Source of the DNA: Octopus sinensis | Lineage: Eukaryota | Length of the DNA: 64,000 nt | Direction: 5' to 3' | NCBI RefSeq assembly: GCF_006345805.1 | Contig: NC_043012.1 | Location: 36,642,001-36,706,000 of the forward strand | Shown: positions 1 through 64,000 of the stretch, in pieces | Numbering within the stretch: the first letter of the stretch is position 1 | Layout: each line of letters opens with the position of its first letter | Position numbers and translations under genes: made by a program | The notes under the pieces: model-generated | What the model saw: the letters and a program-made list of their open reading frames with translations, nothing else | The model's database searches: none | Told to the model about the DNA's origin: nothing

Positions 1-1559
1 TAGGCTACGTGCCTTCATATATATGTGTGTGTGTGTGGATTGGAGGTAGGAAGGGCATCAGCCTGTAGAAACCGTACCAAATTAGACTGGGGTCTGGTGC
101 AGACCCTCAGCTTACTAGCCCTAGTCAAACCCTCCAACCCATGACAGCATGGACAACGGACGTTAAATGATGATGCCGATATATATATATATATATATAT
201 ATTCTTTTATTATTTTACTTGTTTCAGGTCATATATATATATATATACACAAGCACAGGTAACATCATTAGGACTGGTGCCACATAAAAATAACCCAGTA
301 TACCCTGTAAAGCGGTTGGCATTAAGAAGGGCATCCAGCCATAGAAACCATGCCAAAGCCAACACAGAAAATAAAAGGAGAGAAAACAATATATGTGTAG
401 TGGCTAACGATCTAACATGGCGATATATATATAGAAGAGCGTAGGCTCGAAACGTAAAAGACTTTTTCTATTCCTGAGCGTTATACTAATACATCTGTTT
501 GTTTTGTACACCACCTGTCTTCGTCTTTTGTAAACTCTCCCTATAATTATATATATATATATATATAATATACAGTTTCTGCCTATGAAATGCACTCACA
601 AAGCACTGGTTGGCCGAAGGTTATTGCAGAAGACATTTGCTTAAGGTGGTGCTCGGAGGGACTGAACCCCAAATCACTTGGTTGCAAAGTGAGTTCCTTA
701 ACCACACAGCCATGCATTGAAATGTGTTTATTTTGAAATATCAAAGAGTTTTGTAAAATAGCATCGGTTGTCATCATTGTTTGTCATCATTGGGTTGGTG
801 TTCAGATCACACATGTGGCTCACAACATTCATCTTCATTTTTGCCTGGAAGGTGGTTGTTCTTGACAATAATGAAATGATAATATTGATGGTCACAGTTG
901 GAATGTCTTCAATTATAGGACTGCTAGATCAGAACAGACATAGAAATAAACCACTATCTCCACCACCTATTTCTTTACTACCCACAAGGAGCTAAACACA
1001 GAGAGGACAAACAAGGACAGACAAACGGATTAAGTCGGTTATATCGACCCCAGTGCATAACTGGTACTTATTTAATCGACCCCGAAAGGATGAAAGGCAA
1101 AGTCGACCTCAGTGGAATTTGAACTCAGAACGTAAAGACAGATGAAATACCGCTAAGCATTCCGTCCGGCATGCTAACGTTTCTGCCGCCACCACCACCA
1201 CCACCACAACGCGACATAAATGTCAGGTTCCCATCAGTCAAAGTTGATCATGCTTTGACCCGTGTATGGGTTGTGCAGGCCTGGACAAGATTGGTTTTGA
1301 GAAAGATGGTTTTGTCCATCCTTCCATGCAAATCTTCCTCATCATCAATGTTTATCCAAGGATTAAACTTTCAACCATGGATCACAACAGGTAGCCTAAA
1401 CTGTGCCGGTGCTCTACTCAACATTTAAACACACTAAATGAATTGTACTTGTTTGTCCAAATTATTTATTATTATTATATGGCTGTGTAGCTTGCTTACC
1501 AACCACATGGTTCTGGGTTCAGTCCCACTACGTGGCACCTTGGGCAAGTGTCTTCTATT

Positions 1560-2200
1560 ATATGTATGTAATAATGAAATTATTGTATACAGTGCTCAGG
1601 TGCACCACAACTTGTCAGAAAGTGCATATAAAGTACATGCAGTAATGTAGAAATGTCTGGAAAGTGAACAGTGTATGAGTCAGATACATGCTTGTGTGTG
1701 TATGGAGGGGAGAAAATCAAGTGTAGTGTTGGCGAATCTCAGGAAGCATGGAAGTTTTGAAGGATGCAGTGCTCCGACAACTAACAACCGATGCCGGCAG
1801 TTTGTTCCACGCTTCAGCAACTCTCAGCGTGAAAAAATGTTTCCTGAAGTCATGGGAGCTGTGCTGTTTTCTTACTTTGTAAATATGTCCATGGGTGTTA
1901 GATGGATGGAGTTTGAAGAGGTGCTCAGAGTTATTGTTTGTGCGATGGTTGATAATTTTATGGGTGTCTGCCAAGTCAGCTGCCAGACGTCGGAGTTTCA
2001 ATGTGTCCATGTCCAGGGAAGTAAGGCGTTCAGGATATGGCAAATGCCTGATGGAGGGTATTCTTTTGGTTGCACGTCGCTGAACAGCTTCCAGACGATT
2101 GATGTCCTGGGCAAGATAGGGGTTCCAGACTGGTGATGCAAATTCCAGGTGAGGTCTTACCATAGCTATATAAAGCCGCAGATAGATAGCCGGAGAGCGG
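1560..2200 (-). mobile_element. CR1-clade LINE 3' fragment (end of ORF2 plus tail)
   Basis: Minus ORF contains VRPHLEFASPVWNPYLAQDINRLEAVQRRATKRIP...LRRLAADL...FFTLRVAEAWNKLPASVV, the typical CR1/L2 ORF2 C-terminus. The upstream part of the tracked ORF is an unrelated SINE read through. Confidence 0.85.
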
Positions 2201-2224
2201 CTCACAAAGGATTTGGTGAGTGAT

Positions 2225-2635
2225 GCCAAGACATGTGTGTGTATATGTTTGTGCGTCTGTGTTTGTCCCCCCAGCACCACCACTACCACCACCACCGCTT
2301 GACAGCTGATGTTGGTGTATTTATGTACCCATAAAGTAGCGGTTCGGCAAAAAGAAATCGATAGAATGAGTATTAAGCTAACTAAAGTATAAATCTTGGG
2401 GGCGATTTGTTCGAATAAAGGCGGTGCTGCAGTCAAATGACTGAAACAAATAAAAGAAAGGATATATATGCACGCACACACGTGGTAGGCTTCTTTCAGT
2501 TTCCCCTCTAGTAAATCCACTCACAAGACTTTGGTTGTTCTAAGGATAAAGTAGTTGACACTTGCTCATGGTGCCATGCAGTGGGACTGAACCGGAAACC
2601 ATGTGGATCGGAAGCAAACTCCTCAACCACACAGC
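2225..2635 (-). mobile_element. tRNA-derived SINE, family 1 (representative copy). Other copies at about 583-720, 10520-10890, 36710-37030, 41865-42230, 43900-44060, 47915-48330, 48950-49365, 49445-49850, 58860-59510
   Basis: Recurrent consensus ...ccaaccacatggttccgggttcagtcccactgcgtggcaccttgggcaagtgtcttctactatagc...gtgagtggatttggtagacggaaactgaaagaagcc...ggcggtgctccagcatggccgcagtcaaatgactgaaacaagtaaaaga, seen many times on both strands. It resembles octopus OR/OK-type SINEs as I recall them; the family name is not verified. Confidence 0.8.
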
Positions 2636-3944
2636 TGAACTTCGACAAATCCACATTCACTTAAGAATATACTTCTGTAAGTGAAGGCCTCAATTCCTGG
2701 CTTAGGTGAAGCGTACAGGTTAAGGATAGAAATTCTTGTCCCCTTGAGGTAACTAATTAAAGGTACATGGTAGGGGTTCCATCATTACAATAACTTTAGT
2801 AACCACCGGGAAAAAAAGGTCACGATGTCTAGAAGTAGCACTTGCAGTTTCGCTGAAGATTGGCCAGAAAAATGACCGGATCGTTTCACTTTGACCGGCA
2901 AAGCGAAAAGATCCAAATGACCGGATTGAAAGCCGAAGCGTGCAGTTGAAAATGTGAATATTTGAATAGATAAATACGATTATAAATAGAACTTAAAATA
3001 ATTTAGGACATGTTGCAATAAGACGGTTATTTAAAATAAAGGAAAATCCCAGCTACAACCTCTTCCTCCTCCACCTTCTACTATCACCATAGCTACCACC
3101 ATCACAACAGTAATTAACATTGTTACGTTGATAAAAGTCGTAATGAGCTTCCAGGAAGGTAATCGAGGAGTTATCTCCCATTAGCCAGCGAAACCTGCCT
3201 CAGCAAGTTTGCTTTCAAACGCAATTTTGATTCTCTCACCCTCTCTCTTCATTTTTACCCTCTCCCTGCTCTTTCTCTTTGAAAGTTTTTTTTTTTAAAC
3301 AAAGTTCTATATTTATCCATCAGTCAATGATATCTATAAATGTATTTTGAAACTGGATTATTTTCCAACAGCAAGCTACCATAATACATGGGATGAGAGA
3401 AATAGCTGTGTCTTGGCTGTTTTTTTTTTTAAACATGACTTAAAGCAGAAACTGTTGTGGCCATGACCCTGTTCAGAACATCCTATACTCGTAGGACGAA
3501 GTTAACCCCCAGAGAAGAGGCCTGACCTGAAAGCTTGCAATAAAAAGGACTCTATCAAAGGAAACCAAGGGCAATGTGGTTACAATTACTATAAGAACCG
3601 AAGGAAGTCGACAAAATCAATTATTTCGATCAGATAACAAAACCACGCGTTTGGTGGGAACCTTTTATGGAATAAATCGATTTCATTATTTGATTGGCTT
3701 AAGGCGGCAAGCTGGCAGAATCCCCAGCACGCCGGACAAAATGTTAAGCGGCATTTCGTTCGTCTTTAGGTTCTGAATTAAAATTCCACTGAGGTCGACT
3801 TCGCCTTCCATCCTTTCGGAGTCGATAAAATAAATACTAGTTGAGTACTGGGGTCGATGTAATCGATTTACACCCTACCCACGAAACTGCTGGACTTTCA
3901 AAAATTTAAATAAAAAGTAATAGAATGGGAAATACAAAGATAAC

Positions 3945-4170
3945 AAGATATATTTCTTTATTGCCCACAAGGGGCTAAACATAGAGGGGACAGACAAAGG
4001 GATTAAGTCAATTACATAGACTCCAGTGCGTAACTGGTACTTAATTTATCGACCCTGAGAGGATGAAAGGTAAAGTCGACCTCGGCGGGATTTGAACTCA
4101 GAACGTAACGGTAGACGAATGCGGCAACGCATTTCGCCCGGCGTGCTAACGTTTCTGCCAACTCGCCGCC
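3945..4170 (-). mobile_element. SINE family 2 (representative copy). More than 20 full or partial copies, e.g. 960-1190, 27920-28330, 37870-38500, 41395-41830, 46120-46530, 55750-57720, 60380-61050
   Basis: Recurrent consensus ggcggcgagctggcagaaacgttagcacgccgggcgaaatgcttagcgg...ttctgagttcaaattccgccgaggtcgactttgcctttcatcctttcggggtcgataaattaagtaccagtt, with a B-box-like gagttcaaattcc. Confidence 0.8.
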
Positions 4171-4629
4171 AAACCCTCACCATGGCAACACCAACGTCCT
4201 CGATTTTTTGTTGCCCACAAGGGACTAAATATAGAGATTGCACATTACTAAGACAATACAAAACATATAATCGGGGAAATAGAAATCGAGCAAGGAAGAA
4301 AAAATAAAAAGAAACGAATGAAATTATGAAAATGATAAAAATGAGGAGCAATGCCCACTCGACCTCCGAAGTGGAGTGGTTATATTTAGACATTACTTCG
4401 GACAGTTTTTTTTTCCTCTCCCGCCTTTTTTTTTTAAACAAGAAGTTCACATCTTCATCATTTTCTTATATATTGTTCATATCATATTTTACATACCTTA
4501 TCAATTTTTCAAAACTCTTTACGTTCAATTACGAGTGGGAGGTCATCAAACCACACCAGACCGTCAATTGAAATCAAAAGCTCCATGAACGCGTCGTATC
4601 GATCGTCATCCAATGGTACAGACCTTTCC

Positions 4630-5100
4630 ACCTCCTTGAATTTCTCCCTGGGCAGTTTCTCCCTCATCACTCCCTTCCACTTGGAGATTCTCCTCTCTCC
4701 ACATCTACACTCTTTTGGTAGAAGATTATGAATGCCTTATTTCTATATCTGTGCTTCCACCGATTCCCTGCGACCGCTCTTCCTCCCTCCCTCCGACCGA
4801 CAAACCCGTCACTCCCCCATCGCCCCCCCTCCCCGTCCTCACCTCCGCATCTCTGACGCACACGTCATCTCTCCCGCCATCTCCGTCTCAACTGGCACAC
4901 CAACCTCCGTTTCTTCTTGGTCCTCTCCCACAGCCTTCCCACTCTGAGGAGGCTTGCGCCCTCACACGGCCTCCTAACCCACACTCGCAACAACTGGGTC
5001 GACGACCCCCAACAACCACCCTGAGGGAACCCCCTTCCGCAATCTCCATCTGGTAGGGGATCCCCTCAATGTCTTCGAAAGCGGTAAAAAGCATACCCTA
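4630..5100 (-). mobile_element. Degenerate LINE ORF1-like fragment with a decayed zinc knuckle
   Basis: Minus translation IPYQMEIAEGGSLRVVVGGRRPSCCECGLGGRVRAQ resembles ORF1 CCHC-knuckle regions of non-LTR elements. The block is GC-rich and frameshifted. Confidence 0.45.
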
Positions 5101-5189
5101 ACCCTAACCCTACACTGCATGTATTTTATACAATACGCTAACGACTTCGCGAATTTACCGCCTTTCAATCCATTCACCCACCTGTCTCA

Positions 5190-7020
5190 CTAGAAGTAGG
5201 CATCCGTCGGTCTCGAGAGGCTTTGGGCCTGCGCCCTCCTTCCAATCGTGTCAGGTGCGGCTGGTGGTGCAGTGTCTGTTGTGGCTGTACAGGCCCACAC
5301 GGGAGTGGAAGTCACGTATACAGCGACTGTATTTGAAGGAGTTCTCTGTCGGTGCCCCTGATTTTCCCCTTCCGTCGAGTGAGCTTTTCTTTGATAGCGA
5401 GGACGTGTTTTGCTCCCGCTCTCTTCATTCCCTTTTGCAGCATTTTCTCCCAGTCTGGGCAATCATTTGCAATCTCCTCATATCTCAGGACGTCCAGATC
5501 AAGTGACTTCACATCTCTCTTACAGACGTCTTTGAAACGAAGATGAGGTCGTCCTCGTGCTCTTGTTCCGGTCGCCAATTTCCCATAGAGGAGGTCTTTT
5601 GGATCCTTCCGTCTGGCATGCGATGAACATGACAGAACCAGCGCAATCGACGTTGCTGGAGCAAGATGTGTGTGCTGGGAATCTTGGCTCGGTTGAGGAC
5701 TTCAGTGTTGGTGATGTGGTCGGTCCACTTGATGTCCAAGATTCGTCTCAAATTACGAAAGTGAAAGACGTTGAGACGCCGCTCCTGTCTGGAGTAGAGG
5801 CTCCACCTCTCACTGCCATTAAGTAGCGTACGAAGGACGCGCGCCTTATATACAGCAAGTCAGGTGTTTGCAGCCAGTTTCTTTTGTTTTCCCAGACTCT
5901 CTTTGTGAGCCTGGCAAATGTGGGGGGTGTTTATCCGATTCACTTGTTGATCTTAGGATCAAGGGAGAGGTCATCAGCGATGGTAGAGCCGAGATACGTG
6001 AATTGATGGACTACCTCCAGCTTGTAGTTGTTGATGGTAATGGCAGGGGCGTGCTTTACACTTTGACCCATTACTGGAGTCTTCTTCAGACTGATAGTCA
6101 GGCTGAATTCCTGATAGATCTTTGAGAGTTTGTCCACGACGTGCTGCATTTGCTCTTCAGAGTGTGCTGTCAAGTGCTGTATCGTCTGCGAACAGCATTT
6201 CTCCGACACACTTTGGATTTTGCTTTCAACCTCTGTGAAATGATTGAACAATCCTGAGATGTCTTGGAGGACAACCAATCTTGGCAAGGATTTTCAACAG
6301 GCCGTCTCTACTGATTAGGTCAAAAGCCTTTGTGAGGTCGATGAAGGTGATAAAGAGTGGTTGTCTTTACTCTCGGCACTTTTCCTGTAGCTGTCGGAGA
6401 GAGATCGATGGTGGAGCGTGTTGCTCTGAAACCACGCTGAGATTCGGGGTATATCCTCTCAGCGATTTTCTGTATCCTATTTAGGACCACGCGGGCAAAG
6501 ACTTTTCCAACGATGCTTAACAGCGAGATGCCTCGGTAGTTATAGCAGTCGCTTTTGTCTCCTATGTTCTTAAAAAGGGTGACAATGTTGCTATTCAGAC
6601 CCGGTTCCAGTGGACAGACCATCAATGGCTCTGCTCAGTTCTTCAGCAGTTGGCAGTGCGTCCAGCTCCTCCGTGACGGGTGGGTGCTGTACGATGTCTA
6701 GCGCACTGTCCGAGATGTTCTTTTCTTTGGCGCAGTGTTCGGACTAATGTTCCACCCATCTCTCTCGCTGCTCTCTTTTGTCCCTGATAACTTCCCCTGT
6801 TCTGTATTTGAGTGGAGCTACCTTGCTCTGGGTTGGGCCGATGGCTTCCTTCATACCCTCATACATTCCATGAATGTTGTCTGTAGCAAACGACAGTTGG
6901 ATATCTGCGTATAGTTGTAACCAGAAGTCATTTGTACATCGCCTCACTGTCTTCTGCATGCTTTTCCTTGCTGATCTCAATGCTTGCAGCGTTGCCCTGA
7001 TGGGTTGTCTCACTACAAGC
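5190..7020 (-). mobile_element. RTE-clade LINE ORF2 (reverse transcriptase) remnant, frameshifted and internally deleted
   Basis: Fragmented minus ORFs: IVTLFKNIGDKSDCYNYRGISLLSIVGKVFARVVLNRIQKIAERIYPESQRGFRATRSTID; ISLKKTPVM...LEVVHQFTYLGSTI; RRILDIKWTDHITNTEVLNRAKIPS...QRRLRWFCHVHRMPDGRI; RGRPHLRFKDVCKRD. Confidence 0.9.
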
Positions 7021-7089
7021 TTATCTGTCTGCCTGTCTATCTTTATCAATCAATCAATCAATCAACCAGGCACTGGCTAAACTGCCACT

Positions 7090-7115
7090 ATCTTATCTAA
7101 CTATCTATCTGTCTG

Positions 7116-7195
<80 letters not shown>

Positions 7196-7220
7196 ATCTA
7201 TCTGTCTGTCTGTCTACCTG

Positions 7221-7307
<87 letters not shown>

Positions 7308-7308
7308 G

Positions 7309-7378
<70 letters not shown>

Positions 7379-7395
7379 AATCAATCAATCAGATG
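7090..7395. repeat. (TATC)n/(TGTC)n microsatellite
   Basis: About 300 bp of near-perfect tatc repeats. Confidence 0.95.
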
Positions 7396-7701
7396 TTAGC
7401 TAAACTATCGATCTATCTACTTACCTATCAAACACTGACTGAACTATCGATCTATACCTATCACCTTATCAATCAAACGCTAGCTAAATTATAGATCTCT
7501 CTACTTCTGTACTTCTACTGTTACTCAAATAATCTGATTGAACTTAGTATTAAGTCACCTGTTACCCTGAAGGTGAGACCCATATAGAAAGGCATACAAG
7601 CCATATCACCTCGAAGACTATATTGACGTACCCCCTCTTTCCTTAAGGCGGGTAGAGTTCGATTTAAAGGAGATATATTTTATTTATTCTTTATATCACT
7701 A

Positions 7702-8103
7702 CCAGCAGTATCGCCCGGCGTTGCTCGGGTTTGTAAGGGAAATAACTATATAAGCATTTTCAGAGAGTTATAGCCAAAAAATAGCAAAAAAATGCATTAA
7801 AAATGGAAAAAAATGATGGTAAATTTTTTTAAAAATCGTTGACTCATCGTAGACATTTTTAGAGAGTTACTTCCTTTATATAATAGCGAAAAAAATGCAT
7901 TCAAATGGAAAAAAATGATGGTAATTTTTTTTTTAAATCGTAGACTCATCGTAGACGCGCGCTAATACCCAGAAGGGCTCGATATGAATCACGACTATAA
8001 GATACCCGGTTTTGGTTACACTGCACCGCAAAATGTGGGAGTAGTTAGGAATCTAAATCGTAGGAGACAGACAGACACACAACTTGACTTTTATATATAA
8101 AGA
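7702..8103 (-). mobile_element. Non-autonomous Helitron (about 400 bp)
   Basis: Reverse complement of 30832-31228. On the minus strand it starts TC(TTTATATATAAAAG) and ends with hairpin CCCGAGCAACGCCGGG followed by CTGG (variant of CTAG). Confidence 0.8.
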
Positions 8104-9524
8104 TTAGTGAACAATAACGTCGTTTGTCCAGAACCAATAACTGGTTCATTGCTTTTCTGCCGGTAAGAGTAAGACAACATCGATGTAGACCAAATATCTT
8201 AAGGGACTTCTTTTGTAAAGCACCGGGTTTTAGGTTTTCTCGCCGATGTTTACACAATTCCTTCAATTAACAATTTTCTGTTTCCACTTGCAACGAATTG
8301 ATTAATCCGAAGCTATGATAAAAGACACTTGCCCAAAGTGCCACGTTGTAGGACCGAACCCGGAATCACACAGTAGCTAAGCGAACTTCTTACCTCCCAC
8401 AGCCATGCTCATACTGCTATTTCTAGCAGGTCGAATAACCGGGTTAAGTTCCCTTTCATAAACGGAGAGAAAAACATTTTTTTCTGTTTGTTTTGAAGGG
8501 ATTATTTCTACTCTTCATACATACATTCTCTCACACACACATGCATTGTTTCTTTTTACACACACATCGTCTCATATATTCTCTTTATCTTCCACACACA
8601 TATTTTCCCATGTACTTACATATACTCTCTGTCATTCATACATTCTCTCAAGTCCACTCAAATAGGGTCTCATACATACATTGTCACTCGTACACATTAT
8701 CTGCCAGTGTCTTATACATACACACTCATATATTGTCTCATACGCACACATTGTTTCTTCTACACTCATTCATACACTTTCTACCCCCCTCTTCTCTCTT
8801 TTTCACACTCTTGTAACGAAAGAATATTTTAGTGAGTTTTCAGGGTTGACGGTTGAACGCTTCAAGAAACAAAAAAAAAAAAAACCGAAAAACACCAGAA
8901 TAAAAATAAAAATCGTCGGCGGGATTCCCCCTCCCCGCACCCGTAAATAAATATTTATGTCTACAAAAAAAATAAAAAGAAAAAAGTGTATCTGCTTTGT
9001 TTGTTTAATTTTAGCCGACCCAGGCCATCATTAAATTCTGCTTCTCACTTCCTAGCAGCTGTGTGACCGGAAAACGACTGGGGGCGCCTAACAACCACAG
9101 GGAAGGTGAAAACACGCATGAGGGTGAAATAGTGACACAGTAGTTTAGTGAAGAGGTGAAGAGAAAAGAACAAACAAAAAACATACTAGTTGTACTATAT
9201 TTTAACTTTGATTTTAAACTTAGCATAGAAGTTAGTTCTCCATCGAATTTTTACACTTTGTAGTTTATTAATCTACCGTTATTTTCCTAGACTTTAACGT
9301 ACTTTTTCAACGACACAACAACCTGAGTTTATTTATTTTAACTGAGATTTCTCTCTCTCCACCCCAGTCAGATTTTTACTTCCTTCCACTCAACATAGAC
9401 TTTCCTTAAGATCGTGGGGGTTGTCTATTATGTTTGTGTATTATACGTGTTGTAAAGACAATCACATGTCCTCAGAATATTGAACATAATAAATATTGTA
9501 AGACATTTGGGTACCCAGCCAGTC

Positions 9525-9815
9525 ATGGAAATAATAAAGAGTCCGTTTGGAACAGATATGATCATTTTCAGAGATTATATTTATAGAAAAGATAAAGCCA
9601 AGTTGAATACCATGTACTGGCGATGTGTTAAAACGAATTGTAAAGGGAGATTGGTGAGCATTCTGGATTATAAAGAAAAAAACGTGGAAGAAATTCAACT
9701 GAAGGTCAGAGGTCAGCATTCTCATCCTCCTGATCCTGTGGATGTGAAAGCAAGGAAAGCATTAATTGAAGCGAAGTCAATTTTGAACTGCCACGAACTA
9801 CCCAGAAACGAAAAG
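9525..9815 (+). CDS. FLYWCH zinc-finger first coding exon V1 (97 aa, Mutator-transposase N-terminus-like), ends at phase-0 donor
   Basis: MEIIKSPFGTDMIIFRDYIYRKDK...MYWRCVKTNCKGRL...GQHSHPPD has the WxC-x4-C...HxH pattern. Donor AAG|GTAACC at 9816 (weak), after which the ORF runs into poly-T/poly-A intron-like sequence. Confidence 0.75.
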
Positions 9816-12619
9816 GTAACCGTCATTCGACTTAAATATTGTTTTTTTTTTTTTTTAGCAAAAAAAAAAAAAAAACTTTCGAAATATATTTCAGCTTCAA
9901 AATGATATTTATTTATTTTGTCTTTATTTACAAAACATTTTTTTATTTATAAAGTATATATTTAATAGCTGAATATGTATATCTGATAGACACACTCAAC
10001 TGTTTCTCTCTCTGTCTGTCTGCCGGTTAAATCGGTAGAAAGTTACAAAAGTGACTCTGGGGCCGACATTTTCGTGCAAACACATTCTCCAACCGACTTT
10101 AAATCTGAGTTTGTTTCTTTTTTGTCAATCGAATCATATTCTTTTGCTGTTGGTGAACTGCAGCCTTCCTATGAAACCTAGTGACTTCTTCTATAGTTTG
10201 GAACTAAGTATATCGATCTGTATTTGTAGAACCGGTTAGTTGGACACCAGATTAACAACAGCGATTTGGTTTTGAAAACCCTTGTAAACATTAACCACGC
10301 ACACACACACACATTTTCAATTTTTTTTTTTTTTCATATATACCGTCTGTTAAATTCCATCATTATAGTGCCCCGTGTAAAGTGCCGCGCAGTGAGATCG
10401 AACCCCAAATCTCGGTGTTGCAAAGCGAACTTTGTAACTAAACGGCCATAAATGCATATGGGCGGAGGTAAAGAATACGCGCCCCACCCGTTTTCGGTGT
10501 AACCCAAACCGCCGAAAACGGGTGGTGTATACTATTTATCTTTTACTTGTTTCAGTCATTAGACTGCGGCCATGCTGGAGTACCGCCTCCAAGAATTTCT
10601 TGTCGAACGAGTCAGACGCTTTCGGAAATTCCCGATGTGAATTTTCCGAGGCCTCTCCCCCATTCCCTTTTCGCGTGCGCACATTTTTTTTTCCTATTCG
10701 TTTAGAGGAAGTTGTTTTACACACGTTTTTTTTTTTGTTTATATACGATGGGCTTCTTTCAGTTTCCATCTACCAAATCCACTCACAAGGCTTTGGTCGG
10801 CCCAAGGCTATAGTAGAAGGCACTTGTCCAGAGTGTCACGCAGTGGGATTGACCCCAGAGTCACGTGGTTGGGAAACTAAATTCTTACCATGTGAATTTT
10901 CCGAGTCCCCACCCCCGTTCGCGAGCGCGCATTTTTTTTCATATTCGTTTAGAGCAAATTGTTTTACACGTATACTATTTTTCTTTTGTTCTTTTTTGCT
11001 CGGGTCAAGCGCTTTAGTTTAACCTGAAAGGCTTTTATAAGTCAATACTGTATCCTACTGTTTGTGGTGTTAGCAGTGCTATATATAGTTGTTTACAAGA
11101 CAGTGATTGTTGGTACCAAGTTCTATTCAAGTCCAGGCCCCTAAGGACAGTTGGTTCTTGTAAACAACTGTCCTTAGACAAAAGACTGACTTTTCATTGA
11201 CCAGTGTTTACTCATCCCATCTTCTGGTGTGGAGGATTTCCCGCTCCTTGGTACCAACAAGTTCTTATTCATTTCAGTCGTAGATACACAAGCGTTAAGT
11301 TGTCTGTCTATCTCTCCACATCTCTGTCCGTCCGTCCGTCTATCCATCCCAAAAATTGGTATTTTTTAATGAAATACCATTCAGACTGCATAAATTACGA
11401 TTATATCGGAATTTAATGTGGAAAAAAAAAAATGTTAGGCGCACACACGTACATACTGTTATATTCGTCATATTTATTACAGAATCTTGAAATTCTGAAC
11501 ACATAAAATGTGTGTGTTAGTATGTATGTGTTCACACCAACCTGTTTTTTTCCTTCTTTCACATTGAATCCTGATATGATCGTAATCTATACACACGCAC
11601 GCACATGAAGTCTGTTTTTTGACCATCGTGTCTCGTCACTTGTCGCGATTATTTCCTTCAGGAGGTTTCCCCAATTTCTTGAAATCAGCTCTCTTCGTCC
11701 ACTTTCCCCTTATATTTTCCCAATTTGCAGGTTCCTTCCATTGGAATCACTTGCCAATATTCTAACCAGGCGCCACCCCGTTCCACACACATCACGTCAC
11801 AGAACCAGTGCAGGCTTCTCTCTTGCACGTTACATCTGATTCCATGAACCAACGCGGTAGCCTCTATATAGTCACTCGACGCGCTAGAAACAGCAGCCAA
11901 ATCTCTCTCAAATTAACATCGTTAGCATCCTAAAAGATCGAACATCTTGATTAATGGAGTCTTGGGTTCCTTGCTTATAGGAAAATTACTGGATGGTCAC
12001 GGTTGGAATGTCTGTGATCATTGGTTTGTTCAATCAGGGCTTACATAGGACTATAAACCATAACATTCAATTAGTCTTTCCCTGACCCGTTATTCACTTT
12101 CTCTGTAATGTCACCGTACTGGTGTTTATAAGAAATACAGATTTTATCGCATGTAATCCTTTCTCGGACAGATATATCCATCAGAATGGTCGAATTTGTT
12201 TCCGCCTTAAATAATTCCAATCTCGTGGAAACATGCCATGTGTAATAACAATATCTTTTCTTTCTGAAACGAATTGTTTTAATTGCTTTTGTTGTTGAAG
12301 GGTCTGCGATATCTGCTCCTGTATCAGTTATTATTAAATCAACAGCTATTTATTAACAGAGTTTTAAATATCATTCACAACAGATGGATTGACTTAGCTT
12401 CCTGAATGAGGAACTGCCTGGTAACACCAAGAATGTCCTTTTTACATGCATTAATAAGAGAACATTTACGTGGTAAATATTCTTTAAACCCATTTTGACG
12501 TACGCGATTATTCTGCCAGTGTTTCCATTTGATTGTGGATGATATAGGGGTGTTTTCGTAGGTCTACACCCAGTTTTAACGAAGCCAGATGCTCGAGTTT
12601 ATTAATTATGAAATTCACA

Positions 12620-12895
12620 GACATTGCCAAGAAATCCGCCAACTTATCGCCGCCAATTCAGCGCGGAGTCAAGTTAGCGGTAAACTAACTCATCGCCTCA
12701 ATTAATTTACTTCAAAAATTGAAATTCATAGAGGTGAAATGGAATGGAAAAAAATACCTTTATTTAAAGAAATGGAATGTTAATTAAAATATCCTATTTT
12801 ACTAAAGTATAAATGTTTAAATCACTGGTTCGCTACTAATTCATCGCCGCCAATTCATCGCGAGCCAAGTCGTCGCTAACAAAACTCATCACCGA
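12620..12895. repeat. Short dispersed subrepeats aa(c/t)tcatcgcc, Mutator-TIR-like remnant upstream of V2
   Basis: Five near-copies: aacttatcgcc, aactcatcgcc, aattcatcgcc, aattcatcgcg, aactcatcacc, in two clusters. Confidence 0.45.
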
Positions 12896-13085
12896 ACCAC
12901 TTCATTATCAAACCAAATAATTACTAATCAGACTAAATTAACAAATTACAAGTTAGCTAATTATCAATTTAAATGTGACAGCGTTTACTTATTTACTGTT
13001 CGACGCTGGCAACTTCGGTTCATGCAATTAATTTAGAACTGTTTGAGCTACGGTTGCTTAAATTTCTCAAGGAGGCCCCTTCACA

Positions 13086-13394
13086 ATGGAACGTGTTTTC
13101 AGTCAGCGAGGCAAAGAGAAGTTCTCACACGATGGCTATTTGTTTATATTTGATAAATTTAGTAGGACCGACACTGACTTAATGTTTTGGCGTTGTGAAT
13201 TAATCGGCAGATGTAAAGCAAGAATTCACACAAAATTTGGCGATGTTGTGAAATTTATGAATACTCACACACATGATTGTTCACCAATAAAGGAGGTAGT
13301 ACAAATGGCCAGAAAAACGAAAAGCTGCTCTCGGAAGTCAATGGAAAGTCCAAATATAGTAATTGATGAAATATTGGGCAGTGTTTTCCGACCG
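13086..13394 (+). CDS. FLYWCH zinc-finger first coding exon V2 (103 aa), ends at phase-0 donor
   Basis: SQRGKEKFSHDGYLFIFDKFS...MFWRCELIGRCKARIHTKFGDVVKFMNTHTH is a classic FLYWCH of the MULE-transposase type. In-frame TAA at 13059-13061 lies upstream of the ATG. Donor CCG|GTAAGC at 13395. Confidence 0.8.
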
Positions 13395-14489
13395 GTAAGC
13401 ACTTAAAATAAGCATTTTTCCTTCTATATTTCTATGTACATAATAATTCTTTCTAATTTTGGCTCAAGGCCAGCAATTTTGAGAGGAAGAGAAAGTCAGT
13501 TATATCGATCCCAGCGTTAAGCTGGTACTTCATTTTATCGACCCAAAAGGGATGGAAGGTAAACATTGATTTCGGCAGGATTTGAACTCAGAGCCAGAAG
13601 AAATACTGCTAAGTACTTATGTCAGATGCGCTAACAATTCTGCCAGCTCACTGTCTTAATAATATATATATATATTTTTAATAGCAATTAAGCATAAATT
13701 AAATGAGTGGGAATTGAACCGGTATGTTAAATTAAGGCACTGTGACTCTCCACATACAACAAAGTTTGTTTCAACACACGAATTCACACAAGGAATCTTG
13801 CAAACCAGATACAAAACATTTTATTATTTTAAATAAATTTGTTTTCATTTCCAGTGGAATAATTTGAATAATTTCAGTATTTAAGTGTGAAGTGATGAAA
13901 TGGTTTGTGAAAAACTTGCTTGGCGCTGACAAGTTTTCCACGAATAGTCGTCTCAGCTTGTTTTCATACACAAAATGCTCCAAGAATGTCATTTCTGAAA
14001 GAAATACAGTTCTTCATAGCTCCTTAACTCATTCTCTTTCTTTATTCTTTATTCTTAATAGTTAATTCACCCAGAGTATCAGTAGCGTAGCTTGGGGTAG
14101 AGTGAGCCGCCCCTGGCGACGGTTTTCGGAAGGGGAGAGAAGAAACAATTTTGGGGATGACCTTCCTAATGCTAGCAACTTTACATCATCATCATCATCA
14201 TCATTTAACGTCCGCTTTCCATGCTAGCATGGGTTGGACGGTTCAACTGGGGTCTGGGGAGCCCGAAAGCTGCACCAGTCCAGTCAGATCTGGCAGTGTT
14301 TCTACAGCTGGATGCCCTTCCTAACGCCAACCACTCCGAGAGTGTAGTGGGTGATTTTATGTGCCACCGACACAGGTGCCAGACGATATATATATATATA
14401 TATATATATATTAATCAAAATAAAAACATGATGCCAAGGATGTTTTTATTTTGATTAATTTACTCCACCACCTACACCACCAAACGGTA

Positions 14490-15040
14490 TATACAGGTGC
14501 TTATAATTATCAAGTACTCACCCTGAATTTCTGTACCCAACTATATATATATATATATATATATATGGGTTCTCCTGCTTGTGTGGCATGGTACAGAGTC
14601 CTGTTGTCAGGTATAGGGTCTTCCAGCAGTCATCTTGACCCAGGGCAGCACTTCCTCCTTCAGGCACTTGAGGTAGGTCTCCGTGTTGAGTGCGAGGCCG
14701 TGTTGGAAGATAAATGGAAGCATGTGTCATCACTGGTGATCACTCCAAACACCATGATGTTGATTGGGTGTTTGATTTTTATCACTCTTGGTACATGTCC
14801 TCAGATTGACACCCAGACACTCTGAAATGTTCATATTGGAGCTTCTGGCTTGAATGCCATGCACTACAACATGTTTCCAAAATTCTGGCAGAGTGAATTG
14901 TGTCATGGTGCTGTTTCTCTCACAGACGGTGCCCAACTGACCCTACTGTACTGTGTAATCGACAAAATAAAAAACAAACAATGCGCATGCTCAAAATTAA
15001 AAATATAAAATGGCAACAATTTACTCATCGCACCTTGTAT
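14490..15040 (-). mobile_element. Internally deleted Tc1/mariner (maT-like) element remnant
   Basis: Minus frame gives FIFQHGLALNTETYLKCLKEEVLPWVKMTAGRPYTWQQDSVPCHTSRR, a DD-domain segment. Ends ta-caggtgc / gcaccttg-ta resemble imperfect TIRs. Confidence 0.65.
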
Positions 15041-15169
15041 ATGTATATATATATAAGTATACACAAAACATAAAGAAGAATGAATAATTATACATCTTCA
15101 AAAATTATTTATTATTCCCAAAATAGGGATAATGCTGTAAAATCCATATTGGTATCAAAATCTATACCA

Positions 15170-15400
15170 GCCCCTGTTCCCAAGGTCCCAGCTATCCCGT
15201 CTAGATTCAAGGGCACACAGCTATTTAACACCTGATGGATCTTCATTGAGTAGGGGGAGATGTTTTCAAGAAACAACTTGACCTCCTGCTATCCAAGCTT
15301 TGGATATTAACCTAAATCAAGGCAGGAACCTCAAAAGAGGGCAGCAGTGTTGAACTCCCTCCTTCAGCAAAAGCCAATCACATATGATTGGCCATTGAAA
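15170..15400 (+). mobile_element. CR1/L2-type LINE 3' end remnant
   Basis: Degenerate SRFKGTQLFN...DVFKKQLDLLLSK...SRQE...RAA-like reading. Confidence 0.45.
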
Positions 15401-16139
15401 GGGCTGAAAGGTATAAAAGAATTCAAAGAATTTACTTCCAATCCAATACGTGTTTCTGCTGGATAAATGCCTTAATGTCCTTTGACACAGTATTTAGGTG
15501 CATTTAGTTGGTTCAGGCGCAGTAAGTATTCATCCAAGGTAAACTATTCCCATGTAGCTTTGTCCATGTTCAAAGAACATGGATACAACCTGTTAACCCC
15601 CAATTTTATTTCTCTTTTTAATATTTGATAAGATGGATACAATCGAAACCGGTTATATTTTAAATCACTCACAAAAATATCAAACATTCTCTAAAATATA
15701 TTTTTGTGCCTTTTCCAACTTTATTTACTTTTTTAACCAAAATTCTTGATTTGTATGAACTCTTAACCCCTTTTCAACTATATATATATATCTGGCTCCT
15801 GTGCAGGTGGCACATAGCATGGCTGTTGCCAGTACCGCCTGACTGGCCCCCGTGCCGGTGGCACGTAAAAGCATCCACTACACTTGCAGTGTGGTTAGCA
15901 TTAGGAAGGGTATCCAGCTGTAAAAACTTTGCCAGATCAGACTGGAGCCTGGTGCAGCGATCTGGTTCGCCAGTCCTCAGTCAAATCGTCCAACCCATGC
16001 TAGCATGGAAAGCGGACTTTAAACGATGATGATGATGATAATTGGGGGAGAGGGATTCTCATCCAGATATCCAATTAAGTTATACAAGAAGGAATCATTC
16101 CTAATAACTGGCATTGCAGTATCATCATAAACAGTTATC

Positions 16140-16340
16140 AATGTAAAGGAGATGTCTTAGAGAGAAGTAACTATTTAGGAATCAGACTATTGGATCAGAT
16201 TATGAAGGTCATGGAGAGAGTTAGAGCTCAATTGATTTGTGACAAGATTGAGCTAGATGAGATGTTGTATGGCTTCATATCCAGAAAAAATACCACAAAT
16301 GTAATCTTCCTAATGAGGCAACAGTAGGTGAAATGTTTGG
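16140..16340 (+). mobile_element. RTE LINE reverse-transcriptase remnant
   Basis: Decayed KGDVLERSNYLGIRLLDQIMKVMERV...LDEMLYGFI...TTNVIFLMRQ motif containing stops. Confidence 0.7.
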
Positions 16341-16939
16341 CTCAGAGCACAGTAATAGCTTACTTTATGGGGACCCACTCTACGAGACCCTGGGTTTACG
16401 AGCTTTATTTTATTATAAATTTTTCTAGGACAAGATCCAAATTTTGAACCAAGTGCAAAAGTTTCTACTGCCATAACAAGTGCTTCTGCATATTACTGAG
16501 AAATTTATTGAGAGCAAATAAAAGCTTCTTCTAAGCAAACAACTCTACACTTGATTTTTAAGAAAGAGATCTACAAGTCTGTCTATGAGTGCTTGTGAAT
16601 CTGCAATCACATCTCCAAGTGATGGTGTGCATGTGTCTAGTGCGAGTGAAAGTGGTTCAGAAAATGGTTATAATAATATTTTTAATTATAAGTGGTCTTG
16701 ATATTCTTTTTGCTTTATATAAAATAATCTTTACATTCTACTGTTATTCTATTGCCATTTATTTATGAGTATTATAAATTTTACAGGTAAAATATTTTTC
16801 TGGGAACGAATTACGATTTATAACATTGCTACTATGGGAAATTATTGCTCTGTTTTACGAGTTTTTTGCTTTATAAATGACCTCCAGGAACAAATTAACT
16901 TGAATATTGAGGCATTGCTGCGTGTGCGCGCGTGTGGTG

Positions 16940-17045
16940 TCACTGATTTTTCCCAGTCGCATTTTCCCAGCCGACATTTCCTAGTCACATTTTCGTAGCC
17001 GACATTTCTCGACAGCAGTTTTTCTCCCAGCAAAACTACTTTAGA
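16940..17045. repeat. Tandem 14-15 bp subrepeats (ttttccca/ta-gccgaca), Mutator-TIR-like remnant upstream of V3; related motif at 10060-10100
   Basis: tttttcccagtcgca ttttcccagccgaca tttcctagtcaca ttttcgtagccgaca tttctcgaca; gccgacattttcgt also occurs near 10062. Confidence 0.5.
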
Positions 17046-17366
17046 CAATATTTTCTGTTTTTGTTTGCAATAATTCTATGAAAATTATAATTAAACACAA
17101 GTAATCAATAAGGAAATGGATTACATGACGGGAAATGTTTTTTCGTTATGTTTAATTAAGGCTGTAAATTAATTATTTTCACTGTAAAAAGGTTATCAAA
17201 CAATTAACTTCACAATTTCTCTTTATAAAATCGTCAGAAGATTTAGAAATAATAGCGATAAATACTATCAAGTTACAAAGTTTGGTTCTTTTAGTAATTG
17301 CTTCCAGGAATATTCGAGAAATATTCGTTTGCTATAATTAAGTATTAACAAATTTTATGCTGGAAT

Positions 17367-17729
17367 ATGGACAACAGCATTTCATATATCTCGAGTATCA
17401 GAGGCAAGGAAAAAGCTTGCAACAACGGCTATGTCTATGGGTTTGACAAGAAAAGCAAGCTGGACAACCAGCTGTTCTTTTACTTGTGCGAGAGACAAAG
17501 ATACGAGCAATGTCCAGCGAGGATCCATGTGAAACACGACACGGTGGTCAAACGCATGCATCTACACAACCATGTTCCAAACAGACCAAGGAAAAAAACC
17601 TTGAAAATAGCTTCTGGGATCAGAAGTCATGCGGCCGTGGCCGCGGCGGACCCGATGATGAATGCCATCGTGGCAAACAGGACAACCAATATACCACCAG
17701 CCTCTCTTGCAGCAGCAATGAGACCAAAT
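17367..17729 (+). CDS. FLYWCH zinc-finger first coding exon V3 (121 aa), ends at phase-0 donor
   Basis: SSIRGKEKACNNGYVYGFDKKS...FFYLCERQRYEQCPARIHVKHDTVVKRMHLHNH retains all four Zn ligands (W replaced by Y). In-frame TAA at 17346-17348 has no AG between it and the ATG, so this must be a first coding exon. Donor AAT|GTAGGT at 17730. Confidence 0.8.
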
Positions 17730-17850
17730 GTAGGTACAACCGTTTACTTTGCCTGTTCATCTACATATAGAAAACCCCCCCATATATATAAGAAAAAAAC
17801 ACTTTCTTGAAATGTATCCGGTACTTTCGGTACCTATACCGAAGTTACGC

Positions 17851-17882
<32 letters not shown>

Positions 17883-18036
17883 GTTATCAATAATAATATA
17901 GGGTGAAATCAATTAATTTGGAGTAATCATTAATTTCACCAAGTAGATTTATTCGGTGTGTGGTGAGGCAAATCGTTGCTAAACCCTTAATTACTTAGTA
18001 TATATATATTTATAATGTCTTTTTGTTGAGATAGAC

Positions 18037-18227
18037 CAGTGCTTTTCAACCTTTTTGCTGGAACGGAACCCCAAGAAAACATTTCACAGGCTCGAGGAAC
18101 CCCTGTGCAATGATTTAATTGTCTTATCTGCACAGGAGAATTAAAAATTACTGTCGATTTTAGCATTTTTGTAACTTCTTGCGGAACCCCTGGACTGTCC
18201 TGGCAAAACCCTGGTTGAAAACCACTG
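18037..18227. mobile_element. hAT (Charlie-like) MITE, copy 1
   Basis: TIR cagtgcttttcaacc / ggttgaaaaccactg; 8-bp TSD agatagac/atatagac. Confidence 0.85.
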
Positions 18228-18551
18228 ATATAGACACACACGTAGATGTGTTTATATATACATACATGTGCGTGCGGCTGTGGTGGTCTCTCTTGGCTGG
18301 GATATCGATCGCTGGGAAAAGCGGCTGGGAAATGTGTTACGTTGTGTGTGTGTGTGAACATTTTATATTGTCGAGAGAGATTCTTGGTTTTGGCATAATC
18401 GGTCTGGTTTTCTTTTAGAGTGTATCCTAGTTTTTCCTGACTTTATAGACTAACTGATCACACACGCGCACGCAAAGGTGTGTGTGTGCGTATATAATTT
18501 CATTTACGTACCTGGAAATTCTACGAACAAATTCTGTTCATCGTTTCAATA

Positions 18552-18620
<69 letters not shown>

Positions 18621-18640
18621 GTCGTTTTGTTGATATAGAC

Positions 18641-18841
18641 CAGTGCTTTTCAACCTTTTTGGTAGAACGGAACCCCAAGAAAACATTTCACAGGCTCGAG
18701 GAACCCCTGTGCAATAATTTAATTGTCTTATGCACACATATCTGCACAGGAGAATTAAGAATTACTGTCGATTTTAGCATTTTTGTAACTTCTTGCGGAA
18801 CCCCTGGACTGTACTGGCAAAACCCTGGTTGAAAACCACTG
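18641..18841. mobile_element. hAT (Charlie-like) MITE, copy 2 (part of a tandem duplication)
   Basis: Same TIRs; perfect 8-bp TSD atatagac on both sides. Confidence 0.85.
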
Positions 18842-19169
18842 ATATAGACACACACGTACGCAGATGTGTTTATATATACATACATGTGCGTGCGGCTGTG
18901 GTGGTCTCTCTTGGCTGGGATATCGATCGCTGGGAAAAGCGGCTGGGAAATGTGTTACGTGTGTGTGTGTGAACATTTTATATTGTCGAGAGAGATTCTT
19001 GGTTTTGGCATAATCGGTCTGGTTTTCTTTTAGAGTGTATCCTAGTTTTTCCTGACTTTATAGACTAACTGATCACACACGCGCACGCAAAGGTGTGTGT
19101 GTGCGTATATAATTTCATTTACGTACCTGGAAATTCTACGAACAAATTCTGTTCATCGTTTCAATATTA

Positions 19170-19202
<33 letters not shown>

Positions 19203-19488
19203 CTTGTGTGTATATATATGTGTGTGTGTGTGCTTGTGTGTATATATATGTGTGTGTGTGTGCTTGTGTGTATATATATATGTGTGTGTGTGTGTGTGCT
19301 TGTGTGTATATATACATGTATGTGTGCGCGCGAGTGTGTATGTGTATACGAGTTCCTTTTTATGTGTTCGTTTGTGAGTGCTTGCATCGACGTTACTCTG
19401 TATATATGAGTGTGTGTGTGTGTTTCGTTTTACATCCGTTTTTCCACAGTAGTTATATATATATATATATTTCATAACTTTATTAATA

Positions 19489-20187
19489 CAGTCAACTCTC
19501 GCGCTACTTTGCCAGTTTTGCGCGGTCCCGCTCAAATAATTAACAAAAGATTTTTTACTATGCCACCTTCAACTCTCGCTACTATGTCACTTGTAAACTG
19601 AAGCGTACGCAACTTTTCGAAATTTTGTACATTTCATATTTGTAATCTTGTGGAAAAGTTCAGAAAGTGGCACACAATGTCAGCTCAGAAACGCAAGCGG
19701 ACTGAGTTTACGCTGAAGGAAAAGAAGGAGATTATCGATGCTGCGAAAAACGAGCCGAACCAGTCTAAGCTGGCTAGAGAAATGAGCAAGAAATGGGGCA
19801 TCGAAGTCAAGAGGACCACGGTGAAGGGCATTCTCAACAGAAAGGATGCAATCGAGGCAGCCATCAACGTTGGAATTCCATGGAAGTGCACGAAGCTGAC
19901 GCAATCTCACAACCCGAAGCTCGATGATGGCGGGCTAATGTGGCTGAAACAAGCAAGAGGACAGAATCTGCCGGTCAGTGGTGATCTTTTGAAGGAGAAC
20001 TTAATAAATTTGGAAGTCTTCTTTTTACCATTGCATTGAACTTCTTATTGGCCTTACTTCCTACCCTGTGAATTTTTATTCGTATGTTCAGTAAATTTTT
20101 GGTTATGTAGTGTTTAGATAACAGACCCTCGGTACTATGCCACTTTGGCTCAGTCCCGCAGGGTGACATAGTAGCGAGAGTTGACTG
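19489..20187 (+). mobile_element. Internally deleted Tigger/pogo element retaining the CENP-B-type HTH DNA-binding region (ORF from ATG 19677)
   Basis: TIRs cagtcaactctcgc / gcgagagttgactg flanked by TA. ORF RKRTEFTLKEKKEIIDAAK...QSKLAREMSKKWGIEVKRTTVKGILNRKDAI...HNPKLDDGGLMWLKQARGQNLPVSGDLLKE matches pogo/Tigger HTH domains. No DDE domain is present. Confidence 0.9.
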
Positions 20188-20271
20188 TAGTGACTTCGAA
20201 TACCACTTTCAAGTGTGTGTATATTTTTATATGACTACGTGTATGTGTTATGCATGTGTGCATATATATGT

Positions 20272-20302
<31 letters not shown>

Positions 20303-20414
20303 ATATATATATACGCACAGATGCGCATGTACTCAAGCATATATATATGTGTGTGTGTGCTTGAGTATGTGCACATAAGTGTGTGTATAGCTTATTTAAA
20401 GCAACTTCAATAAG

Positions 20415-20818
20415 TCAGTTCTATATTTAAGAGACGAGGAATTATGTACATTATTTACATTTGACAGATATTTGTCCTCATCTTGTTTGTTGTTAACACA
20501 ACGTTTCGGCTGATATACCCTCCAGCCTTCATCAGGTGTCTTGGGGAAATTTCGAACCTGGCATATGGCATAGTGGTTAAGAGCATGGACTACTAACCCC
20601 AAGATTCCGAGTTCGATTCCAGGCAGTGACCTGAATAAAGATAATAATAATAACAATAATAATAATAATAATAACAACATCGAAAAATACCTTAGGAATG
20701 AGAACCCAGGTTCGAAATTTCCCCAAGACACCTGATAAAGGCTGGAGGGTATATCAGCCGAAACGTTGTGTTAACAACAAACAAGATGAGGACAAATATC
20801 TGTCAATTGTAAATAATG
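20415..20818 (+). mobile_element. tRNA-headed SINE with Penelope-type hammerhead-like tail and an inverted 5' copy of the tail
   Basis: 12-bp TSD aacttcaataag (20403-20414, 20819-20830). tRNA-like A box tggcatagtggtt and B box gagttcgattcc at about 20565-20620. An inverted repeat of about 110 bp spans 20450-20560 and 20706-20818. Confidence 0.75.
20495..20540 (-). ncRNA. Minimal type-I hammerhead ribozyme-like motif (Penelope-type)
   Basis: Minus strand GACAC CUGAUGA A GGCUG-GAGGGUAUAU-CAGCC GAAA CGUU GUGUU gives stem I, the core, stem II, GAAA and a palindromic ACGU stem III. The + copy at 20727-20772 has CUGAUAA (core mutated). Confidence 0.55.
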
Positions 20819-21788
20819 AACTTCAATAAGCCATGCAACGAGTAAAATTTTAAATTCACTGTCAGTAAAGTCATTAAAAAATGTTGGTGTCTGCATTTGT
20901 ATTGTTTTCCATTTAGTAAATTCCTCCTCTTCCTCCTCCTCCTCCTCATCATCATCATCAAGAAGATGATCACCACCATCATCACTTTGCATTTATTTTC
21001 CATTCTGGCATTGCTTGGACTGTTCATTCTGGTTTGAGTCAGTTCTTATTTGGAGATACTGACCCCATAGATGGGTTGAAGAACAACATCTCATTTTGTT
21101 GTCTCACTTTTGATTTGGTTTCTATGGTTCGATGCCCTCTCTAAAACCAACAGCTTGATAGTGTGTATTTAGACATATTTCCTCATGACAGCAACTCTAA
21201 GGATGTTACCTGGCCCTCAATAAGATCTGTCTTCTTTCAACTCTATATTTGTCTTTGTTCAGTTGGCCAGCCATTTTACACGGGGTACCAGGTGCTTTAT
21301 TTCATGTCACTAACATTTTGAGGTTACTTACAATACCAAAAAGCTTCCACAACCATGGTTCCAGGTTCATTTCTACTACATGGCACCTTCATCAAGTGTC
21401 TTCTGCTATGATCCTAAGCAAATTAAGTATTTGTGAGTAGATTTGTGTGGGTCAGCCACAATTTGAAGAAGCAGATTTTTTTTCATGGCCAGATACTCTT
21501 CTTTCTATCACTTCTCACCCGATTCAAAGCAGGTAATACTTTTTTATTTTCTAGTTCAGACATGGTTGTAAATGGAAAATTGCAAACAAATGATACTGTT
21601 GTATAATGGGATTGAACCTGCAATCACTTGGTTGTGAAATGTAACACTTAACCATACAGCCATGACAGCACCTCTCTGTCTCTCTCTCTCTCTTTCTCTT
21701 ACATACACGTTCTTTCTCTTTTCCTCCCTCATCTCTCTCTCTATATGTTTCTGGAATGTGAGGAAATATTTCTTTCATATTTTTGCAG

Positions 21789-21887
21789 AATGCTAACTAC
21801 AGCACCAGAAAGAAACTAAGCAAATCTTCAAGAGCAAAACCCATTTCTGACTTGGATCCTTTCAGTTCCGAAGTTAGTAAAGTAAAG
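21789..21887 (+). CDS. Internal coding exon A (99 nt, phase 0/0): NANYSTRKKLSKSSRAKPISDLDPFSSEVSKVK
   Basis: Acceptor tttcatatttttgcag|, donor AAG|GTAAGC. Only the phase-0 frame is open; the other two frames stop within 30 nt. Confidence 0.6.
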
Positions 21888-22067
21888 GTAAGCAAAAATA
21901 TACGATATAGGTTAGGTGTGTGTGTGTGTGTAGGGGTGCAATGGGTTGTTGTTTTGACACAGTGAGTTGAGAGAAATTTGGCTGCTCTTTTTAGCGTACT
22001 GAATAACTATGTAGGGGTCTCCCTATTGTCTTGTGTTACAACTGGTTGATAACGAGTTGGGGTAGTT

Positions 22068-22515
22068 GACAGAAGATTGAGGTAGATGACTGAAGACTGA
22101 GGTAGGTGACACTGTAGTAGATGACTAAAGTTTGAGGTAGATGACAGATTGTGGTAGATGCCTGGAGATTGAGGCTGATGACAGAAGATTGAAGTAGATG
22201 ATAGAGAATTGGGATAAATAACTGAAGATTGAGATAGATGACTGAAGATTCTGTTAGTTGACTGAAGATTAAGGTAGAAGACAGAAGAATGAGATAGTTA
22301 ACAGAAGATTGAGTTATATGACATAAGATTGAGGTAGATGACTGAAGATTGAGGTAGATGACTGAAGACTGAAGTAGATGACTGAAGATTGAGGTAGATG
22401 ACTGAAGACTGAAGTAGATGACTGAAGATTGAGGTAGATGACTGAAGATTGTGGTAGATAGCAGAAAATTGAGGTAGGTGACTGACAATTGTTGTAGATG
22501 ACTGAAGATTGAGAT
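22068..22515. repeat. 20-bp minisatellite (gaagattgaggtagatgact)n, about 22 units
   Basis: Direct inspection; it accounts for the spurious 218-aa minus ORF. Confidence 0.9.
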
Positions 22516-22563
22516 TGATAAAAAAAATGTGAGGAAACTGAAAATATTTCTAATATATTTCAG

Positions 22564-22680
22564 CAATATAGTCATTTCAACCGAAGAAAGAAAGTGACCA
22601 AATGTCCAAGAGTGGAAAATATAGAAATGTTGTCCACCCCTGTCACGGCTCCCTTCATTCATGAAGTCACTGAATTCAAG
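22564..22680 (+). CDS. Internal coding exon B (117 nt, phase 0/0): QYSHFNRRKKVTKCPRVENIEMLSTPVTAPFIHEVTEFK
   Basis: Acceptor ctaatatatttcag|, donor AAG|GTAAGC. Open in phase 0 and similar in motif layout to exon A. Confidence 0.6.
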
Positions 22681-22849
22681 GTAAGCAAACAAATGTATAA
22701 GGTTTCGTTTTGTTGCTGTTTTTCTTTTTCACTCAGTTTACTTAGTGACCACCAAGGCAGTAGGGACCCCCCCCATGTCTTCACTTGTCGTAATGTATGT
22801 ATGTATACTAATCATATCTCTCAGGCACGTGGAAGAGAGTGTAATTCGG

Positions 22850-23280
22850 CAGGAGGACTTAAATGACATGCAAAGGTACATGAAGCCCAGTTACAACTAC
22901 AGCCGGCTATTACCGGTAAAGGTTTTAGTTGCCAATTCTGTACAAGACATTGTAGATCTTTAGCTGGGCTAAAAAGTCACATTCGATCACAGCACCAGTA
23001 ACAGTTAAGCTTCGTGCAATGGCCATACTCGATAACGAGGGGGCAGCCATAATGTATGTATGTATGTATGTATGTGTATATATACATGTATGTGTATATA
23101 TACATGTATGTGTATATATACTACAGCCGGCTATTACCAGTAAAGGTTTTAGGTGCCAATTTTGTACAAGACGTAGATCTTTGGCTGGGCCAAAAAGTCA
23201 CATTCGATCACAGCACCAGTAACAGTTAAGCTTCATGCAATGGCCATACTCGATAACGAGGGGGCAGCCATCATGTATAG
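22850..23280 (+). mobile_element. RTE LINE 3' end, tandemly duplicated (period about 224 bp)
   Basis: Two copies of cagccggctattacc...ctaaaaagtcacattcgatcacagcaccagtaa...gagggggcagccat, encoding the C-terminal C2H2-like motif CQFCTR.CRSLAGLKSHIRSQHQ and followed by a (tatg)n tail. Confidence 0.7.
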
Positions 23281-23659
23281 TATACTATGTGTGTGTATGT
23301 ATGGTATAGTATGTATGTATGTGTGTGCATGCGTACATATGTATGTATATATGTAAAATATAACCGGTGTGTATATGATGAGAACACTAATTTATAATTA
23401 TCACTCAATGATAAGACGTTGGCACTGCATGGTACATTGGACAAATGGCTTCTGTTATAAACTTACATGTCCATATGAACGAATGGTTCTTAACCTGGGT
23501 TGTAGTGTCCAGTTGTGGGCATTGTGGGATCACAAGATGGTAGCAAATGCCTAATGGGAACTGGATGTTTAGGCAAGTTGTGAATGTTCTCAGAAACAAA
23601 ATGTTTCAACTCAGTGGAATCCTTTTATTTTAAATATCAATAAAAAATCATTGGAAATT

Positions 23660-24150
23660 GTAGCTGTGATACCAGTGCTGGTGGCACGTAAAAGCACCTT
23701 CCGAACGTGGCCGATGCCAGCGCCACCTTGACTGGCTTCTGTGCCGGTGGCACATGACCTGCTGTGCTTGAGGAGACCTATTGAGTCAAGTACATCAACA
23801 TCAAAATAAATATCAAATAGAAATTGTTGTTGTGATACCTGTGCCGGTGGCACGTAAAAGAACCATCCGAACATGGCCATTGCCAGTGCCACCTCAACTT
23901 GCCTCCGTGCTGGTGGCACGTAAAAAGTACCAACCGATTGTGGCCACTGCCAGCCTTGCCTGGCACCTGTGCTGGTGGCACGTAAAAAGCACCCACTACA
24001 CTCACGGAATGGTTGGCATTAGGAAGGGCATCCGGCTGTAGAAACACTGCCAGATCAGACTGGGCCTGGTGCAGCCTCCTGGCTTCCAAGACCCCGGTCG
24101 AACCGTCCAACCCATGCTAGCATGGAAAGCGGACGTTAAACGATGATGAT
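23660..24150 (+). mobile_element. SINE-like family 3 with internal gtggcacgtaaaaagcac repeats and a (GAT)n tail (representative copy). Others at about 45-180, 14190-14380, 15795-16040, 24380-24715, 26150-26630, 27375-27500, 28400-28725, 42410-42715, 46975-47290
   Basis: Consensus ...ggagtggttggcgttaggaagggcatccagctgtagaaa...ccaacccatgctagcatggaaagcggacgttaaacgatgatgatg, on both strands. Confidence 0.8.
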
Positions 24151-26699
24151 GATATTACAAAAATAAAGCAGAAGTCTGTCAGGATTAGAATGTAAGTTGG
24201 ACATTGTGTTATCGGTGAGTAGAAACTTGACTGACGATGTGACAAGTGTGTAACATCACTGCATTAGTCCTCACTTTGATGGTTTAACGAAACCACTCAG
24301 TGCAAAATTAAGCAACTGTTAGGTTACGGTGATATTCATGTGAAGAATGCCATTTGTTGAAAGATGGTGATGAGATACAGGAGAGAACCGTGTCGGTGGC
24401 ACGTAAAAAGCACCATCCGAATCGTGGCCGAAGCCAGTGCCGCCTCAACTGGCTTCCGTGCAGGTGGCATGTAAAATGCACCAATCCGACCGTGGCCAAT
24501 GCCAGCCTCGCCTGGCTCCAGTGCAGGTGGCACGTAAAAAGCACCCACTACACTCACGGAGTGGTTGGCGTTAGGAAGGGCATCCAGCCGTAGAAACATT
24601 GCCAGATAAGACCGGAGCCTGGTGCAGCCTCCTGGCTCCCCAGATCCCCAGTCGAACCGTCCAACCCATGCTAGCATGGAGAACGGACGTTAAACGATGA
24701 TGATGATGATGATGAACCACCGTGGAAAGTATGATGGACTTAAAATGATATCGAATATCCTTATAGAAATGATTCTTTTCTCGAAAACTGGTGGAAGTCT
24801 GTAAAGTGACTGAACAGTTGTGTCCACCGATTAAATAAACCAAAGGGGAGGTGGCAGTGCCGTTTTCAGGCATGGAAACCTAGAACGGTTGCTCGGGGGC
24901 CACACCACTCTAGGCACCCAGTTCTGATCTACGTACGAGAGTGGTTCTCAGCCATTTTTTGCCCATAGATCACTTTGATTCCCATTTTACTCTGCAAGAT
25001 CGAAATAAACATTTGTTTTTTTTAAAACAGTCCCATTACATTTTCATAATTAAATATCATTAGGACTTATATAAAAAATTTTTTTTAATATTTTGTAGAA
25101 GTAAAACCAGTTTATTGGACATGAATTTTAACAGCAAAATCTTATGTAAACCCCAAGAAGGGCCATGTGGACAGCGTATATTGTATGCTGTCAATAAGTA
25201 AATAGTATGGGGCTTATAATCCTGTTAAGACTGCTCTGGGTGGTGGTGGTCGTCGTGAAATAGAAATGATTATTTCCACCTTCCGGCTGAATGTGTCTCT
25301 CCGTAGTTATGTCCCTTTATTTTCTCGCCAACTTCGATATTCGTAGTAAAAAAAAAAAATCAATAATACGAGATACCAGTCTTATACTGAGGATATAATT
25401 TATTGACTTTAGCTTTTAGCACTAGAATAGCTTCAATTTACAGTACTGATTAATGTTATAAATGGAATCGCACATAATCTGATCGAAGAAATTCTTGCAT
25501 ATATGCAAACGTTGGGTGAGGATGCAGTTTCCAGTTTCAAAAACCAATTTATCATCGATCTTTCACTTTGGGACATTAAACTGCTTTTAAAAAATATTTA
25601 AATAAATTTCATGACCGTCTCCAAGCACTTGATGTAGACCTCCATGTTGAGTCTGAAGCCGTATGTATGTATATATGCATATAGGTGCATGTATATATAT
25701 GTCAGGTCACTCTGACATATATATGTCAGAGCGACTGGTAACATGTAGCTCAGTACAACCTGTTGCCTGGTTGGGCCATTGGCAAATAAACTTGCAATAT
25801 TACAAATCCTGCTTGGTGAGTCAGGTGGTTTTTGAACACCTTGTAGGATGAAAAACAAGCCCTGTCAAAGGGTGGGACTTAAAAATGACCGGTTTGGTAC
25901 CAATGAGCACATTTAACCTACCAGGGTGGGTTAGACTCTAATCCATGGCAAAAGCAAATAACCCAGAAGATGAAGAACTCAAGTCGAAAAGCCTGAGGTA
26001 TGTTGTTTGTTGAGTCTGTGGCAATAATTTGTACCAAATTCCTGCCATCTGCATTTCCAAAAAGTGTGGTTGGTCCTACACAAGCCTTCACCACTTGAAA
26101 TAAATCATCTGTTGTGTGGTCTGACAGCTAGGCTGTTGGACTCTCTTATTTCATGAGGGTGATCGTTGACAGAGCGGCTAACCGGCTTCTGTGCCCGTGG
26201 CACATAAAAGGGCACCATTCGAGTGTGATCGTTACCAATGTTGCCTTACTGGCACTTGTGCCTGTGCTAGTAGGGTGTCAAGAGCACCATCCGAGCATGA
26301 TCGTTGCCAGAGCAGCCAACTGGCTTCCGTACCTGAGGCACGTAAAAGGGCACCATTCGAGCGTGATCGTTACCAACGCCGCCTTACTGGCACCTGTGCC
26401 GGTGGCACGTGTAAAAAGATTCGAGCGAGGTCGTTGCCAGTACCACCTGACTGGCACGTAAAAAGCACCCACTGCACTCTCGGAGTGGTTGGCGTTAGGA
26501 AGGGCATCCAGCTGTAGAAACTCTGCCAAATCAAGATTGGAGCCTGGTGCAGCCATCTGGTTCGCCAGCCCTCAGTCAAAATCGTCCAACCCATGCTAGC
26601 ATGGAAGGTGGACGTTAAACGATGATGATAAGAAAATCCACCAAGTGTATGTACATACATGCAAATGTACACTCATGTATTGCTGAGAGTTATTGATCA

Positions 26700-27200
26700 A
26701 AATTGTGGCTGGAGCAAGATCCTAGCTAGATGGTATAAGGGGATATGATGCTGTAGACAGAACCATAAAAGGGAACAGTAAAGGGGGCAGTAGAGAGAAA
26801 TACTAAGTTGTTACAAGAGAAGCTAGGGGTCAGATATACTTAGCGAGGGAAGAAACAGAAAGTAAGAGGTTTGCTCATGTTTTATGGCATAAGGATGAAG
26901 GAAGTGAGGTGTTGAGGATTGCAAGACAGTTTTTTGGAAAAGATCGAGACATCATTAAGGGTTTGTGGGGGGAATTTTATTTAGAATGATTGTAGCATGC
27001 CCTTACCAATACTGAAAAGAAAGATGCATGGAAGAAAGAGGACTTATGTCAAATAGACCCAACAAAGGGACTTTCCAGCCAAGTTGGTAGCAATATTGAA
27101 GACATGGCAATTAAGGATATGAAAGCAGGGAAGGCAGCTGAGGGGCTGAAAATATCTAGAAAGCTGGATCATGTGCTAATCACATGTATAGTCAATCAGG
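26700..27200 (+). mobile_element. Degenerate RTE LINE remnant
   Basis: Decayed ...EKKDAWK...AIKDMKAGKAA reading; the same motif occurs on the minus strand near 44150-44190. Confidence 0.55.
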
Positions 27201-28729
27201 TAGTATAGGAAATTGTCATACCTAATGACAGGTGTAGCAGTTCAGTTTTGTGCCAGGAAGGGTCACTACTGTTTCCCCTCTTGCATGACTAGAAGTAAGC
27301 TGATGTACCAAGCATTTGATTATCGAGTGGAGGCCTTTGACTGGGTTCCATGCTTTGTAAAGTGGTGGTCATTCATCATCATCATCATCATCGTTTAACG
27401 TCCGCTTTCCATGCTAGCATGGGTTGGACGGTTCAACTGGGGTCTGGGGAGCCCGAAGGCTGCACCAGGCCAGTCAGATCTGGCAGTGATTGTACAGCCA
27501 GAAAACAAAAAAAAAAACCCAAGTAGTGGCTTGTGAGGGTCATCTGAGCCATCCATAGTGGTGTGAGTACAGTGATGAGTTAGCTGATAACAGACTACCA
27601 GAATGTTCCTTCTCGAGCCATGCCTGGCTCATAAGGGCTGGTTTCCTGGTTTCATTGGTGTATAGGTTCCCCACCTGGACAGGACGCTGGTCCATTGCAG
27701 GTGAGCTGCAAGATGCAGGAGGAAAGAGTGAAAGAAAGTTGTGGTGAAAGAGTCAGCAGAGGTTCGCCATTACCTTCTGCCGGAGACACACGGAGCTTTG
27801 GTGTTTTGCTCATAAACATACACATCGCCTGGTCTGAGATTTGAACCCGTGATCCCTCAACTGCAAGTCCACTGCTCTAACCACTAGGCTATGTGCCTCC
27901 ACTAGTTATATATGTAATGACTTCAAATTTTGGCACAAAGCCAGCAGGTTTGGGGAGGGAGTAAGTCGATTACATTGACCCCAATATGCAACTGGTACTT
28001 ATTTTATCAAACCGCAAAAGAATGAAAGGCAAAGTCAACCTCGGTAGAATTTGAACTCAAAATGTGAAGACGGACAAAATGCTGCCAAGCATTTAACCTG
28101 GCGCCCTAACGATTCTTTTCTACTCTAGGAACAAGGCCTGAAATTTTGGGGGAGGGGGCCAGTCGATTAGATTGACCCTGGTACGCAACTGGTACTTAAT
28201 TTATTGACCCCGAAAGGATGAAAGGCAAAGACGACTTTGGTGGAATTTGAACTCAGAACATAAAGACAGGCGAAATACCGCTAAGCATTTCGCCCGATGT
28301 GCTAATGACTCTGCCAGCTCGCCACCTTAGTTATTTATATAATGATATAATAATAATGAATTTATTGTATCAAAATAAATATCAAATGGAAATTGTAGTT
28401 ACGATACCTGTGCCGGTGGCATGTAAAAAGCACCATTTGAACGTGGCCGATACCAGCGCCACCTTGACTGGCTTCCGTGCCGATGGCACGTAAAAAGCAC
28501 CAACCGATCGTGGCCGCTGCCAGCCTCCCTGGCACCTGTGCCAGTGGCACGTAAAAAGCACCCACTACACTCATGGAGTGGTTGGCGTTAAGAAGGGCAT
28601 CCAGCTGTAGAAACTCTGCCAGATCAGACTGGGCCTGACGCAGCCTTCTGGCTTCCCAGGTCCCCGGTTGAACCGTTCAACCCATGCTAGCATGGAAAGC
28701 GGACGTTAAACGATGATGATGATATATAT

Positions 28730-29200
28730 ACTGTGCTCAGGTGCACCACAACTGATCAGAAAAGGTAGCTAAATGTGTATGTAGAGGACATAGAATAATG
28801 CACAGGAAGAGTGGTTAAAAAAAGGAGTTGAGGAGACATCAGGTGTACTGTTGATGAATTTCAGGAAGTGTGGAAGTTTTGAAGGATGTAGTGTCCTGAC
28901 AGCTAACAACTGATGCAGGGAGTTTATTAAATTCTTCAGCAATTCCGAGTGTGAAAAAATGTTTCTGAAAGTTATGGTTCTTATGTTGTTTTTTGATTTT
29001 GTAAGCATGTCCATGAGCGTTAGACATATGGAATTCAGAAAGGTGCCCCCATGGTTGTTGTTGTTAGAAAGATGGTGGATAATCTTGTGGGTGTCTACCA
29101 TGTTAGTTACCACATGTCTGTGCCCAGGGAAGTAAGACATTCAGAGCATGGTAGATGCCTGATGGTGGGTATTTGTCTGGGTCCTAATTTCTAAACAGTT
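28730..29200 (-). mobile_element. CR1-clade LINE 3' fragment (older copy of the 1560-2200 family)
   Basis: SNAHGHAYKIKKQHKNHNFQKHFFTLGIAEEFNKLPASVVSCQDTTSFKTSTLPEIHQQYT, with the same tail as at 1590-1620. Confidence 0.8.
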
Positions 29201-30831
29201 TCCAGTTCACAGCATTCTTCTATTTATTTTACTTCTCTTTACCATAACAGAGAAGTTTAAGGCTGACTGTAAATGGGAACTCCTGTATGTTTAAAGAACT
29301 AGTTCTTATAGATGGATTGGTCAAAGATTCGGAGAAAGAATTCCAAATATGGAAACCAAATCTAAATTAAAGATGTCTCACAGTAAACTTAGCAAAGATT
29401 AAAATCTAGTCAGTAGGAAAGAAAGCAAAACTTGCTATTATCAGACATGACTGCATTGGTGTATGAGATACATATTGAGGATAACAGCTGTAGAAAGCAG
29501 TGTGGTGCATTCAGAGGGGATATAAGAAGGTGATTGAGGAAAACATGAGACAACGTGGTGATGACCAGCTTGAGGAACCTGGACCTTCTGAAGATGACAA
29601 GGGAATGGAATGATTTGGGATATGCAGTGTTTGATAAACCCTGTCCACTGGTGAAAGCACAGTGAAACAAACACTGAACAGATGGTATTGATGTTGTGAT
29701 CTATCCTTCCTAGGTTATTTATATCCCTTTCACATCCCCCCCTTCCCTCCACATTGGTATTTTCCATCAACCACTCCTCCCCCTTTGTTCATCACTTGCT
29801 ACATTCACTCCTTTCTTCAATCATATGTCACTCTCCGCTCACACTCTTATGAAACTCCTCGTCCCATATGATCCACTGTCTGTGTCCCCTCTTCTTATAC
29901 TTCTTGTACCTTGAGGGTTTTCTCTGGCATCCCAGCACTACCATCTTTATTTTCTTCCTAGCTACTCCCACCCACCCACCATTAGATAATTGGAAATAGC
30001 CATGTACCTTCCCTACAGTAAGACACCCGTGTTTGTCCCTCTACCATACTTCAGCCTCTCAACATCTAACGTAACCCCCCCCCCCCCCCGTCAACTACTC
30101 TCCCTCACCACTTAGTCAGGGAGAGCTTTTTCTTTTTTCTTTTCCCTCTTCCTGTTCTGCAAATGAATCGACAACCTCACTTGTGCTGGTGGTATGAGAA
30201 AAACACCCAGTACACACTGTAAAGTGTTTGGCATTAAGAATGGTATCGAGGTATGGAAGCCATGCCAAAGCTAACAGTTGAGCCTGATGCAGCCCTGTGG
30301 CTTGATGTAGCCCTGTCAAAGAGTCCAACCCATTCCAGCATGGAAAACAGATAGCCAATGATGACGATAATGGTGATGTCTGTCTGAATCCAGAGTTGGG
30401 TTTCTTATCTAATACATCCCTGTTATTCCTTCACCTATTTTGACCACCCCTTTCACACCCTTTAATCTCTCTATCAGACACTCGTTCCTTCCCATCACTT
30501 AACTCTCTCCATTCACTGATGCCACTGCAACCAGGAAACAACACCGAAGCCTCTCCCTTTTTCATCTCCCTGACACTCACCACTGCTCTACTCCCTTTGT
30601 TCACTGCACCATGCGATCCATGCAGCATAAAATTGTACTGGACACGTGCCCTATTCTACTACCACTCTAGGGTCGGATTAAGACCCATAAAAGCCCCAAA
30701 CACTTAAAAGGGTGGCCCCATGTATATGCAATTTAAAAATATAAAAACCATAAGATAAGTTATTAAACATTGATTAAATCTATTAGGCGAATATTAACAA
30801 TATTCAGTCGCATTAATCATGGCTACTCACA

Positions 30832-31228
30832 TCTTTATATATAAAAGTAAGGTTGTGTGTCTGTCTCCTACGATTTAGATTCCTAACTACTCCCACATTT
30901 TGCGGTGCAGTGTAACCAAAACCGGGTATCTTATAGTCGTGATTCATATCGAGCCCTTCTGGGTATTAGCGCGCGTCTACGATGAGTCTACGATTTTAAA
31001 AAAATTTACCATGATTTTTTTCCATTTTAATGCATTTTTTCGCTATTATATAAGAGAAGTAACTCTCTAAAAATGTCTACGATGAGTCAACGATTTAAAA
31101 AAAAAATTACCATAATTTTTTTTCCATTTTTAATGCATTTTTCTGCTATTTTTTGGCTATAACTGTCTAAAAATGCTTATATAGTTATTTCCCTTACAAA
31201 CCCGAGCAACGCCGGGCACTACTGCTAG
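30832..31228 (+). mobile_element. Non-autonomous Helitron (about 400 bp)
   Basis: Inserted between A and T; 5' TC, 3' hairpin cccgagcaacgccggg followed by CTAG. Confidence 0.85.
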
Positions 31229-32689
31229 TACATTATAAAGTACACGTAATTACATAACAGCACTGGCGTACGAACACGCACGCACGCTCAAAATATGTTG
31301 TTTCTCAACTTCATTAATCTTTTAAATGATTAATATTGAAATTAAAAACAAAAAATATTTTAACCCAGAGAAAAGAAACTTCATTGGGTTCCGTGAATGA
31401 ATATCTCTGCCGAAATATCGAACAAATTGGGACAAGAAGCAACTTCACGAAATATATATAAACATTTGAAAGTTTATAGTAATTTCGGCATACCCTCATA
31501 AAAGAGTTTGATTTCTCCATAGCTTCCAGAAAAATGGATATTTGTAATGAAATTTTCTACAAATTCCTCCTAGATAAGGTGGATTAATATTATATCGGAA
31601 TTTAATGCCAAAAACAATTAAGGGCGCGCACTGACACACACCACATACCTTGAAATGAAACTCGAAATTTTGAAAAAAATTATGTGATTTGTTTCAGTGT
31701 GCAATGTGTGCGCGCTCAGTATTATTATTATTATTATTATTTTTAGATTAAATTCCAATATAATCGCAACCTATACGACCAGAAAGTTGCTTGTACAAAA
31801 TTTCATTATAAAATATCAAATTTTCTGAAAGTTATGAAGAAAAAAAGTCAGGGCGAGTTGTGTTGGTATGCTGTAACTTCCAAGCAAAAGTAATTTTCTG
31901 TCCGGGTTGATAAAATTACTTACGATCCAACGAATTTTGAAATGTTTGAATAATAGACACTCACTCTGACTATTTCACTTCATTTTTTATTAATCATTTG
32001 GTTAACCAAATCGTTCGGTCAGCTACGTTTGTGAAAGTCCTACTGTCATCGTTCGCGATCCCATCATCGACATGCTCGCTTTACTCCAAGTCTGTCTCCT
32101 AGTTTATAAATATTTATGCTTATATGGACGTGATTGAGAAATCCTCGTGAGATACAACAAAATGTATTTGAATGCACGGATCTTGCAAAACCAAATACAA
32201 AACCCTAAACATTTGAAAAATACGGAAAAATAAAATAAAAATATGACTAGATGGTTACGTGTGAAAATCTGGTAGGAATCGAAACCTTCACGTCGAGTAC
32301 TTGCTTTTTTTGGTATGTATTGTAGTTTATAAGCTTACTACACTCAATAGAATATAGTCTTGGATAGAGAGACAAATGCAGCAGAGATAAGGGAGGAGGT
32401 GTGCTGGTTCTTAACACGATCGTTTGACAGTGACTTTACAATGACAGAGTGTAGCTGTCATTTTTACTGACTCATCGATTTGCCTGTCACACAGCAGCCA
32501 GTCACAAATACACGCAATTAAGTTCACAGCTTTCCTCCTTTACAGCCACAATATGCCGTCGCGATTTGCTGTCATCTCATTCATTCATTGATTAAATTTT
32601 CAATAATAAACAACCTTTCCTTTCCCTTCTTTTGCCAACCAATTCACTTTGTAATCATTTGACACATGTGCGTCATTAAGCGAGCTGTT

Positions 32690-32716
32690 TCTCACGTGAT
32701 TCGGTTCCTCCAATCA
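32690..32716 (+). promoter_or_regulatory. Possible promoter motifs (TCACGTGA E-box, CCAAT) upstream of V4
   Basis: tcacgtga at 32692-32699 and ccaat at 32710-32714 in a repeat-free, CpG-containing block. They lie unusually close to the ATG, so this is tentative. Confidence 0.3.
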
Positions 32717-32763
32717 GATGCAAGAGTTAGATATACGACAGTTTCTCGGGAATTTTGGTGATC

Positions 32764-33981
32764 ATGTCGGATGTAGCTGACTCAAAGCCATTACCGTCTT
32801 CGCTTACGCAATCCTTTATGAATGACTTCAACGCTGATATTGTTAGCAGAACCAAAAGCGATAAAAATGTTCTGTTAGTTGCAGATGATCCCCCTCCTGC
32901 AATGAATTCTATAAACTTCATAAACCTAGACGAATGCAACCAGCTGGCTGGTTCGAGGAACACTAAACGGGTCACCGCCAGTTCTGTTAAATTGTTTCGA
33001 GCCTTTTTAAAGGAGACCAATAATGGAAGGACTGATTTTGAAAATTTTGATGAAGAAATCCTTATCAATCATTTGATAACTTTTTTTAAGCGGGTAAGAA
33101 AACCAGATGGTGATCTCTATACGAAGAATGGTTTGCTGTCAATTCGTTTCGGACTCAGAAGGCGCTTGTTAGACTTACGTAAAGTTGATATTACTAAGCA
33201 CCCTCACCTTAATTCAGTTTTTACTGCTCAGATCAATAAATTGAAACGAGAAGGCAAAGGAGATATAAACCATTACCCTCCCATTAGTCACGATGACATG
33301 TTCAAAATTTATAGTTCAGGGATTTTGTCACCCGACACGCCGAAAGGGTTGTTAAGGAAGATTTTCTTTGAAACTGAAATGTTTTTTTGTCGACGAAGTA
33401 GAGAAAACCTAAGGGATTTGAAAGGAAGTCACTTTAAAATTGAAACCGACGATCAGGGCAAAAAATATTTGACCACAGATTTTGATCCATCATTTGGTGG
33501 TGGACCAATCAAACGGATTTATGAAACTGGCACAGACATATGTCCCGTGAAAGCTTTCCGCAAGTTTTTGCTGAAACGTCATTCTAGCTGTGAGGCGTTA
33601 TTTCAACGTCCCGTGGATATAATTCCGTTTTCTGAGCAGGATCCTTGGTTCCATTGTTCAGCTCTCGGCCTCAATAAACTCGCCAACATGATGAGAGAAA
33701 TTTCTTCAGAAGCCTGCCTGTCCAAGATATATACAAATCATTCCATAAGAGCTACTTCAAAATCGGTCTTTGATCTCGTCTGGAACGGGCTCTTCTCGCA
33801 GAATTCAGCGAATCCAATAGCACCTGCCTCTAGTGAGATCAGCAATATTAGTGACACAACTTCTGTTTCAAGGGAGAAGCCAGGGCAGCGACGGCCATCG
33901 TCATCTCGAGGAAATGAAACTGATATCGATTTGAAATCGAACTTAGACATACAAGAAATTGAAAGGAAACACGCCCCTGTG
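32764..33981 (+). CDS. Crypton-derived DUF3504 tyrosine-recombinase-like first coding exon V4 (406 aa), ends at phase-0 donor
   Basis: DGDLYTKNGLLSIRFGL...PPISHDDMFKIYSSGILSPDTPKGLLRKIFFE...FFCRRSRENLRDL...YETGTDICPVKAF...LFQRP...LSKIYTNHSIRATS resembles the DUF3504 domains of KCTD1/KIAA1958/ZMYM-type proteins as I recall them. In-frame TAG at 32728-32730 lies upstream. Donor GTG|GTGAGT at 33982. Confidence 0.85.
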
Positions 33982-35544
33982 GTGAGTTCTTCATTAATAC
34001 TCATCTTTATAAAACAGACTCCCATCTCCACTTCTTCACCTGTTGTACCTTGTTTCTCTTCCACGGTCCTCCAGTCTTCTAATTTCACCTCTTTTATGAC
34101 TCTTGCTCGTCGTAAATTAAGTGAGGTCACAAATTTGGTCCGGGGGCTGCTTAACTGACATTGATATACCAATAACGAAAGCAAAGACTGAATCACACTC
34201 AAATATAACTGGGTGTGACCTAGATATTAAGCTACTATTTCTTGCAGATTGAGCGACCACTATACTCTTTGAATCGGGTATAGTGATGTATAGAGTGAAA
34301 GAGGTTGCGGCTATTATGCCTTTCCGTAATCCTTACTACAAACAATAACTGTAACATGTAATATGCCCACACTCTGATGTATACCAGCCAGTGTATCATT
34401 TGAGTAAGGTGAAGGGTTCCATGTGTGTTGCTCTTGTTTAGCCCAAGGTCAACTTCATTGAGGCAACCTGTAATCAGAGCCTTTCCGACTGTGACAATTT
34501 CGTCTTTTTTTACTTAAAACGAAATTCAGCCACTGTGTATCGAGGGTAAACCCTACCATCTTAAGGGTGGGGTGGGGGGAGAGAACTGTGTTTCTTTTCT
34601 TTAAAACGGTGAGGATATAATCTGAAGAAGAGCTGACTATTATTTCTAGCAGGCCGAGTGTCCACGTAGAGGGTCGACCTGCAAGAAATTGGGGGTTTAG
34701 TGGTATAAAAAAGTGTGGGTTGTATTGTGATAGGAGGATGGGCGATATAGGTGTGCGAGGGCCCTATTATTGTTGTTGGGATGAGTGGTGGGGTTTAGCT
34801 CCCCCAGGTCAACTCTGATTGAGCAGATTTTTTTTACCAAAGACATTTCAAACGTGACCATCCCGTCTTTCTTAAATACAGGCAACCGAAGACGTCATCT
34901 AACGGAGCCAGTTTAAAGATGATAAGGCGTGATTTGAGGGAGATTTAGTTGCTATTTCTAGCAGATCTAGCTACAATGAAAAAGTGTCCTTTGGACCGAG
35001 TGCAGGGATGTATAGGGAAGAGATATTACCTATACAAGTGTGCTCCCCACCGACTTTGTTTCCTCATAACTTCCAGAAAAATGGATATTGTTTAATGAAA
35101 TTTTCTACAAATATGCTTCAGACGATACAGTTTTCGATTACATCGGAATTTGTTGTTAAAAAAAGTTTTTCCGAGGGTAGGGAGATGGATTTCGGAATAT
35201 ACACAAGAATTGGCTCTGGTTTCTCATAACTTAACGAAAAATGGATATTTTTTAATGAAATTTTCAATAAAATCCTTTTCAGATCTATATTACGATTATA
35301 TCAGAATTTAAACCCTAATCCTAATCCCCTCCCCAAAAGACAAAAACTGGTGGGTGTGCACATATACTTACTGACACATCACGAAATGAAACTTGAAATT
35401 TCGTAAAAATTGTGACGTGTGCCAAGTATGTGTGTGTGTATGTGTGTGTGTTTACCGTTTTGTTTTCATATCAAATTCCGATTTAATCGTAATTTACAAT
35501 TATCTAGAAGGTACTTGTAGGAAATTTCATAGAAAAAAAAGTTA

Positions 35545-35966
35545 GGCGATCTTTCGTCTCTCGTAGACCTTTCCGTCGATTTCCGTAAAAAATTTTTTTT
35601 TTTTTTTACATATGGGCTTGCGGGAACTTTTGAAGTAATATACATACATATATACACATACACCGAGTAAAAAATTCCAGTTATCTCTTTCTTTCACACA
35701 TTACTCTGTCTCTTCACACACACTAACAGAAGCACTTCACTTACACAACATACTGTCTGTCTCCCACACCCCATCAAACACACACATGTACATCAATGCT
35801 TCACATGCACGGTAACTTCAAAAGAACTTCCCTCGTCATACAATAGCTTTCTCTTAGTCTCTTTCGCTCTCATTACTTCAAAAGTTCCCGCAAGCCCATA
35901 TGTAAAAAAAAAAAAAAAATTTTTACGTAAATCGACGGAAAGGTCTACTAGAGACGAAAGATTGCC
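35545..35966. mobile_element. Foldback/MITE-like element with about 95-bp TIRs
   Basis: 35545-35639 is the reverse complement of 35872-35966. Flanks aaaagtta / aaaaggta could be an 8-bp TSD with one mismatch. Confidence 0.7.
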
Positions 35967-37444
35967 AAAAGGTACCATTTTTCTGAAAGTTATGAGGAAA
36001 CAAAGCTAACAAGTGTTAATTTTCAGAAACTGTCCCCCCCCCCATCCACCTCGGTAAACATTTTAAACAACAATTCCGATATAATCGTGTCTACATCATC
36101 TGAAGCGTATTAAAAAAAATCATTAAAAAAATATTCATTTTTCTGGAAGTTTTGAGGAAACAAAATCGGGGTATGGTTGGGGTATGCCACACACACACAT
36201 AATGTAAAGAAGTGGTACGAATGTATATTGTGGTAGGTAGAGGGTGAATACTCTGGTACAGTGTACTATATAATAAAGTAGAAGAAAAATAAATAAAGTC
36301 GGTGCTTCAGCATGGCCGCAGTCTGGTGATTGAAACCATTAAAAGAATAAAGGAATGCGTGTGTAAAATGGTTTTGTTAAGGCAGGCCAGTCCTGAGTGA
36401 GTGGAACTATGATCAGAGGCATGCCATCGATGACCATCTCGTCTTTTCCTCATGTGTAGGTAACGTGGAGCCACACTATCGAATGGATCCTTTTTCTAAA
36501 ACGTTAGGGGGGGGGGTGCCTTGGCTGCTATTTCTAGCGGGTCAAGTGACCACATGAAATTCCCGCGGCATGTGTGTAATAGACGTACGATTTAGTAAAG
36601 GGGGCAAATTTTTACGAGTACACCCCACTCCACGCGGTTCACTAAGTAAAACAAATACCCTCGGATTTACCGTATGTAACAGGGTGGAGAGGCAGTGTGT
36701 GTCCGTATCCTTTATCGTTTACTTCTTTCAGTCATTAGACCATGGCCATGTTGGGGCACTGCCTCGAAGAGTTTAGTCGGATGTATCGATCCCAAGTACC
36801 GAATTATTTAAGCTTGGGTTCGTTTGCCACCCGTCTAACTTACGAGAAAGTAAACAAACTTACGTGCGCACACGTAAATACGACGGGCTTCTTTCAGTTT
36901 CCGTCTACCAAATCCACTCACAAGGCTTTGGTCGGTTCGTGGCTATAGTACAAGACACGAGCCCAAGGTGCCACGCAGTGGGACTGAACCCGGAACCATG
37001 TGGTTGGGAAGCAAACCTCTTTCCACACTTCTTACACACACACACACACACTTAGTAATTAGCGTCCAGCGATGTTGGATGTACGGAGGAGCGTGTATAT
37101 ATAGGCTTGTGTATATATCAAACTGTGGACTAGCGTGTTGTTTATCTGCTCTTATTTCAGTCCCGAGTAAAGCTATGACAGCAAGATTCCAACCATGACC
37201 ATCCTGTCTTTTTATATATCAGTGACTACATTGTTCTATATATGCTTCCCTTTTCTTCACGACTCTTCATTTGGCTGCTATTTCTTGCAGTTCAAGCTTA
37301 CCACGTGGAAACACCCTTGTTGGCTTGTAGTGTCGTGGTGTGTGTCTCTGTGTATGCATATTGGTGGTGTGTGTGTGCGTGTATGTACATACAGTTGTGT
37401 GTATAGTGAGGTGAGTGCTGTGTGTGTGTGTGTGTATATATATA

Positions 37445-37499
<55 letters not shown>

Positions 37500-37512
37500 A
37501 TGTATATATATA

Positions 37513-37555
<43 letters not shown>

Positions 37556-40500
37556 TATATATAATGTGATTGTGTAGTGGTGTTTCTATGTAGTTGTGTA
37601 TATTGGTATATATGTGTAGCTCTGTGTGTGTGTGTGTAGTGCTATGAGTTCAGTGATGTCTTTGTACAGGTGTGTCTGTGTTTGGGTATTTAGAGGTGTA
37701 TGTATAGCTATGTTTGTTGTGTATATGAGTGTATATGATGTAGTAATGTGTGTGTGTGTGTGTCGAGTCAGATGATGATAAGGGCCCCCAAAATCACAAA
37801 TTGTGTCAGTCAGGTGTCTAAGGTATTGATTGATCAGTTTAGGACATATTGATTTGATCAGCATTAGTTTCAAGATTTGGCGCAAGGCCAGCAATTTCGA
37901 GAGAGGCGGGGACTAGTTGACCCCCAATGCTTGACCTGTACTTATTTTATCGACCCTGACAGGATGAAAGGAGCAAAGTCAACTCCAGTGGAATTTGAAC
38001 TCAGAACATAAGGATGGGTGAAATGCTGTGAAGCATACTGCCCATTGAGCTAACATTTCTGCCTTTCATTTGATCAATATCAATTAATATTGATTAAGGC
38101 AGTGAGTTGGCATTTTGGCCATCTTTGCAACGGTGGCGAGCTGGCTGAGTTGTTTGAACGCCAGGCAAAATGCTTAGTGGTATTTCGTCTGACTTTACAT
38201 TCTGAGTTCAGATTCCACCGAGGTTGACTTTGCCTTTCATCCTTTCGGGGTCGATAAATCAAGTACCAGTTGAGTACTGGGGTTGATGTAATCAACTATC
38301 CCCCTCCCCCAAATTTCAGGCCTTGTACCTCCAGGAGAAAGAATTTTGTCCATCTTTACATTCTGAGTTCAAATTCTACCAGGGTCAACTTTGTCTTTCA
38401 TCCATTTGGGGTCGATAAAATAAGTACCAGTCGAGCATTGGGGTTGATGTAATTGACTTATACCCTTCCCAAACTTGCAGGCCTTGTGCCAAAATTTGAA
38501 ACCAATATAAATAACTTGATTTGATTATCTCCCCTTATTTAGTGTATATGTATGTGGGGGAGGGGGTGGACATACTAACAGTAAGTACTAAACTCTGCCC
38601 CACCCCACAAAAAAAAAACTGGTCCTTATTTTGTTGAAGGAAATGTATCAGCTATAGTCACTTGCTAGATAGATAACCATTATGTAGTTGCATATAATGG
38701 CTATCTATTTAGAAGGCTGACGTGGGCCTTATTTTTAAACAATGTAATTTGTTATAGGGGTCTGAAATAATTCACTACTGTTACAAGTGGGTTGTGAGGT
38801 TTGGTAGAAGATCTCTAATAAGAGGGTCAGTGCAGTGGGTTGATTATATGGTAGGAGCAAGGAAAGAGAGCAGAACTACTCACTCGCTCATAACACCACT
38901 AGGTTCTAAGTTGATCTGTTAGTGAAGGCTTGTGGCTTAATGGTTAGGGATATTCAGTCCATGAAGGGCATCCTGCTGTAGAAACTCTGCCAGATCAAGA
39001 TTGAAGCCTGGTGCAGCCATCTGGTTCGCCAGCCCTCAGTCATTCGTCCAACCCCTCCTATCATGGAAAGCGAACGTCAAACTTTGATGATGATGATGAT
39101 GATGATGATCGTAAAGTTGGGAGTTTGATTCCTGGCGAAGTGCCATGTCTTTGGGAAAGGCACTTTATTTCACATTGCTCCAGTCCACTCAGCTGGCAAA
39201 AATGAGTGAAACCTGTATTTCAAAATGCCGGCCTTGTCACACTCTGTGTCACACTGATTCTCCCTGAGAACTACGTGTGTCTGTGGAGTGCTCAGCCACT
39301 TGCATGTTAATTTCATGAGAAGGCTGTTCTGTTGATCGGATCAAGTGGAACCCTTTTCGTAACTGTAATCAACCGAATGCCAGTTAATGATGACCTGTTG
39401 ATTCTGATCAAAATTTACCTAGCCGCCTGTCACTTGTACATACATACATGACAACTGCCTCATCTTGTCAGATGATAGTCATCTCACAGAAATGGTAGTG
39501 AGACATCTGTATGACATTGGGTTTAATTGACAAAAGCCTGCACAGCATTTTTGGTCACTCTCTTGGTCACCTTAGCAGGTTCCGGTGGTAACCATTGCCA
39601 AAATGACTGCTACTGTTTTGACTGCAAGTTTTACGTCAGAGTATCTTCCTTCTAAAAGAGCTGCATTCCTCCATAGCCTTGTTAAAAATAACAAGAACCT
39701 CCTCTACCCCCAAGAAATCTATTTAATCCAGAGATGGCACTCTGAGCGGGACCACCATTCTAGGTCAGAATGGATCTGCAAGTAATGGGGATTAAGGGTG
39801 ATTCCATACTCCCCACAACTTTGGAACTTCCAAACTTGAGTGTCGCCAATGGTTGCAGTTTAATGTCATACCTAGAACATACATGCATACATAATAAAAA
39901 ATAAATGCGCCCTTTTAAAGCCTAGCCAGGCTCATGGGCCCAGTTTCCCAGTTTCTATGGCATATGTGTTCCCCAGCTGGACGGAACACCAGTAGCATCG
40001 CAGCATTACTCATTTTTGCCAGCTGAGTGGATTGGAGCAACGTGAAATGAAGTGTTTTGCTCAAGACCACAATACGTCGCCTGGTCGAAACAACAACCTT
40101 ACGATCATGATGCTGACACCCTAACCACTAAGCCATGCTCCTCCACACATGCATAAATACATAGGGTAAATGTGTTTGAAGGTTTTTTTTTGGTATGTTT
40201 GTTCCCAAAGAACACTTCTTTTAGTGTTGTTGACACTGGCGGATTGACTGGTACTGCCGAGGTGTCAAAACCACCATGATATCCATGTGGCAGCTGATGA
40301 GGGAGGTATGTTGGATTGTTGGTATGGCTGTTTTTGTATATGTGGAATAGTGTTATAACACATCATTTTGATACATACATATATAATATGCAAGACTTTT
40401 CTCAAGTTTAAAATGTGAATTGTTTTTTGTTATCTATATTCCAACAATGGAGTTATGTATTTTCCTTAAATAATTTAAAACAGAAGGGAACAGGCATATG

Positions 40501-41064
40501 CAATACTTTATTTCAGGGTTATCTCCCCTGCTCCACTTTATCAGAATTAATCACAACACTAATTATTTTTTTCTCATTACGAATGTAATTTTTTAAGTGA
40601 ATATATTAATGATTCTTGGCTCACTACATTATCTATGTTAATGCCCACTTTACTGTTTGTTTTTCATATAAAAGGGAGACCCTGAGTACTTCTCCCCCAC
40701 CTCCCTTTCTCTCTCCCTCTTTCAGCCTTATTCGTTGTTTATAAAGAAAAGAATAGTCTTACCATGTCTAGAGATTGCGTGTTACAGCAGTGTGGTGGTG
40801 GTGGTGGGGGTGGCGGTACACACCGCACTGCTGTGAATACAGAAGTGGTTGCTGTGTGTGTGTATGTATGTATGTGTGTGTGTGTGTGTGTTTACTGGTT
40901 CTAGCTACACTCTCTAGTGTGAGTATCTAAGATCCACCCTCCCTCCAACGTATACTCTGATACTCTGCATGACTCAACATGACCAGCTGACAATAGGTGA
41001 AACCTAAGATCTTGATGTGATGTCCTACTTACCACACACAAGCACACACACACTGTGTGTGTGC

Positions 41065-41107
<43 letters not shown>

Positions 41108-41161
41108 CACATCTTTACTAATAAGCATGTGTATCATATAACTTTTGAAGAAAGAAAACAC

Positions 41162-41194
<33 letters not shown>

Positions 41195-44089
41195 ATCTCT
41201 GCACCCCCTCCACACACACACATAAGCACAAGCAGACACACAAACACCCGTATCATATATCTTTGGTAGATCTCAACAGACAGTTCATCACTTGTTTTCC
41301 AGATGCTGTATTCCAATAATAATATCACCCGATATATTTATTTATCAATAAATATCATTATACATATTATTTTAATGTATATTGATAAAATAAGGTGGTG
41401 AGCTGGCAGAAACATTAGCATGCCGGGTGAAATTGCTCAGCGGTATGTCATCTGTCTTTACATTCAGAGTTCAAATTCTGCCGAGGCCGACTTTTCCTTT
41501 CATCCTTTCTGGGTTGATAAATTAAGTACCAGTTGCGTACTGGGGTCAATCTAATTGACTGGCCCCCTCCCCCGAAATTTCGGGCCTTGTGTCCTAGAGT
41601 AGAAAAGAATATATATTGCAAGCTAGCAGAAATGTTGGACAATGTTAGAGGTGCTGGACAAAATGCTTGGTGGCATTTCAACTGTCTTACATTTTGAGTT
41701 CAAATTCTGCTGAAGGTCGACTTTGCCTTCTATCCTTTGGGGTTGATGAAAATAAGTACCAGTTGAACACTGGAGTTGATGTAATCAACATACACTATTC
41801 CTTGAAAATGTCAGCCTTGTACCAAATTTGGAAACCAAAACATTGATAAGTTATCATATATATAGGTGCAAGAGTGGCTGCATGGTAAGAAGCTTGCTTC
41901 CCAACCACATGGTTCCAGGTTCAGTCCCACTGCATGGCACCTTGGGCAAGTGTCTTCTACTATAGCCTTGGGCCGACCAAAGCCCTGTGAGTGGATTTGG
42001 TAGACGGAAACTGAAAAGAAGCCCATCGTACACACACACACATGTTTGTGTGTCTGTGTTTGCTCCCACTATTGCTTGACAACTGATGTTGGTGTGTTTA
42101 CATCCCCGTAACCTAGCAGTTTGGCAAAAGAGACCAATAGAATAAGTCCTGGGGTCGAATTGTTCGACTAAAGGCGGTGCTCCAGCATGGCGACAGTCAA
42201 ATGACTGAAACAAGTAAAAGAATAAAAGAATATATATATATATATAATATATATATATACATACATTACACACATACTCACACACACCTTGCAAATATTC
42301 ATATATTGGCTTTCCATACACATGATTTGGCTGAATCTTCTCCTGTCCAGTTTCTCATCAATTAATTACTCTCCTGAATAATTATTCCCTATGTGAATTT
42401 CAGTTTCATGGTAAAAGACACCATTCGAGCGTGATCGTTACCAGCATCGCCTTACTGGCACCTGTCCCAGTGGCATGTGTAAAAGATCCGAGCGAGGTTG
42501 TTGCCAGTGCTGCCTGACTAGCCCCATGCCACTGGCATGTAAAAGCACCCACTACACTATTGGAGTGGTTGGCATTAGGAAGGGCATCCAACTGTAGAAA
42601 CTCTGCTAGATCAAGATTGAAGCCTGGCGCAGCCATCTGGTTCACCAGCCCTCAGTCAAAATCATCCAACCCATGCTAGCATGAAAAACGGATGTTAAAC
42701 AATGATGATGATGGTGATGAGACCAGCTTTTACCATATTTCATGGTTTTCTTCTTCCACAGATTCCCTTTTGTTTGAATCACTTGGTGCTCCTTTACTCA
42801 GCAGTTGTCCTCCATATCCATATCAACACAGTCCCTCTCTTGCACACAACTCCTAATTCCTTGTCCGCCCAGTCTTATTCTCCGTTCGCTACTCGTTTAC
42901 CATTGCCTCTTTACTCCACCAATGCATGTCAAACGAAACAGAAGCATGCTTGCCTCATTCCTTTCCAACCATTGCTAACAATCTGAGCTTCCAATGTCCA
43001 TGTTTGCCTTCCATACAGCAATTTCACACATGATGCACATGCATCGTACAATCTCTGCCCTTCACTCAAAGAACCCCTTTGTTACCCATCGTGGTAATAA
43101 GCTCCTCAAACTCCACCCACCTTCTTCTTACTCTAACTAAGAGGTTTGCAGAACAGCCACCCCCACTGATGGTGTGGGTCAGCTAAGAAACAGAAGCTGT
43201 CAGTTACTTTGATGGAACATTCCAGGCATTTGGAGGAGTTCATTTCATGCCTGACTGTCATCTGTTTATCCCCTTGGGCCTGGTGCAGCCCCCTGGCTTC
43301 CCGGACCCCAGTTGAACCGTCCAACCCATGCTAGCATGGAAAGCGGACGTTAAACGATGATGATGACATCTGTTATTTACAAGTCTTTCCCTGTCAGCTT
43401 CAATGGGGTCCCATTGCAGTTCTTGTGTACCTCAAATTTCCATTTCTATGCTGGTGCCACATAAAAAGTACCCAGTACGCTCTGTAAGGTGGCTGGCGTT
43501 AGGAAGGGCATCCGACCATAGAAACCATGCCAAAGCAGACAATGGCACCAATTAGTTAACGATTTTAATTTGGTGTTTCTCTGCTTGCTTCTCTCTCTTT
43601 GGAGCATCTCCTTTGTCCTTATAACAGTTTATGATAATGCTGTTATGCCATTCATTGGGTGGATATCCCACATCATCACCATCATCATCATCTTTTAACA
43701 TCCACTTTTCCATGATTGCATGGGTTAGATGAAATTTGTTGAGACACTTTTTTTTGCGGATGGATTCTCTTCCTCACCTGTTTCCAAGCAAAGTAATATA
43801 TTTCTCCATGGAACACTGAAGACAAACCACATCACTTGCATGACCCTGATGCCCATTCAGCATCATTGCATGATGTCAAGTTACCCACAAACACACATAT
43901 ACACAGCAAGCTTCTTTCAGTTTCTGCCTACCAGATCCACTCACAAGGCCTTGGTCAGCCCTGGGGCTGTAGTAGAAGTCATTTGCCCAAGGTGCTGTGC
44001 AGTGGGACTGAACTCAAGACCACATGGTTTGGAAGCAAGCTTCTTAACCACACAGCAATACCTGTACCTGAACTAACTGATCCACTGCA

Positions 44090-44560
44090 CGAGAGATGAC
44101 TGTGTCCAGCTTTGCAGAATGGTTCTAGCATTCCACTGACTGTTCTCAAGGGCTTGGCTGCTTTTCCTGCCTTCATATCCTTATTTGCTGTCACCCTCAA
44201 TATCTGATCCCTCTGCTGGGTCAATAAGAGGTAGTCCTTCTTTCACCGTTTCACAGCAGCATTTCCATGCCTCTCTCTCTTCAATGAGGACAGGATTGCT
44301 TTTATCATTCTATTCCCCTTCTTCCTCAATAAACTCCTGATTCGTACTGGTGCCATGCCACACTGTTTGGCAATTGGGAACACCTCGTACTTTTGATCCT
44401 CTCCCCTTGCAGAACATTGGCAAAGCACTTTCAGCTCCTTTCCTGGCATATCAGCTTTTCTTCTGGGTTCGGAATTGCTCCTTGGTCAGTCCTTCTGATT
44501 ACACACTCTCATCCTAGTCCATGTCCTGAAAAGGACCACTGATTGACATGAAATCACTCA
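44090..44560 (-). mobile_element. Degenerate RTE LINE remnant
   Basis: Minus ORFs KYEVFPIAKQC and ANKDMKAGKAA..LRTVSGML match RTE linker regions. Confidence 0.6.
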
Positions 44561-47299
44561 TAAGTACTCTTCAGCCTCGCAGATGCACTGTCTCTTCTTC
44601 TTGCTTATGCTACCACTACCATAATGGCCTCTGGCTGGGCTCATGCCATCTCCACTCAGGCATTCTCTCTCCACTCATCTCTTCTCTTCTTCACATTCTT
44701 GTATCCAACCCTTCTCCTACCCCAGCACTTGTCACTCTTCCCAATCCTTCCTCACCCAGAATGTTATCCCTTTGAGATCTCCCCCCCCCATGCCCCTCCT
44801 TCTTGCTCATATCTTCCCCTACAAGTGGAAAAGTTCAAGAGAAACATTAATAGCATCAATCTCTCCAGTGTTGGGGAGTCCTTGAAGGTGATGGAGACTG
44901 GCCTTTCTTTCTCTACCAACTAACTTCTCCCCCCCTCCCCCCAAATTTCAGCCCCTTATCTGCTGAGAATCGGTAATGCGTCAGACAAAAACACCTTTTA
45001 CTATTTTTTTCCAGCTCTTTATGTTTTGAGTTCAAATGTTGACAAAATCAACTTTGCCTCCATCTTTTGCTTGATCAAATAAAGTACCAGTCAAGTACTG
45101 GGGTTGATGGTATTGCGCCCCCACCCCATCAAAGAAATTGCTGGCCTTGTGCCAAAATTTGAAACCATTATTATTATTATTATTATTATTATTAAGGCAG
45201 TAAGCTGGCAGAGTTGTTAGACGATATGCTTTGCAGTTTTTCTTCTGGCTGTTCACATTCCGAGTTCAAACCTCACCGAGGTTTGCTCTTCATCCTTTCA
45301 GGTTCAACAAATTAAAGTACCGGTCAAGTACTGGAGGTTGGTGTTATCAACTTGCCCATTCCTGCTAAAAAGTTATCAACTTGTGCCAAAATCTGAAACC
45401 ATCACTACCACCACCACCACCACCACAACCACCATCACTATCATTAATCTTATCATCACCACCACAACCATTATCATTACCACCTCCACCACCACTACAT
45501 TGGGGCATACATTTTCAGAATCACTTGTGCTTTGGGCAAAATACAGTAACCCTTCGACTATTGCGGGTGTTACCTTCTAGAACCCCCCGTGGTAGGTGAA
45601 AATCTGCGAAGTAGAAACAGTACTGTGTATTTTTTTATTATTTTTAAAATTGTATATATTGGTGTTATTAAGGGCATTCAGCTATAGAAACACTGCCAGA
45701 TCAGACTGGAGCCTGGTGCAGCCTCCTGGCTTCCCAGACCCCAGTCGAACTGTCCAACCCGTGCTAGCACAGAAAATGGACGTTAAACAATGATGATGAT
45801 GATTTATTTTATTATAAATGCAAAAAAAACACTGTGGAGGAATCGATGTAAGCTTAATTAATAAACCGTAATAGGTGAACTGTGATATGGCGAGGGATTA
45901 TTCTACCTTGTTGTATTCAGTTGTGTTTCATTGCATTCAGTGTTCATATCTCACCAAAGGGTCAGTCGTGCCTTTCATGGTTCTGGGGCCAATGAATTGA
46001 ATGCTGGTCAAATACTGGGGTTAATTAAACCAACTGTTTCTTCTCTCTTCTGATAATTTGTAGCACGTGTATGGAAGTCAGCAATTAATGTTTTTAGAAG
46101 TCCATGGTTGGCAGAATTGGTAAGGTGGTGAGCTGGCAGAATTGTTAGCACGCCGGGCGAAATGCTTAATGGTATTTCTTCTGCCGTTACGTTCTGAGTT
46201 CAAATTCCGCTGAGGTCGACTTTGCCTCTCATCCTTTTGAGGTTGATAAATTAAGTACCAGTTATGCACTGGGGTCGATTTAATTGATTTGATCTGTTTG
46301 TCTGTTCTTGTTTGTCCCTTCTGTGTTTAGCCCCTTGTGGGTAGTAAAGAAATAGGTATTTCGTCTGCCGTTACGTTCTGAGTTCAAATTCTGCAGAGGT
46401 CAACTTTGCCTTTCATCCTTTTGGGGGTCGATTAAATAAGTACCAGTTACGCATTGGGGTCGATATAATCGACTTAATCCGTTTGTCCTTGTTTGTCACC
46501 TCTGTGTGTCGCCCCTTGTGGGCAGTAAAAAATAAGAAGTGGTAAAGTGTCAGATAAGATGGGGAGGGAGGGGGGAGAGAAGGTGCAAAAAGGAGGCGAA
46601 TGGTGGGTGTGGTGAGGGGGGTGGAGAGGAAAGGTAACTGAGAAATCCAGGTGATGTAGTATGTGCTTAGTCTGTTCTTAGGTAATAGAGGATTGATGGG
46701 TGGTAGGGGATGAAATGTGGGGGTGGGGGCAGAGAGGATGGAGGTAAGCATTACGGAGGTGGTCTTCTTGAGTGCAGTAGAATTGAGAACCTAAAACCAC
46801 TTTGGTAATGCTTATCTCCATCCTCTCAGCACCCCCCTCACATTTCATCCCGATACATTGTGTGTGTGTGTGTGTGTGTATAAGTGCCAACATACGAAAC
46901 TCTTGGACCTTGAGTCACTCTTGCTTCTGCTAAATATTAACAAATACACACACTCACAAACATGTACATGTATCATCATCATCGTTTAACGTCCGCCTTC
47001 CGTGCTAGCATGGGTTGGACGATTTTGACTGAGGACTGGCGAACCAGATGGCTGCACCAGGCTCCAATCTTGATCTGGCAGTGTTTCTACAGCTGGATGC
47101 CCTTCCTAACGCCAACCACTCCGAGAGTGTAGTGGGTGCTTTTTACGTGCCACCGGCACAGGGGCCAATCCGGCGGTACTGGCAACGACCTCGCTTGAAT
47201 CCTTTTACACATGCCACCGGCACAGGTGCCAGTAAGGCGACGTTGGTAACGATCACGCTCGAATGGTGCCCTTTTACGTGCCAGTAAGGCAGTATGTAT

Positions 47300-48068
47300 A
47301 TATATATATATATATAACACATACATACAGTTTTGTCTATCCTGTTTGCATTGTGAAACCTCTTTATCTGTCTGTGTGCCCCTCTGTATATATTAGTTAA
47401 TCGTCTTCAGCGCTTAGCTGTTTAGGGTCCGATCCTTGTGTGATTTGAACCCTGGAAATAAAAAGACAAAACGAAATACTACCTATCTATTTTGTCATCC
47501 GCTCTCGTAATTTTTTATCCATACACCACCACCATAACAGTTTCTAACACTTACACGGCGAGTTTACGTAATTTTGGTGGCGGGAAAGTCGATTAAACCG
47601 ACCTCAGTAGGATAAATGATAAAAAAAAGATATTGCAGTATTTAACACCAGGGCTTTGTTATATACCACTTGTTTATGTTCTTGCTTCTAGAGGCCACTA
47701 CAAGTTTTTGTATCAGGAAGGACTTTTCCGCCGTAAAAGCCTCTTTCTTACCAGCATAGGAAACAAATGAGCGCAAAACCGATCACGATGACCCTCTTTC
47801 CCCCAACACCTTGTCTCGGTTACCATCAGATATATACGAGATCAGTGGTTCCCAACCTGTGGTCCGCTTGGGTAACACTGGGGGTCTGTGAACTAAATTT
47901 AAAATTTCATATATATATGGCTGTGGTAAGTAGCTTGCTAACCAACCACACGGTTCCGGGTTCAGTCCCACTGCGTGGCACCTTGGGCAAGTGTCTTCTG
48001 CTATAGCCCCGGGCCGACCAATGCCTTGTGAGTGGATTTGGTAGACGGAAACTGAAAGAAGCCTGTCG

Positions 48069-48131
<63 letters not shown>

Positions 48132-49102
48132 TTGTGTGTCTGTGTTTGTCTCCCTAGCATTGCTTGACAACCGATGCTGGTGTGTTTACGTCCCCGTCAC
48201 TTAGCGGTTCAGCAAAAGAGACCGATAGGATAAGTACTGGGCTTACAAAGAATAAGTCCCGGGGTCGATTTGCTCGACTAAGGCGGTGCTCCAGCATGGC
48301 CGCAGTCAAATGACTGAAACAAGTAAAAGAGTATATATATATATATATATAACACATACATACAGTTTTGTCTATCCTGTTTGCATTGTGAAACCTCTTT
48401 ATCTGTCTGTGTGCCCCTCTGTATATATTAGTTAATCGTCTTCAGCGCTTAGCTGTTTAGGGTCCGATCCTTGTGTGATTTGAACCCTGGAAATAAAAAG
48501 ACAAAACGAAATACTACCTATCTATTTTGTCATCCGCTCTCGTAATTTTTTATCCATACACCACCACCATAACAGTTTCTAACACTACACGGCGAGTTTA
48601 CGTAATTTTGGTGGCGGGAAAGTCGATTAAACCGACCTCAGTAGGATAAATGATAAAAAAAAGATATTGCAGTATTTAACACCAGGGCTTTGTTATATAC
48701 CACTTGTTTATGTTCTTGCTTCTAGAGGCCACTACAAGTTTTTGTATCAGGAAGGACTTTTCCGCCGTAAAAGCCTCTTTCTTACCAGCATAGGAAACAA
48801 ATGAGCGCAAAACCGATCACGATGACCCTCTTTCCCCCAACACCTTGTCTCGGTTACCATCAGATATATACGAGATCAGTGGTTCCCAACCTGTGGTCCG
48901 CTTGGGTAACACTGGGGGTCTGTGAACTAAATTTAAAATTTCATATATATATGGCTGTGGTAAGTAGCTTGCTAACCAACCACACGGTTCCGGGTTCAGT
49001 CCCACTGCGTGGCACCTTGGGCAAGTGTCTTCTGCTATAGCCCCGGGCCGACCAATGCCTTGTGAGTGGATTTGGTAGACGGAAACTGAAAGAAGCCTGT
49101 CG

Positions 49103-49165
<63 letters not shown>

Positions 49166-49365
49166 TTGTGTGTCTGTGTTTGTCTCCCTAGCATTGCTTG
49201 ACAACCGATGCTGGTGTGTTTACGTCCCCGTCACTTAGCGGTTCAGCAAAAGAGACCGATAGGATAAGTACTGGGCTTACAAAGAATAAGTCCCGGGGTC
49301 GATTTGCTCGACTAAGGCGGTGCTCCAGCATGGCCGCAGTCAAATGACTGAAACAAGTAAAAGAG

Positions 49366-49370
<5 letters not shown>
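47300..49370. repeat. Near-identical tandem duplication, unit about 1034-1035 bp
   Basis: ORF-track duplicates at 47767/48801 and 47783/48817. Units are joined at (TA)n tracts; a one-base indel is visible (aacacttacac versus aacactacac). Confidence 0.95.
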
Positions 49371-49427
<57 letters not shown>

Positions 49428-49612
49428 AAGAAAGAGATAGAGATAGGCGCAGGAGTGGCTGTGTGATAAGAAACTTACTTTCCAATCACCTGATTCCACG
49501 TTCAATCCCACTGCGTGGCATCTTGGGCTAATGTCTTTTCTGCTATAACCTCGGGCCGATTAAAGCCTTGTGGGTGGATTTGGTACCCGGAAACTAAAAG
49601 AAGCTGATCGTA

Positions 49613-49683
<71 letters not shown>

Positions 49684-49840
49684 CGTGCGTGCGTGTATCT
49701 GTCCCCCACCATCGCTTGACAACCGATGTCAGTGTGTTTTCGTCCCTGTAACTTAGGGGTTCGGCAATAGATAACGATTAAGTCACGGGATCGATTTGTT
49801 CGTCTAAAGGCGGTGTTCAAATAATTGAAACAAGAAAAAA

Positions 49841-49898
<58 letters not shown>

Positions 49899-52800
49899 TG
49901 CGCGCACGCACGCGCACACACATACACACACACAAAAGGATAAGCATATTAAAAGGGGTCCGTGGGAAAACTCATTTAAATAAAAGGGGTCCTTGGTAGT
50001 GAAAAAGGTTGGGGAACCACTGTCCTAGGTTCTGCAATGTTATCACCGGTTCGAATGTGTTAGTGGCGTATTTGAAAAGAAGCCGTTTACTGTGTTTTGT
50101 CATGGAGAAAATTTCTCTCTGCTTGGCGCTCCCACCTTACAATATTAGGTTCTGTTACAAGGGCTTGGACGTCCACAAAGCCTTTATGCTCCCCAAACGA
50201 CGGAACTTCTACTGGTTGCCCGACTTGCTAGATATAACACCCACAATTCCCTCATCATGCCCCGTCATCTTAAAAATATATAACGTAGTCCTAGATACAC
50301 TTGGCCTGCCAGAAAGAAAAGGAACAGAAAAAGCGAGAGAGTCGCGACTAGAACGTCTTTGGTCATTGATCTGTTTGATCAGATCTGAGCAAGAGCCAAA
50401 CGGCAACATGGCCCTCGTTTTAGTTTTAGTATTATCTTTGTGTTGGTCATTTCATTAAAACAATATTTCGTTGGAGAAAATGTGAGAAAAGATAACGTCC
50501 TTGAACGTCTGCGCGGCCGTCCTCCGCCATTCCTGGTGTGAACCTATAGCATTTCATGATTTACCTCAGAGATTCCTTTAGGAAAGGCATCAACACCTCT
50601 AACTCCCACTAAAATCATTTCAAACTTCGTAGTTCAGTCCAAATGATGTAGGCCCGTGTTTCTCAACCAATTCTTTTTACATATGGACCCTCATAGCCAT
50701 TTGATGTTAAAAAAAACCCCAATTATTATATTTTTAGAATTAAATAGTATTACGAATTGTATAAAAGAAATTGTTAAAAATGTTTTTCCTATTGTAGGAA
50801 AAAAAAACCCCCAATGGTTCACAGAATTTAATTTTGTCCCTGTTCATCTCGAGTTAAAATCCTGGCCGCCGATAACCCTCTCTTTTCTCGGTGTCTGGGT
50901 GAGTTGATTAAACCGACTCTACGCCGCCTCTCATCATATTCTCGGTTCTGTATCAGTGGGAGAAACCAATGTAATTACTGGTACCAGAATATGAAAGGGA
51001 TAAAGTTGTCAGGGAGTCGAACCAGCGACTCAGTTTCGAACTCCGACTGGAATAGTTTCTCTTCAGTTAGTCCCTTACTTATCTCGTTGGAAGAGCCATG
51101 AACATCACAACATCCTCTTTATCATTTCGTATAGTAGTAACACAAAATTGGTTTCTGTTTTTTTTTTCTTTCTTTTCTATTTTTTGTTTGTTTGATGAAT
51201 TGAATTCAGTCCTGCCAGGATTCGAACTCGAGATCTGGGAGAGACTAAGTTATTGTAACGAGTTTTATAGTCCAACGCTCTGATGTCACAACTGCCTCAG
51301 CTTGCTTCTATTTATATTAGAAATTGTTAGCATTATTCGATTGTTGTATTAACACCACCACCACCACCACCACCCGCCACCGTCATTATTATCATTACCG
51401 TCCCCACCACCGTCACCCTAACCATTATCAACACCACCATTATTATTTTTATTACCACCACCACAGCCACCGCCACCACCATCATCATCATCACCATTAA
51501 CAACAAGTCGACAGTCTATAACAACAAATATGGCAGCTGGTATTGAAGGTTTTTGTTGTTCTGTTGTTTTGTTTTGCTTTTGTTTAGTTTTGTGTGTTTG
51601 TGTTTTTCTTTTATTTTCCTTCATCTGAAAGGAATTCTGATGCTATCATATTTGACTATATAGTCAGTCTGGTAACATTGTTATTTTGCTAACAATGTGA
51701 GGTTTTTTCGCCTTGATTTTGTTGTTGCTGTTGTTAACAACACTACCGCCACCACCACCACCACCACTACGTAGTAATAGTAGTTGTGGTGGTAGCAGTA
51801 GTAATAGTGGCAGAGCATTGTAACTTTTAATTGTTCTCTAACAAAGCACTTGGTATTCCCCCTCCTCTCCGTGGAACTGCACCCAAATGTTATGGTGTAA
51901 ATATATATATACATATATATTATATAATATATTATATAATATATTATATAATATATTGTATAATATAATATATATATATATATATATTATGCATCTCTCT
52001 GTTAAATATATCTCTGGGTAGCACGCAATATGTGTATGAATCAGTTGTTGGTTTTTCTTCCCTTTTTCCCCCCCAAGTTCAATTTAAATGTTGTTTCGAT
52101 GTTGGAAGAAATAAAAAGTCAGGAATGAGTGAATGGAGGGGAGGAAGGGTGAGGCGAAAAAAAAAGCTTTTGGTTTTAGTAGAAAGAATAAGAATAATAA
52201 AAGAGAGAGAGAGAGAGGGCGAAGCGATGAAGCTAGAAAGAGTTGTGTGTGAAGTAGGTTTGCTGTTGGTAGTTAGGCAGCTGCTGTCTGCTTGCTTGTT
52301 CTACTTTTCTCTTGAAAACCAACCTACCACCATCAGCAGCCTGCTGTTTGTTGTTGTTTACAGTTAAACTGCTTGTCGATATAACAACCCTGTTGTTAGG
52401 CTTACTCAGAGAGGGGCGGCAGTCAGTTGTTGGTGGCTAGCTACACTCAGTACACATCGATTTACTGCAGTCTGACCTAAATCGACCATCACACAGAACG
52501 GTAAACAACGCACCACAAGCTCGAGAACATTCGCTGAACGCAGTTTAATACACATGTACTCAAGTTGTGATTTGGTTAGAACATCTCAGCGCCCAGCTTC
52601 TCTTCTTCTGCTCATATAAAACCAAGCGATATTCTGTCTAATGTCTCATGTCTGCTCTTATTTGAACAGTTTAGTCGTGGTTTAGCCGTTTTTTTCCCTC
52701 ACTTCTCTGCACAGACTCGTGTAACAATTTTCATTTGATATATTAAAACCAGTCGAAAGTTTTTGATGTCGAATCTCTCAGGTAAATCTTATTTCACAAC

Positions 52801-52928
52801 TTGACACAACAAGCTAAGCTTATTACTGTGTTAATCGGATTAAACAGTTTTTTTTTCTGGTTGGCAACGTGGCTGACGCACAACTGCAAAGAAGCTTTGT
52901 ATAGAGAGTCTCTGTTGTGACATCCAAA

Positions 52929-54104
52929 ATGGCCGACCCTCCGTTCGTTGGAGACCTCAATACATCTGCTGTAGATGGTGGTTTGTACCTCACAACAGCG
53001 TTGAACAACGAAGAATTTGAAGGTTTATTAACGAAAGACTCAAAGTCCAGTCAACAGGCTGAGAAATACGCGGTGTTGAAATTCCGTCACTATCTGACCA
53101 AGCGAGGTGAACCATTGTCTTTGGAGAATTTGTCCTACCATGTGACCAGCGGTGACATGCCTGCCAAGGAGCGACTGCTTACCTACCTGACCACCTTCTT
53201 TAACGATCTCAGACGGACTGATGGCAGCAAATATAAATTCAATGCCCTCAGAAGTATTCGTTACGCCTTAAATCGCTTTACTTTGAAGTTTGGAGTTGAT
53301 TTTCTCAACGATGCTTATTTGAAAAAACCATTAAATGATGCATGGGTAGCGTTAGGCGAATGCCTGAAGCTGGAAGGGAAAGCCGATGTCCAGCATCACG
53401 ATATTCTATCGTTGGAAGAAGTTAAGAAAGCATATGCCTGGTGTAATCAAAATCTTTCTGATCCTGATCGACTCCAAAAGAGAGTTTTTATGGATATTTA
53501 CCTCTACTTTGGACGCCAGTGCCGACAGAATTTACCACACCTGACCAAAGATAATTTCGGCATGGACGTCGATGCCAACAACCAGCGTTATGTTTACTTT
53601 ATCGACAAAACCGGCGACACAACCCGTAAAAGCAACACCCAGTTAGTGATGAAAGAACGCGTGGGATTTGCTAATTGTCCCGTAAAGATGTTCCTGAAAT
53701 ATGTTTCCAAATTAGACCCTCATTACCCGCGATTCTTCTGTCATCAAAAGCTAAACGTTGACCCGCTCTACCACACGGTTTGGTATACAAAACAGCCGAT
53801 GGGCGAGAAGAGAATGGCCGAGTTTATGAAATCCATTTCGAACGACGCCGGTTTGTCTAAAGTTTACACAAACCATTGTTTGCGTTCCACGCTGCTGTAT
53901 CTAATGGAAGAAGGTGGGTTGGATGCTAAGGATGTCAGTCGAATAACTTGTAGTCAATCATCTCACGAAGTATCCATACCCGAGGTCCCTTCACCAGCAC
54001 AACGTCCCTTACAAACACCACACGCCGCCGCCGCCACTACAAACACGTGGCCCTCCTCACATTCTGGCACCTCACTTCACTCTCGGAATAAAAAATCATC
54101 TCAG
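52929..54104 (+). CDS. Crypton-derived DUF3504 tyrosine-recombinase-like first coding exon V5 (392 aa), ends at phase-0 donor
   Basis: DGSKYKFNALRSIRYALNRF...DPDRLQKRVFMDIYLYFGRQCRQNL...NCPVKMFLKYVSKL...PMGEKRMAEFMKSISNDAGLSKVYTNHCLRST. ATG context caaaATGg; in-frame TAG at 52902-52904. Consensus donor CAG|GTAAGT at 54105. Confidence 0.85.
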
Positions 54105-56980
54105 GTAAGTTATATTCTACACACATTCACCTTCGTCCTCGTTAAACCACCCACCTCGAGCATATCTCTCTCTCTCTCTCTGTACCCAGCAGCCTCAATG
54201 TATCCACCCCTATTTATATCCTCATTTTGTAAATAAAGGAAGGTAACTCTAACATTAATCTGAGAAGTTGAACAAATTCTGGTAAATTATTTCCACCCTT
54301 TGTGTTGTTTAGCGAGGTCCTTGAGGTACCCTGATGTGTCTATTATAGTTGTTGCTTGGCTCCAGGTTAGCTCTATCCCTAAAGGGATTCCGACCATAAC
54401 CGTCTCGTCTTATTTTTGTGCGACGGTAAATGTGATTTGAAGGAAATTTGGCTGCTATTTCTAGCAGGTCGTGCGCCTCCGTCGACTCGTCTAGTGTGGC
54501 TATCTTGGTATGCTAGCTGCTATGGTACCCTGACGTGCCTGATTCTACCCTAATGTGTTATTCCGTGATAACCAAATGTATCTATGGAACCATAATACCT
54601 GTCTTACCCTGATGCATCTGCTATGGTACCCTAAAATTTCTTGGGATACCATCACTGTGACACCTCGATGTACTCGCTGTGGTACTCTGCTTGTATATCA
54701 TGATACCCTAATGGTACTCGGTTGTATTAACAATGGTACCCCGATCTTCTGTTTACTATAATACTCTGATGTTTTTAAATATTCTATTTTCTGTTAGAGT
54801 TTTTCTCTTACGTATCTGTTTACTGAAGTTCTACGGTGGTTTCTGTGCTACAATTTGTAGTCCTACCTCTAAGCTGTCATACCCTCATATGCTATAGGGG
54901 TACCTGGCTAATTGTAACGCATTTTCACAGGTCCATTTTCACCCTTATGTGCCTGTGACATTCATAGATTGTTGTAATACTTCTGTATTCCGTTGGTGCT
55001 TATTGTCTGTTGTGTGATAGCTATACATACCCCATAATAATACCCGTATACTAACTATAGCTGTCTTCAACTATACATATGAGCTGCAGCGCTATACTAT
55101 CAGGGAAGCTGTGCTGTGGTCAGTCGATCACACACACACACACAGTCACAATCGATCCATTTTGCTTCTTCACAGTTGAGAGGGAACAGCTGGGTTTTTA
55201 GTTCTCCTTCACAACCACCCAACCAATATACCCCTTCCTTAGTGACTCTTGTAGTACTCGTACTTATTTTCCTGTACTTTCAAAGGCTTTACACACACAC
55301 ACACACCCTACGTTTACTAATTTCTTCTTAGCCGTTTGAAATTGAAAGGGGTAACTGATCAAAGTTTGGGGGCAGAAAGCAAGTCCTTGAAGGGCATTTG
55401 TGGATTATGATAAAAGCAGGGTTTCTTGATAGCTTTTGAAAATAAACTATTATTATTATTATTATTTTGGTTTGACTCAGATTTGGTCTTATTTCTGGTA
55501 GGACTCATGTGGGTAGCGGGTTACTACCTGTAACCTTAGGTATCCACACGTTTACGGCAGTCTTCCAGGTGCTTAGAACCCTCCTGATAACCCTTGCTGT
55601 CCGTCAGAGGCAAACATTCCGTAGGAGCTCCAATCTGGGCATTCTATTTCAATCTCCTTCAGCCATTTGTCTATATCTTGGCTTATTATTATTATTATTA
55701 TTATGATTATTATTATGATTATTATTATTTTATTATTATTATTATTATTCAGGGTCGATAAAATAAAGTACCAGTTTAATACTGTGATCCATGCAATTGA
55801 TGTGCCCCTCCCCTCAGAATTGTTGGCCTTGTGCCAAAATTAGAAAGAATTATTATTATTATTATTGTGATTTGGGTGTGTTGTTAGTGTCTGGCAAAAC
55901 ACTTAGTGGAGATCAACTTTGCCTATCGTTCCTTTGAGGTTGATGAAATAAAGTACCAGTTGAACACTGGGGTCAGTGTAATCGATCAGCCCCTTCCCCT
56001 CATTTCAGGCCTTGTGCCTATAGCAGGGGCCCCCAAACTGTTTAGACCATCAGCTCCTTCATGGAATCCTTTGATTAGGTATGTACAAGAAAATAAATAA
56101 ATAAATAATAAAGTAGATATGCAGTTTCAGGCATTTATCAACCCCTTGAGTAGACCCATCAACCCCCAGGGGTCGATATTGACCACCTTAGAAACCCCTG
56201 GCCTATAGTAAAAAGTAGTTTTTTTTTGTTCTTTTTGAAAAGGCGATGATCTGGTGGTTACGGTGCCAAACAATCTGCCTAACACCATTTCTTCCAGCTT
56301 TTACTTTCTGAATTCAAATTCTGCCGAGGTCGACTTAGCCTTCCATCCTTTTGGGGTTGATCAAATAAGTACCAGTTGAACACTGGGGTCAGTGTAATTG
56401 ACTAGCTCCCTCCCCACTGATTTTAGGCTATATGCTTAAAATAGAAAGGATTATTATTTTCGTGGTTTGGGCGAAACGTTAGAGCGTCTGACGAAATGCC
56501 TGGCAATGTTTGTTCTGGTTTAGTACATTGTGAGTTCAAATGCCACTGAGGTCAATTTTGTTTTTTATATTTTCAGGGTCAAAAAATATACATCCCAGTC
56601 AGTTACTGGGGATTGCTATGGTTGACTGTCTCCCGTCACCATCAATTTCCGACTTTGTGCCTATGTAATTTTTATTACTTATTTTTACGTATTTATATAT
56701 TTTTTTAAAACACACACACACACTTCGATCTAAAGCCTTGTCTGTCCTTGCAACCCATCTTAGTAATGTCGCTCATTAGTTACCCTTGTGGCAAAATAAA
56801 GAACCTTATTATTGGTGAGCTGGCAGAATCATTAGCACGTTAGGCAACATGCTTAGTGGTATTTCATCCATCCTTATATTCTGAGTTCAAATTCTGCCGA
56901 GGTTGACTTTGCTTTTTATCCTTTTGAGGTTGATAAAATAAGTACCAGTTGAACTCTGGGGTCGATGTAATCCATTTACC

Positions 56981-57388
56981 GGATCTTTTCGGTTTGAACG
57001 GCAGTTTTTAAAAATAATTTCCATGTAACTAAACACTTTCAAACTATATTGGTAGAATGTGTTTATAAAACGTCTTTTTCTCTTGGCTTTATTGAGAAAA
57101 TTCTATAGTTTGTAAGATATTTGTTGTTTTTTTTCTCTTCAATTTCTGCAATTTCAACCAATCAATGACATCTATTGAGGTAAAAAACATTCTGTGCCAT
57201 ATGAATATGTCCCTCGTTTAAGAAACAGATTGAGTTTATTTACATTTGTGAAGAAAAAAATACCCTTCCCCCTACCCCTAACCCTAAAATAGATTGAAAT
57301 GCAATAGATCGATACTAGGGTCATAATTATGGGTGACAATTTTATATGACATCGCTAGAAAAAACTGCCGTTCAAACCGAAAAGATCC
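56981..57388. mobile_element. MITE with about 29-bp TIRs and perfect 8-bp TSD, nested in a family-2 SINE
   Basis: ggatcttttcggtttgaacggcagttttt ... aaaaactgccgttcaaaccgaaaagatcc; TSD catttacc on both sides. Confidence 0.85.
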
Positions 57389-60300
57389 CATTTACCCACT
57401 CCACCGAAATTGCTGGCCTTGTGCCAGAATTTGAGACCATTATTGTTATTGTTGTCGACTTTGTCCTTCGTCCTTTCAGGGTTGATAAATTAAGTACCAG
57501 ATGAGTATTGGGGGTCGATGTAATTGACTATCCCCTCCCCCAAATTTCAGGTCTTGTGCCTAGAGTAGAAAGGATTATTATTACTTTTGGTTTTCCATTC
57601 TCTTGGGGTTGCTGGAGTAAGTACCAGTTAAACACTGGGGCTCTGTAATTGACTAGCCATCTGCCTTCAAAATTTCAAGCCATGTGTCAGTCAGTAGAAA
57701 AGGATTATTATTATTGGCAGAGAGTTTATTAGAAGGTTGGAAAAAATAAAAAGCTTTGATGCGATGAGATTTTTATGAGTTCAAATTCCTTGGTGTTCTA
57801 TAAAATAAAGTATCAATCAAGCACTGGAGCCGATGGTATTGACTAACCCTTCTCTCCTCAGAAGTACTGGCCTTGAGCCCAAATTAAAACCATTTTTTTT
57901 TCTGCAATAGCTTTATTGCAGATCCTACAACATCACCAATTACTCCATCTCCCTGGGGTAGGACAAAAAATATTATCTTTTGGGAAGGAAATGAATCCAT
58001 GTTTGTGTGTTAAGTCAGTTTTATTTTGTTGTCTCTGCTGTTATTTTAGGGCTTCGTGTTTTACTTGTGCAGAATATGTGTTGTGCAGGTGTGTGTGTTG
58101 TGAGATGTTTTATGCCTGTTTGATTTCAATTTTAGTCTGCTGGGCTTCCATAGCAGTTCGATGTATATATCATCATCATCATCATCATTTAACGTCTCTT
58201 TTCCATGCTGTCATGGGTTGAAATGTTTTATGTATTGTAGAAATATAAGCAATTTATTACAGATAAATTTTAGCAAAATCTTACGTGGGTCCCCTATTGA
58301 GAAGCACTGGGTTAGGATGTGTGTTGTGTTAGAATGTTCTCTGGTGATTCTGTTGCCTTTTGAGTTGTGTTCGAATGTTGTCTGTGTGTTGTGTTATAAT
58401 GAGCGTAGAGTATATACAATGTCAGTTGTGCTATTTGGTTTCATGTTGATTGGGTAGAGCAGGGTTGGGGGTCAGCAAAATGATGAATATTGTCCCCTGG
58501 GGAGGTCTCTGTGGCCATCCAAAGGCTCGATAAACACCTGAAACAACTTTTAGCATTAAGGGCACTGACTCATTTAGCAAACTGAATCTGCAAGAATACA
58601 AGAATTTGTGGCTAAAACTTAGTCATTTCCTATCAAATAGCAACATAATTACTAACATTTGCCAAACATGGTTTCACATTAAATATTATTCTGATCACAT
58701 CAATATAAAACGACTGAATTTTCATTGTTCTTTATCAATTTTGTCCAATATTTTCATTAAACTTCGTTTAGATATACCTTATTAAAAAGTGGTAATGATT
58801 CAAAACAATGAAAGAATTATTGTTTTTTTTTTTAAAATTTTTAATCAAGATGTGTTTTTATCATCTCGTGCTTATTTCAGTCATTAGACTGTGGTCATGT
58901 TGGAGCACCGCCTTGAAAAACTTTTAGTCGAATGAATTAACCCCAGCACTTATTTTTTAAAAGCCTGGTACTTGTTTAATCGTTTGCCATCCTGCTAAAT
59001 CATGGGGATGCAAACATGCCAACACCAGTTGTTAAGTAGTGATGCGGGGCAAACACAGACACTAAGATACAAACAATTACATCCATCCATCTTGTTGCTA
59101 TTATGCAAAAGTGTCGTAAGTCCAAAATGTTGGTTTTTCAGGTAACGAAACAATAGCCTCACCATTCCATAGTAAAACTGTTGTACTACACTTTGACACT
59201 TTTTGATATTTTGGCATCTGAAGCAGCTGGAAATACGATAGTTTGACCAAAAGAACCAGCAAAAATAAATATTGAAAAAAACGCATTTGGCCAAATTTTG
59301 GACATACGACAGTTTAACATATTTAGCAACGATACACGCACACACTCATCTATATGATAGGTTTCTTTCTGTTGACCAAATCCACTCATAAGGCTTTGTT
59401 TGGCCTGAGGCTATAGTCGAAAGATACTTGCTCAAGATGCCATGCAGTGGGACTGAACCTGGAACCATTTGGTTGGAAAGCAAGCTTCTTACTACAGAGC
59501 CACACTAATGACTCAAAACAACAATGGAACTTATTAATATTTTCATTAATTACATTTTTTTAATTTAATTTTAGAAATTTACTTGTTGAAGGTTGATAAA
59601 TTAGCAACAATTCCATCAAGGGAGTTGATGCTGTATGAAATGTGTTGAGCCATGGCATTGAGCGTTATGTTATAGAATTTGCTGTAATTCCACCCACTTC
59701 TTGGAAGCTTTATGGGAATATCATTGCAACCTCCATAGTTAACTGGTACTTTTTATGTAATCAACTCTGAAACCCAGAAAGAGTGAAAGATTCAAGTTGA
59801 TATCAGTAGGATTTGAACTCTAAACATTAAAGGCTGTAACTAAATAATGTTTCCAATTTAGGTGCAAAGCCAGTAATTTTTGAGGGGAGGGGTAAGTCAG
59901 CGTCATCTGACCGGTACTTGGCACTTTATTTTAGTGACTTCCCCATCCCAAAGCCAGAAGGGTGAAAAAAAAAAAATGTCAAAGTCAACCTCGACAGTAT
60001 TTGAACTCAGAACGTAGAGCTGCAACAAGCATTTCATCTGATGCTTTACTGATTCTACTACTCCACTGTTGCCGGGTGTCAAGTTGTCATTGTGAGGAGA
60101 GAGAGAGAGAGGGTCTATGCTGTGGATTGTGTTTTATTGTAGGGTGGTATTTGTGTAGAATATGGGTTATGCGAGTTATAGATGACGAGGGTGGTGGTGA
60201 TGGTGATAGACATGTTAGAGTATTGGGTGTTGCTTGGTGGTGATTGGGTAGACTTTGTGCTGTGTGTTGTATTATTGGGTGGTACTTCTGTAGATTATAT

Positions 60301-61899
60301 GTGTTATGTGACTGGTGTCATAGTGGAGTGGTGGGTGGGAACTGCGTAGGGTATGTGCTGTTGAATTATTATGATGATTGGTGATGAGCTGGCAGAATTG
60401 TTAGCAGGCTGGGCGAAATGCTTAGCGGTATTTTGTCTGTCTTCACATTCTGAGTACAAATGCTGTCGGGGTTGATGAAATAAGTACCAGTTACGCACTG
60501 GGGTTGATATAATCGACAATCCTCCTCCCCTAAATTCCAGGCCTTGTGCTTATAGTAGAAAGGATTATTATTTTTATGATTGGCGGCGAGCTGGCAGAAA
60601 CGTTAGCGTGCCAGGTGAAATGCTTAGCGGTATTTTACCTGTTGCTATGTTCTGAGTTCAAATTCCGCCAAGGTCGACTTTGCCTTTCATCCTTTCAGGG
60701 GTTGATAAATTAAGTACCAGTTAAACACTGGGGTCAATGTAATCGACTAGCCCCCTTCCCCTAAAAATTTTCAAGGCCTTGAGCTTAGAGTAGAAATAAT
60801 TATTATTATGATTTAATAAAGTGGCAAGCTGGCAGAATTGTTAGCAGGCTGGGCAAAATGCTTGTGGCATTTCATGTGATTATGTTCTGAGTTCAGATTC
60901 TGCTGAGGTCAACTTTGCTTTCTTCCTTTCAGATAAAATAAGTAGCTGGGGGTTGACGTTATCAACTTAACCCTTTTCTGAAAATTGCTGGCTCTGTTCC
61001 AAAATTTGAAACCATTAGGGCAGTGTACTGGCAGAATCATTAGCCTGCCACACAAAATGCCATTAACCATTCTGAGTTCAGATTCTGCTGAGGTTGATCT
61101 TTTGGGGTCAAAGTGATTAACTTACCATATTTTAACGTGTATAAGGAATACCCTAATTTTTGGGGCTTAAAATTTGGTAGAAAGGTTTTGTAAGGGATTA
61201 TGATACTATCCATGTGTAAAAAAAATCTCCGTATTTTTTTAACCTACTTTTTGGCAAAAAAGGGTTCCTTATACACCTTAAAAGGTGGACCTCTTGTCTG
61301 AAAGCTGATGATCTTGAAACTATTAGGGCAGTGTACTGACAGCATCGTTAGCGTGCCATACAAAATGCCGTTAAGCATTGCGTCCAGTTTTACATTCTGA
61401 GTTCAGATTTCACTGAGGTTGACTTCGTCTATCATCCCTTTCAGGGTCGATAAAATAAGCACCACTTGTGCGCTGGGGTCGATATAATTGCCTAGGCAGC
61501 CCTCCCCCAAATTTCAGGCCTTGTGCCTATTATAGAAGGGATTATTATGAAATGCTCTGGATTAGTACGGAGGCTGAGATAAAATGTTTTACAAAATATA
61601 TTTTTGTCTTTCTGCCTTGGTTAAGAAGTTCATTTCCCAACCACATGGTTCTGGGTTCAACCCACTGTGTGTGGCAGCTTGGGCCCAGACCTATCTTAGC
61701 AACATTGAAGGCGCCCCCGCTCCCAGGTAAATTCAATACATTGGGTCCTCATTGTAAATATTCATTGACACCACAGCATATACATGATCAGAACTGGGAC
61801 CCAGGCTTCTGAAGCCCCTGAGCAAATTCTCAGTGTATGCATGCCTTAAGACAGCATTGCTTGAGCAAGTGTCTTCTTTTCTAATCCCAAACCAACCAA

Positions 61900-62600
61900 A
61901 GAATGGTAGAGGGAAACTGTAGAAGAGAAGTGGTAGTAGAAGTGTAGAATGAATGATTCTGGGAAGTCGTTTGAGGTGGGGTGGCCATCTGGTAAGAATG
62001 AATGATGAAAGACTTTTCAAGCAACTTTTGTATGGTGAGCTGGAAGATAGGAGACCAGCACATGAACCCAAAATGAGGGTTCAAGGACTGCCTCAGAATT
62101 GCTCTGATGCAGACAGGTATTTCAGGTGTTGATTGGGAGGCACAAGACTGAGATGGGTGGAGGAAGAGAGTGCCCAGTGGTTGCTCGAGATTTGAGAGGG
62201 GGGGGGTGAAGCAGGAGAAGATTAGGAGAAGGTTTAGAAGGAATGAACCTGTGGAGAATGAGGGAGTGTTGCTTTTTGTGTGTGTGTAGTTTGTTGGAAG
62301 AGGGGTTGAGTCGTGTGGGTCTGGTTAGCCTTCAGAGGACTCACAGGAATCGCCCCATGGTAAATTGTGATGTGGCTTTTGTTCACAACAAAACATGTGG
62401 AAAGGGGTGCCTCTCAGTTGGAGGATAGAAAAGGCATGTCAGAAGAGTTCATACTGTGGCCCCTGGTCCTTCTGCTAGTCTGCACAGCTGTGCATTATGC
62501 AATAGAATGTGCAAATCTTTGGCCAGGCTCAAGAGTCATACAAGGGCCTCACATTGCATCAACGTTGACTCATTTCAGCGATTCTTTCTAGCAATGGCTT
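61900..62600 (+). mobile_element. Degenerate RTE LINE 3' portion
   Basis: RLRWGGHLVRMNDERLFKQLLYGELE...; terminal C2H2-like CALCNRMCKSLARLKSHTRASH. Confidence 0.7.
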
Positions 62601-62621
62601 TGCTCGTATACAACAAAGCAG

Positions 62622-62684
<63 letters not shown>

Positions 62685-64000
62685 TATCTATCTATATGTA
62701 TGTATATGTGCTGGCGTCATGTAAAAAGCACCTAGTACACTCCGTAAAGTAGTTGGCTGTTGGAGGGGCATCCAGCCATAGCAACCATGCCAAAGCGGAC
62801 AGTTGGAGCCTTGTGCAGTCTTCCAGCTATGTCAGATTTTGTCAAACTGTCCAATCCATGCAGCATGGAAAACGGACATTAAATGATGATGATGATGTGT
62901 GTGTGTGTGTGTGTGTGTGTGTCTCCTTGTTTTGACATCATGTGATGGTTGTAAACGAGCCTCTCTGTTCTGCAAGTGGTGTCCTTTGTTTCCAGTCCAG
63001 AGTGAAAAAACCTGTCTGACCATGGAGGAAATATTACCTTGCTTGGAACAGAAAGTTTGCCTCAAGCAATTCTATTCAGCCATGTAAGCATGGAACAGTA
63101 ATCGGTAAAACAACTCTGATGATGATGGTGGTGGTGGTGGTGGCAGCAGTGGCTTTTCAAGTTCAAGCCCATCTTTACTTTTTTTGTCTCATGGAAGTTG
63201 ATAGATGTATTTAACCAGTGGTATAGTGGAGTGGGTCAGCTCTGTTGATTTTTTTTTTTATCCAACTCAGCTGTGGTATTGTGTCTCAATAAAACACCAT
63301 TACTATTGTTGTTGTTGTTAGTATAGTGATGGTGGTGGTGGTGGAACTCTGCTGTGTGTGAAAAATATTGAACCAGTTTTCGATCAGATAACAATAAATA
63401 ATAATAGAGCAACATATTCCAATTGTCACGGCACACCCCAGAAGCTATTAATAGGTCAATGAACTGAGATATTTGTTGTTAGTTCTCGCGTGTACCACCA
63501 CCACCACCACCACCACCACCACCATAGTACTTGGTTGTCAGGAGGGTGGACTGGTCTTCATATGTTTTCATACATTCAATCTTGTCTGTTTTCTGTCAAG
63601 TAAACTCAGCAAACAACAGCCACCAGTGATAGCTTAGAAGGACTTGTAAAGGGGTGGAGGGGGTGGTTGCAAAGAAGTAAGACTTGCGAGGGTGGTAGTT
63701 GGAGGTAAAGAGCTGTGAGGTGGTAGAGCACCACACTCCATGCTTTACGTGGTTTGTTTGAGCTTTCTACATTTGCCTCAGTTGATTTAACCTTAAAATA
63801 CCATAACTTAGTTGTTGTTCAGTCCCAGGTCATTCCTGCCAGAGCAGACTTGTGATTAAAGACATGCCAGCCGTGACCATCCCTGTCTTTTCCTGTGTGC
63901 AGGGAAGCCAGAACCACATTATCCAATGTATATTCTTTCCTAAGATGGCAAGGTGTGATTTGATGGACTTTGGCTGCTTTTTCTAGCAGACTGAACAACC

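Follow-up and report, generated by a model that had tools for sequence, protein, structure and literature searches.

Gene models join two Crypton-derived first exons to one BTB body at an octopus locus with candidate FLYWCH heads

The Drosophila genes mod(mdg4) and lola carry constant BTB exons at the 5' side and variable exons at the 3' terminus, some of which are trans-spliced. In the protocadherin and UGT1A clusters, first exons on one strand each have a start of their own, share a single donor phase, and join one downstream acceptor. Their variable exons are tandem-duplicate paralogues. Transposon-derived first exons are also described. KCTD1b owes its alternative long isoform to a Crypton-derived DUF3504, encoded by one exon, that landed upstream of a BTB gene, and the two isoforms of KIAA1958 differ in their DUF3504 domains, each of them single-exon (Kojima and Jurka 2011, PMC3212892). 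For octopus, a 2023 study reports that most CENPB and THAP factors have a BTB domain, and that several O. bimaculoides proteins combine an N-terminal CENPB or THAP domain with BTB (PMC10027918). There the proteins are catalogued singly and BTB is treated as transposon-derived.

The window analyzed here is a 64,000-nucleotide stretch of the Octopus sinensis genome. It very likely represents the 5' part of gene LOC115220336, with at least two alternative first coding exons on one BTB body. Exon DUF3504-A (32764-33981, + strand, 406 codons) ends at a phase-0 donor, GTG/GTGAGT, and is the first coding exon of isoform X1. Exon DUF3504-B (52929-54104, + strand, 392 codons) ends at CAG/GTAAGT, also phase 0, and is the first coding exon of isoform X2. 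Exon B is 100% identical to residues 1-392 of XP_029646297.1 (isoform X2, P0020), which continues past the junction (...SSQ/EENNCELYP) for 505 further residues. When exon A was joined in silico to these last 505 residues, the product matched XP_029646296.1 (isoform X1) exactly. X1 and X2, both gene models, were the only isoforms of this gene retrieved; they differ only in exons A and B, and their 505 C-terminal residues are identical from EENNCELYP onward. Since A plus the constant part reproduces X1 and B plus the constant part is X2, both predicted donors join one acceptor. The same junctions occur in isoforms X1-X3 of O. bimaculoides LOC106879774 and in an independent model, UniProt A0A0L8G1G0. 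The spliced protein P0020 was recovered by an exhaustive representative protein search. A homologous-protein search with FLYWCH-2 (see below), exon A, and exon B returned only read-through ORFs of other species and missed Octopus RefSeq proteins present in the collection.

These results bear on an earlier sequence-only reading of the window, which proposed that five + strand exons are interchangeable N-termini for a shared C-terminal region probably beyond position 64000, and that a shared downstream acceptor would confirm this. At the level of RefSeq gene models the proposal is proven for A and B: the donors at 33981 and 54104 have a common acceptor in X1 and X2. The shared part also lies where it was placed, as the 505 residues are encoded nowhere in the window; neither inspection of open frames by eye between 54.1 and 64 kb nor tblastn of the 505 residues found constant exons inside it. 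The three FLYWCH exons stay candidates: exact look-ups of the corresponding chimeras gave no match, and what speaks for them, constraint on FLYWCH-2 and a label in a published gene list, is indirect.

The constant part comprises a coiled-coil repeat of 10 residues, a classical BTB/POZ domain, and a long disordered tail. The BTB/POZ match (PF00651, E 4.7e-11) covers residues 521-621 of P0020, within the part common to X1 and X2. Its nearest solved BTBs, among 53 matches, are gigaxonin, KLHL3, BACH1, and ZBTB. Orthology to KCTD1 was considered and rejected, the domain being classical PF00651 and none of the 53 structure matches being a KCTD chain. An exact look-up of the constant part alone in a collection of 15 billion proteins gave no match, and tblastn of the 505 residues against the related loci L006 and L007 (described below) found none.

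Exons A and B are 30% identical to each other. Their Pfam DUF3504 matches (E 8e-6 and 1e-6; 26.4 and 28.9 bits) just miss the cut-off of 29.7, and weak QRICH1 and Phage_integrase matches are also seen. Homology is secured by 2527 relatives at E<=1e-3, many of which pass the cut-off of DUF3504, Phage_integrase, or QRICH1. Each exon is a complete Crypton-derived tyrosine-recombinase-like module, consisting of a QRICH1-like N-domain and DUF3504. By inspection, with a weak alignment to the integrase 3nkh, the HxxR motif is retained (HSIR in A, HCLR in B) and the catalytic tyrosine is lost, as no Tyr follows HxxR before the exon end in either. Judged by these residues, the modules are non-catalytic and not an active recombinase. 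The suggested per-exon dN/dS estimates came to 0.29 for A and 0.08 for B, values that indicate purifying selection on both, and to 0.24 for FLYWCH-2 against its counterpart in a colinear orthologous locus (L001).

LOC115220336 combines the features of KCTD1b and KIAA1958, and shares with both the loss of the catalytic tyrosine. It differs from both in that A and B keep HxxR and in that at least one further superfamily, pogo, contributes a head in relatives. It also differs from KCTD1, of which it is not an orthologue, in that its BTB is a classical POZ domain nearest to KLHL, ZBTB, and BACH and not of the KCTD/T1 type. As in mod(mdg4) and lola, one locus produces isoforms that share BTB/POZ and differ in an exchangeable exon-encoded module, and BTB pairing permits mixtures of isoforms. 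The variable module of mod(mdg4) is FLYWCH, the same domain family as three exons in this window. The polarity is reversed, however: here the variable exons are N-terminal and ATG-started, with BTB on the 3' side, and the modules that are proven belong to Crypton/DUF3504 and not to FLYWCH or C2H2. Exons A and B resemble protocadherin and UGT1A first exons in strand, own start, single-phase donor, and common acceptor, whereas their modules are unrelated or distant and, across heads, stem from different transposon superfamilies; CENP-B and FLYWCH have unrelated folds. Like host-transposase fusions and the octopus CENPB-BTB and THAP-BTB proteins, the locus splices a transposon domain, putatively DNA-binding in the case of DUF3504, to a host effector domain. 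Alternating heads on one BTB body, and DUF3504 heads, are not described in PMC10027918.

Upstream of exon A lie three further candidate alternative first coding exons, all on the + strand. FLYWCH-1 (9525-9815, 97 codons) ends at AAG/GTAACC, FLYWCH-2 (13086-13394, 103 codons) at CCG/GTAAGC, and FLYWCH-3 (17367-17729, 121 codons) at AAT/GTAGGT, each in phase 0. Their Pfam FLYWCH matches (E 1.1e-9, 4.9e-13, and 1.8e-12; 38.8, 49.5, and 47.7 bits) exceed the cut-off of 23.6, and on inspection all three have the Cys/His zinc ligands C...C...HxH. FLYWCH-3 is 38% identical to FLYWCH-2. The three thus lie on the strand of A and B, with intact domains and phase-0 donors that fit the constant acceptor. 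Splicing of the FLYWCH exons into exon A itself was rejected on inspection, as the stretch from the upstream stop of A to its ATG offers a single AG, which is not in frame. The exons of LOC115220336 in the window stand on one strand in collinear order, and reading the translations of all long + strand frames by eye revealed no further domain exon.

All five exons begin at their own ATG where the earlier reading had placed them, and none has an in-frame ATG upstream. The nearest in-frame stop lies 72, 27, 21, 36, and 27 nt before the ATG of FLYWCH-1, FLYWCH-2, FLYWCH-3, A, and B, respectively, so that four have one within the 27-45 nt or closer that had been described. The Kozak context is good, with a purine at -3 in every case and G at +4 in four of the five. 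Each exon also ends, as described, at a phase-0 consensus GT donor, although that of FLYWCH-1 (GTAACC) is weak. Phase 0 is found in five of five window exons and in seven of seven orthologous exons at L005, L006, and L007. The probability of (1/3)^5 first attached to the five donors was too optimistic in one respect, as phase 0 is the commonest intron phase. Donor-like sites, matching the consensus at 7 or more of 9 positions, number 2.5 per kb per strand, so a phase-0 site in a tail of 100-250 nt is expected in roughly 10-20% of cases per exon. For A and B chance is excluded, because their junctions are annotated and their donors are conserved in four other assemblies. Two phase-0/0 internal exons had also been mentioned, with no coordinates. 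A scan for splice sites and open frames yielded one good candidate and two weak ones. The former is a candidate 99-nt cassette exon between the FLYWCH exons and exon A (21789-21887, + strand; TTTTTGCAG/AAT...AAG/GTAAGC), for which conservation was looked for and not found.

Related loci place A and B in a wider setting. Three other assemblies, probably of other cephalopods and perhaps all coleoids, retain both in the same order and on the same strand, under purifying selection, with a further exon between them. At L006 and L007 the order is A, a CENP-B exon, and B, on one strand within 5.4-5.9 kb. The middle exon is of pogo-type CENP-B/HTH, ATG-started and in phase 0, and forms a candidate third head. 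Exon A orthologues at L005, L006, and L007 end at the phase-0 donor GAG/GTAAGT, and exon B orthologues at L006 and L007 at CAG/GTAGGT, likewise phase 0. Between L006 and L007, conservation at exon A stops 8 nt past the donor, and frame-breaking indels begin directly after the donors. Synonymous sites are saturated between these loci and the window, yet the synteny of A and B is kept. The comparison with related loci that had been suggested therefore upholds order, strand, and donor phase for A and B. It also upholds capture from more than one transposon superfamily, with Crypton-type DUF3504 twice in the window and the pogo-type exon in three other assemblies.

Conserved sequence precedes the heads as well. 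Blocks of 130-640 nt are conserved before each exon between L006 and L007. In the window, a promoter-like block of exon A (32660-32714, + strand) contains TGACACATGTGCGTCA (32660-32675), CACGTG (32693-32698), and CCAAT (32710-32714), and the same three elements stand in the same order upstream of exon A orthologues at L006 and L007 despite the saturated synonymous sites. Each head probably has a separate promoter, to judge from this upstream sequence. A promoter motif common to all heads was looked for and not found.

In the mechanism we propose, choice of promoter and first exon would decide which head sits on the common BTB body. Downstream heads, lacking an acceptor, would be removed with the intron, as in the protocadherin and UGT1A clusters. 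FLYWCH heads may join via the short candidate cassette at 21789-21887. Because BTB domains dimerize, different isoforms could combine in pairs. LOC115220336 carries at least two transposon-derived heads, each on its own starting exon, and probably more.

Whether the FLYWCH exons belong to this gene is the main question. One could picture the five exons as first exons of independent genes with private downstream exons, each starting at an ATG of its own with conserved sequence ahead of it. For A and B this is refuted by the identical 505-residue part under one LOC in two species, and no private exons conserved between cluster members were found between L006 and L007; overall we regard it as highly improbable. 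It is unlikely, but a good deal less so, that the BTB gene includes A and B alone and that the FLYWCH ORFs are separate small single-exon genes, domesticated Mutator DNA-binding domains to which human FLYWCH2 is likened, with their donors unused. With a genomic stop just 3 codons beyond its donor, FLYWCH-2 could by itself make up a whole single-exon gene of 106 aa, and L001 keeps this same ORF along with the donor. The read-through tails of FLYWCH-1 and FLYWCH-3, by contrast, run for 29 and 26 codons of low complexity. No isoform linking FLYWCH-1, -2, or -3 to the constant part, complete or minus one 10-aa repeat, was found by exact look-up in the 15-billion-protein collection, but the three stand-alone FLYWCH ORFs are equally absent from it. 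Donor-like sites are common at the density given above; against this, all three FLYWCH donors are in phase 0 and fit the constant acceptor. The L006 locus has no FLYWCH exon within 10 kb upstream of exon A. On the other side, the accessible supplement of PMC10027918 includes the label Ob_79774 in its O. bimaculoides FLYWCH gene list, and, since that paper names each gene by the final five digits of its LOC identifier, this corresponds to LOC106879774.

A further alternative is that the FLYWCH ORFs serve the host in no way and are decaying leftovers of Mutator-like transposons. The FLYWCH-2 protein is 71-77% identical (DNA about 80%) to the head of a FLYWCH-bearing ORF at L008, apparently what is left of a Mutator-like element; the tail of that ORF has a TNNxxExxN-like motif that we take to link it to Mutator, and Pfam gives no match for that tail. 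The window is also full of transposon debris. Yet three ORFs of 97-121 codons have stayed intact, zinc ligands included, in a genome rich in AT, and no transposase remnant lies downstream of any of them. FLYWCH-2, moreover, shows the low dN/dS reported above against L001, with a domain core 100% identical and an exon free of indels; the flank upstream of the exon does contain indels, at 79-89% identity. We therefore consider decay very unlikely. We favor, with some reserve, the reading in which the three upstream exons descend from Mutator-like elements and serve this gene as additional heads.

What is known and what is new can be separated. Isoforms X1 and X2 are already in RefSeq for two octopus species, and no paper naming LOC115220336 was found in the literature searched. 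The suggestion that such a system had not been described therefore holds in part: the locus-level system of swappable heads on a BTB scaffold appears undescribed, but the isoforms were on record and the 2023 paper had noted BTB on octopus CENPB and THAP factors. At LOC115220336, transposon domains would have become host regulators by repeated capture at one locus and not by a single fusion. The route is the simplest splice arrangement: an own start codon, a phase-0 donor, and a shared acceptor. More tentatively, a coleoid family of BTB-scaffold genes might act as landing pads that serially capture promoter-bearing phase-0 first exons from unrelated superfamilies (Crypton YR twice, pogo CENP-B/HTH in relatives, Mutator FLYWCH three times in Octopus, THAP-BTB and CENPB-BTB elsewhere), giving combinatorial BTB dimers. 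If true, this would be a convergent N-terminal counterpart of insect mod(mdg4) and lola with lineage-specific turnover of heads. Should the FLYWCH and CENP-B heads be confirmed, BTB proteins with swappable transposon-derived DNA-binding modules would have arisen independently in molluscs with opposite polarity, and the locus would offer a tractable case of head gain and loss between octopus and its relatives. It may also be relevant to the expansion of transposon-derived factors that has been reported for cephalopods, and it provides a defined setting in which DUF3504, a domain whose function is unknown, can be tested.

The window also contains a CENP-B_N ORF (19650-20039). We considered it as a further head and rejected it; the ORF is truncated, is flanked by 22-nt terminal inverted repeats that match perfectly, and has no relationship to the CENP-B exon found at L006 and L007.

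The window is animal DNA with much SINE, LINE and microsatellite debris, from which five + strand open reading frames (ORFs) stand apart. Three encode a FLYWCH zinc finger (Pfam scores 38.8-49.5 bits; cut-off 23.6). These are FLYWCH-1 (9525-9815), FLYWCH-2 (13086-13394) and FLYWCH-3 (17367-17729), with donors AAG/GTAACC, CCG/GTAAGC and AAT/GTAGGT, respectively. The other two encode Crypton-type DUF3504 modules: DUF3504-A (A; 32764-33981; Pfam E 8e-6), with donor GTG/GTGAGT, and DUF3504-B (B; 52929-54104; Pfam E 1e-6), with donor CAG/GTAAGT. In all five, the start ATG has a purine at -3, an in-frame stop lies 21-72 nt upstream with no earlier in-frame ATG, and a GT falls exactly between codons soon past the domain (phase 0). 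The sequence-only reading had described these ATG-started exons and their phase-0 donors correctly, as found when every coordinate was re-derived. Since donor-like sites of comparable quality occur at 2.5 per kb, the five-exon pattern is by itself suggestive, short of conclusive.

That reading proposed that the exons are swappable first exons, or heads, of a shared C-terminal region. With exon B as the query, an exhaustive HMMER search identified P0020, a protein of 897 aa whose residues 1-392 are 100% identical to exon B. Past exon B the protein reads ...RNKKSSQ/EENNCELYPGVNN..., placing the junction exactly at the predicted donor, 54104. It is XP_029646297.1, 'uncharacterized protein LOC115220336 isoform X2 [Octopus sinensis]'. 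As a test of the proposed model, the translation of 32764-33981 was joined to the remaining 505 residues and looked up as an exact sequence. This chimera is exactly XP_029646296.1, isoform X1 of LOC115220336. A and B are therefore alternative first coding exons under one LOC, as proposed, and the X1 and X2 junctions show that the phase-0 donors at 33981 and 54104 lead to one shared acceptor. The expectation that the constant region lies beyond 64000 also holds for A and B: neither the window nor the brief 3' stretches of the orthologous contigs L006 and L007 encode its 505 residues. The O. bimaculoides counterpart, LOC106879774, has an equivalent isoform pair plus a variant that is shorter by a single 10-residue repeat, and in A0A0L8G1G0, an independent UniProt model, B leads into this same body. 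A word-indexed homology search missed Octopus RefSeq proteins that are present in the collection and 100% identical to the queries, so its negatives for the window cannot be read as absence.

In the constant part, the 10-residue unit QKQQAEF(M/I)EA is repeated four to five times, a BTB/POZ domain occupies residues 521-621 of P0020 (PF00651, E 4.7e-11), and the C-terminal end is a long tail of low complexity. The domain is a classical BTB; the solved structures that match it best are gigaxonin, KLHL3, BACH1 and ZBTB proteins, and they include no KCTD. Repeat copy number varies across isoforms and gene models (P0020, P0170, P0171 and P0177; 505 versus 495 residues), which could reflect alternative splicing, allelic variation or differing gene models of a coiled-coil repeat.

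A and B share only 30% identity and are the outcome of either an old duplication or separate captures. The recombinase HxxR motif is kept in both (HSIR in A, HCLR in B), and no tyrosine follows it before the exon end in either. By this criterion both are predicted to be incapable of acting as active recombinases, like other DUF3504 genes (PMC3212892). DNA binding is a putative, not an established, role of DUF3504 heads. Directly 5' of exon A, a block at 32660-32714 that is conserved between the window and other species contains TGACACATGTGCGTCA, an E-box (CACGTG) and a CCAAT box. Its conservation argues for a putative promoter directly before exon A.

Orthologues of A and B were recovered from three assemblies, one on a 237-kb ENA contig (L006) and two on Logan contigs (L007 and L005), presumably of other coleoid species. 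At the DNA level they are 67-73% identical to the window, with synonymous sites saturated; the proteins match at 62-63% (A) and 78% (B). Order and strand are kept, with just 5.4-5.9 kb separating A from B. The space between is occupied by a third exon with its own ATG, a pogo-type CENP-B_N plus HTH_Tnp_Tc5 module (E 2e-11 and 6e-16), at 13167-13682 in L006 (donor ATG/GTAAGT, phase 0) and 3959-4471 in L007 (donor CAG/GTATGT, phase 0). The window lacks a counterpart of this exon at 34-52.9 kb, so lineages seem to differ by gain or loss of heads.

All seven orthologous exons in the three assemblies end in a consensus phase-0 donor. Between L006 and L007, conservation is about 84% over each exon plus 130-640 nt upstream. 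At A it ends 8 nt past the donor. At the CENP-B exon and B it runs on past the donor at lower identity, with indels starting right there; those past the CENP-B donor measure 7, 10, 4, 5 and 9 nt, mostly not multiples of three. Together with L006-L007 dN/dS values of 0.29 for A, 0.12 for the CENP-B exon and 0.08 for B, and with no well-conserved block between the heads of L006 and L007 that could serve as a private downstream exon, this pattern shows that the exon ends are real and under selection and that they require a partner located further 3'.

The shared-body model, borne out for A and B, is unproven for the three FLYWCH exons. When each of FLYWCH-1, -2 and -3 was fused to the constant part, either complete or lacking one repeat, none of the chimeras had an exact match in the protein collection; nor did any of the three stand-alone FLYWCH ORFs. 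No FLYWCH was found within 10 kb 5' of A in L006. The genomic stop of FLYWCH-2 comes three codons past its donor, so this ORF could instead be a complete 106-aa gene. On the side of FLYWCH heads are the common strand, intact zinc ligands and phase-0 donors of all three exons, and the junk-like read-through tails of FLYWCH-1 and FLYWCH-3. FLYWCH-2 is also under constraint. In a close relative (Logan assemblies, L001-L004), a colinear orthologue preserves the ORF, its ATG context and its CCG/GTAAGC donor, with dN/dS 0.24, a 100% identical domain core and no indels in the exon; indels are numerous in the upstream flank, where identity is 79-89%. FLYWCH is, moreover, associated with BTB in mod(mdg4). 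A further pointer in favour comes from the supplement to PMC10027918, which names 'Ob_79774' among the O. bimaculoides FLYWCH genes. Names in that table are the last five LOC digits (77732 = LOC106877732, 72008 = LOC106872008, 75595 = LOC106875595), so Ob_79774 should be LOC106879774, the orthologue of LOC115220336. On balance, we lean towards at least one FLYWCH exon being a head of LOC115220336.

FLYWCH-headed products are predicted to start with MERVFSQRGKEKF, MDNSISYISSIRG or MEIIKSPFG and to continue with EENNCELYP, with or without NANYSTRKKLSK...SKVK. A scan of splice sites and open frames for phase-0/0 internal exons found a + strand candidate at 21789-21887, 3' of the FLYWCH exons and 5' of A. 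Its 99 nt (33 codons) have excellent splice signals (acceptor TTTTTGCAG, donor AAG/GTAAGC) and encode NANYSTRKKLSKSSRAKPISDLDPFSSEVSKVK. Upstream heads may use it as a cassette exon, and it is possibly one of two internal exons noted in the sequence-only reading. If FLYWCH isoforms include it, the simple FLYWCH-constant chimeras would have missed them.

FLYWCH-2 itself seems to derive from a Mutator-like element. A 914-bp contig from a South China Sea cold-seep metagenome (L008) encodes a FLYWCH head 71-77% identical to FLYWCH-2, with one in-frame stop, followed directly by a transposase-like tail with a TNNHAEAAN motif. The tail has no Pfam match, and from the motif we take it to be a Mutator-like transposase. 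The contig looks like an internally deleted Mutator-like element of an animal.

Two other representatives in the search, P0067 and P0080, have an N-terminal DUF3504 followed by a BTB, as in LOC115220336. P0080 clusters with the Acanthosepion pharaonis protein CAE1321133.1. Its whole 926-927-aa ORF is present on over 100 Logan contigs 3-4.5 kb long, which are thus spliced mRNAs. Its head of about 400 aa is also found as 406-409-aa read-through ORFs, which indicates a single exon spliced to the BTB body. With a BTB 38% identical to that of the octopus and a head 30-36% identical to B and A, P0080 is a paralogous DUF3504-BTB gene built alike, in cuttlefish-like species. Most octopus CENPB and THAP factors have a BTB domain (PMC10027918). 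The searched literature yielded no mention of LOC115220336, LOC106879774 or their accession numbers, and no combination of DUF3504 with BTB outside KCTD1.

The locus works like the variable-first-exon clusters of protocadherin and UGT1A, although its heads are not paralogues of one another. In content it resembles mod(mdg4) and lola, which combine a BTB with exchangeable modules, but the polarity is reversed, with the BTB C-terminal to the variable part. It generalizes the Crypton captures of KCTD1b and KIAA1958 (PMC3212892), whereas its BTB is not of the KCTD type. Because of these three differences, the locus belongs to none of these families. RefSeq already lists both DUF3504 isoforms. What appears new is the locus-level reading, partly demonstrated here, in which several transposon superfamilies supply alternative heads to one BTB body, with conservation across several other assemblies and with heads specific to lineages.

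The window contains further transposon debris. A truncated pogo/Tigger-like element with TA-CAGT-type termini (19487-20189) has perfect 22-nt terminal inverted repeats (19569-19590 and 20163-20184) and an extra partial left end (19487-19502). It encloses a 129-aa CENP-B_N ORF (19650-20039) broken off within the second HTH. This ORF was rejected as a cluster exon, as it lies within the truncated element and shows no relationship to the CENP-B exon of L006 and L007. Within the long intron, an exact tandem duplication (47296-49365; period about 1034-1035 bp; 100% identity over the compared parts) carries identical ORFs at 47767/48801 and 47783/48817, and is either a very recent event or an assembly artefact. 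Non-LTR retrotransposon fragments lie at 1717-2520 (-), 5312-7049 (-) and 61953-62749 (+). They include a reverse-transcriptase piece (RVT_1, E 7e-7, 6320-6625), and part of their sequence looks to us like LINE C-terminal tails.

Follow-up and report, generated by a model that had tools for sequence, protein, structure and literature searches.

The 64,000 nucleotides of Octopus sinensis DNA analysed here (hereafter the window) very likely represent the 5' part of LOC115220336, a BTB gene equipped with transposase-derived alternative first coding exons (Table 1). The product of this gene is labelled "uncharacterized protein" in RefSeq and, as far as could be found, its multi-start organization is annotated yet apparently undescribed in the literature.

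The peptides encoded in the window by six variable exons (V1-V6) and two common exons (C1 and C2) exactly match the RefSeq isoforms XP_029646296-301, which are Gnomon predictions (XP_ proteins), and all the junctions of these exons are canonical (GT or AG) and in phase 0. V1, V2, and V3 constitute the exact N-termini of XP_029646301.2 (P0160; donor AAG/gtaacc, the slash marking the exon boundary), XP_029646299.1 (P0155; donor CCG/gtaagc), and XP_029646298.1 (P0162; donor AAT/gtaggt, kept in three species), respectively. A preliminary description of the locus had read each of these exons as being cut off by a phase-0 donor, and it is indeed there that isoforms X6, X4, and X3 are joined to C1, with the junctions ...PRNEK/NANYS for V1, ...VFRP/NANYS for V2, and ...MRPN/NANYS for V3. 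The C1 peptide (NANYSTRKK...SKVK; acceptor tttttgcag/, donor AAG/gtaagc) is exact and common to isoforms X3-X6, and the C2 peptide (QYSHFNRRKK...TEFK; acceptor atatttcag/, donor AAG/gtaagc) is exact as well. Past the window, the constant body comprises a coiled-coil region, a BTB/POZ domain (43.6 bits with Pfam; best PDB matches gigaxonin, KLHL3, and BACH1), and a long low-complexity tail, the remaining gene body being located downstream in O. vulgaris. In the independently annotated O. bimaculoides, the orthologue LOC106879774 displays the same isoform set minus V4, and its gene record begins 8.9 kb upstream of V1. Besides, in-frame stops are present 21-78 nt 5' of each V-exon ATG, which prevents translation from running through one V exon into another and makes them mutually exclusive, and each annotated isoform in these two species contains exactly one of them. 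The protein collections gave genomic ORFs only for the V exons, a spliced contig not being found there. The gene models of the two species support the view that one BTB gene really has V1-V3 as alternative first coding exons and that these are conserved.

Table 1. Exons and conserved block of the 5' part of LOC115220336, in window coordinates.
Feature	Description	Position	Strand	Length and phase	Isoform or remark
V1	Alternative first coding exon, FLYWCH and short helix	9525..9815	+	97 codons	X6
Block 5' of V2	Conserved block	12990..13085	+		Candidate promoter, 5' UTR or acceptor region
V2	Alternative first coding exon, FLYWCH and post-FLYWCH helix	13086..13394	+	103 codons	X4
V3	Alternative first coding exon, FLYWCH and long tail	17367..17729	+	121 codons	X3
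V4	Pogo/Tigger-type transposase N-terminus, CENP-B_N helix-turn-helix	19677..19973	+	99 codons	X5
C1	First common exon	21789..21887	+	33 codons, phase 0-0	Acceptor for V1-V4
C2	Second common exon	22564..22680	+	39 codons, phase 0-0
V5	First coding exon, DUF3504 (Crypton tyrosine-recombinase-like)	32764..33981	+	406 codons	X1
V6	First coding exon, second divergent DUF3504 copy	52929..54104	+	392 codons	X2

V1, V2, and V3 each run on the plus strand from an ATG to a phase-0 GT, and their assignment to the FLYWCH family holds with the Pfam model (PF04500, cut-off 23.6 bits), which gives 38.3 bits for V1 (E 1.5e-9), 49.5 for V2 (4.9e-13), and 47.7 for V3 (1.8e-12). A six-frame HMM scan of the window detects no more than these three copies. 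Direct reading confirms that the four zinc ligands are kept in each of them, as C-x4-C...HSH in V1, C-x5-C...HTH in V2, and C-x7-C...HNH in V3. In the AlphaFold model of V2 (mean pLDDT 65), residues 2-58 form a beta-sheet and residues 68-87 a helix. The block immediately 5' of V2 is nearly invariant among three octopus species, whereas identity drops to 84-87% farther out in the flank, where indels occur, and acceptor-like AGs are conserved immediately 5' of both V2 and V3. The preliminary description had missed the BTB gene context, the three further transposon-derived starts, and the probable separate capture of V2 and V3.

A Mutator origin had been put forward for all three exons: it is supported by full-exon homology to MULE proteins for V2 and V3 and weaker for V1, whose best matches are 31-44% identical and not clearly MULE. 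A FLYWCH+MULE protein of the catshark Scyliorhinus canicula (XP_038653015.1; P0017) matches residues 1-100 of V2 with 64% identity over 101 aa (E 1e-50). V3 likewise matches P0172, a FLYWCH+MULE protein of 475 aa, with 49% identity over 122 aa (E 1e-35), the alignment covering residues 4-125 of the read-through frame, i.e. four residues beyond the donor. The presence of MULE domains in these relatives arises from precomputed or scanned Pfam matches. As for the segment following FLYWCH, said to resemble that of MULE transposases in both exons, the V3 tail alone matches its counterpart in a MULE protein (E 9e-6), while for V2 the tail by itself gives no significant match to P0017, and its homology is carried by the full-length alignment. 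V2 and V3 are thus collinear with the first 100-125 residues of FLYWCH-MULE transposases (XP_038653015.1, P0172, P0055, P0005) but, unlike in these proteins, no transposase C-terminus follows in the window, and homology ends at most four residues from the splice donor. The reported lack of a MULE DDE domain after the copies holds window-wide, since tblastn with eleven FLYWCH-MULE proteins yields nothing significant past their first ~100-125 residues. High-copy, near-identical derivatives of the V exons were not seen in the protein collections.

Judged by its sequence, the locus is a host-transposase fusion with starts from three transposon types. Transposons in sense orientation would have landed either inside the 5' intron of a BTB gene that already existed or upstream of that intron, and the inserted transposase ORF would have been spliced in, following the host-transposase-fusion route. 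V1-V3 would then represent the first ~100-120 residues of a MULE transposase, i.e. the FLYWCH finger and a helix, a GT at a codon boundary of each having become the donor to C1 with loss of the catalytic part, V4 would be the end of a pogo-type transposase that carries the helix-turn-helix, and V5 and V6 would be Crypton-like DUF3504 modules. As BTB is a dimerising, cofactor-recruiting domain, the locus would give rise to a set of regulators that differ in their DNA or partner specificity and, by analogy with known systems, each isoform may put a different targeting module on the same BTB scaffold. If so, regulator diversity like that of Drosophila mod(mdg4) and lola would be reached via 5' instead of 3' alternative exons.

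DNA targeting by the V exons is nevertheless not assured, because the FLYWCH domain of Mod(mdg4) can mediate protein interaction: in Drosophila, Mod(mdg4)-67.2 is recruited by Su(Hw) through its isoform-specific C-terminal FLYWCH domain, which mediates this specific association (PMC5666082). It is conceivable, albeit rather unlikely, that the octopus exons were domesticated as partner-specific protein-interaction modules, each isoform being recruited by a different DNA-binding partner, and the fast evolution of V1 and V3, whose protein identity between species is 77-85% compared to 96.5% for the constant part, would fit co-evolving partners. However, V2 and V3 are still near transposase N-termini, and the N-terminal WRKY/FLYWCH-type finger of MULEs is the module that binds the element ends. 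In addition, the zinc ligands and the FLYWCH core are strongly constrained, and other starts of the locus, such as the CENP-B_N helix-turn-helix, belong to classical DNA-binding families, which argues against this alternative.

Whether the FLYWCH exons were captured independently or duplicated locally had been left to a phylogeny. In neighbour-joining trees, the only ones built and based on ~110 columns, an exclusive V1+V2+V3 or V2+V3 clade is found in none of 200 bootstraps, and this absence of clustering favours separate captures, suggesting that V2 and V3 come from different MULE families. Derivation of V1-V3 from one captured FLYWCH exon by tandem local duplication and later divergence appears improbable, even though the three exons share their orientation, a spacing of 3.3-4 kb, the layout from ATG to phase-0 donor, and one acceptor, V1 has no close MULE relative, and the short alignments make the trees weak. 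Indeed, V2 shares 64% identity with a MULE protein but only 38% with V3 and 24% with V1 (24-25% for V1 versus either of the two others), while V3 shares 49% identity with another MULE and has in common with it a tail motif (ANRTTNIPPASLAAAM versus ANKTAGLPPA-VAAAM) that is absent from V2. Besides, the three intervals show no residual similarity to one another except for dispersed repeats, and the locus demonstrably took in the unrelated pogo and Crypton transposon domains.

Separate captures being preferred, the fate of the captured exons can be followed in related species. In O. vulgaris, O. bimaculoides, and another octopus (species X), the orthologues of V1-V3 are all intact: their ATGs and donors are kept, and they show in-frame indels only and no frameshifts, the flanks being rich in indels. 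Purifying selection, as initially proposed, is in agreement with the dN/dS estimated between Octopus species, which is 0.29-0.48 for the pooled exons, with no bootstrap replicate reaching 1. More precisely, dN/dS amounts to 0.18-0.54 for V2 overall and 0-0.22 in its FLYWCH core, and to 0.24-0.41 for V3 overall, with 0.10-0.35 in the core and 0.4-1.2 in the tail, which is almost neutral in one comparison (omega 1.2); V1 is under the weakest constraint of the three (0.32-0.71 pairwise, with confidence intervals including 1). Between O. sinensis and O. vulgaris, 7 of the 963 exon bases differ, one of them nonsynonymously, and the exons diverge by 0.7% but the flanks by 1.7% (Fisher p=0.018), V1 showing 0 substitutions next to flanks that are 1.8% different. 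These comparisons support the domestication of V1-V3 under purifying selection. That the V exons are neutral transposon relics, linked as chance ORFs to a neighbouring BTB gene by artefactual isoform models, is very unlikely: although splicing is backed by predicted (XP_) models only and the metagenome contig L005 carries a degenerate MULE derivative whose finger is V2-like, the ORFs, ATGs, and donors are kept in four genomes while the flanks gain indels, and a dead insertion would not be expected to show, at fixed orthologous positions, a dN/dS that is clearly lower than 1. Moreover, the six variable and two common exons all have canonical sites and compatible phases, each exon occurs once per sample in five resequenced species X individuals, and the adjacent LINE reverse transcriptase is frameshifted, unlike the V exons, a difference already pointed out in the preliminary description. 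On the minus strand of the window, at 4400-8200, RVT_1 profile positions 3-54 and 53-108 lie in two different frames and are interrupted by stops.

It is scarcely credible that V1-V3 are consecutive internal exons of a single multi-FLYWCH protein comparable to human FLYWCH1, since, despite the many library matches with 4-15 FLYWCH units per protein and the acceptor-like AGs 5' of V2 and V3, stops lie in frame 21-27 nt 5' of the V2 and V3 ATGs, a phase-0 acceptor was not found inside the V2 and V3 open frames, and the annotated isoforms of two species have one V exon each.

As mutually exclusive first exons of a BTB gene, V1-V6 recall several known systems. At least 30 isoforms are produced from mod(mdg4), whose alternative exons mostly encode a FLYWCH finger (PMC11426971, PMC5666082). 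The octopus gene is like mod(mdg4) and, by analogy, lola in that the BTB body is common and one alternative exon varies, and it shares with mod(mdg4) the pairing of BTB with FLYWCH and of a constant oligomerisation module with variable specificity modules. However, the variable module is N-terminal in the octopus gene (first exons with donors), whereas mod(mdg4) uses alternative 3' exons, some of which are trans-spliced; the octopus BTB is of the generic type and not of the Tramtrack group, which is arthropod-specific (PMC11426971); and the octopus array mixes three transposon-derived domain families rather than being limited to FLYWCH. This reversed order, generic BTB, and mixture of families indicate that the resemblance is convergent and not homologous.

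Transposase capture by alternative splicing has been documented in tetrapods, with a transposon-supplied acceptor upstream of the transposase ORF in 8 of the 9 traced cases (Cosby et al., bioRxiv 10.1101/2020.05.07.082677). As in these fusions, a transposase DNA-binding domain is spliced in frame to a host regulatory domain at the octopus locus, at an orthologous position, under purifying selection, and together with other host isoforms. In contrast to them, the transposase would provide the start codon and a donor within its ORF, the partner is a BTB domain, and six captures from three superfamilies would be gathered at one invertebrate locus. The tandem array of first coding exons in one orientation, joined to the same downstream acceptor, is also reminiscent of protocadherin alpha/gamma and UGT1A, except that the octopus exons are transposon-derived and unrelated or barely related, and are not duplicates of one another. 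FLYWCH, CENPB, and THAP factors have been reported in Lophotrochozoa, most Octopus CENPB factors being associated with BTB/POZ (PMC10027918); the accessions and peptides of the locus were not found in the supplements examined of this survey, and it gives no description of the multi-exon architecture of LOC115220336.

Finally, V4, V5, and V6 constitute the exact N-termini of XP_029646300.1 (P0158; donor CCG/gtcagt), XP_029646296.1 (P0177; donor GTG/gtgagt), and XP_029646297.1 (P0167; donor CAG/gtaagt), respectively. V4 reaches 21.8 bits with Pfam CENP-B_N (cut-off 21.2), while V5 and V6, with 26.4 and 28.9 bits, stay under the DUF3504 cut-off of 29.7. O. bimaculoides has neither a counterpart of the ~19.2-21.3 kb segment that contains V4 nor a V4 isoform. 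The acceptors are two-tiered, C1 serving V1-V4 and a later exon serving V5 and V6; V5 skips C1 and C2 and joins the next common exon, outside the window. In the comparison of V6 with O. vulgaris, all 10 of the 10 substitutions are synonymous.

The three FLYWCH exons V1, V2 and V3 are alternative first coding exons of one gene, LOC115220336, in which a single BTB body is combined with six transposon-derived modules that serve as alternative N-termini and are conserved and constrained. This gene was reached when 1.84 billion representatives were searched with a profile and without a word index, which returned P0013 (XP_014784960.1), the 680-aa isoform X4 of the O. bimaculoides orthologue LOC106879774; when the V exons were used as queries in word-indexed protein searches, the result had been short genomic ORFs only, the RefSeq isoforms not being among the matches. 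The first 103 residues of P0013 correspond to V2 with 92% identity, and the following 72 map to two common exons, C1 (33 codons) and C2 (39 codons), which were recognised only via this protein, the listing of + strand open segments being uninformative. The cluster of P0013 contains the complete isoform sets of O. bimaculoides, O. sinensis and O. vulgaris, and the window peptides are identical to the O. sinensis RefSeq isoform proteins.

Features of the window (slash, exon boundary; isoforms and junctions according to the RefSeq models; scores in bits)
Feature	Position	Strand	Isoform	Start and splicing	Domain or remark
V1	9525-9815	+	X6	ATG start; donor AAG/gtaacc; to constant part via C1	Pfam FLYWCH, 38.3
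V2	13086-13394	+	X4	ATG start; donor CCG/gtaagc; to constant part via C1	Pfam FLYWCH, 49.5
V3	17367-17729	+	X3	ATG start; donor AAT/gtaggt; to constant part via C1	Pfam FLYWCH, 47.7
V4	19677-19973	+	X5	donor CCG/gtcagt; to C1	CENP-B_N
C1	21789-21887	+		acceptor tttttgcag/; joined by V1-V3 at the donors predicted in the preliminary description	common exon
C2	22564-22680	+		next after C1	common exon
V5	32764-33981	+	X1	skips C1 and C2, to next common exon	DUF3504
V6	52929-54104	+	X2	skips C1 and C2, to next common exon	DUF3504
Segment around V4	~19200-21300				~2 kb
Block upstream of V2 ATG	12990-13085				~100 nt
Adjacent copies	18226-18582, 18840-19206				both align to O. bimaculoides L015 27345-27715
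ORF pair	47783-48160, 48817-49194	-			1034 nt apart
Decayed LINE-type remnants	4400-8200, 1717-2520	-			RVT_1 pieces in two frames, 25.9 and 24.4

All V-exon junctions are in phase 0, with canonical and phase-compatible splice sites; C1 is the common acceptor of V1-V4, and the common exon that follows C2 is that of V5 and V6. Since the ATGs of V1-V4 are each preceded, at a distance of 21-78 nt, by an in-frame stop, the V exons are not readable in series and represent mutually exclusive coding starts. The remaining 505 residues are encoded beyond the window end, and map in the O. vulgaris locus L014 to 4-18 kb past the point matching this end. Among them are a coiled coil rich in glutamine, a BTB/POZ domain (43.6 bits) and a long tail rich in serine. 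The BTB domain is internal (residues ~300-420 of 674-698), has gigaxonin, KLHL3, KLHL26 and BACH1 as its best solved relatives and is of the general dimeric type. The predicted isoforms thereby place three FLYWCH alternatives on a single BTB body, and, in these models, a transposase-derived domain is spliced in frame to a host domain, as in host-transposase fusions.

Other arrangements of these exons do not survive. V5 and V6 have their own ATG and no upstream acceptor and could have been independent single-exon genes, which isoforms X1 and X2 rule out. In the same line, the view of V1-V3 as tandem genes with their own second exons is superseded by the isoform models. A serial multi-FLYWCH protein is ruled out by the upstream in-frame stops together with the absence of a phase-0 acceptor, the open frame of V2 having none. 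Comparison of the three V intervals by blastn and tblastx revealed dispersed and simple repeats only, the V exons themselves (24-38% pairwise identity) being too diverged for tblastx.

The preliminary description had presented V1-V3 as Mutator transposases cut off by a splice donor, whose DNA-binding part had been domesticated. In terms of the finger itself, this was borne out: all three exons exceed the gathering threshold of Pfam PF04500 (23.6 bits), and the zinc ligands are kept (C-x4-C...HSH in V1, C-x5-C...HTH in V2, C-x7-C...HNH in V3), including in every orthologue. A profile built from the three exons also matched the human FLYWCH1 domain structure 2rpr, and the AlphaFold model of V2, which is of moderate confidence (pLDDT 65), places six strands within residues 2-58. 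Each frame ends, as proposed, at a phase-0 donor with the GT at a codon boundary. No FLYWCH copy besides V1-V3 was found in the window by a six-frame scan with the three-exon profile. The contrast with decayed retroelements drawn at that time also holds, the reverse-transcriptase frames at 4.4-8.2 kb on the - strand being shifted and broken by stops, with profile positions 3-54 and 53-108 in different frames. The RVT_1 pieces of the decayed LINE-type remnants score just under the Pfam cut-off.

Conservation was evaluated with orthologous DNA from O. vulgaris (L014), O. bimaculoides (locus L015) and a third octopus, species X, of which several individuals had been resequenced (Logan runs SRR11869384-94). 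In all three, the ATG, the donor and the open frame of V1-V3 are kept, as expected for the domesticated exons previously postulated; indels are multiples of three only and all fall within V3, and the flanks show 82-88% identity and numerous indels. By the method of Nei-Gojobori, the pooled dN/dS of V1-V3 amounts to 0.48, 0.29 and 0.29 for the three pairs, with confidence intervals below 1 and no bootstrap replicate reaching 1, in agreement with the purifying selection that had been proposed. Taken separately, V2 shows values of 0.18-0.54 (0-0.22 in the FLYWCH core), V3 of 0.24-0.41 (0.10-0.35 in the core and 0.4-1.2 in the tail), and V1 of 0.32-0.71 with confidence intervals that extend to 1. 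O. sinensis and O. vulgaris differ at 7 out of 963 sites in V1-V3, only one of these changes being nonsynonymous and none lying in V1, as against 1.7% in the flanks (p=0.018). At the protein level, O. sinensis and O. bimaculoides share 84.5% identity in V1, 92.2% in V2 and 76.7% in V3, the constant part evolving more slowly than any of them (96.5%). Besides, each V exon occurs once per sample in species X, and no high-copy family of V exons was visible in the sequence collections searched. When orthologous positions are fixed and constrained in this way, selection at the level of the host is indicated and not transposon activity.

Regarding the origin of the fingers, tblastn of 11 FLYWCH-MULE proteins against the window, introns included, gave no significant match to any part of these proteins after their first ~100-125 residues, which confirms the reported absence of the MULE DDE domain (PF10551). 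V1-V3 are thus not autonomous MULE transposases, as the catalytic domain is missing and the exons end at donors. A Mutator origin stands for V2 and V3, whose nearest relatives are FLYWCH+MULE proteins, but is less well supported for V1, whose best matches are only 31-44% identical and include an ostracod BTB-FLYWCH protein and a Littorina multi-FLYWCH protein. The nearest non-orthologous relative of V2 is a catshark (Scyliorhinus canicula) protein, P0017 (XP_038653015.1); over 101 residues, which take in the whole exon except its last three codons, identity is 64% and similarity 85%. This identity is unexpectedly close given such distant hosts, and may reflect horizontal spread of the MULE family among marine animals. 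The nearest relatives of V3 are the FLYWCH+MULE proteins P0172 (475 aa)/P0034 and P0046, with 47-50% identity over 115-122 residues; the tail of V3, in which ANRTTNIPPASLAAAM aligns with ANKTAGLPPA-VAAAM, reaches an E value of 9e-6 on its own. Since this alignment extends four residues beyond the donor, the GT of the V3 donor lies inside the former transposase ORF. The MULE domain was confirmed in P0017, P0034 and two further relatives, P0055 and P0005, and is narrowly under the cut-off in P0046; the MULE-bearing samples are SRR6854726, SRR25569784 and ERR14657290. A metagenome contig of 914 nt (ENA, ZHAN22-2; L005) carries a V2-like FLYWCH finger, 80% identical over 200 nt, which contains an in-frame stop and is fused directly to a MULE C-terminal region, and apparently represents an internally deleted, decayed MULE derivative.

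In a neighbour-joining phylogeny of 117 FLYWCH units, based on a short alignment with 200 bootstrap replicates, the orthologue groups of V1, V2 and V3 are supported at 91%, 99.5% and 100%, respectively. V2 groups with P0017 and another relative, P0025, in 52% of the replicates, and an exclusive clade of V1+V2+V3 or V2+V3 appears in 0 of 200. Because their nearest MULE relatives are separate and no exclusive V clade is seen, separate captures of V2 and V3 from different MULE families are favoured. As V1-V3 were inserted before at least three octopus species diverged, the element ends have probably been eroded.

The other variable exons derive from other elements. The CENP-B_N domain of V4 is the helix-turn-helix of pogo/Tigger transposases, and reading through its donor gives 'VSGDLLKE', as in pogo transposases; the donor GT is therefore a former Val codon. 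No remnant of the pogo transposase (DDE) was visible after V4 in the three frames read. The segment around V4 is without counterpart in O. bimaculoides, where the V4 isoform is also missing, so that V4 was either captured later, in the lineage of O. sinensis and O. vulgaris, or lost from O. bimaculoides. Just upstream of this insert, the adjacent copies at 18226-19206 stem from a duplication that took place locally in the lineage of O. sinensis. V5 and V6, whose DUF3504 domain resembles Crypton tyrosine recombinases, are about 30% identical to each other, and V6 differs from its O. vulgaris counterpart by 10 synonymous and 0 nonsynonymous changes. In the cuttlefish orthologue model P0169, this same BTB is preceded by an N-terminal part that resembles DUF3504, which suggests that the DUF3504-BTB form is older and that FLYWCH starts were added in octopods. 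On the - strand, the ORF pair at 47783-49194 has identical 125-aa translations, a sign that a repeat-rich segment within the large intron was recently duplicated in tandem.

Splicing-based transposase capture is well documented in tetrapods, and alternative FLYWCH exons arrayed in a BTB gene are known from arthropods only. By analogy with tetrapod host-transposase fusions, in which a transposon inserts into a host gene, is spliced and then comes under selection (10.1101/2020.05.07.082677), the octopus isoforms could have arisen by a similar route, with the difference that the tetrapod transposon supplies the acceptor, whereas here it would contribute the ATG as well as a donor within its own ORF. 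A cephalopod would thereby have reached the same outcome independently and in the opposite way. The BTB domain would provide dimerisation and cofactor recruitment, each N-terminal module would steer its isoform to distinct DNA sites or partners, and isoform heterodimers could combine specificities. A bolder and rather unlikely proposal is that the locus works as a protein-level transposon trap, the DBD-BTB isoforms binding the ends of their parent families (MULE, pogo, Crypton) and silencing or immobilising them. Sense insertions of DNA transposons in the 5' region would then repeatedly become new first exons, and V4 would be a recent acquisition, still seen as presence/absence between octopus species. 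If true, such a trap would be the cephalopod equivalent of the defence by KRAB zinc fingers or piRNA clusters.

Among known systems, the Drosophila BTB gene mod(mdg4) has 30 or more alternative FLYWCH exons (PMC11426971, PMC5666082), and constant BTB exons are likewise combined with multiple alternative FLYWCH exons in the octopus gene. Nevertheless, the variable exons of mod(mdg4) are 3', some being trans-spliced, and its BTB is N-terminal and of the Tramtrack group, whereas those of the octopus gene are 5', form an array of mixed domain families and precede an internal BTB of KLHL/gigaxonin/BACH1 type. For these reasons (internal, non-Tramtrack BTB; 5' variable exons), the octopus gene is a convergent analogue and not a member of the mod(mdg4) type, mod(mdg4) being, by analogy, its closest functional counterpart. 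The joining of variable first exons to the same constant acceptor, as by V1-V4 to C1, also recalls Pcdh and UGT1A. A survey of transposon-derived factors in metazoans refers in general terms to FLYWCH in Lophotrochozoa and to BTB-associated CENPB in Octopus (PMC10027918); the accessions and peptides of the octopus isoforms were not found in those of its supplements that were examined. The gene is already in RefSeq, with these isoforms, as an 'uncharacterized protein', and the literature search found no paper that mentions LOC106879774, nor any name or description of the gene; the present analysis provides a name and a rationale for this entry. With at least four to six captures from three transposon superfamilies at this single gene, one of them missing in a sister species, the captures form a natural series of graded age, from recent to old, in which one can test how new isoforms of transcription factors arise and whether their first action is against their parent transposons.

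Finally, each V exon may have a promoter of its own; but the O. bimaculoides gene record starts 8.9 kb upstream of V1, and a shared non-coding first exon, perhaps lying outside the window, is therefore possible. Ahead of V2 and V3 there are conserved AGs that resemble acceptors. The block upstream of the V2 ATG is nearly invariant in three octopus species and more conserved than the tail of V2 itself, and may be a promoter, a 5' UTR or a splice-acceptor region. Further upstream in O. bimaculoides (L015 1-4852, - strand), the neighbour is a gene for a PHD-finger protein on the opposite strand to LOC106879774.
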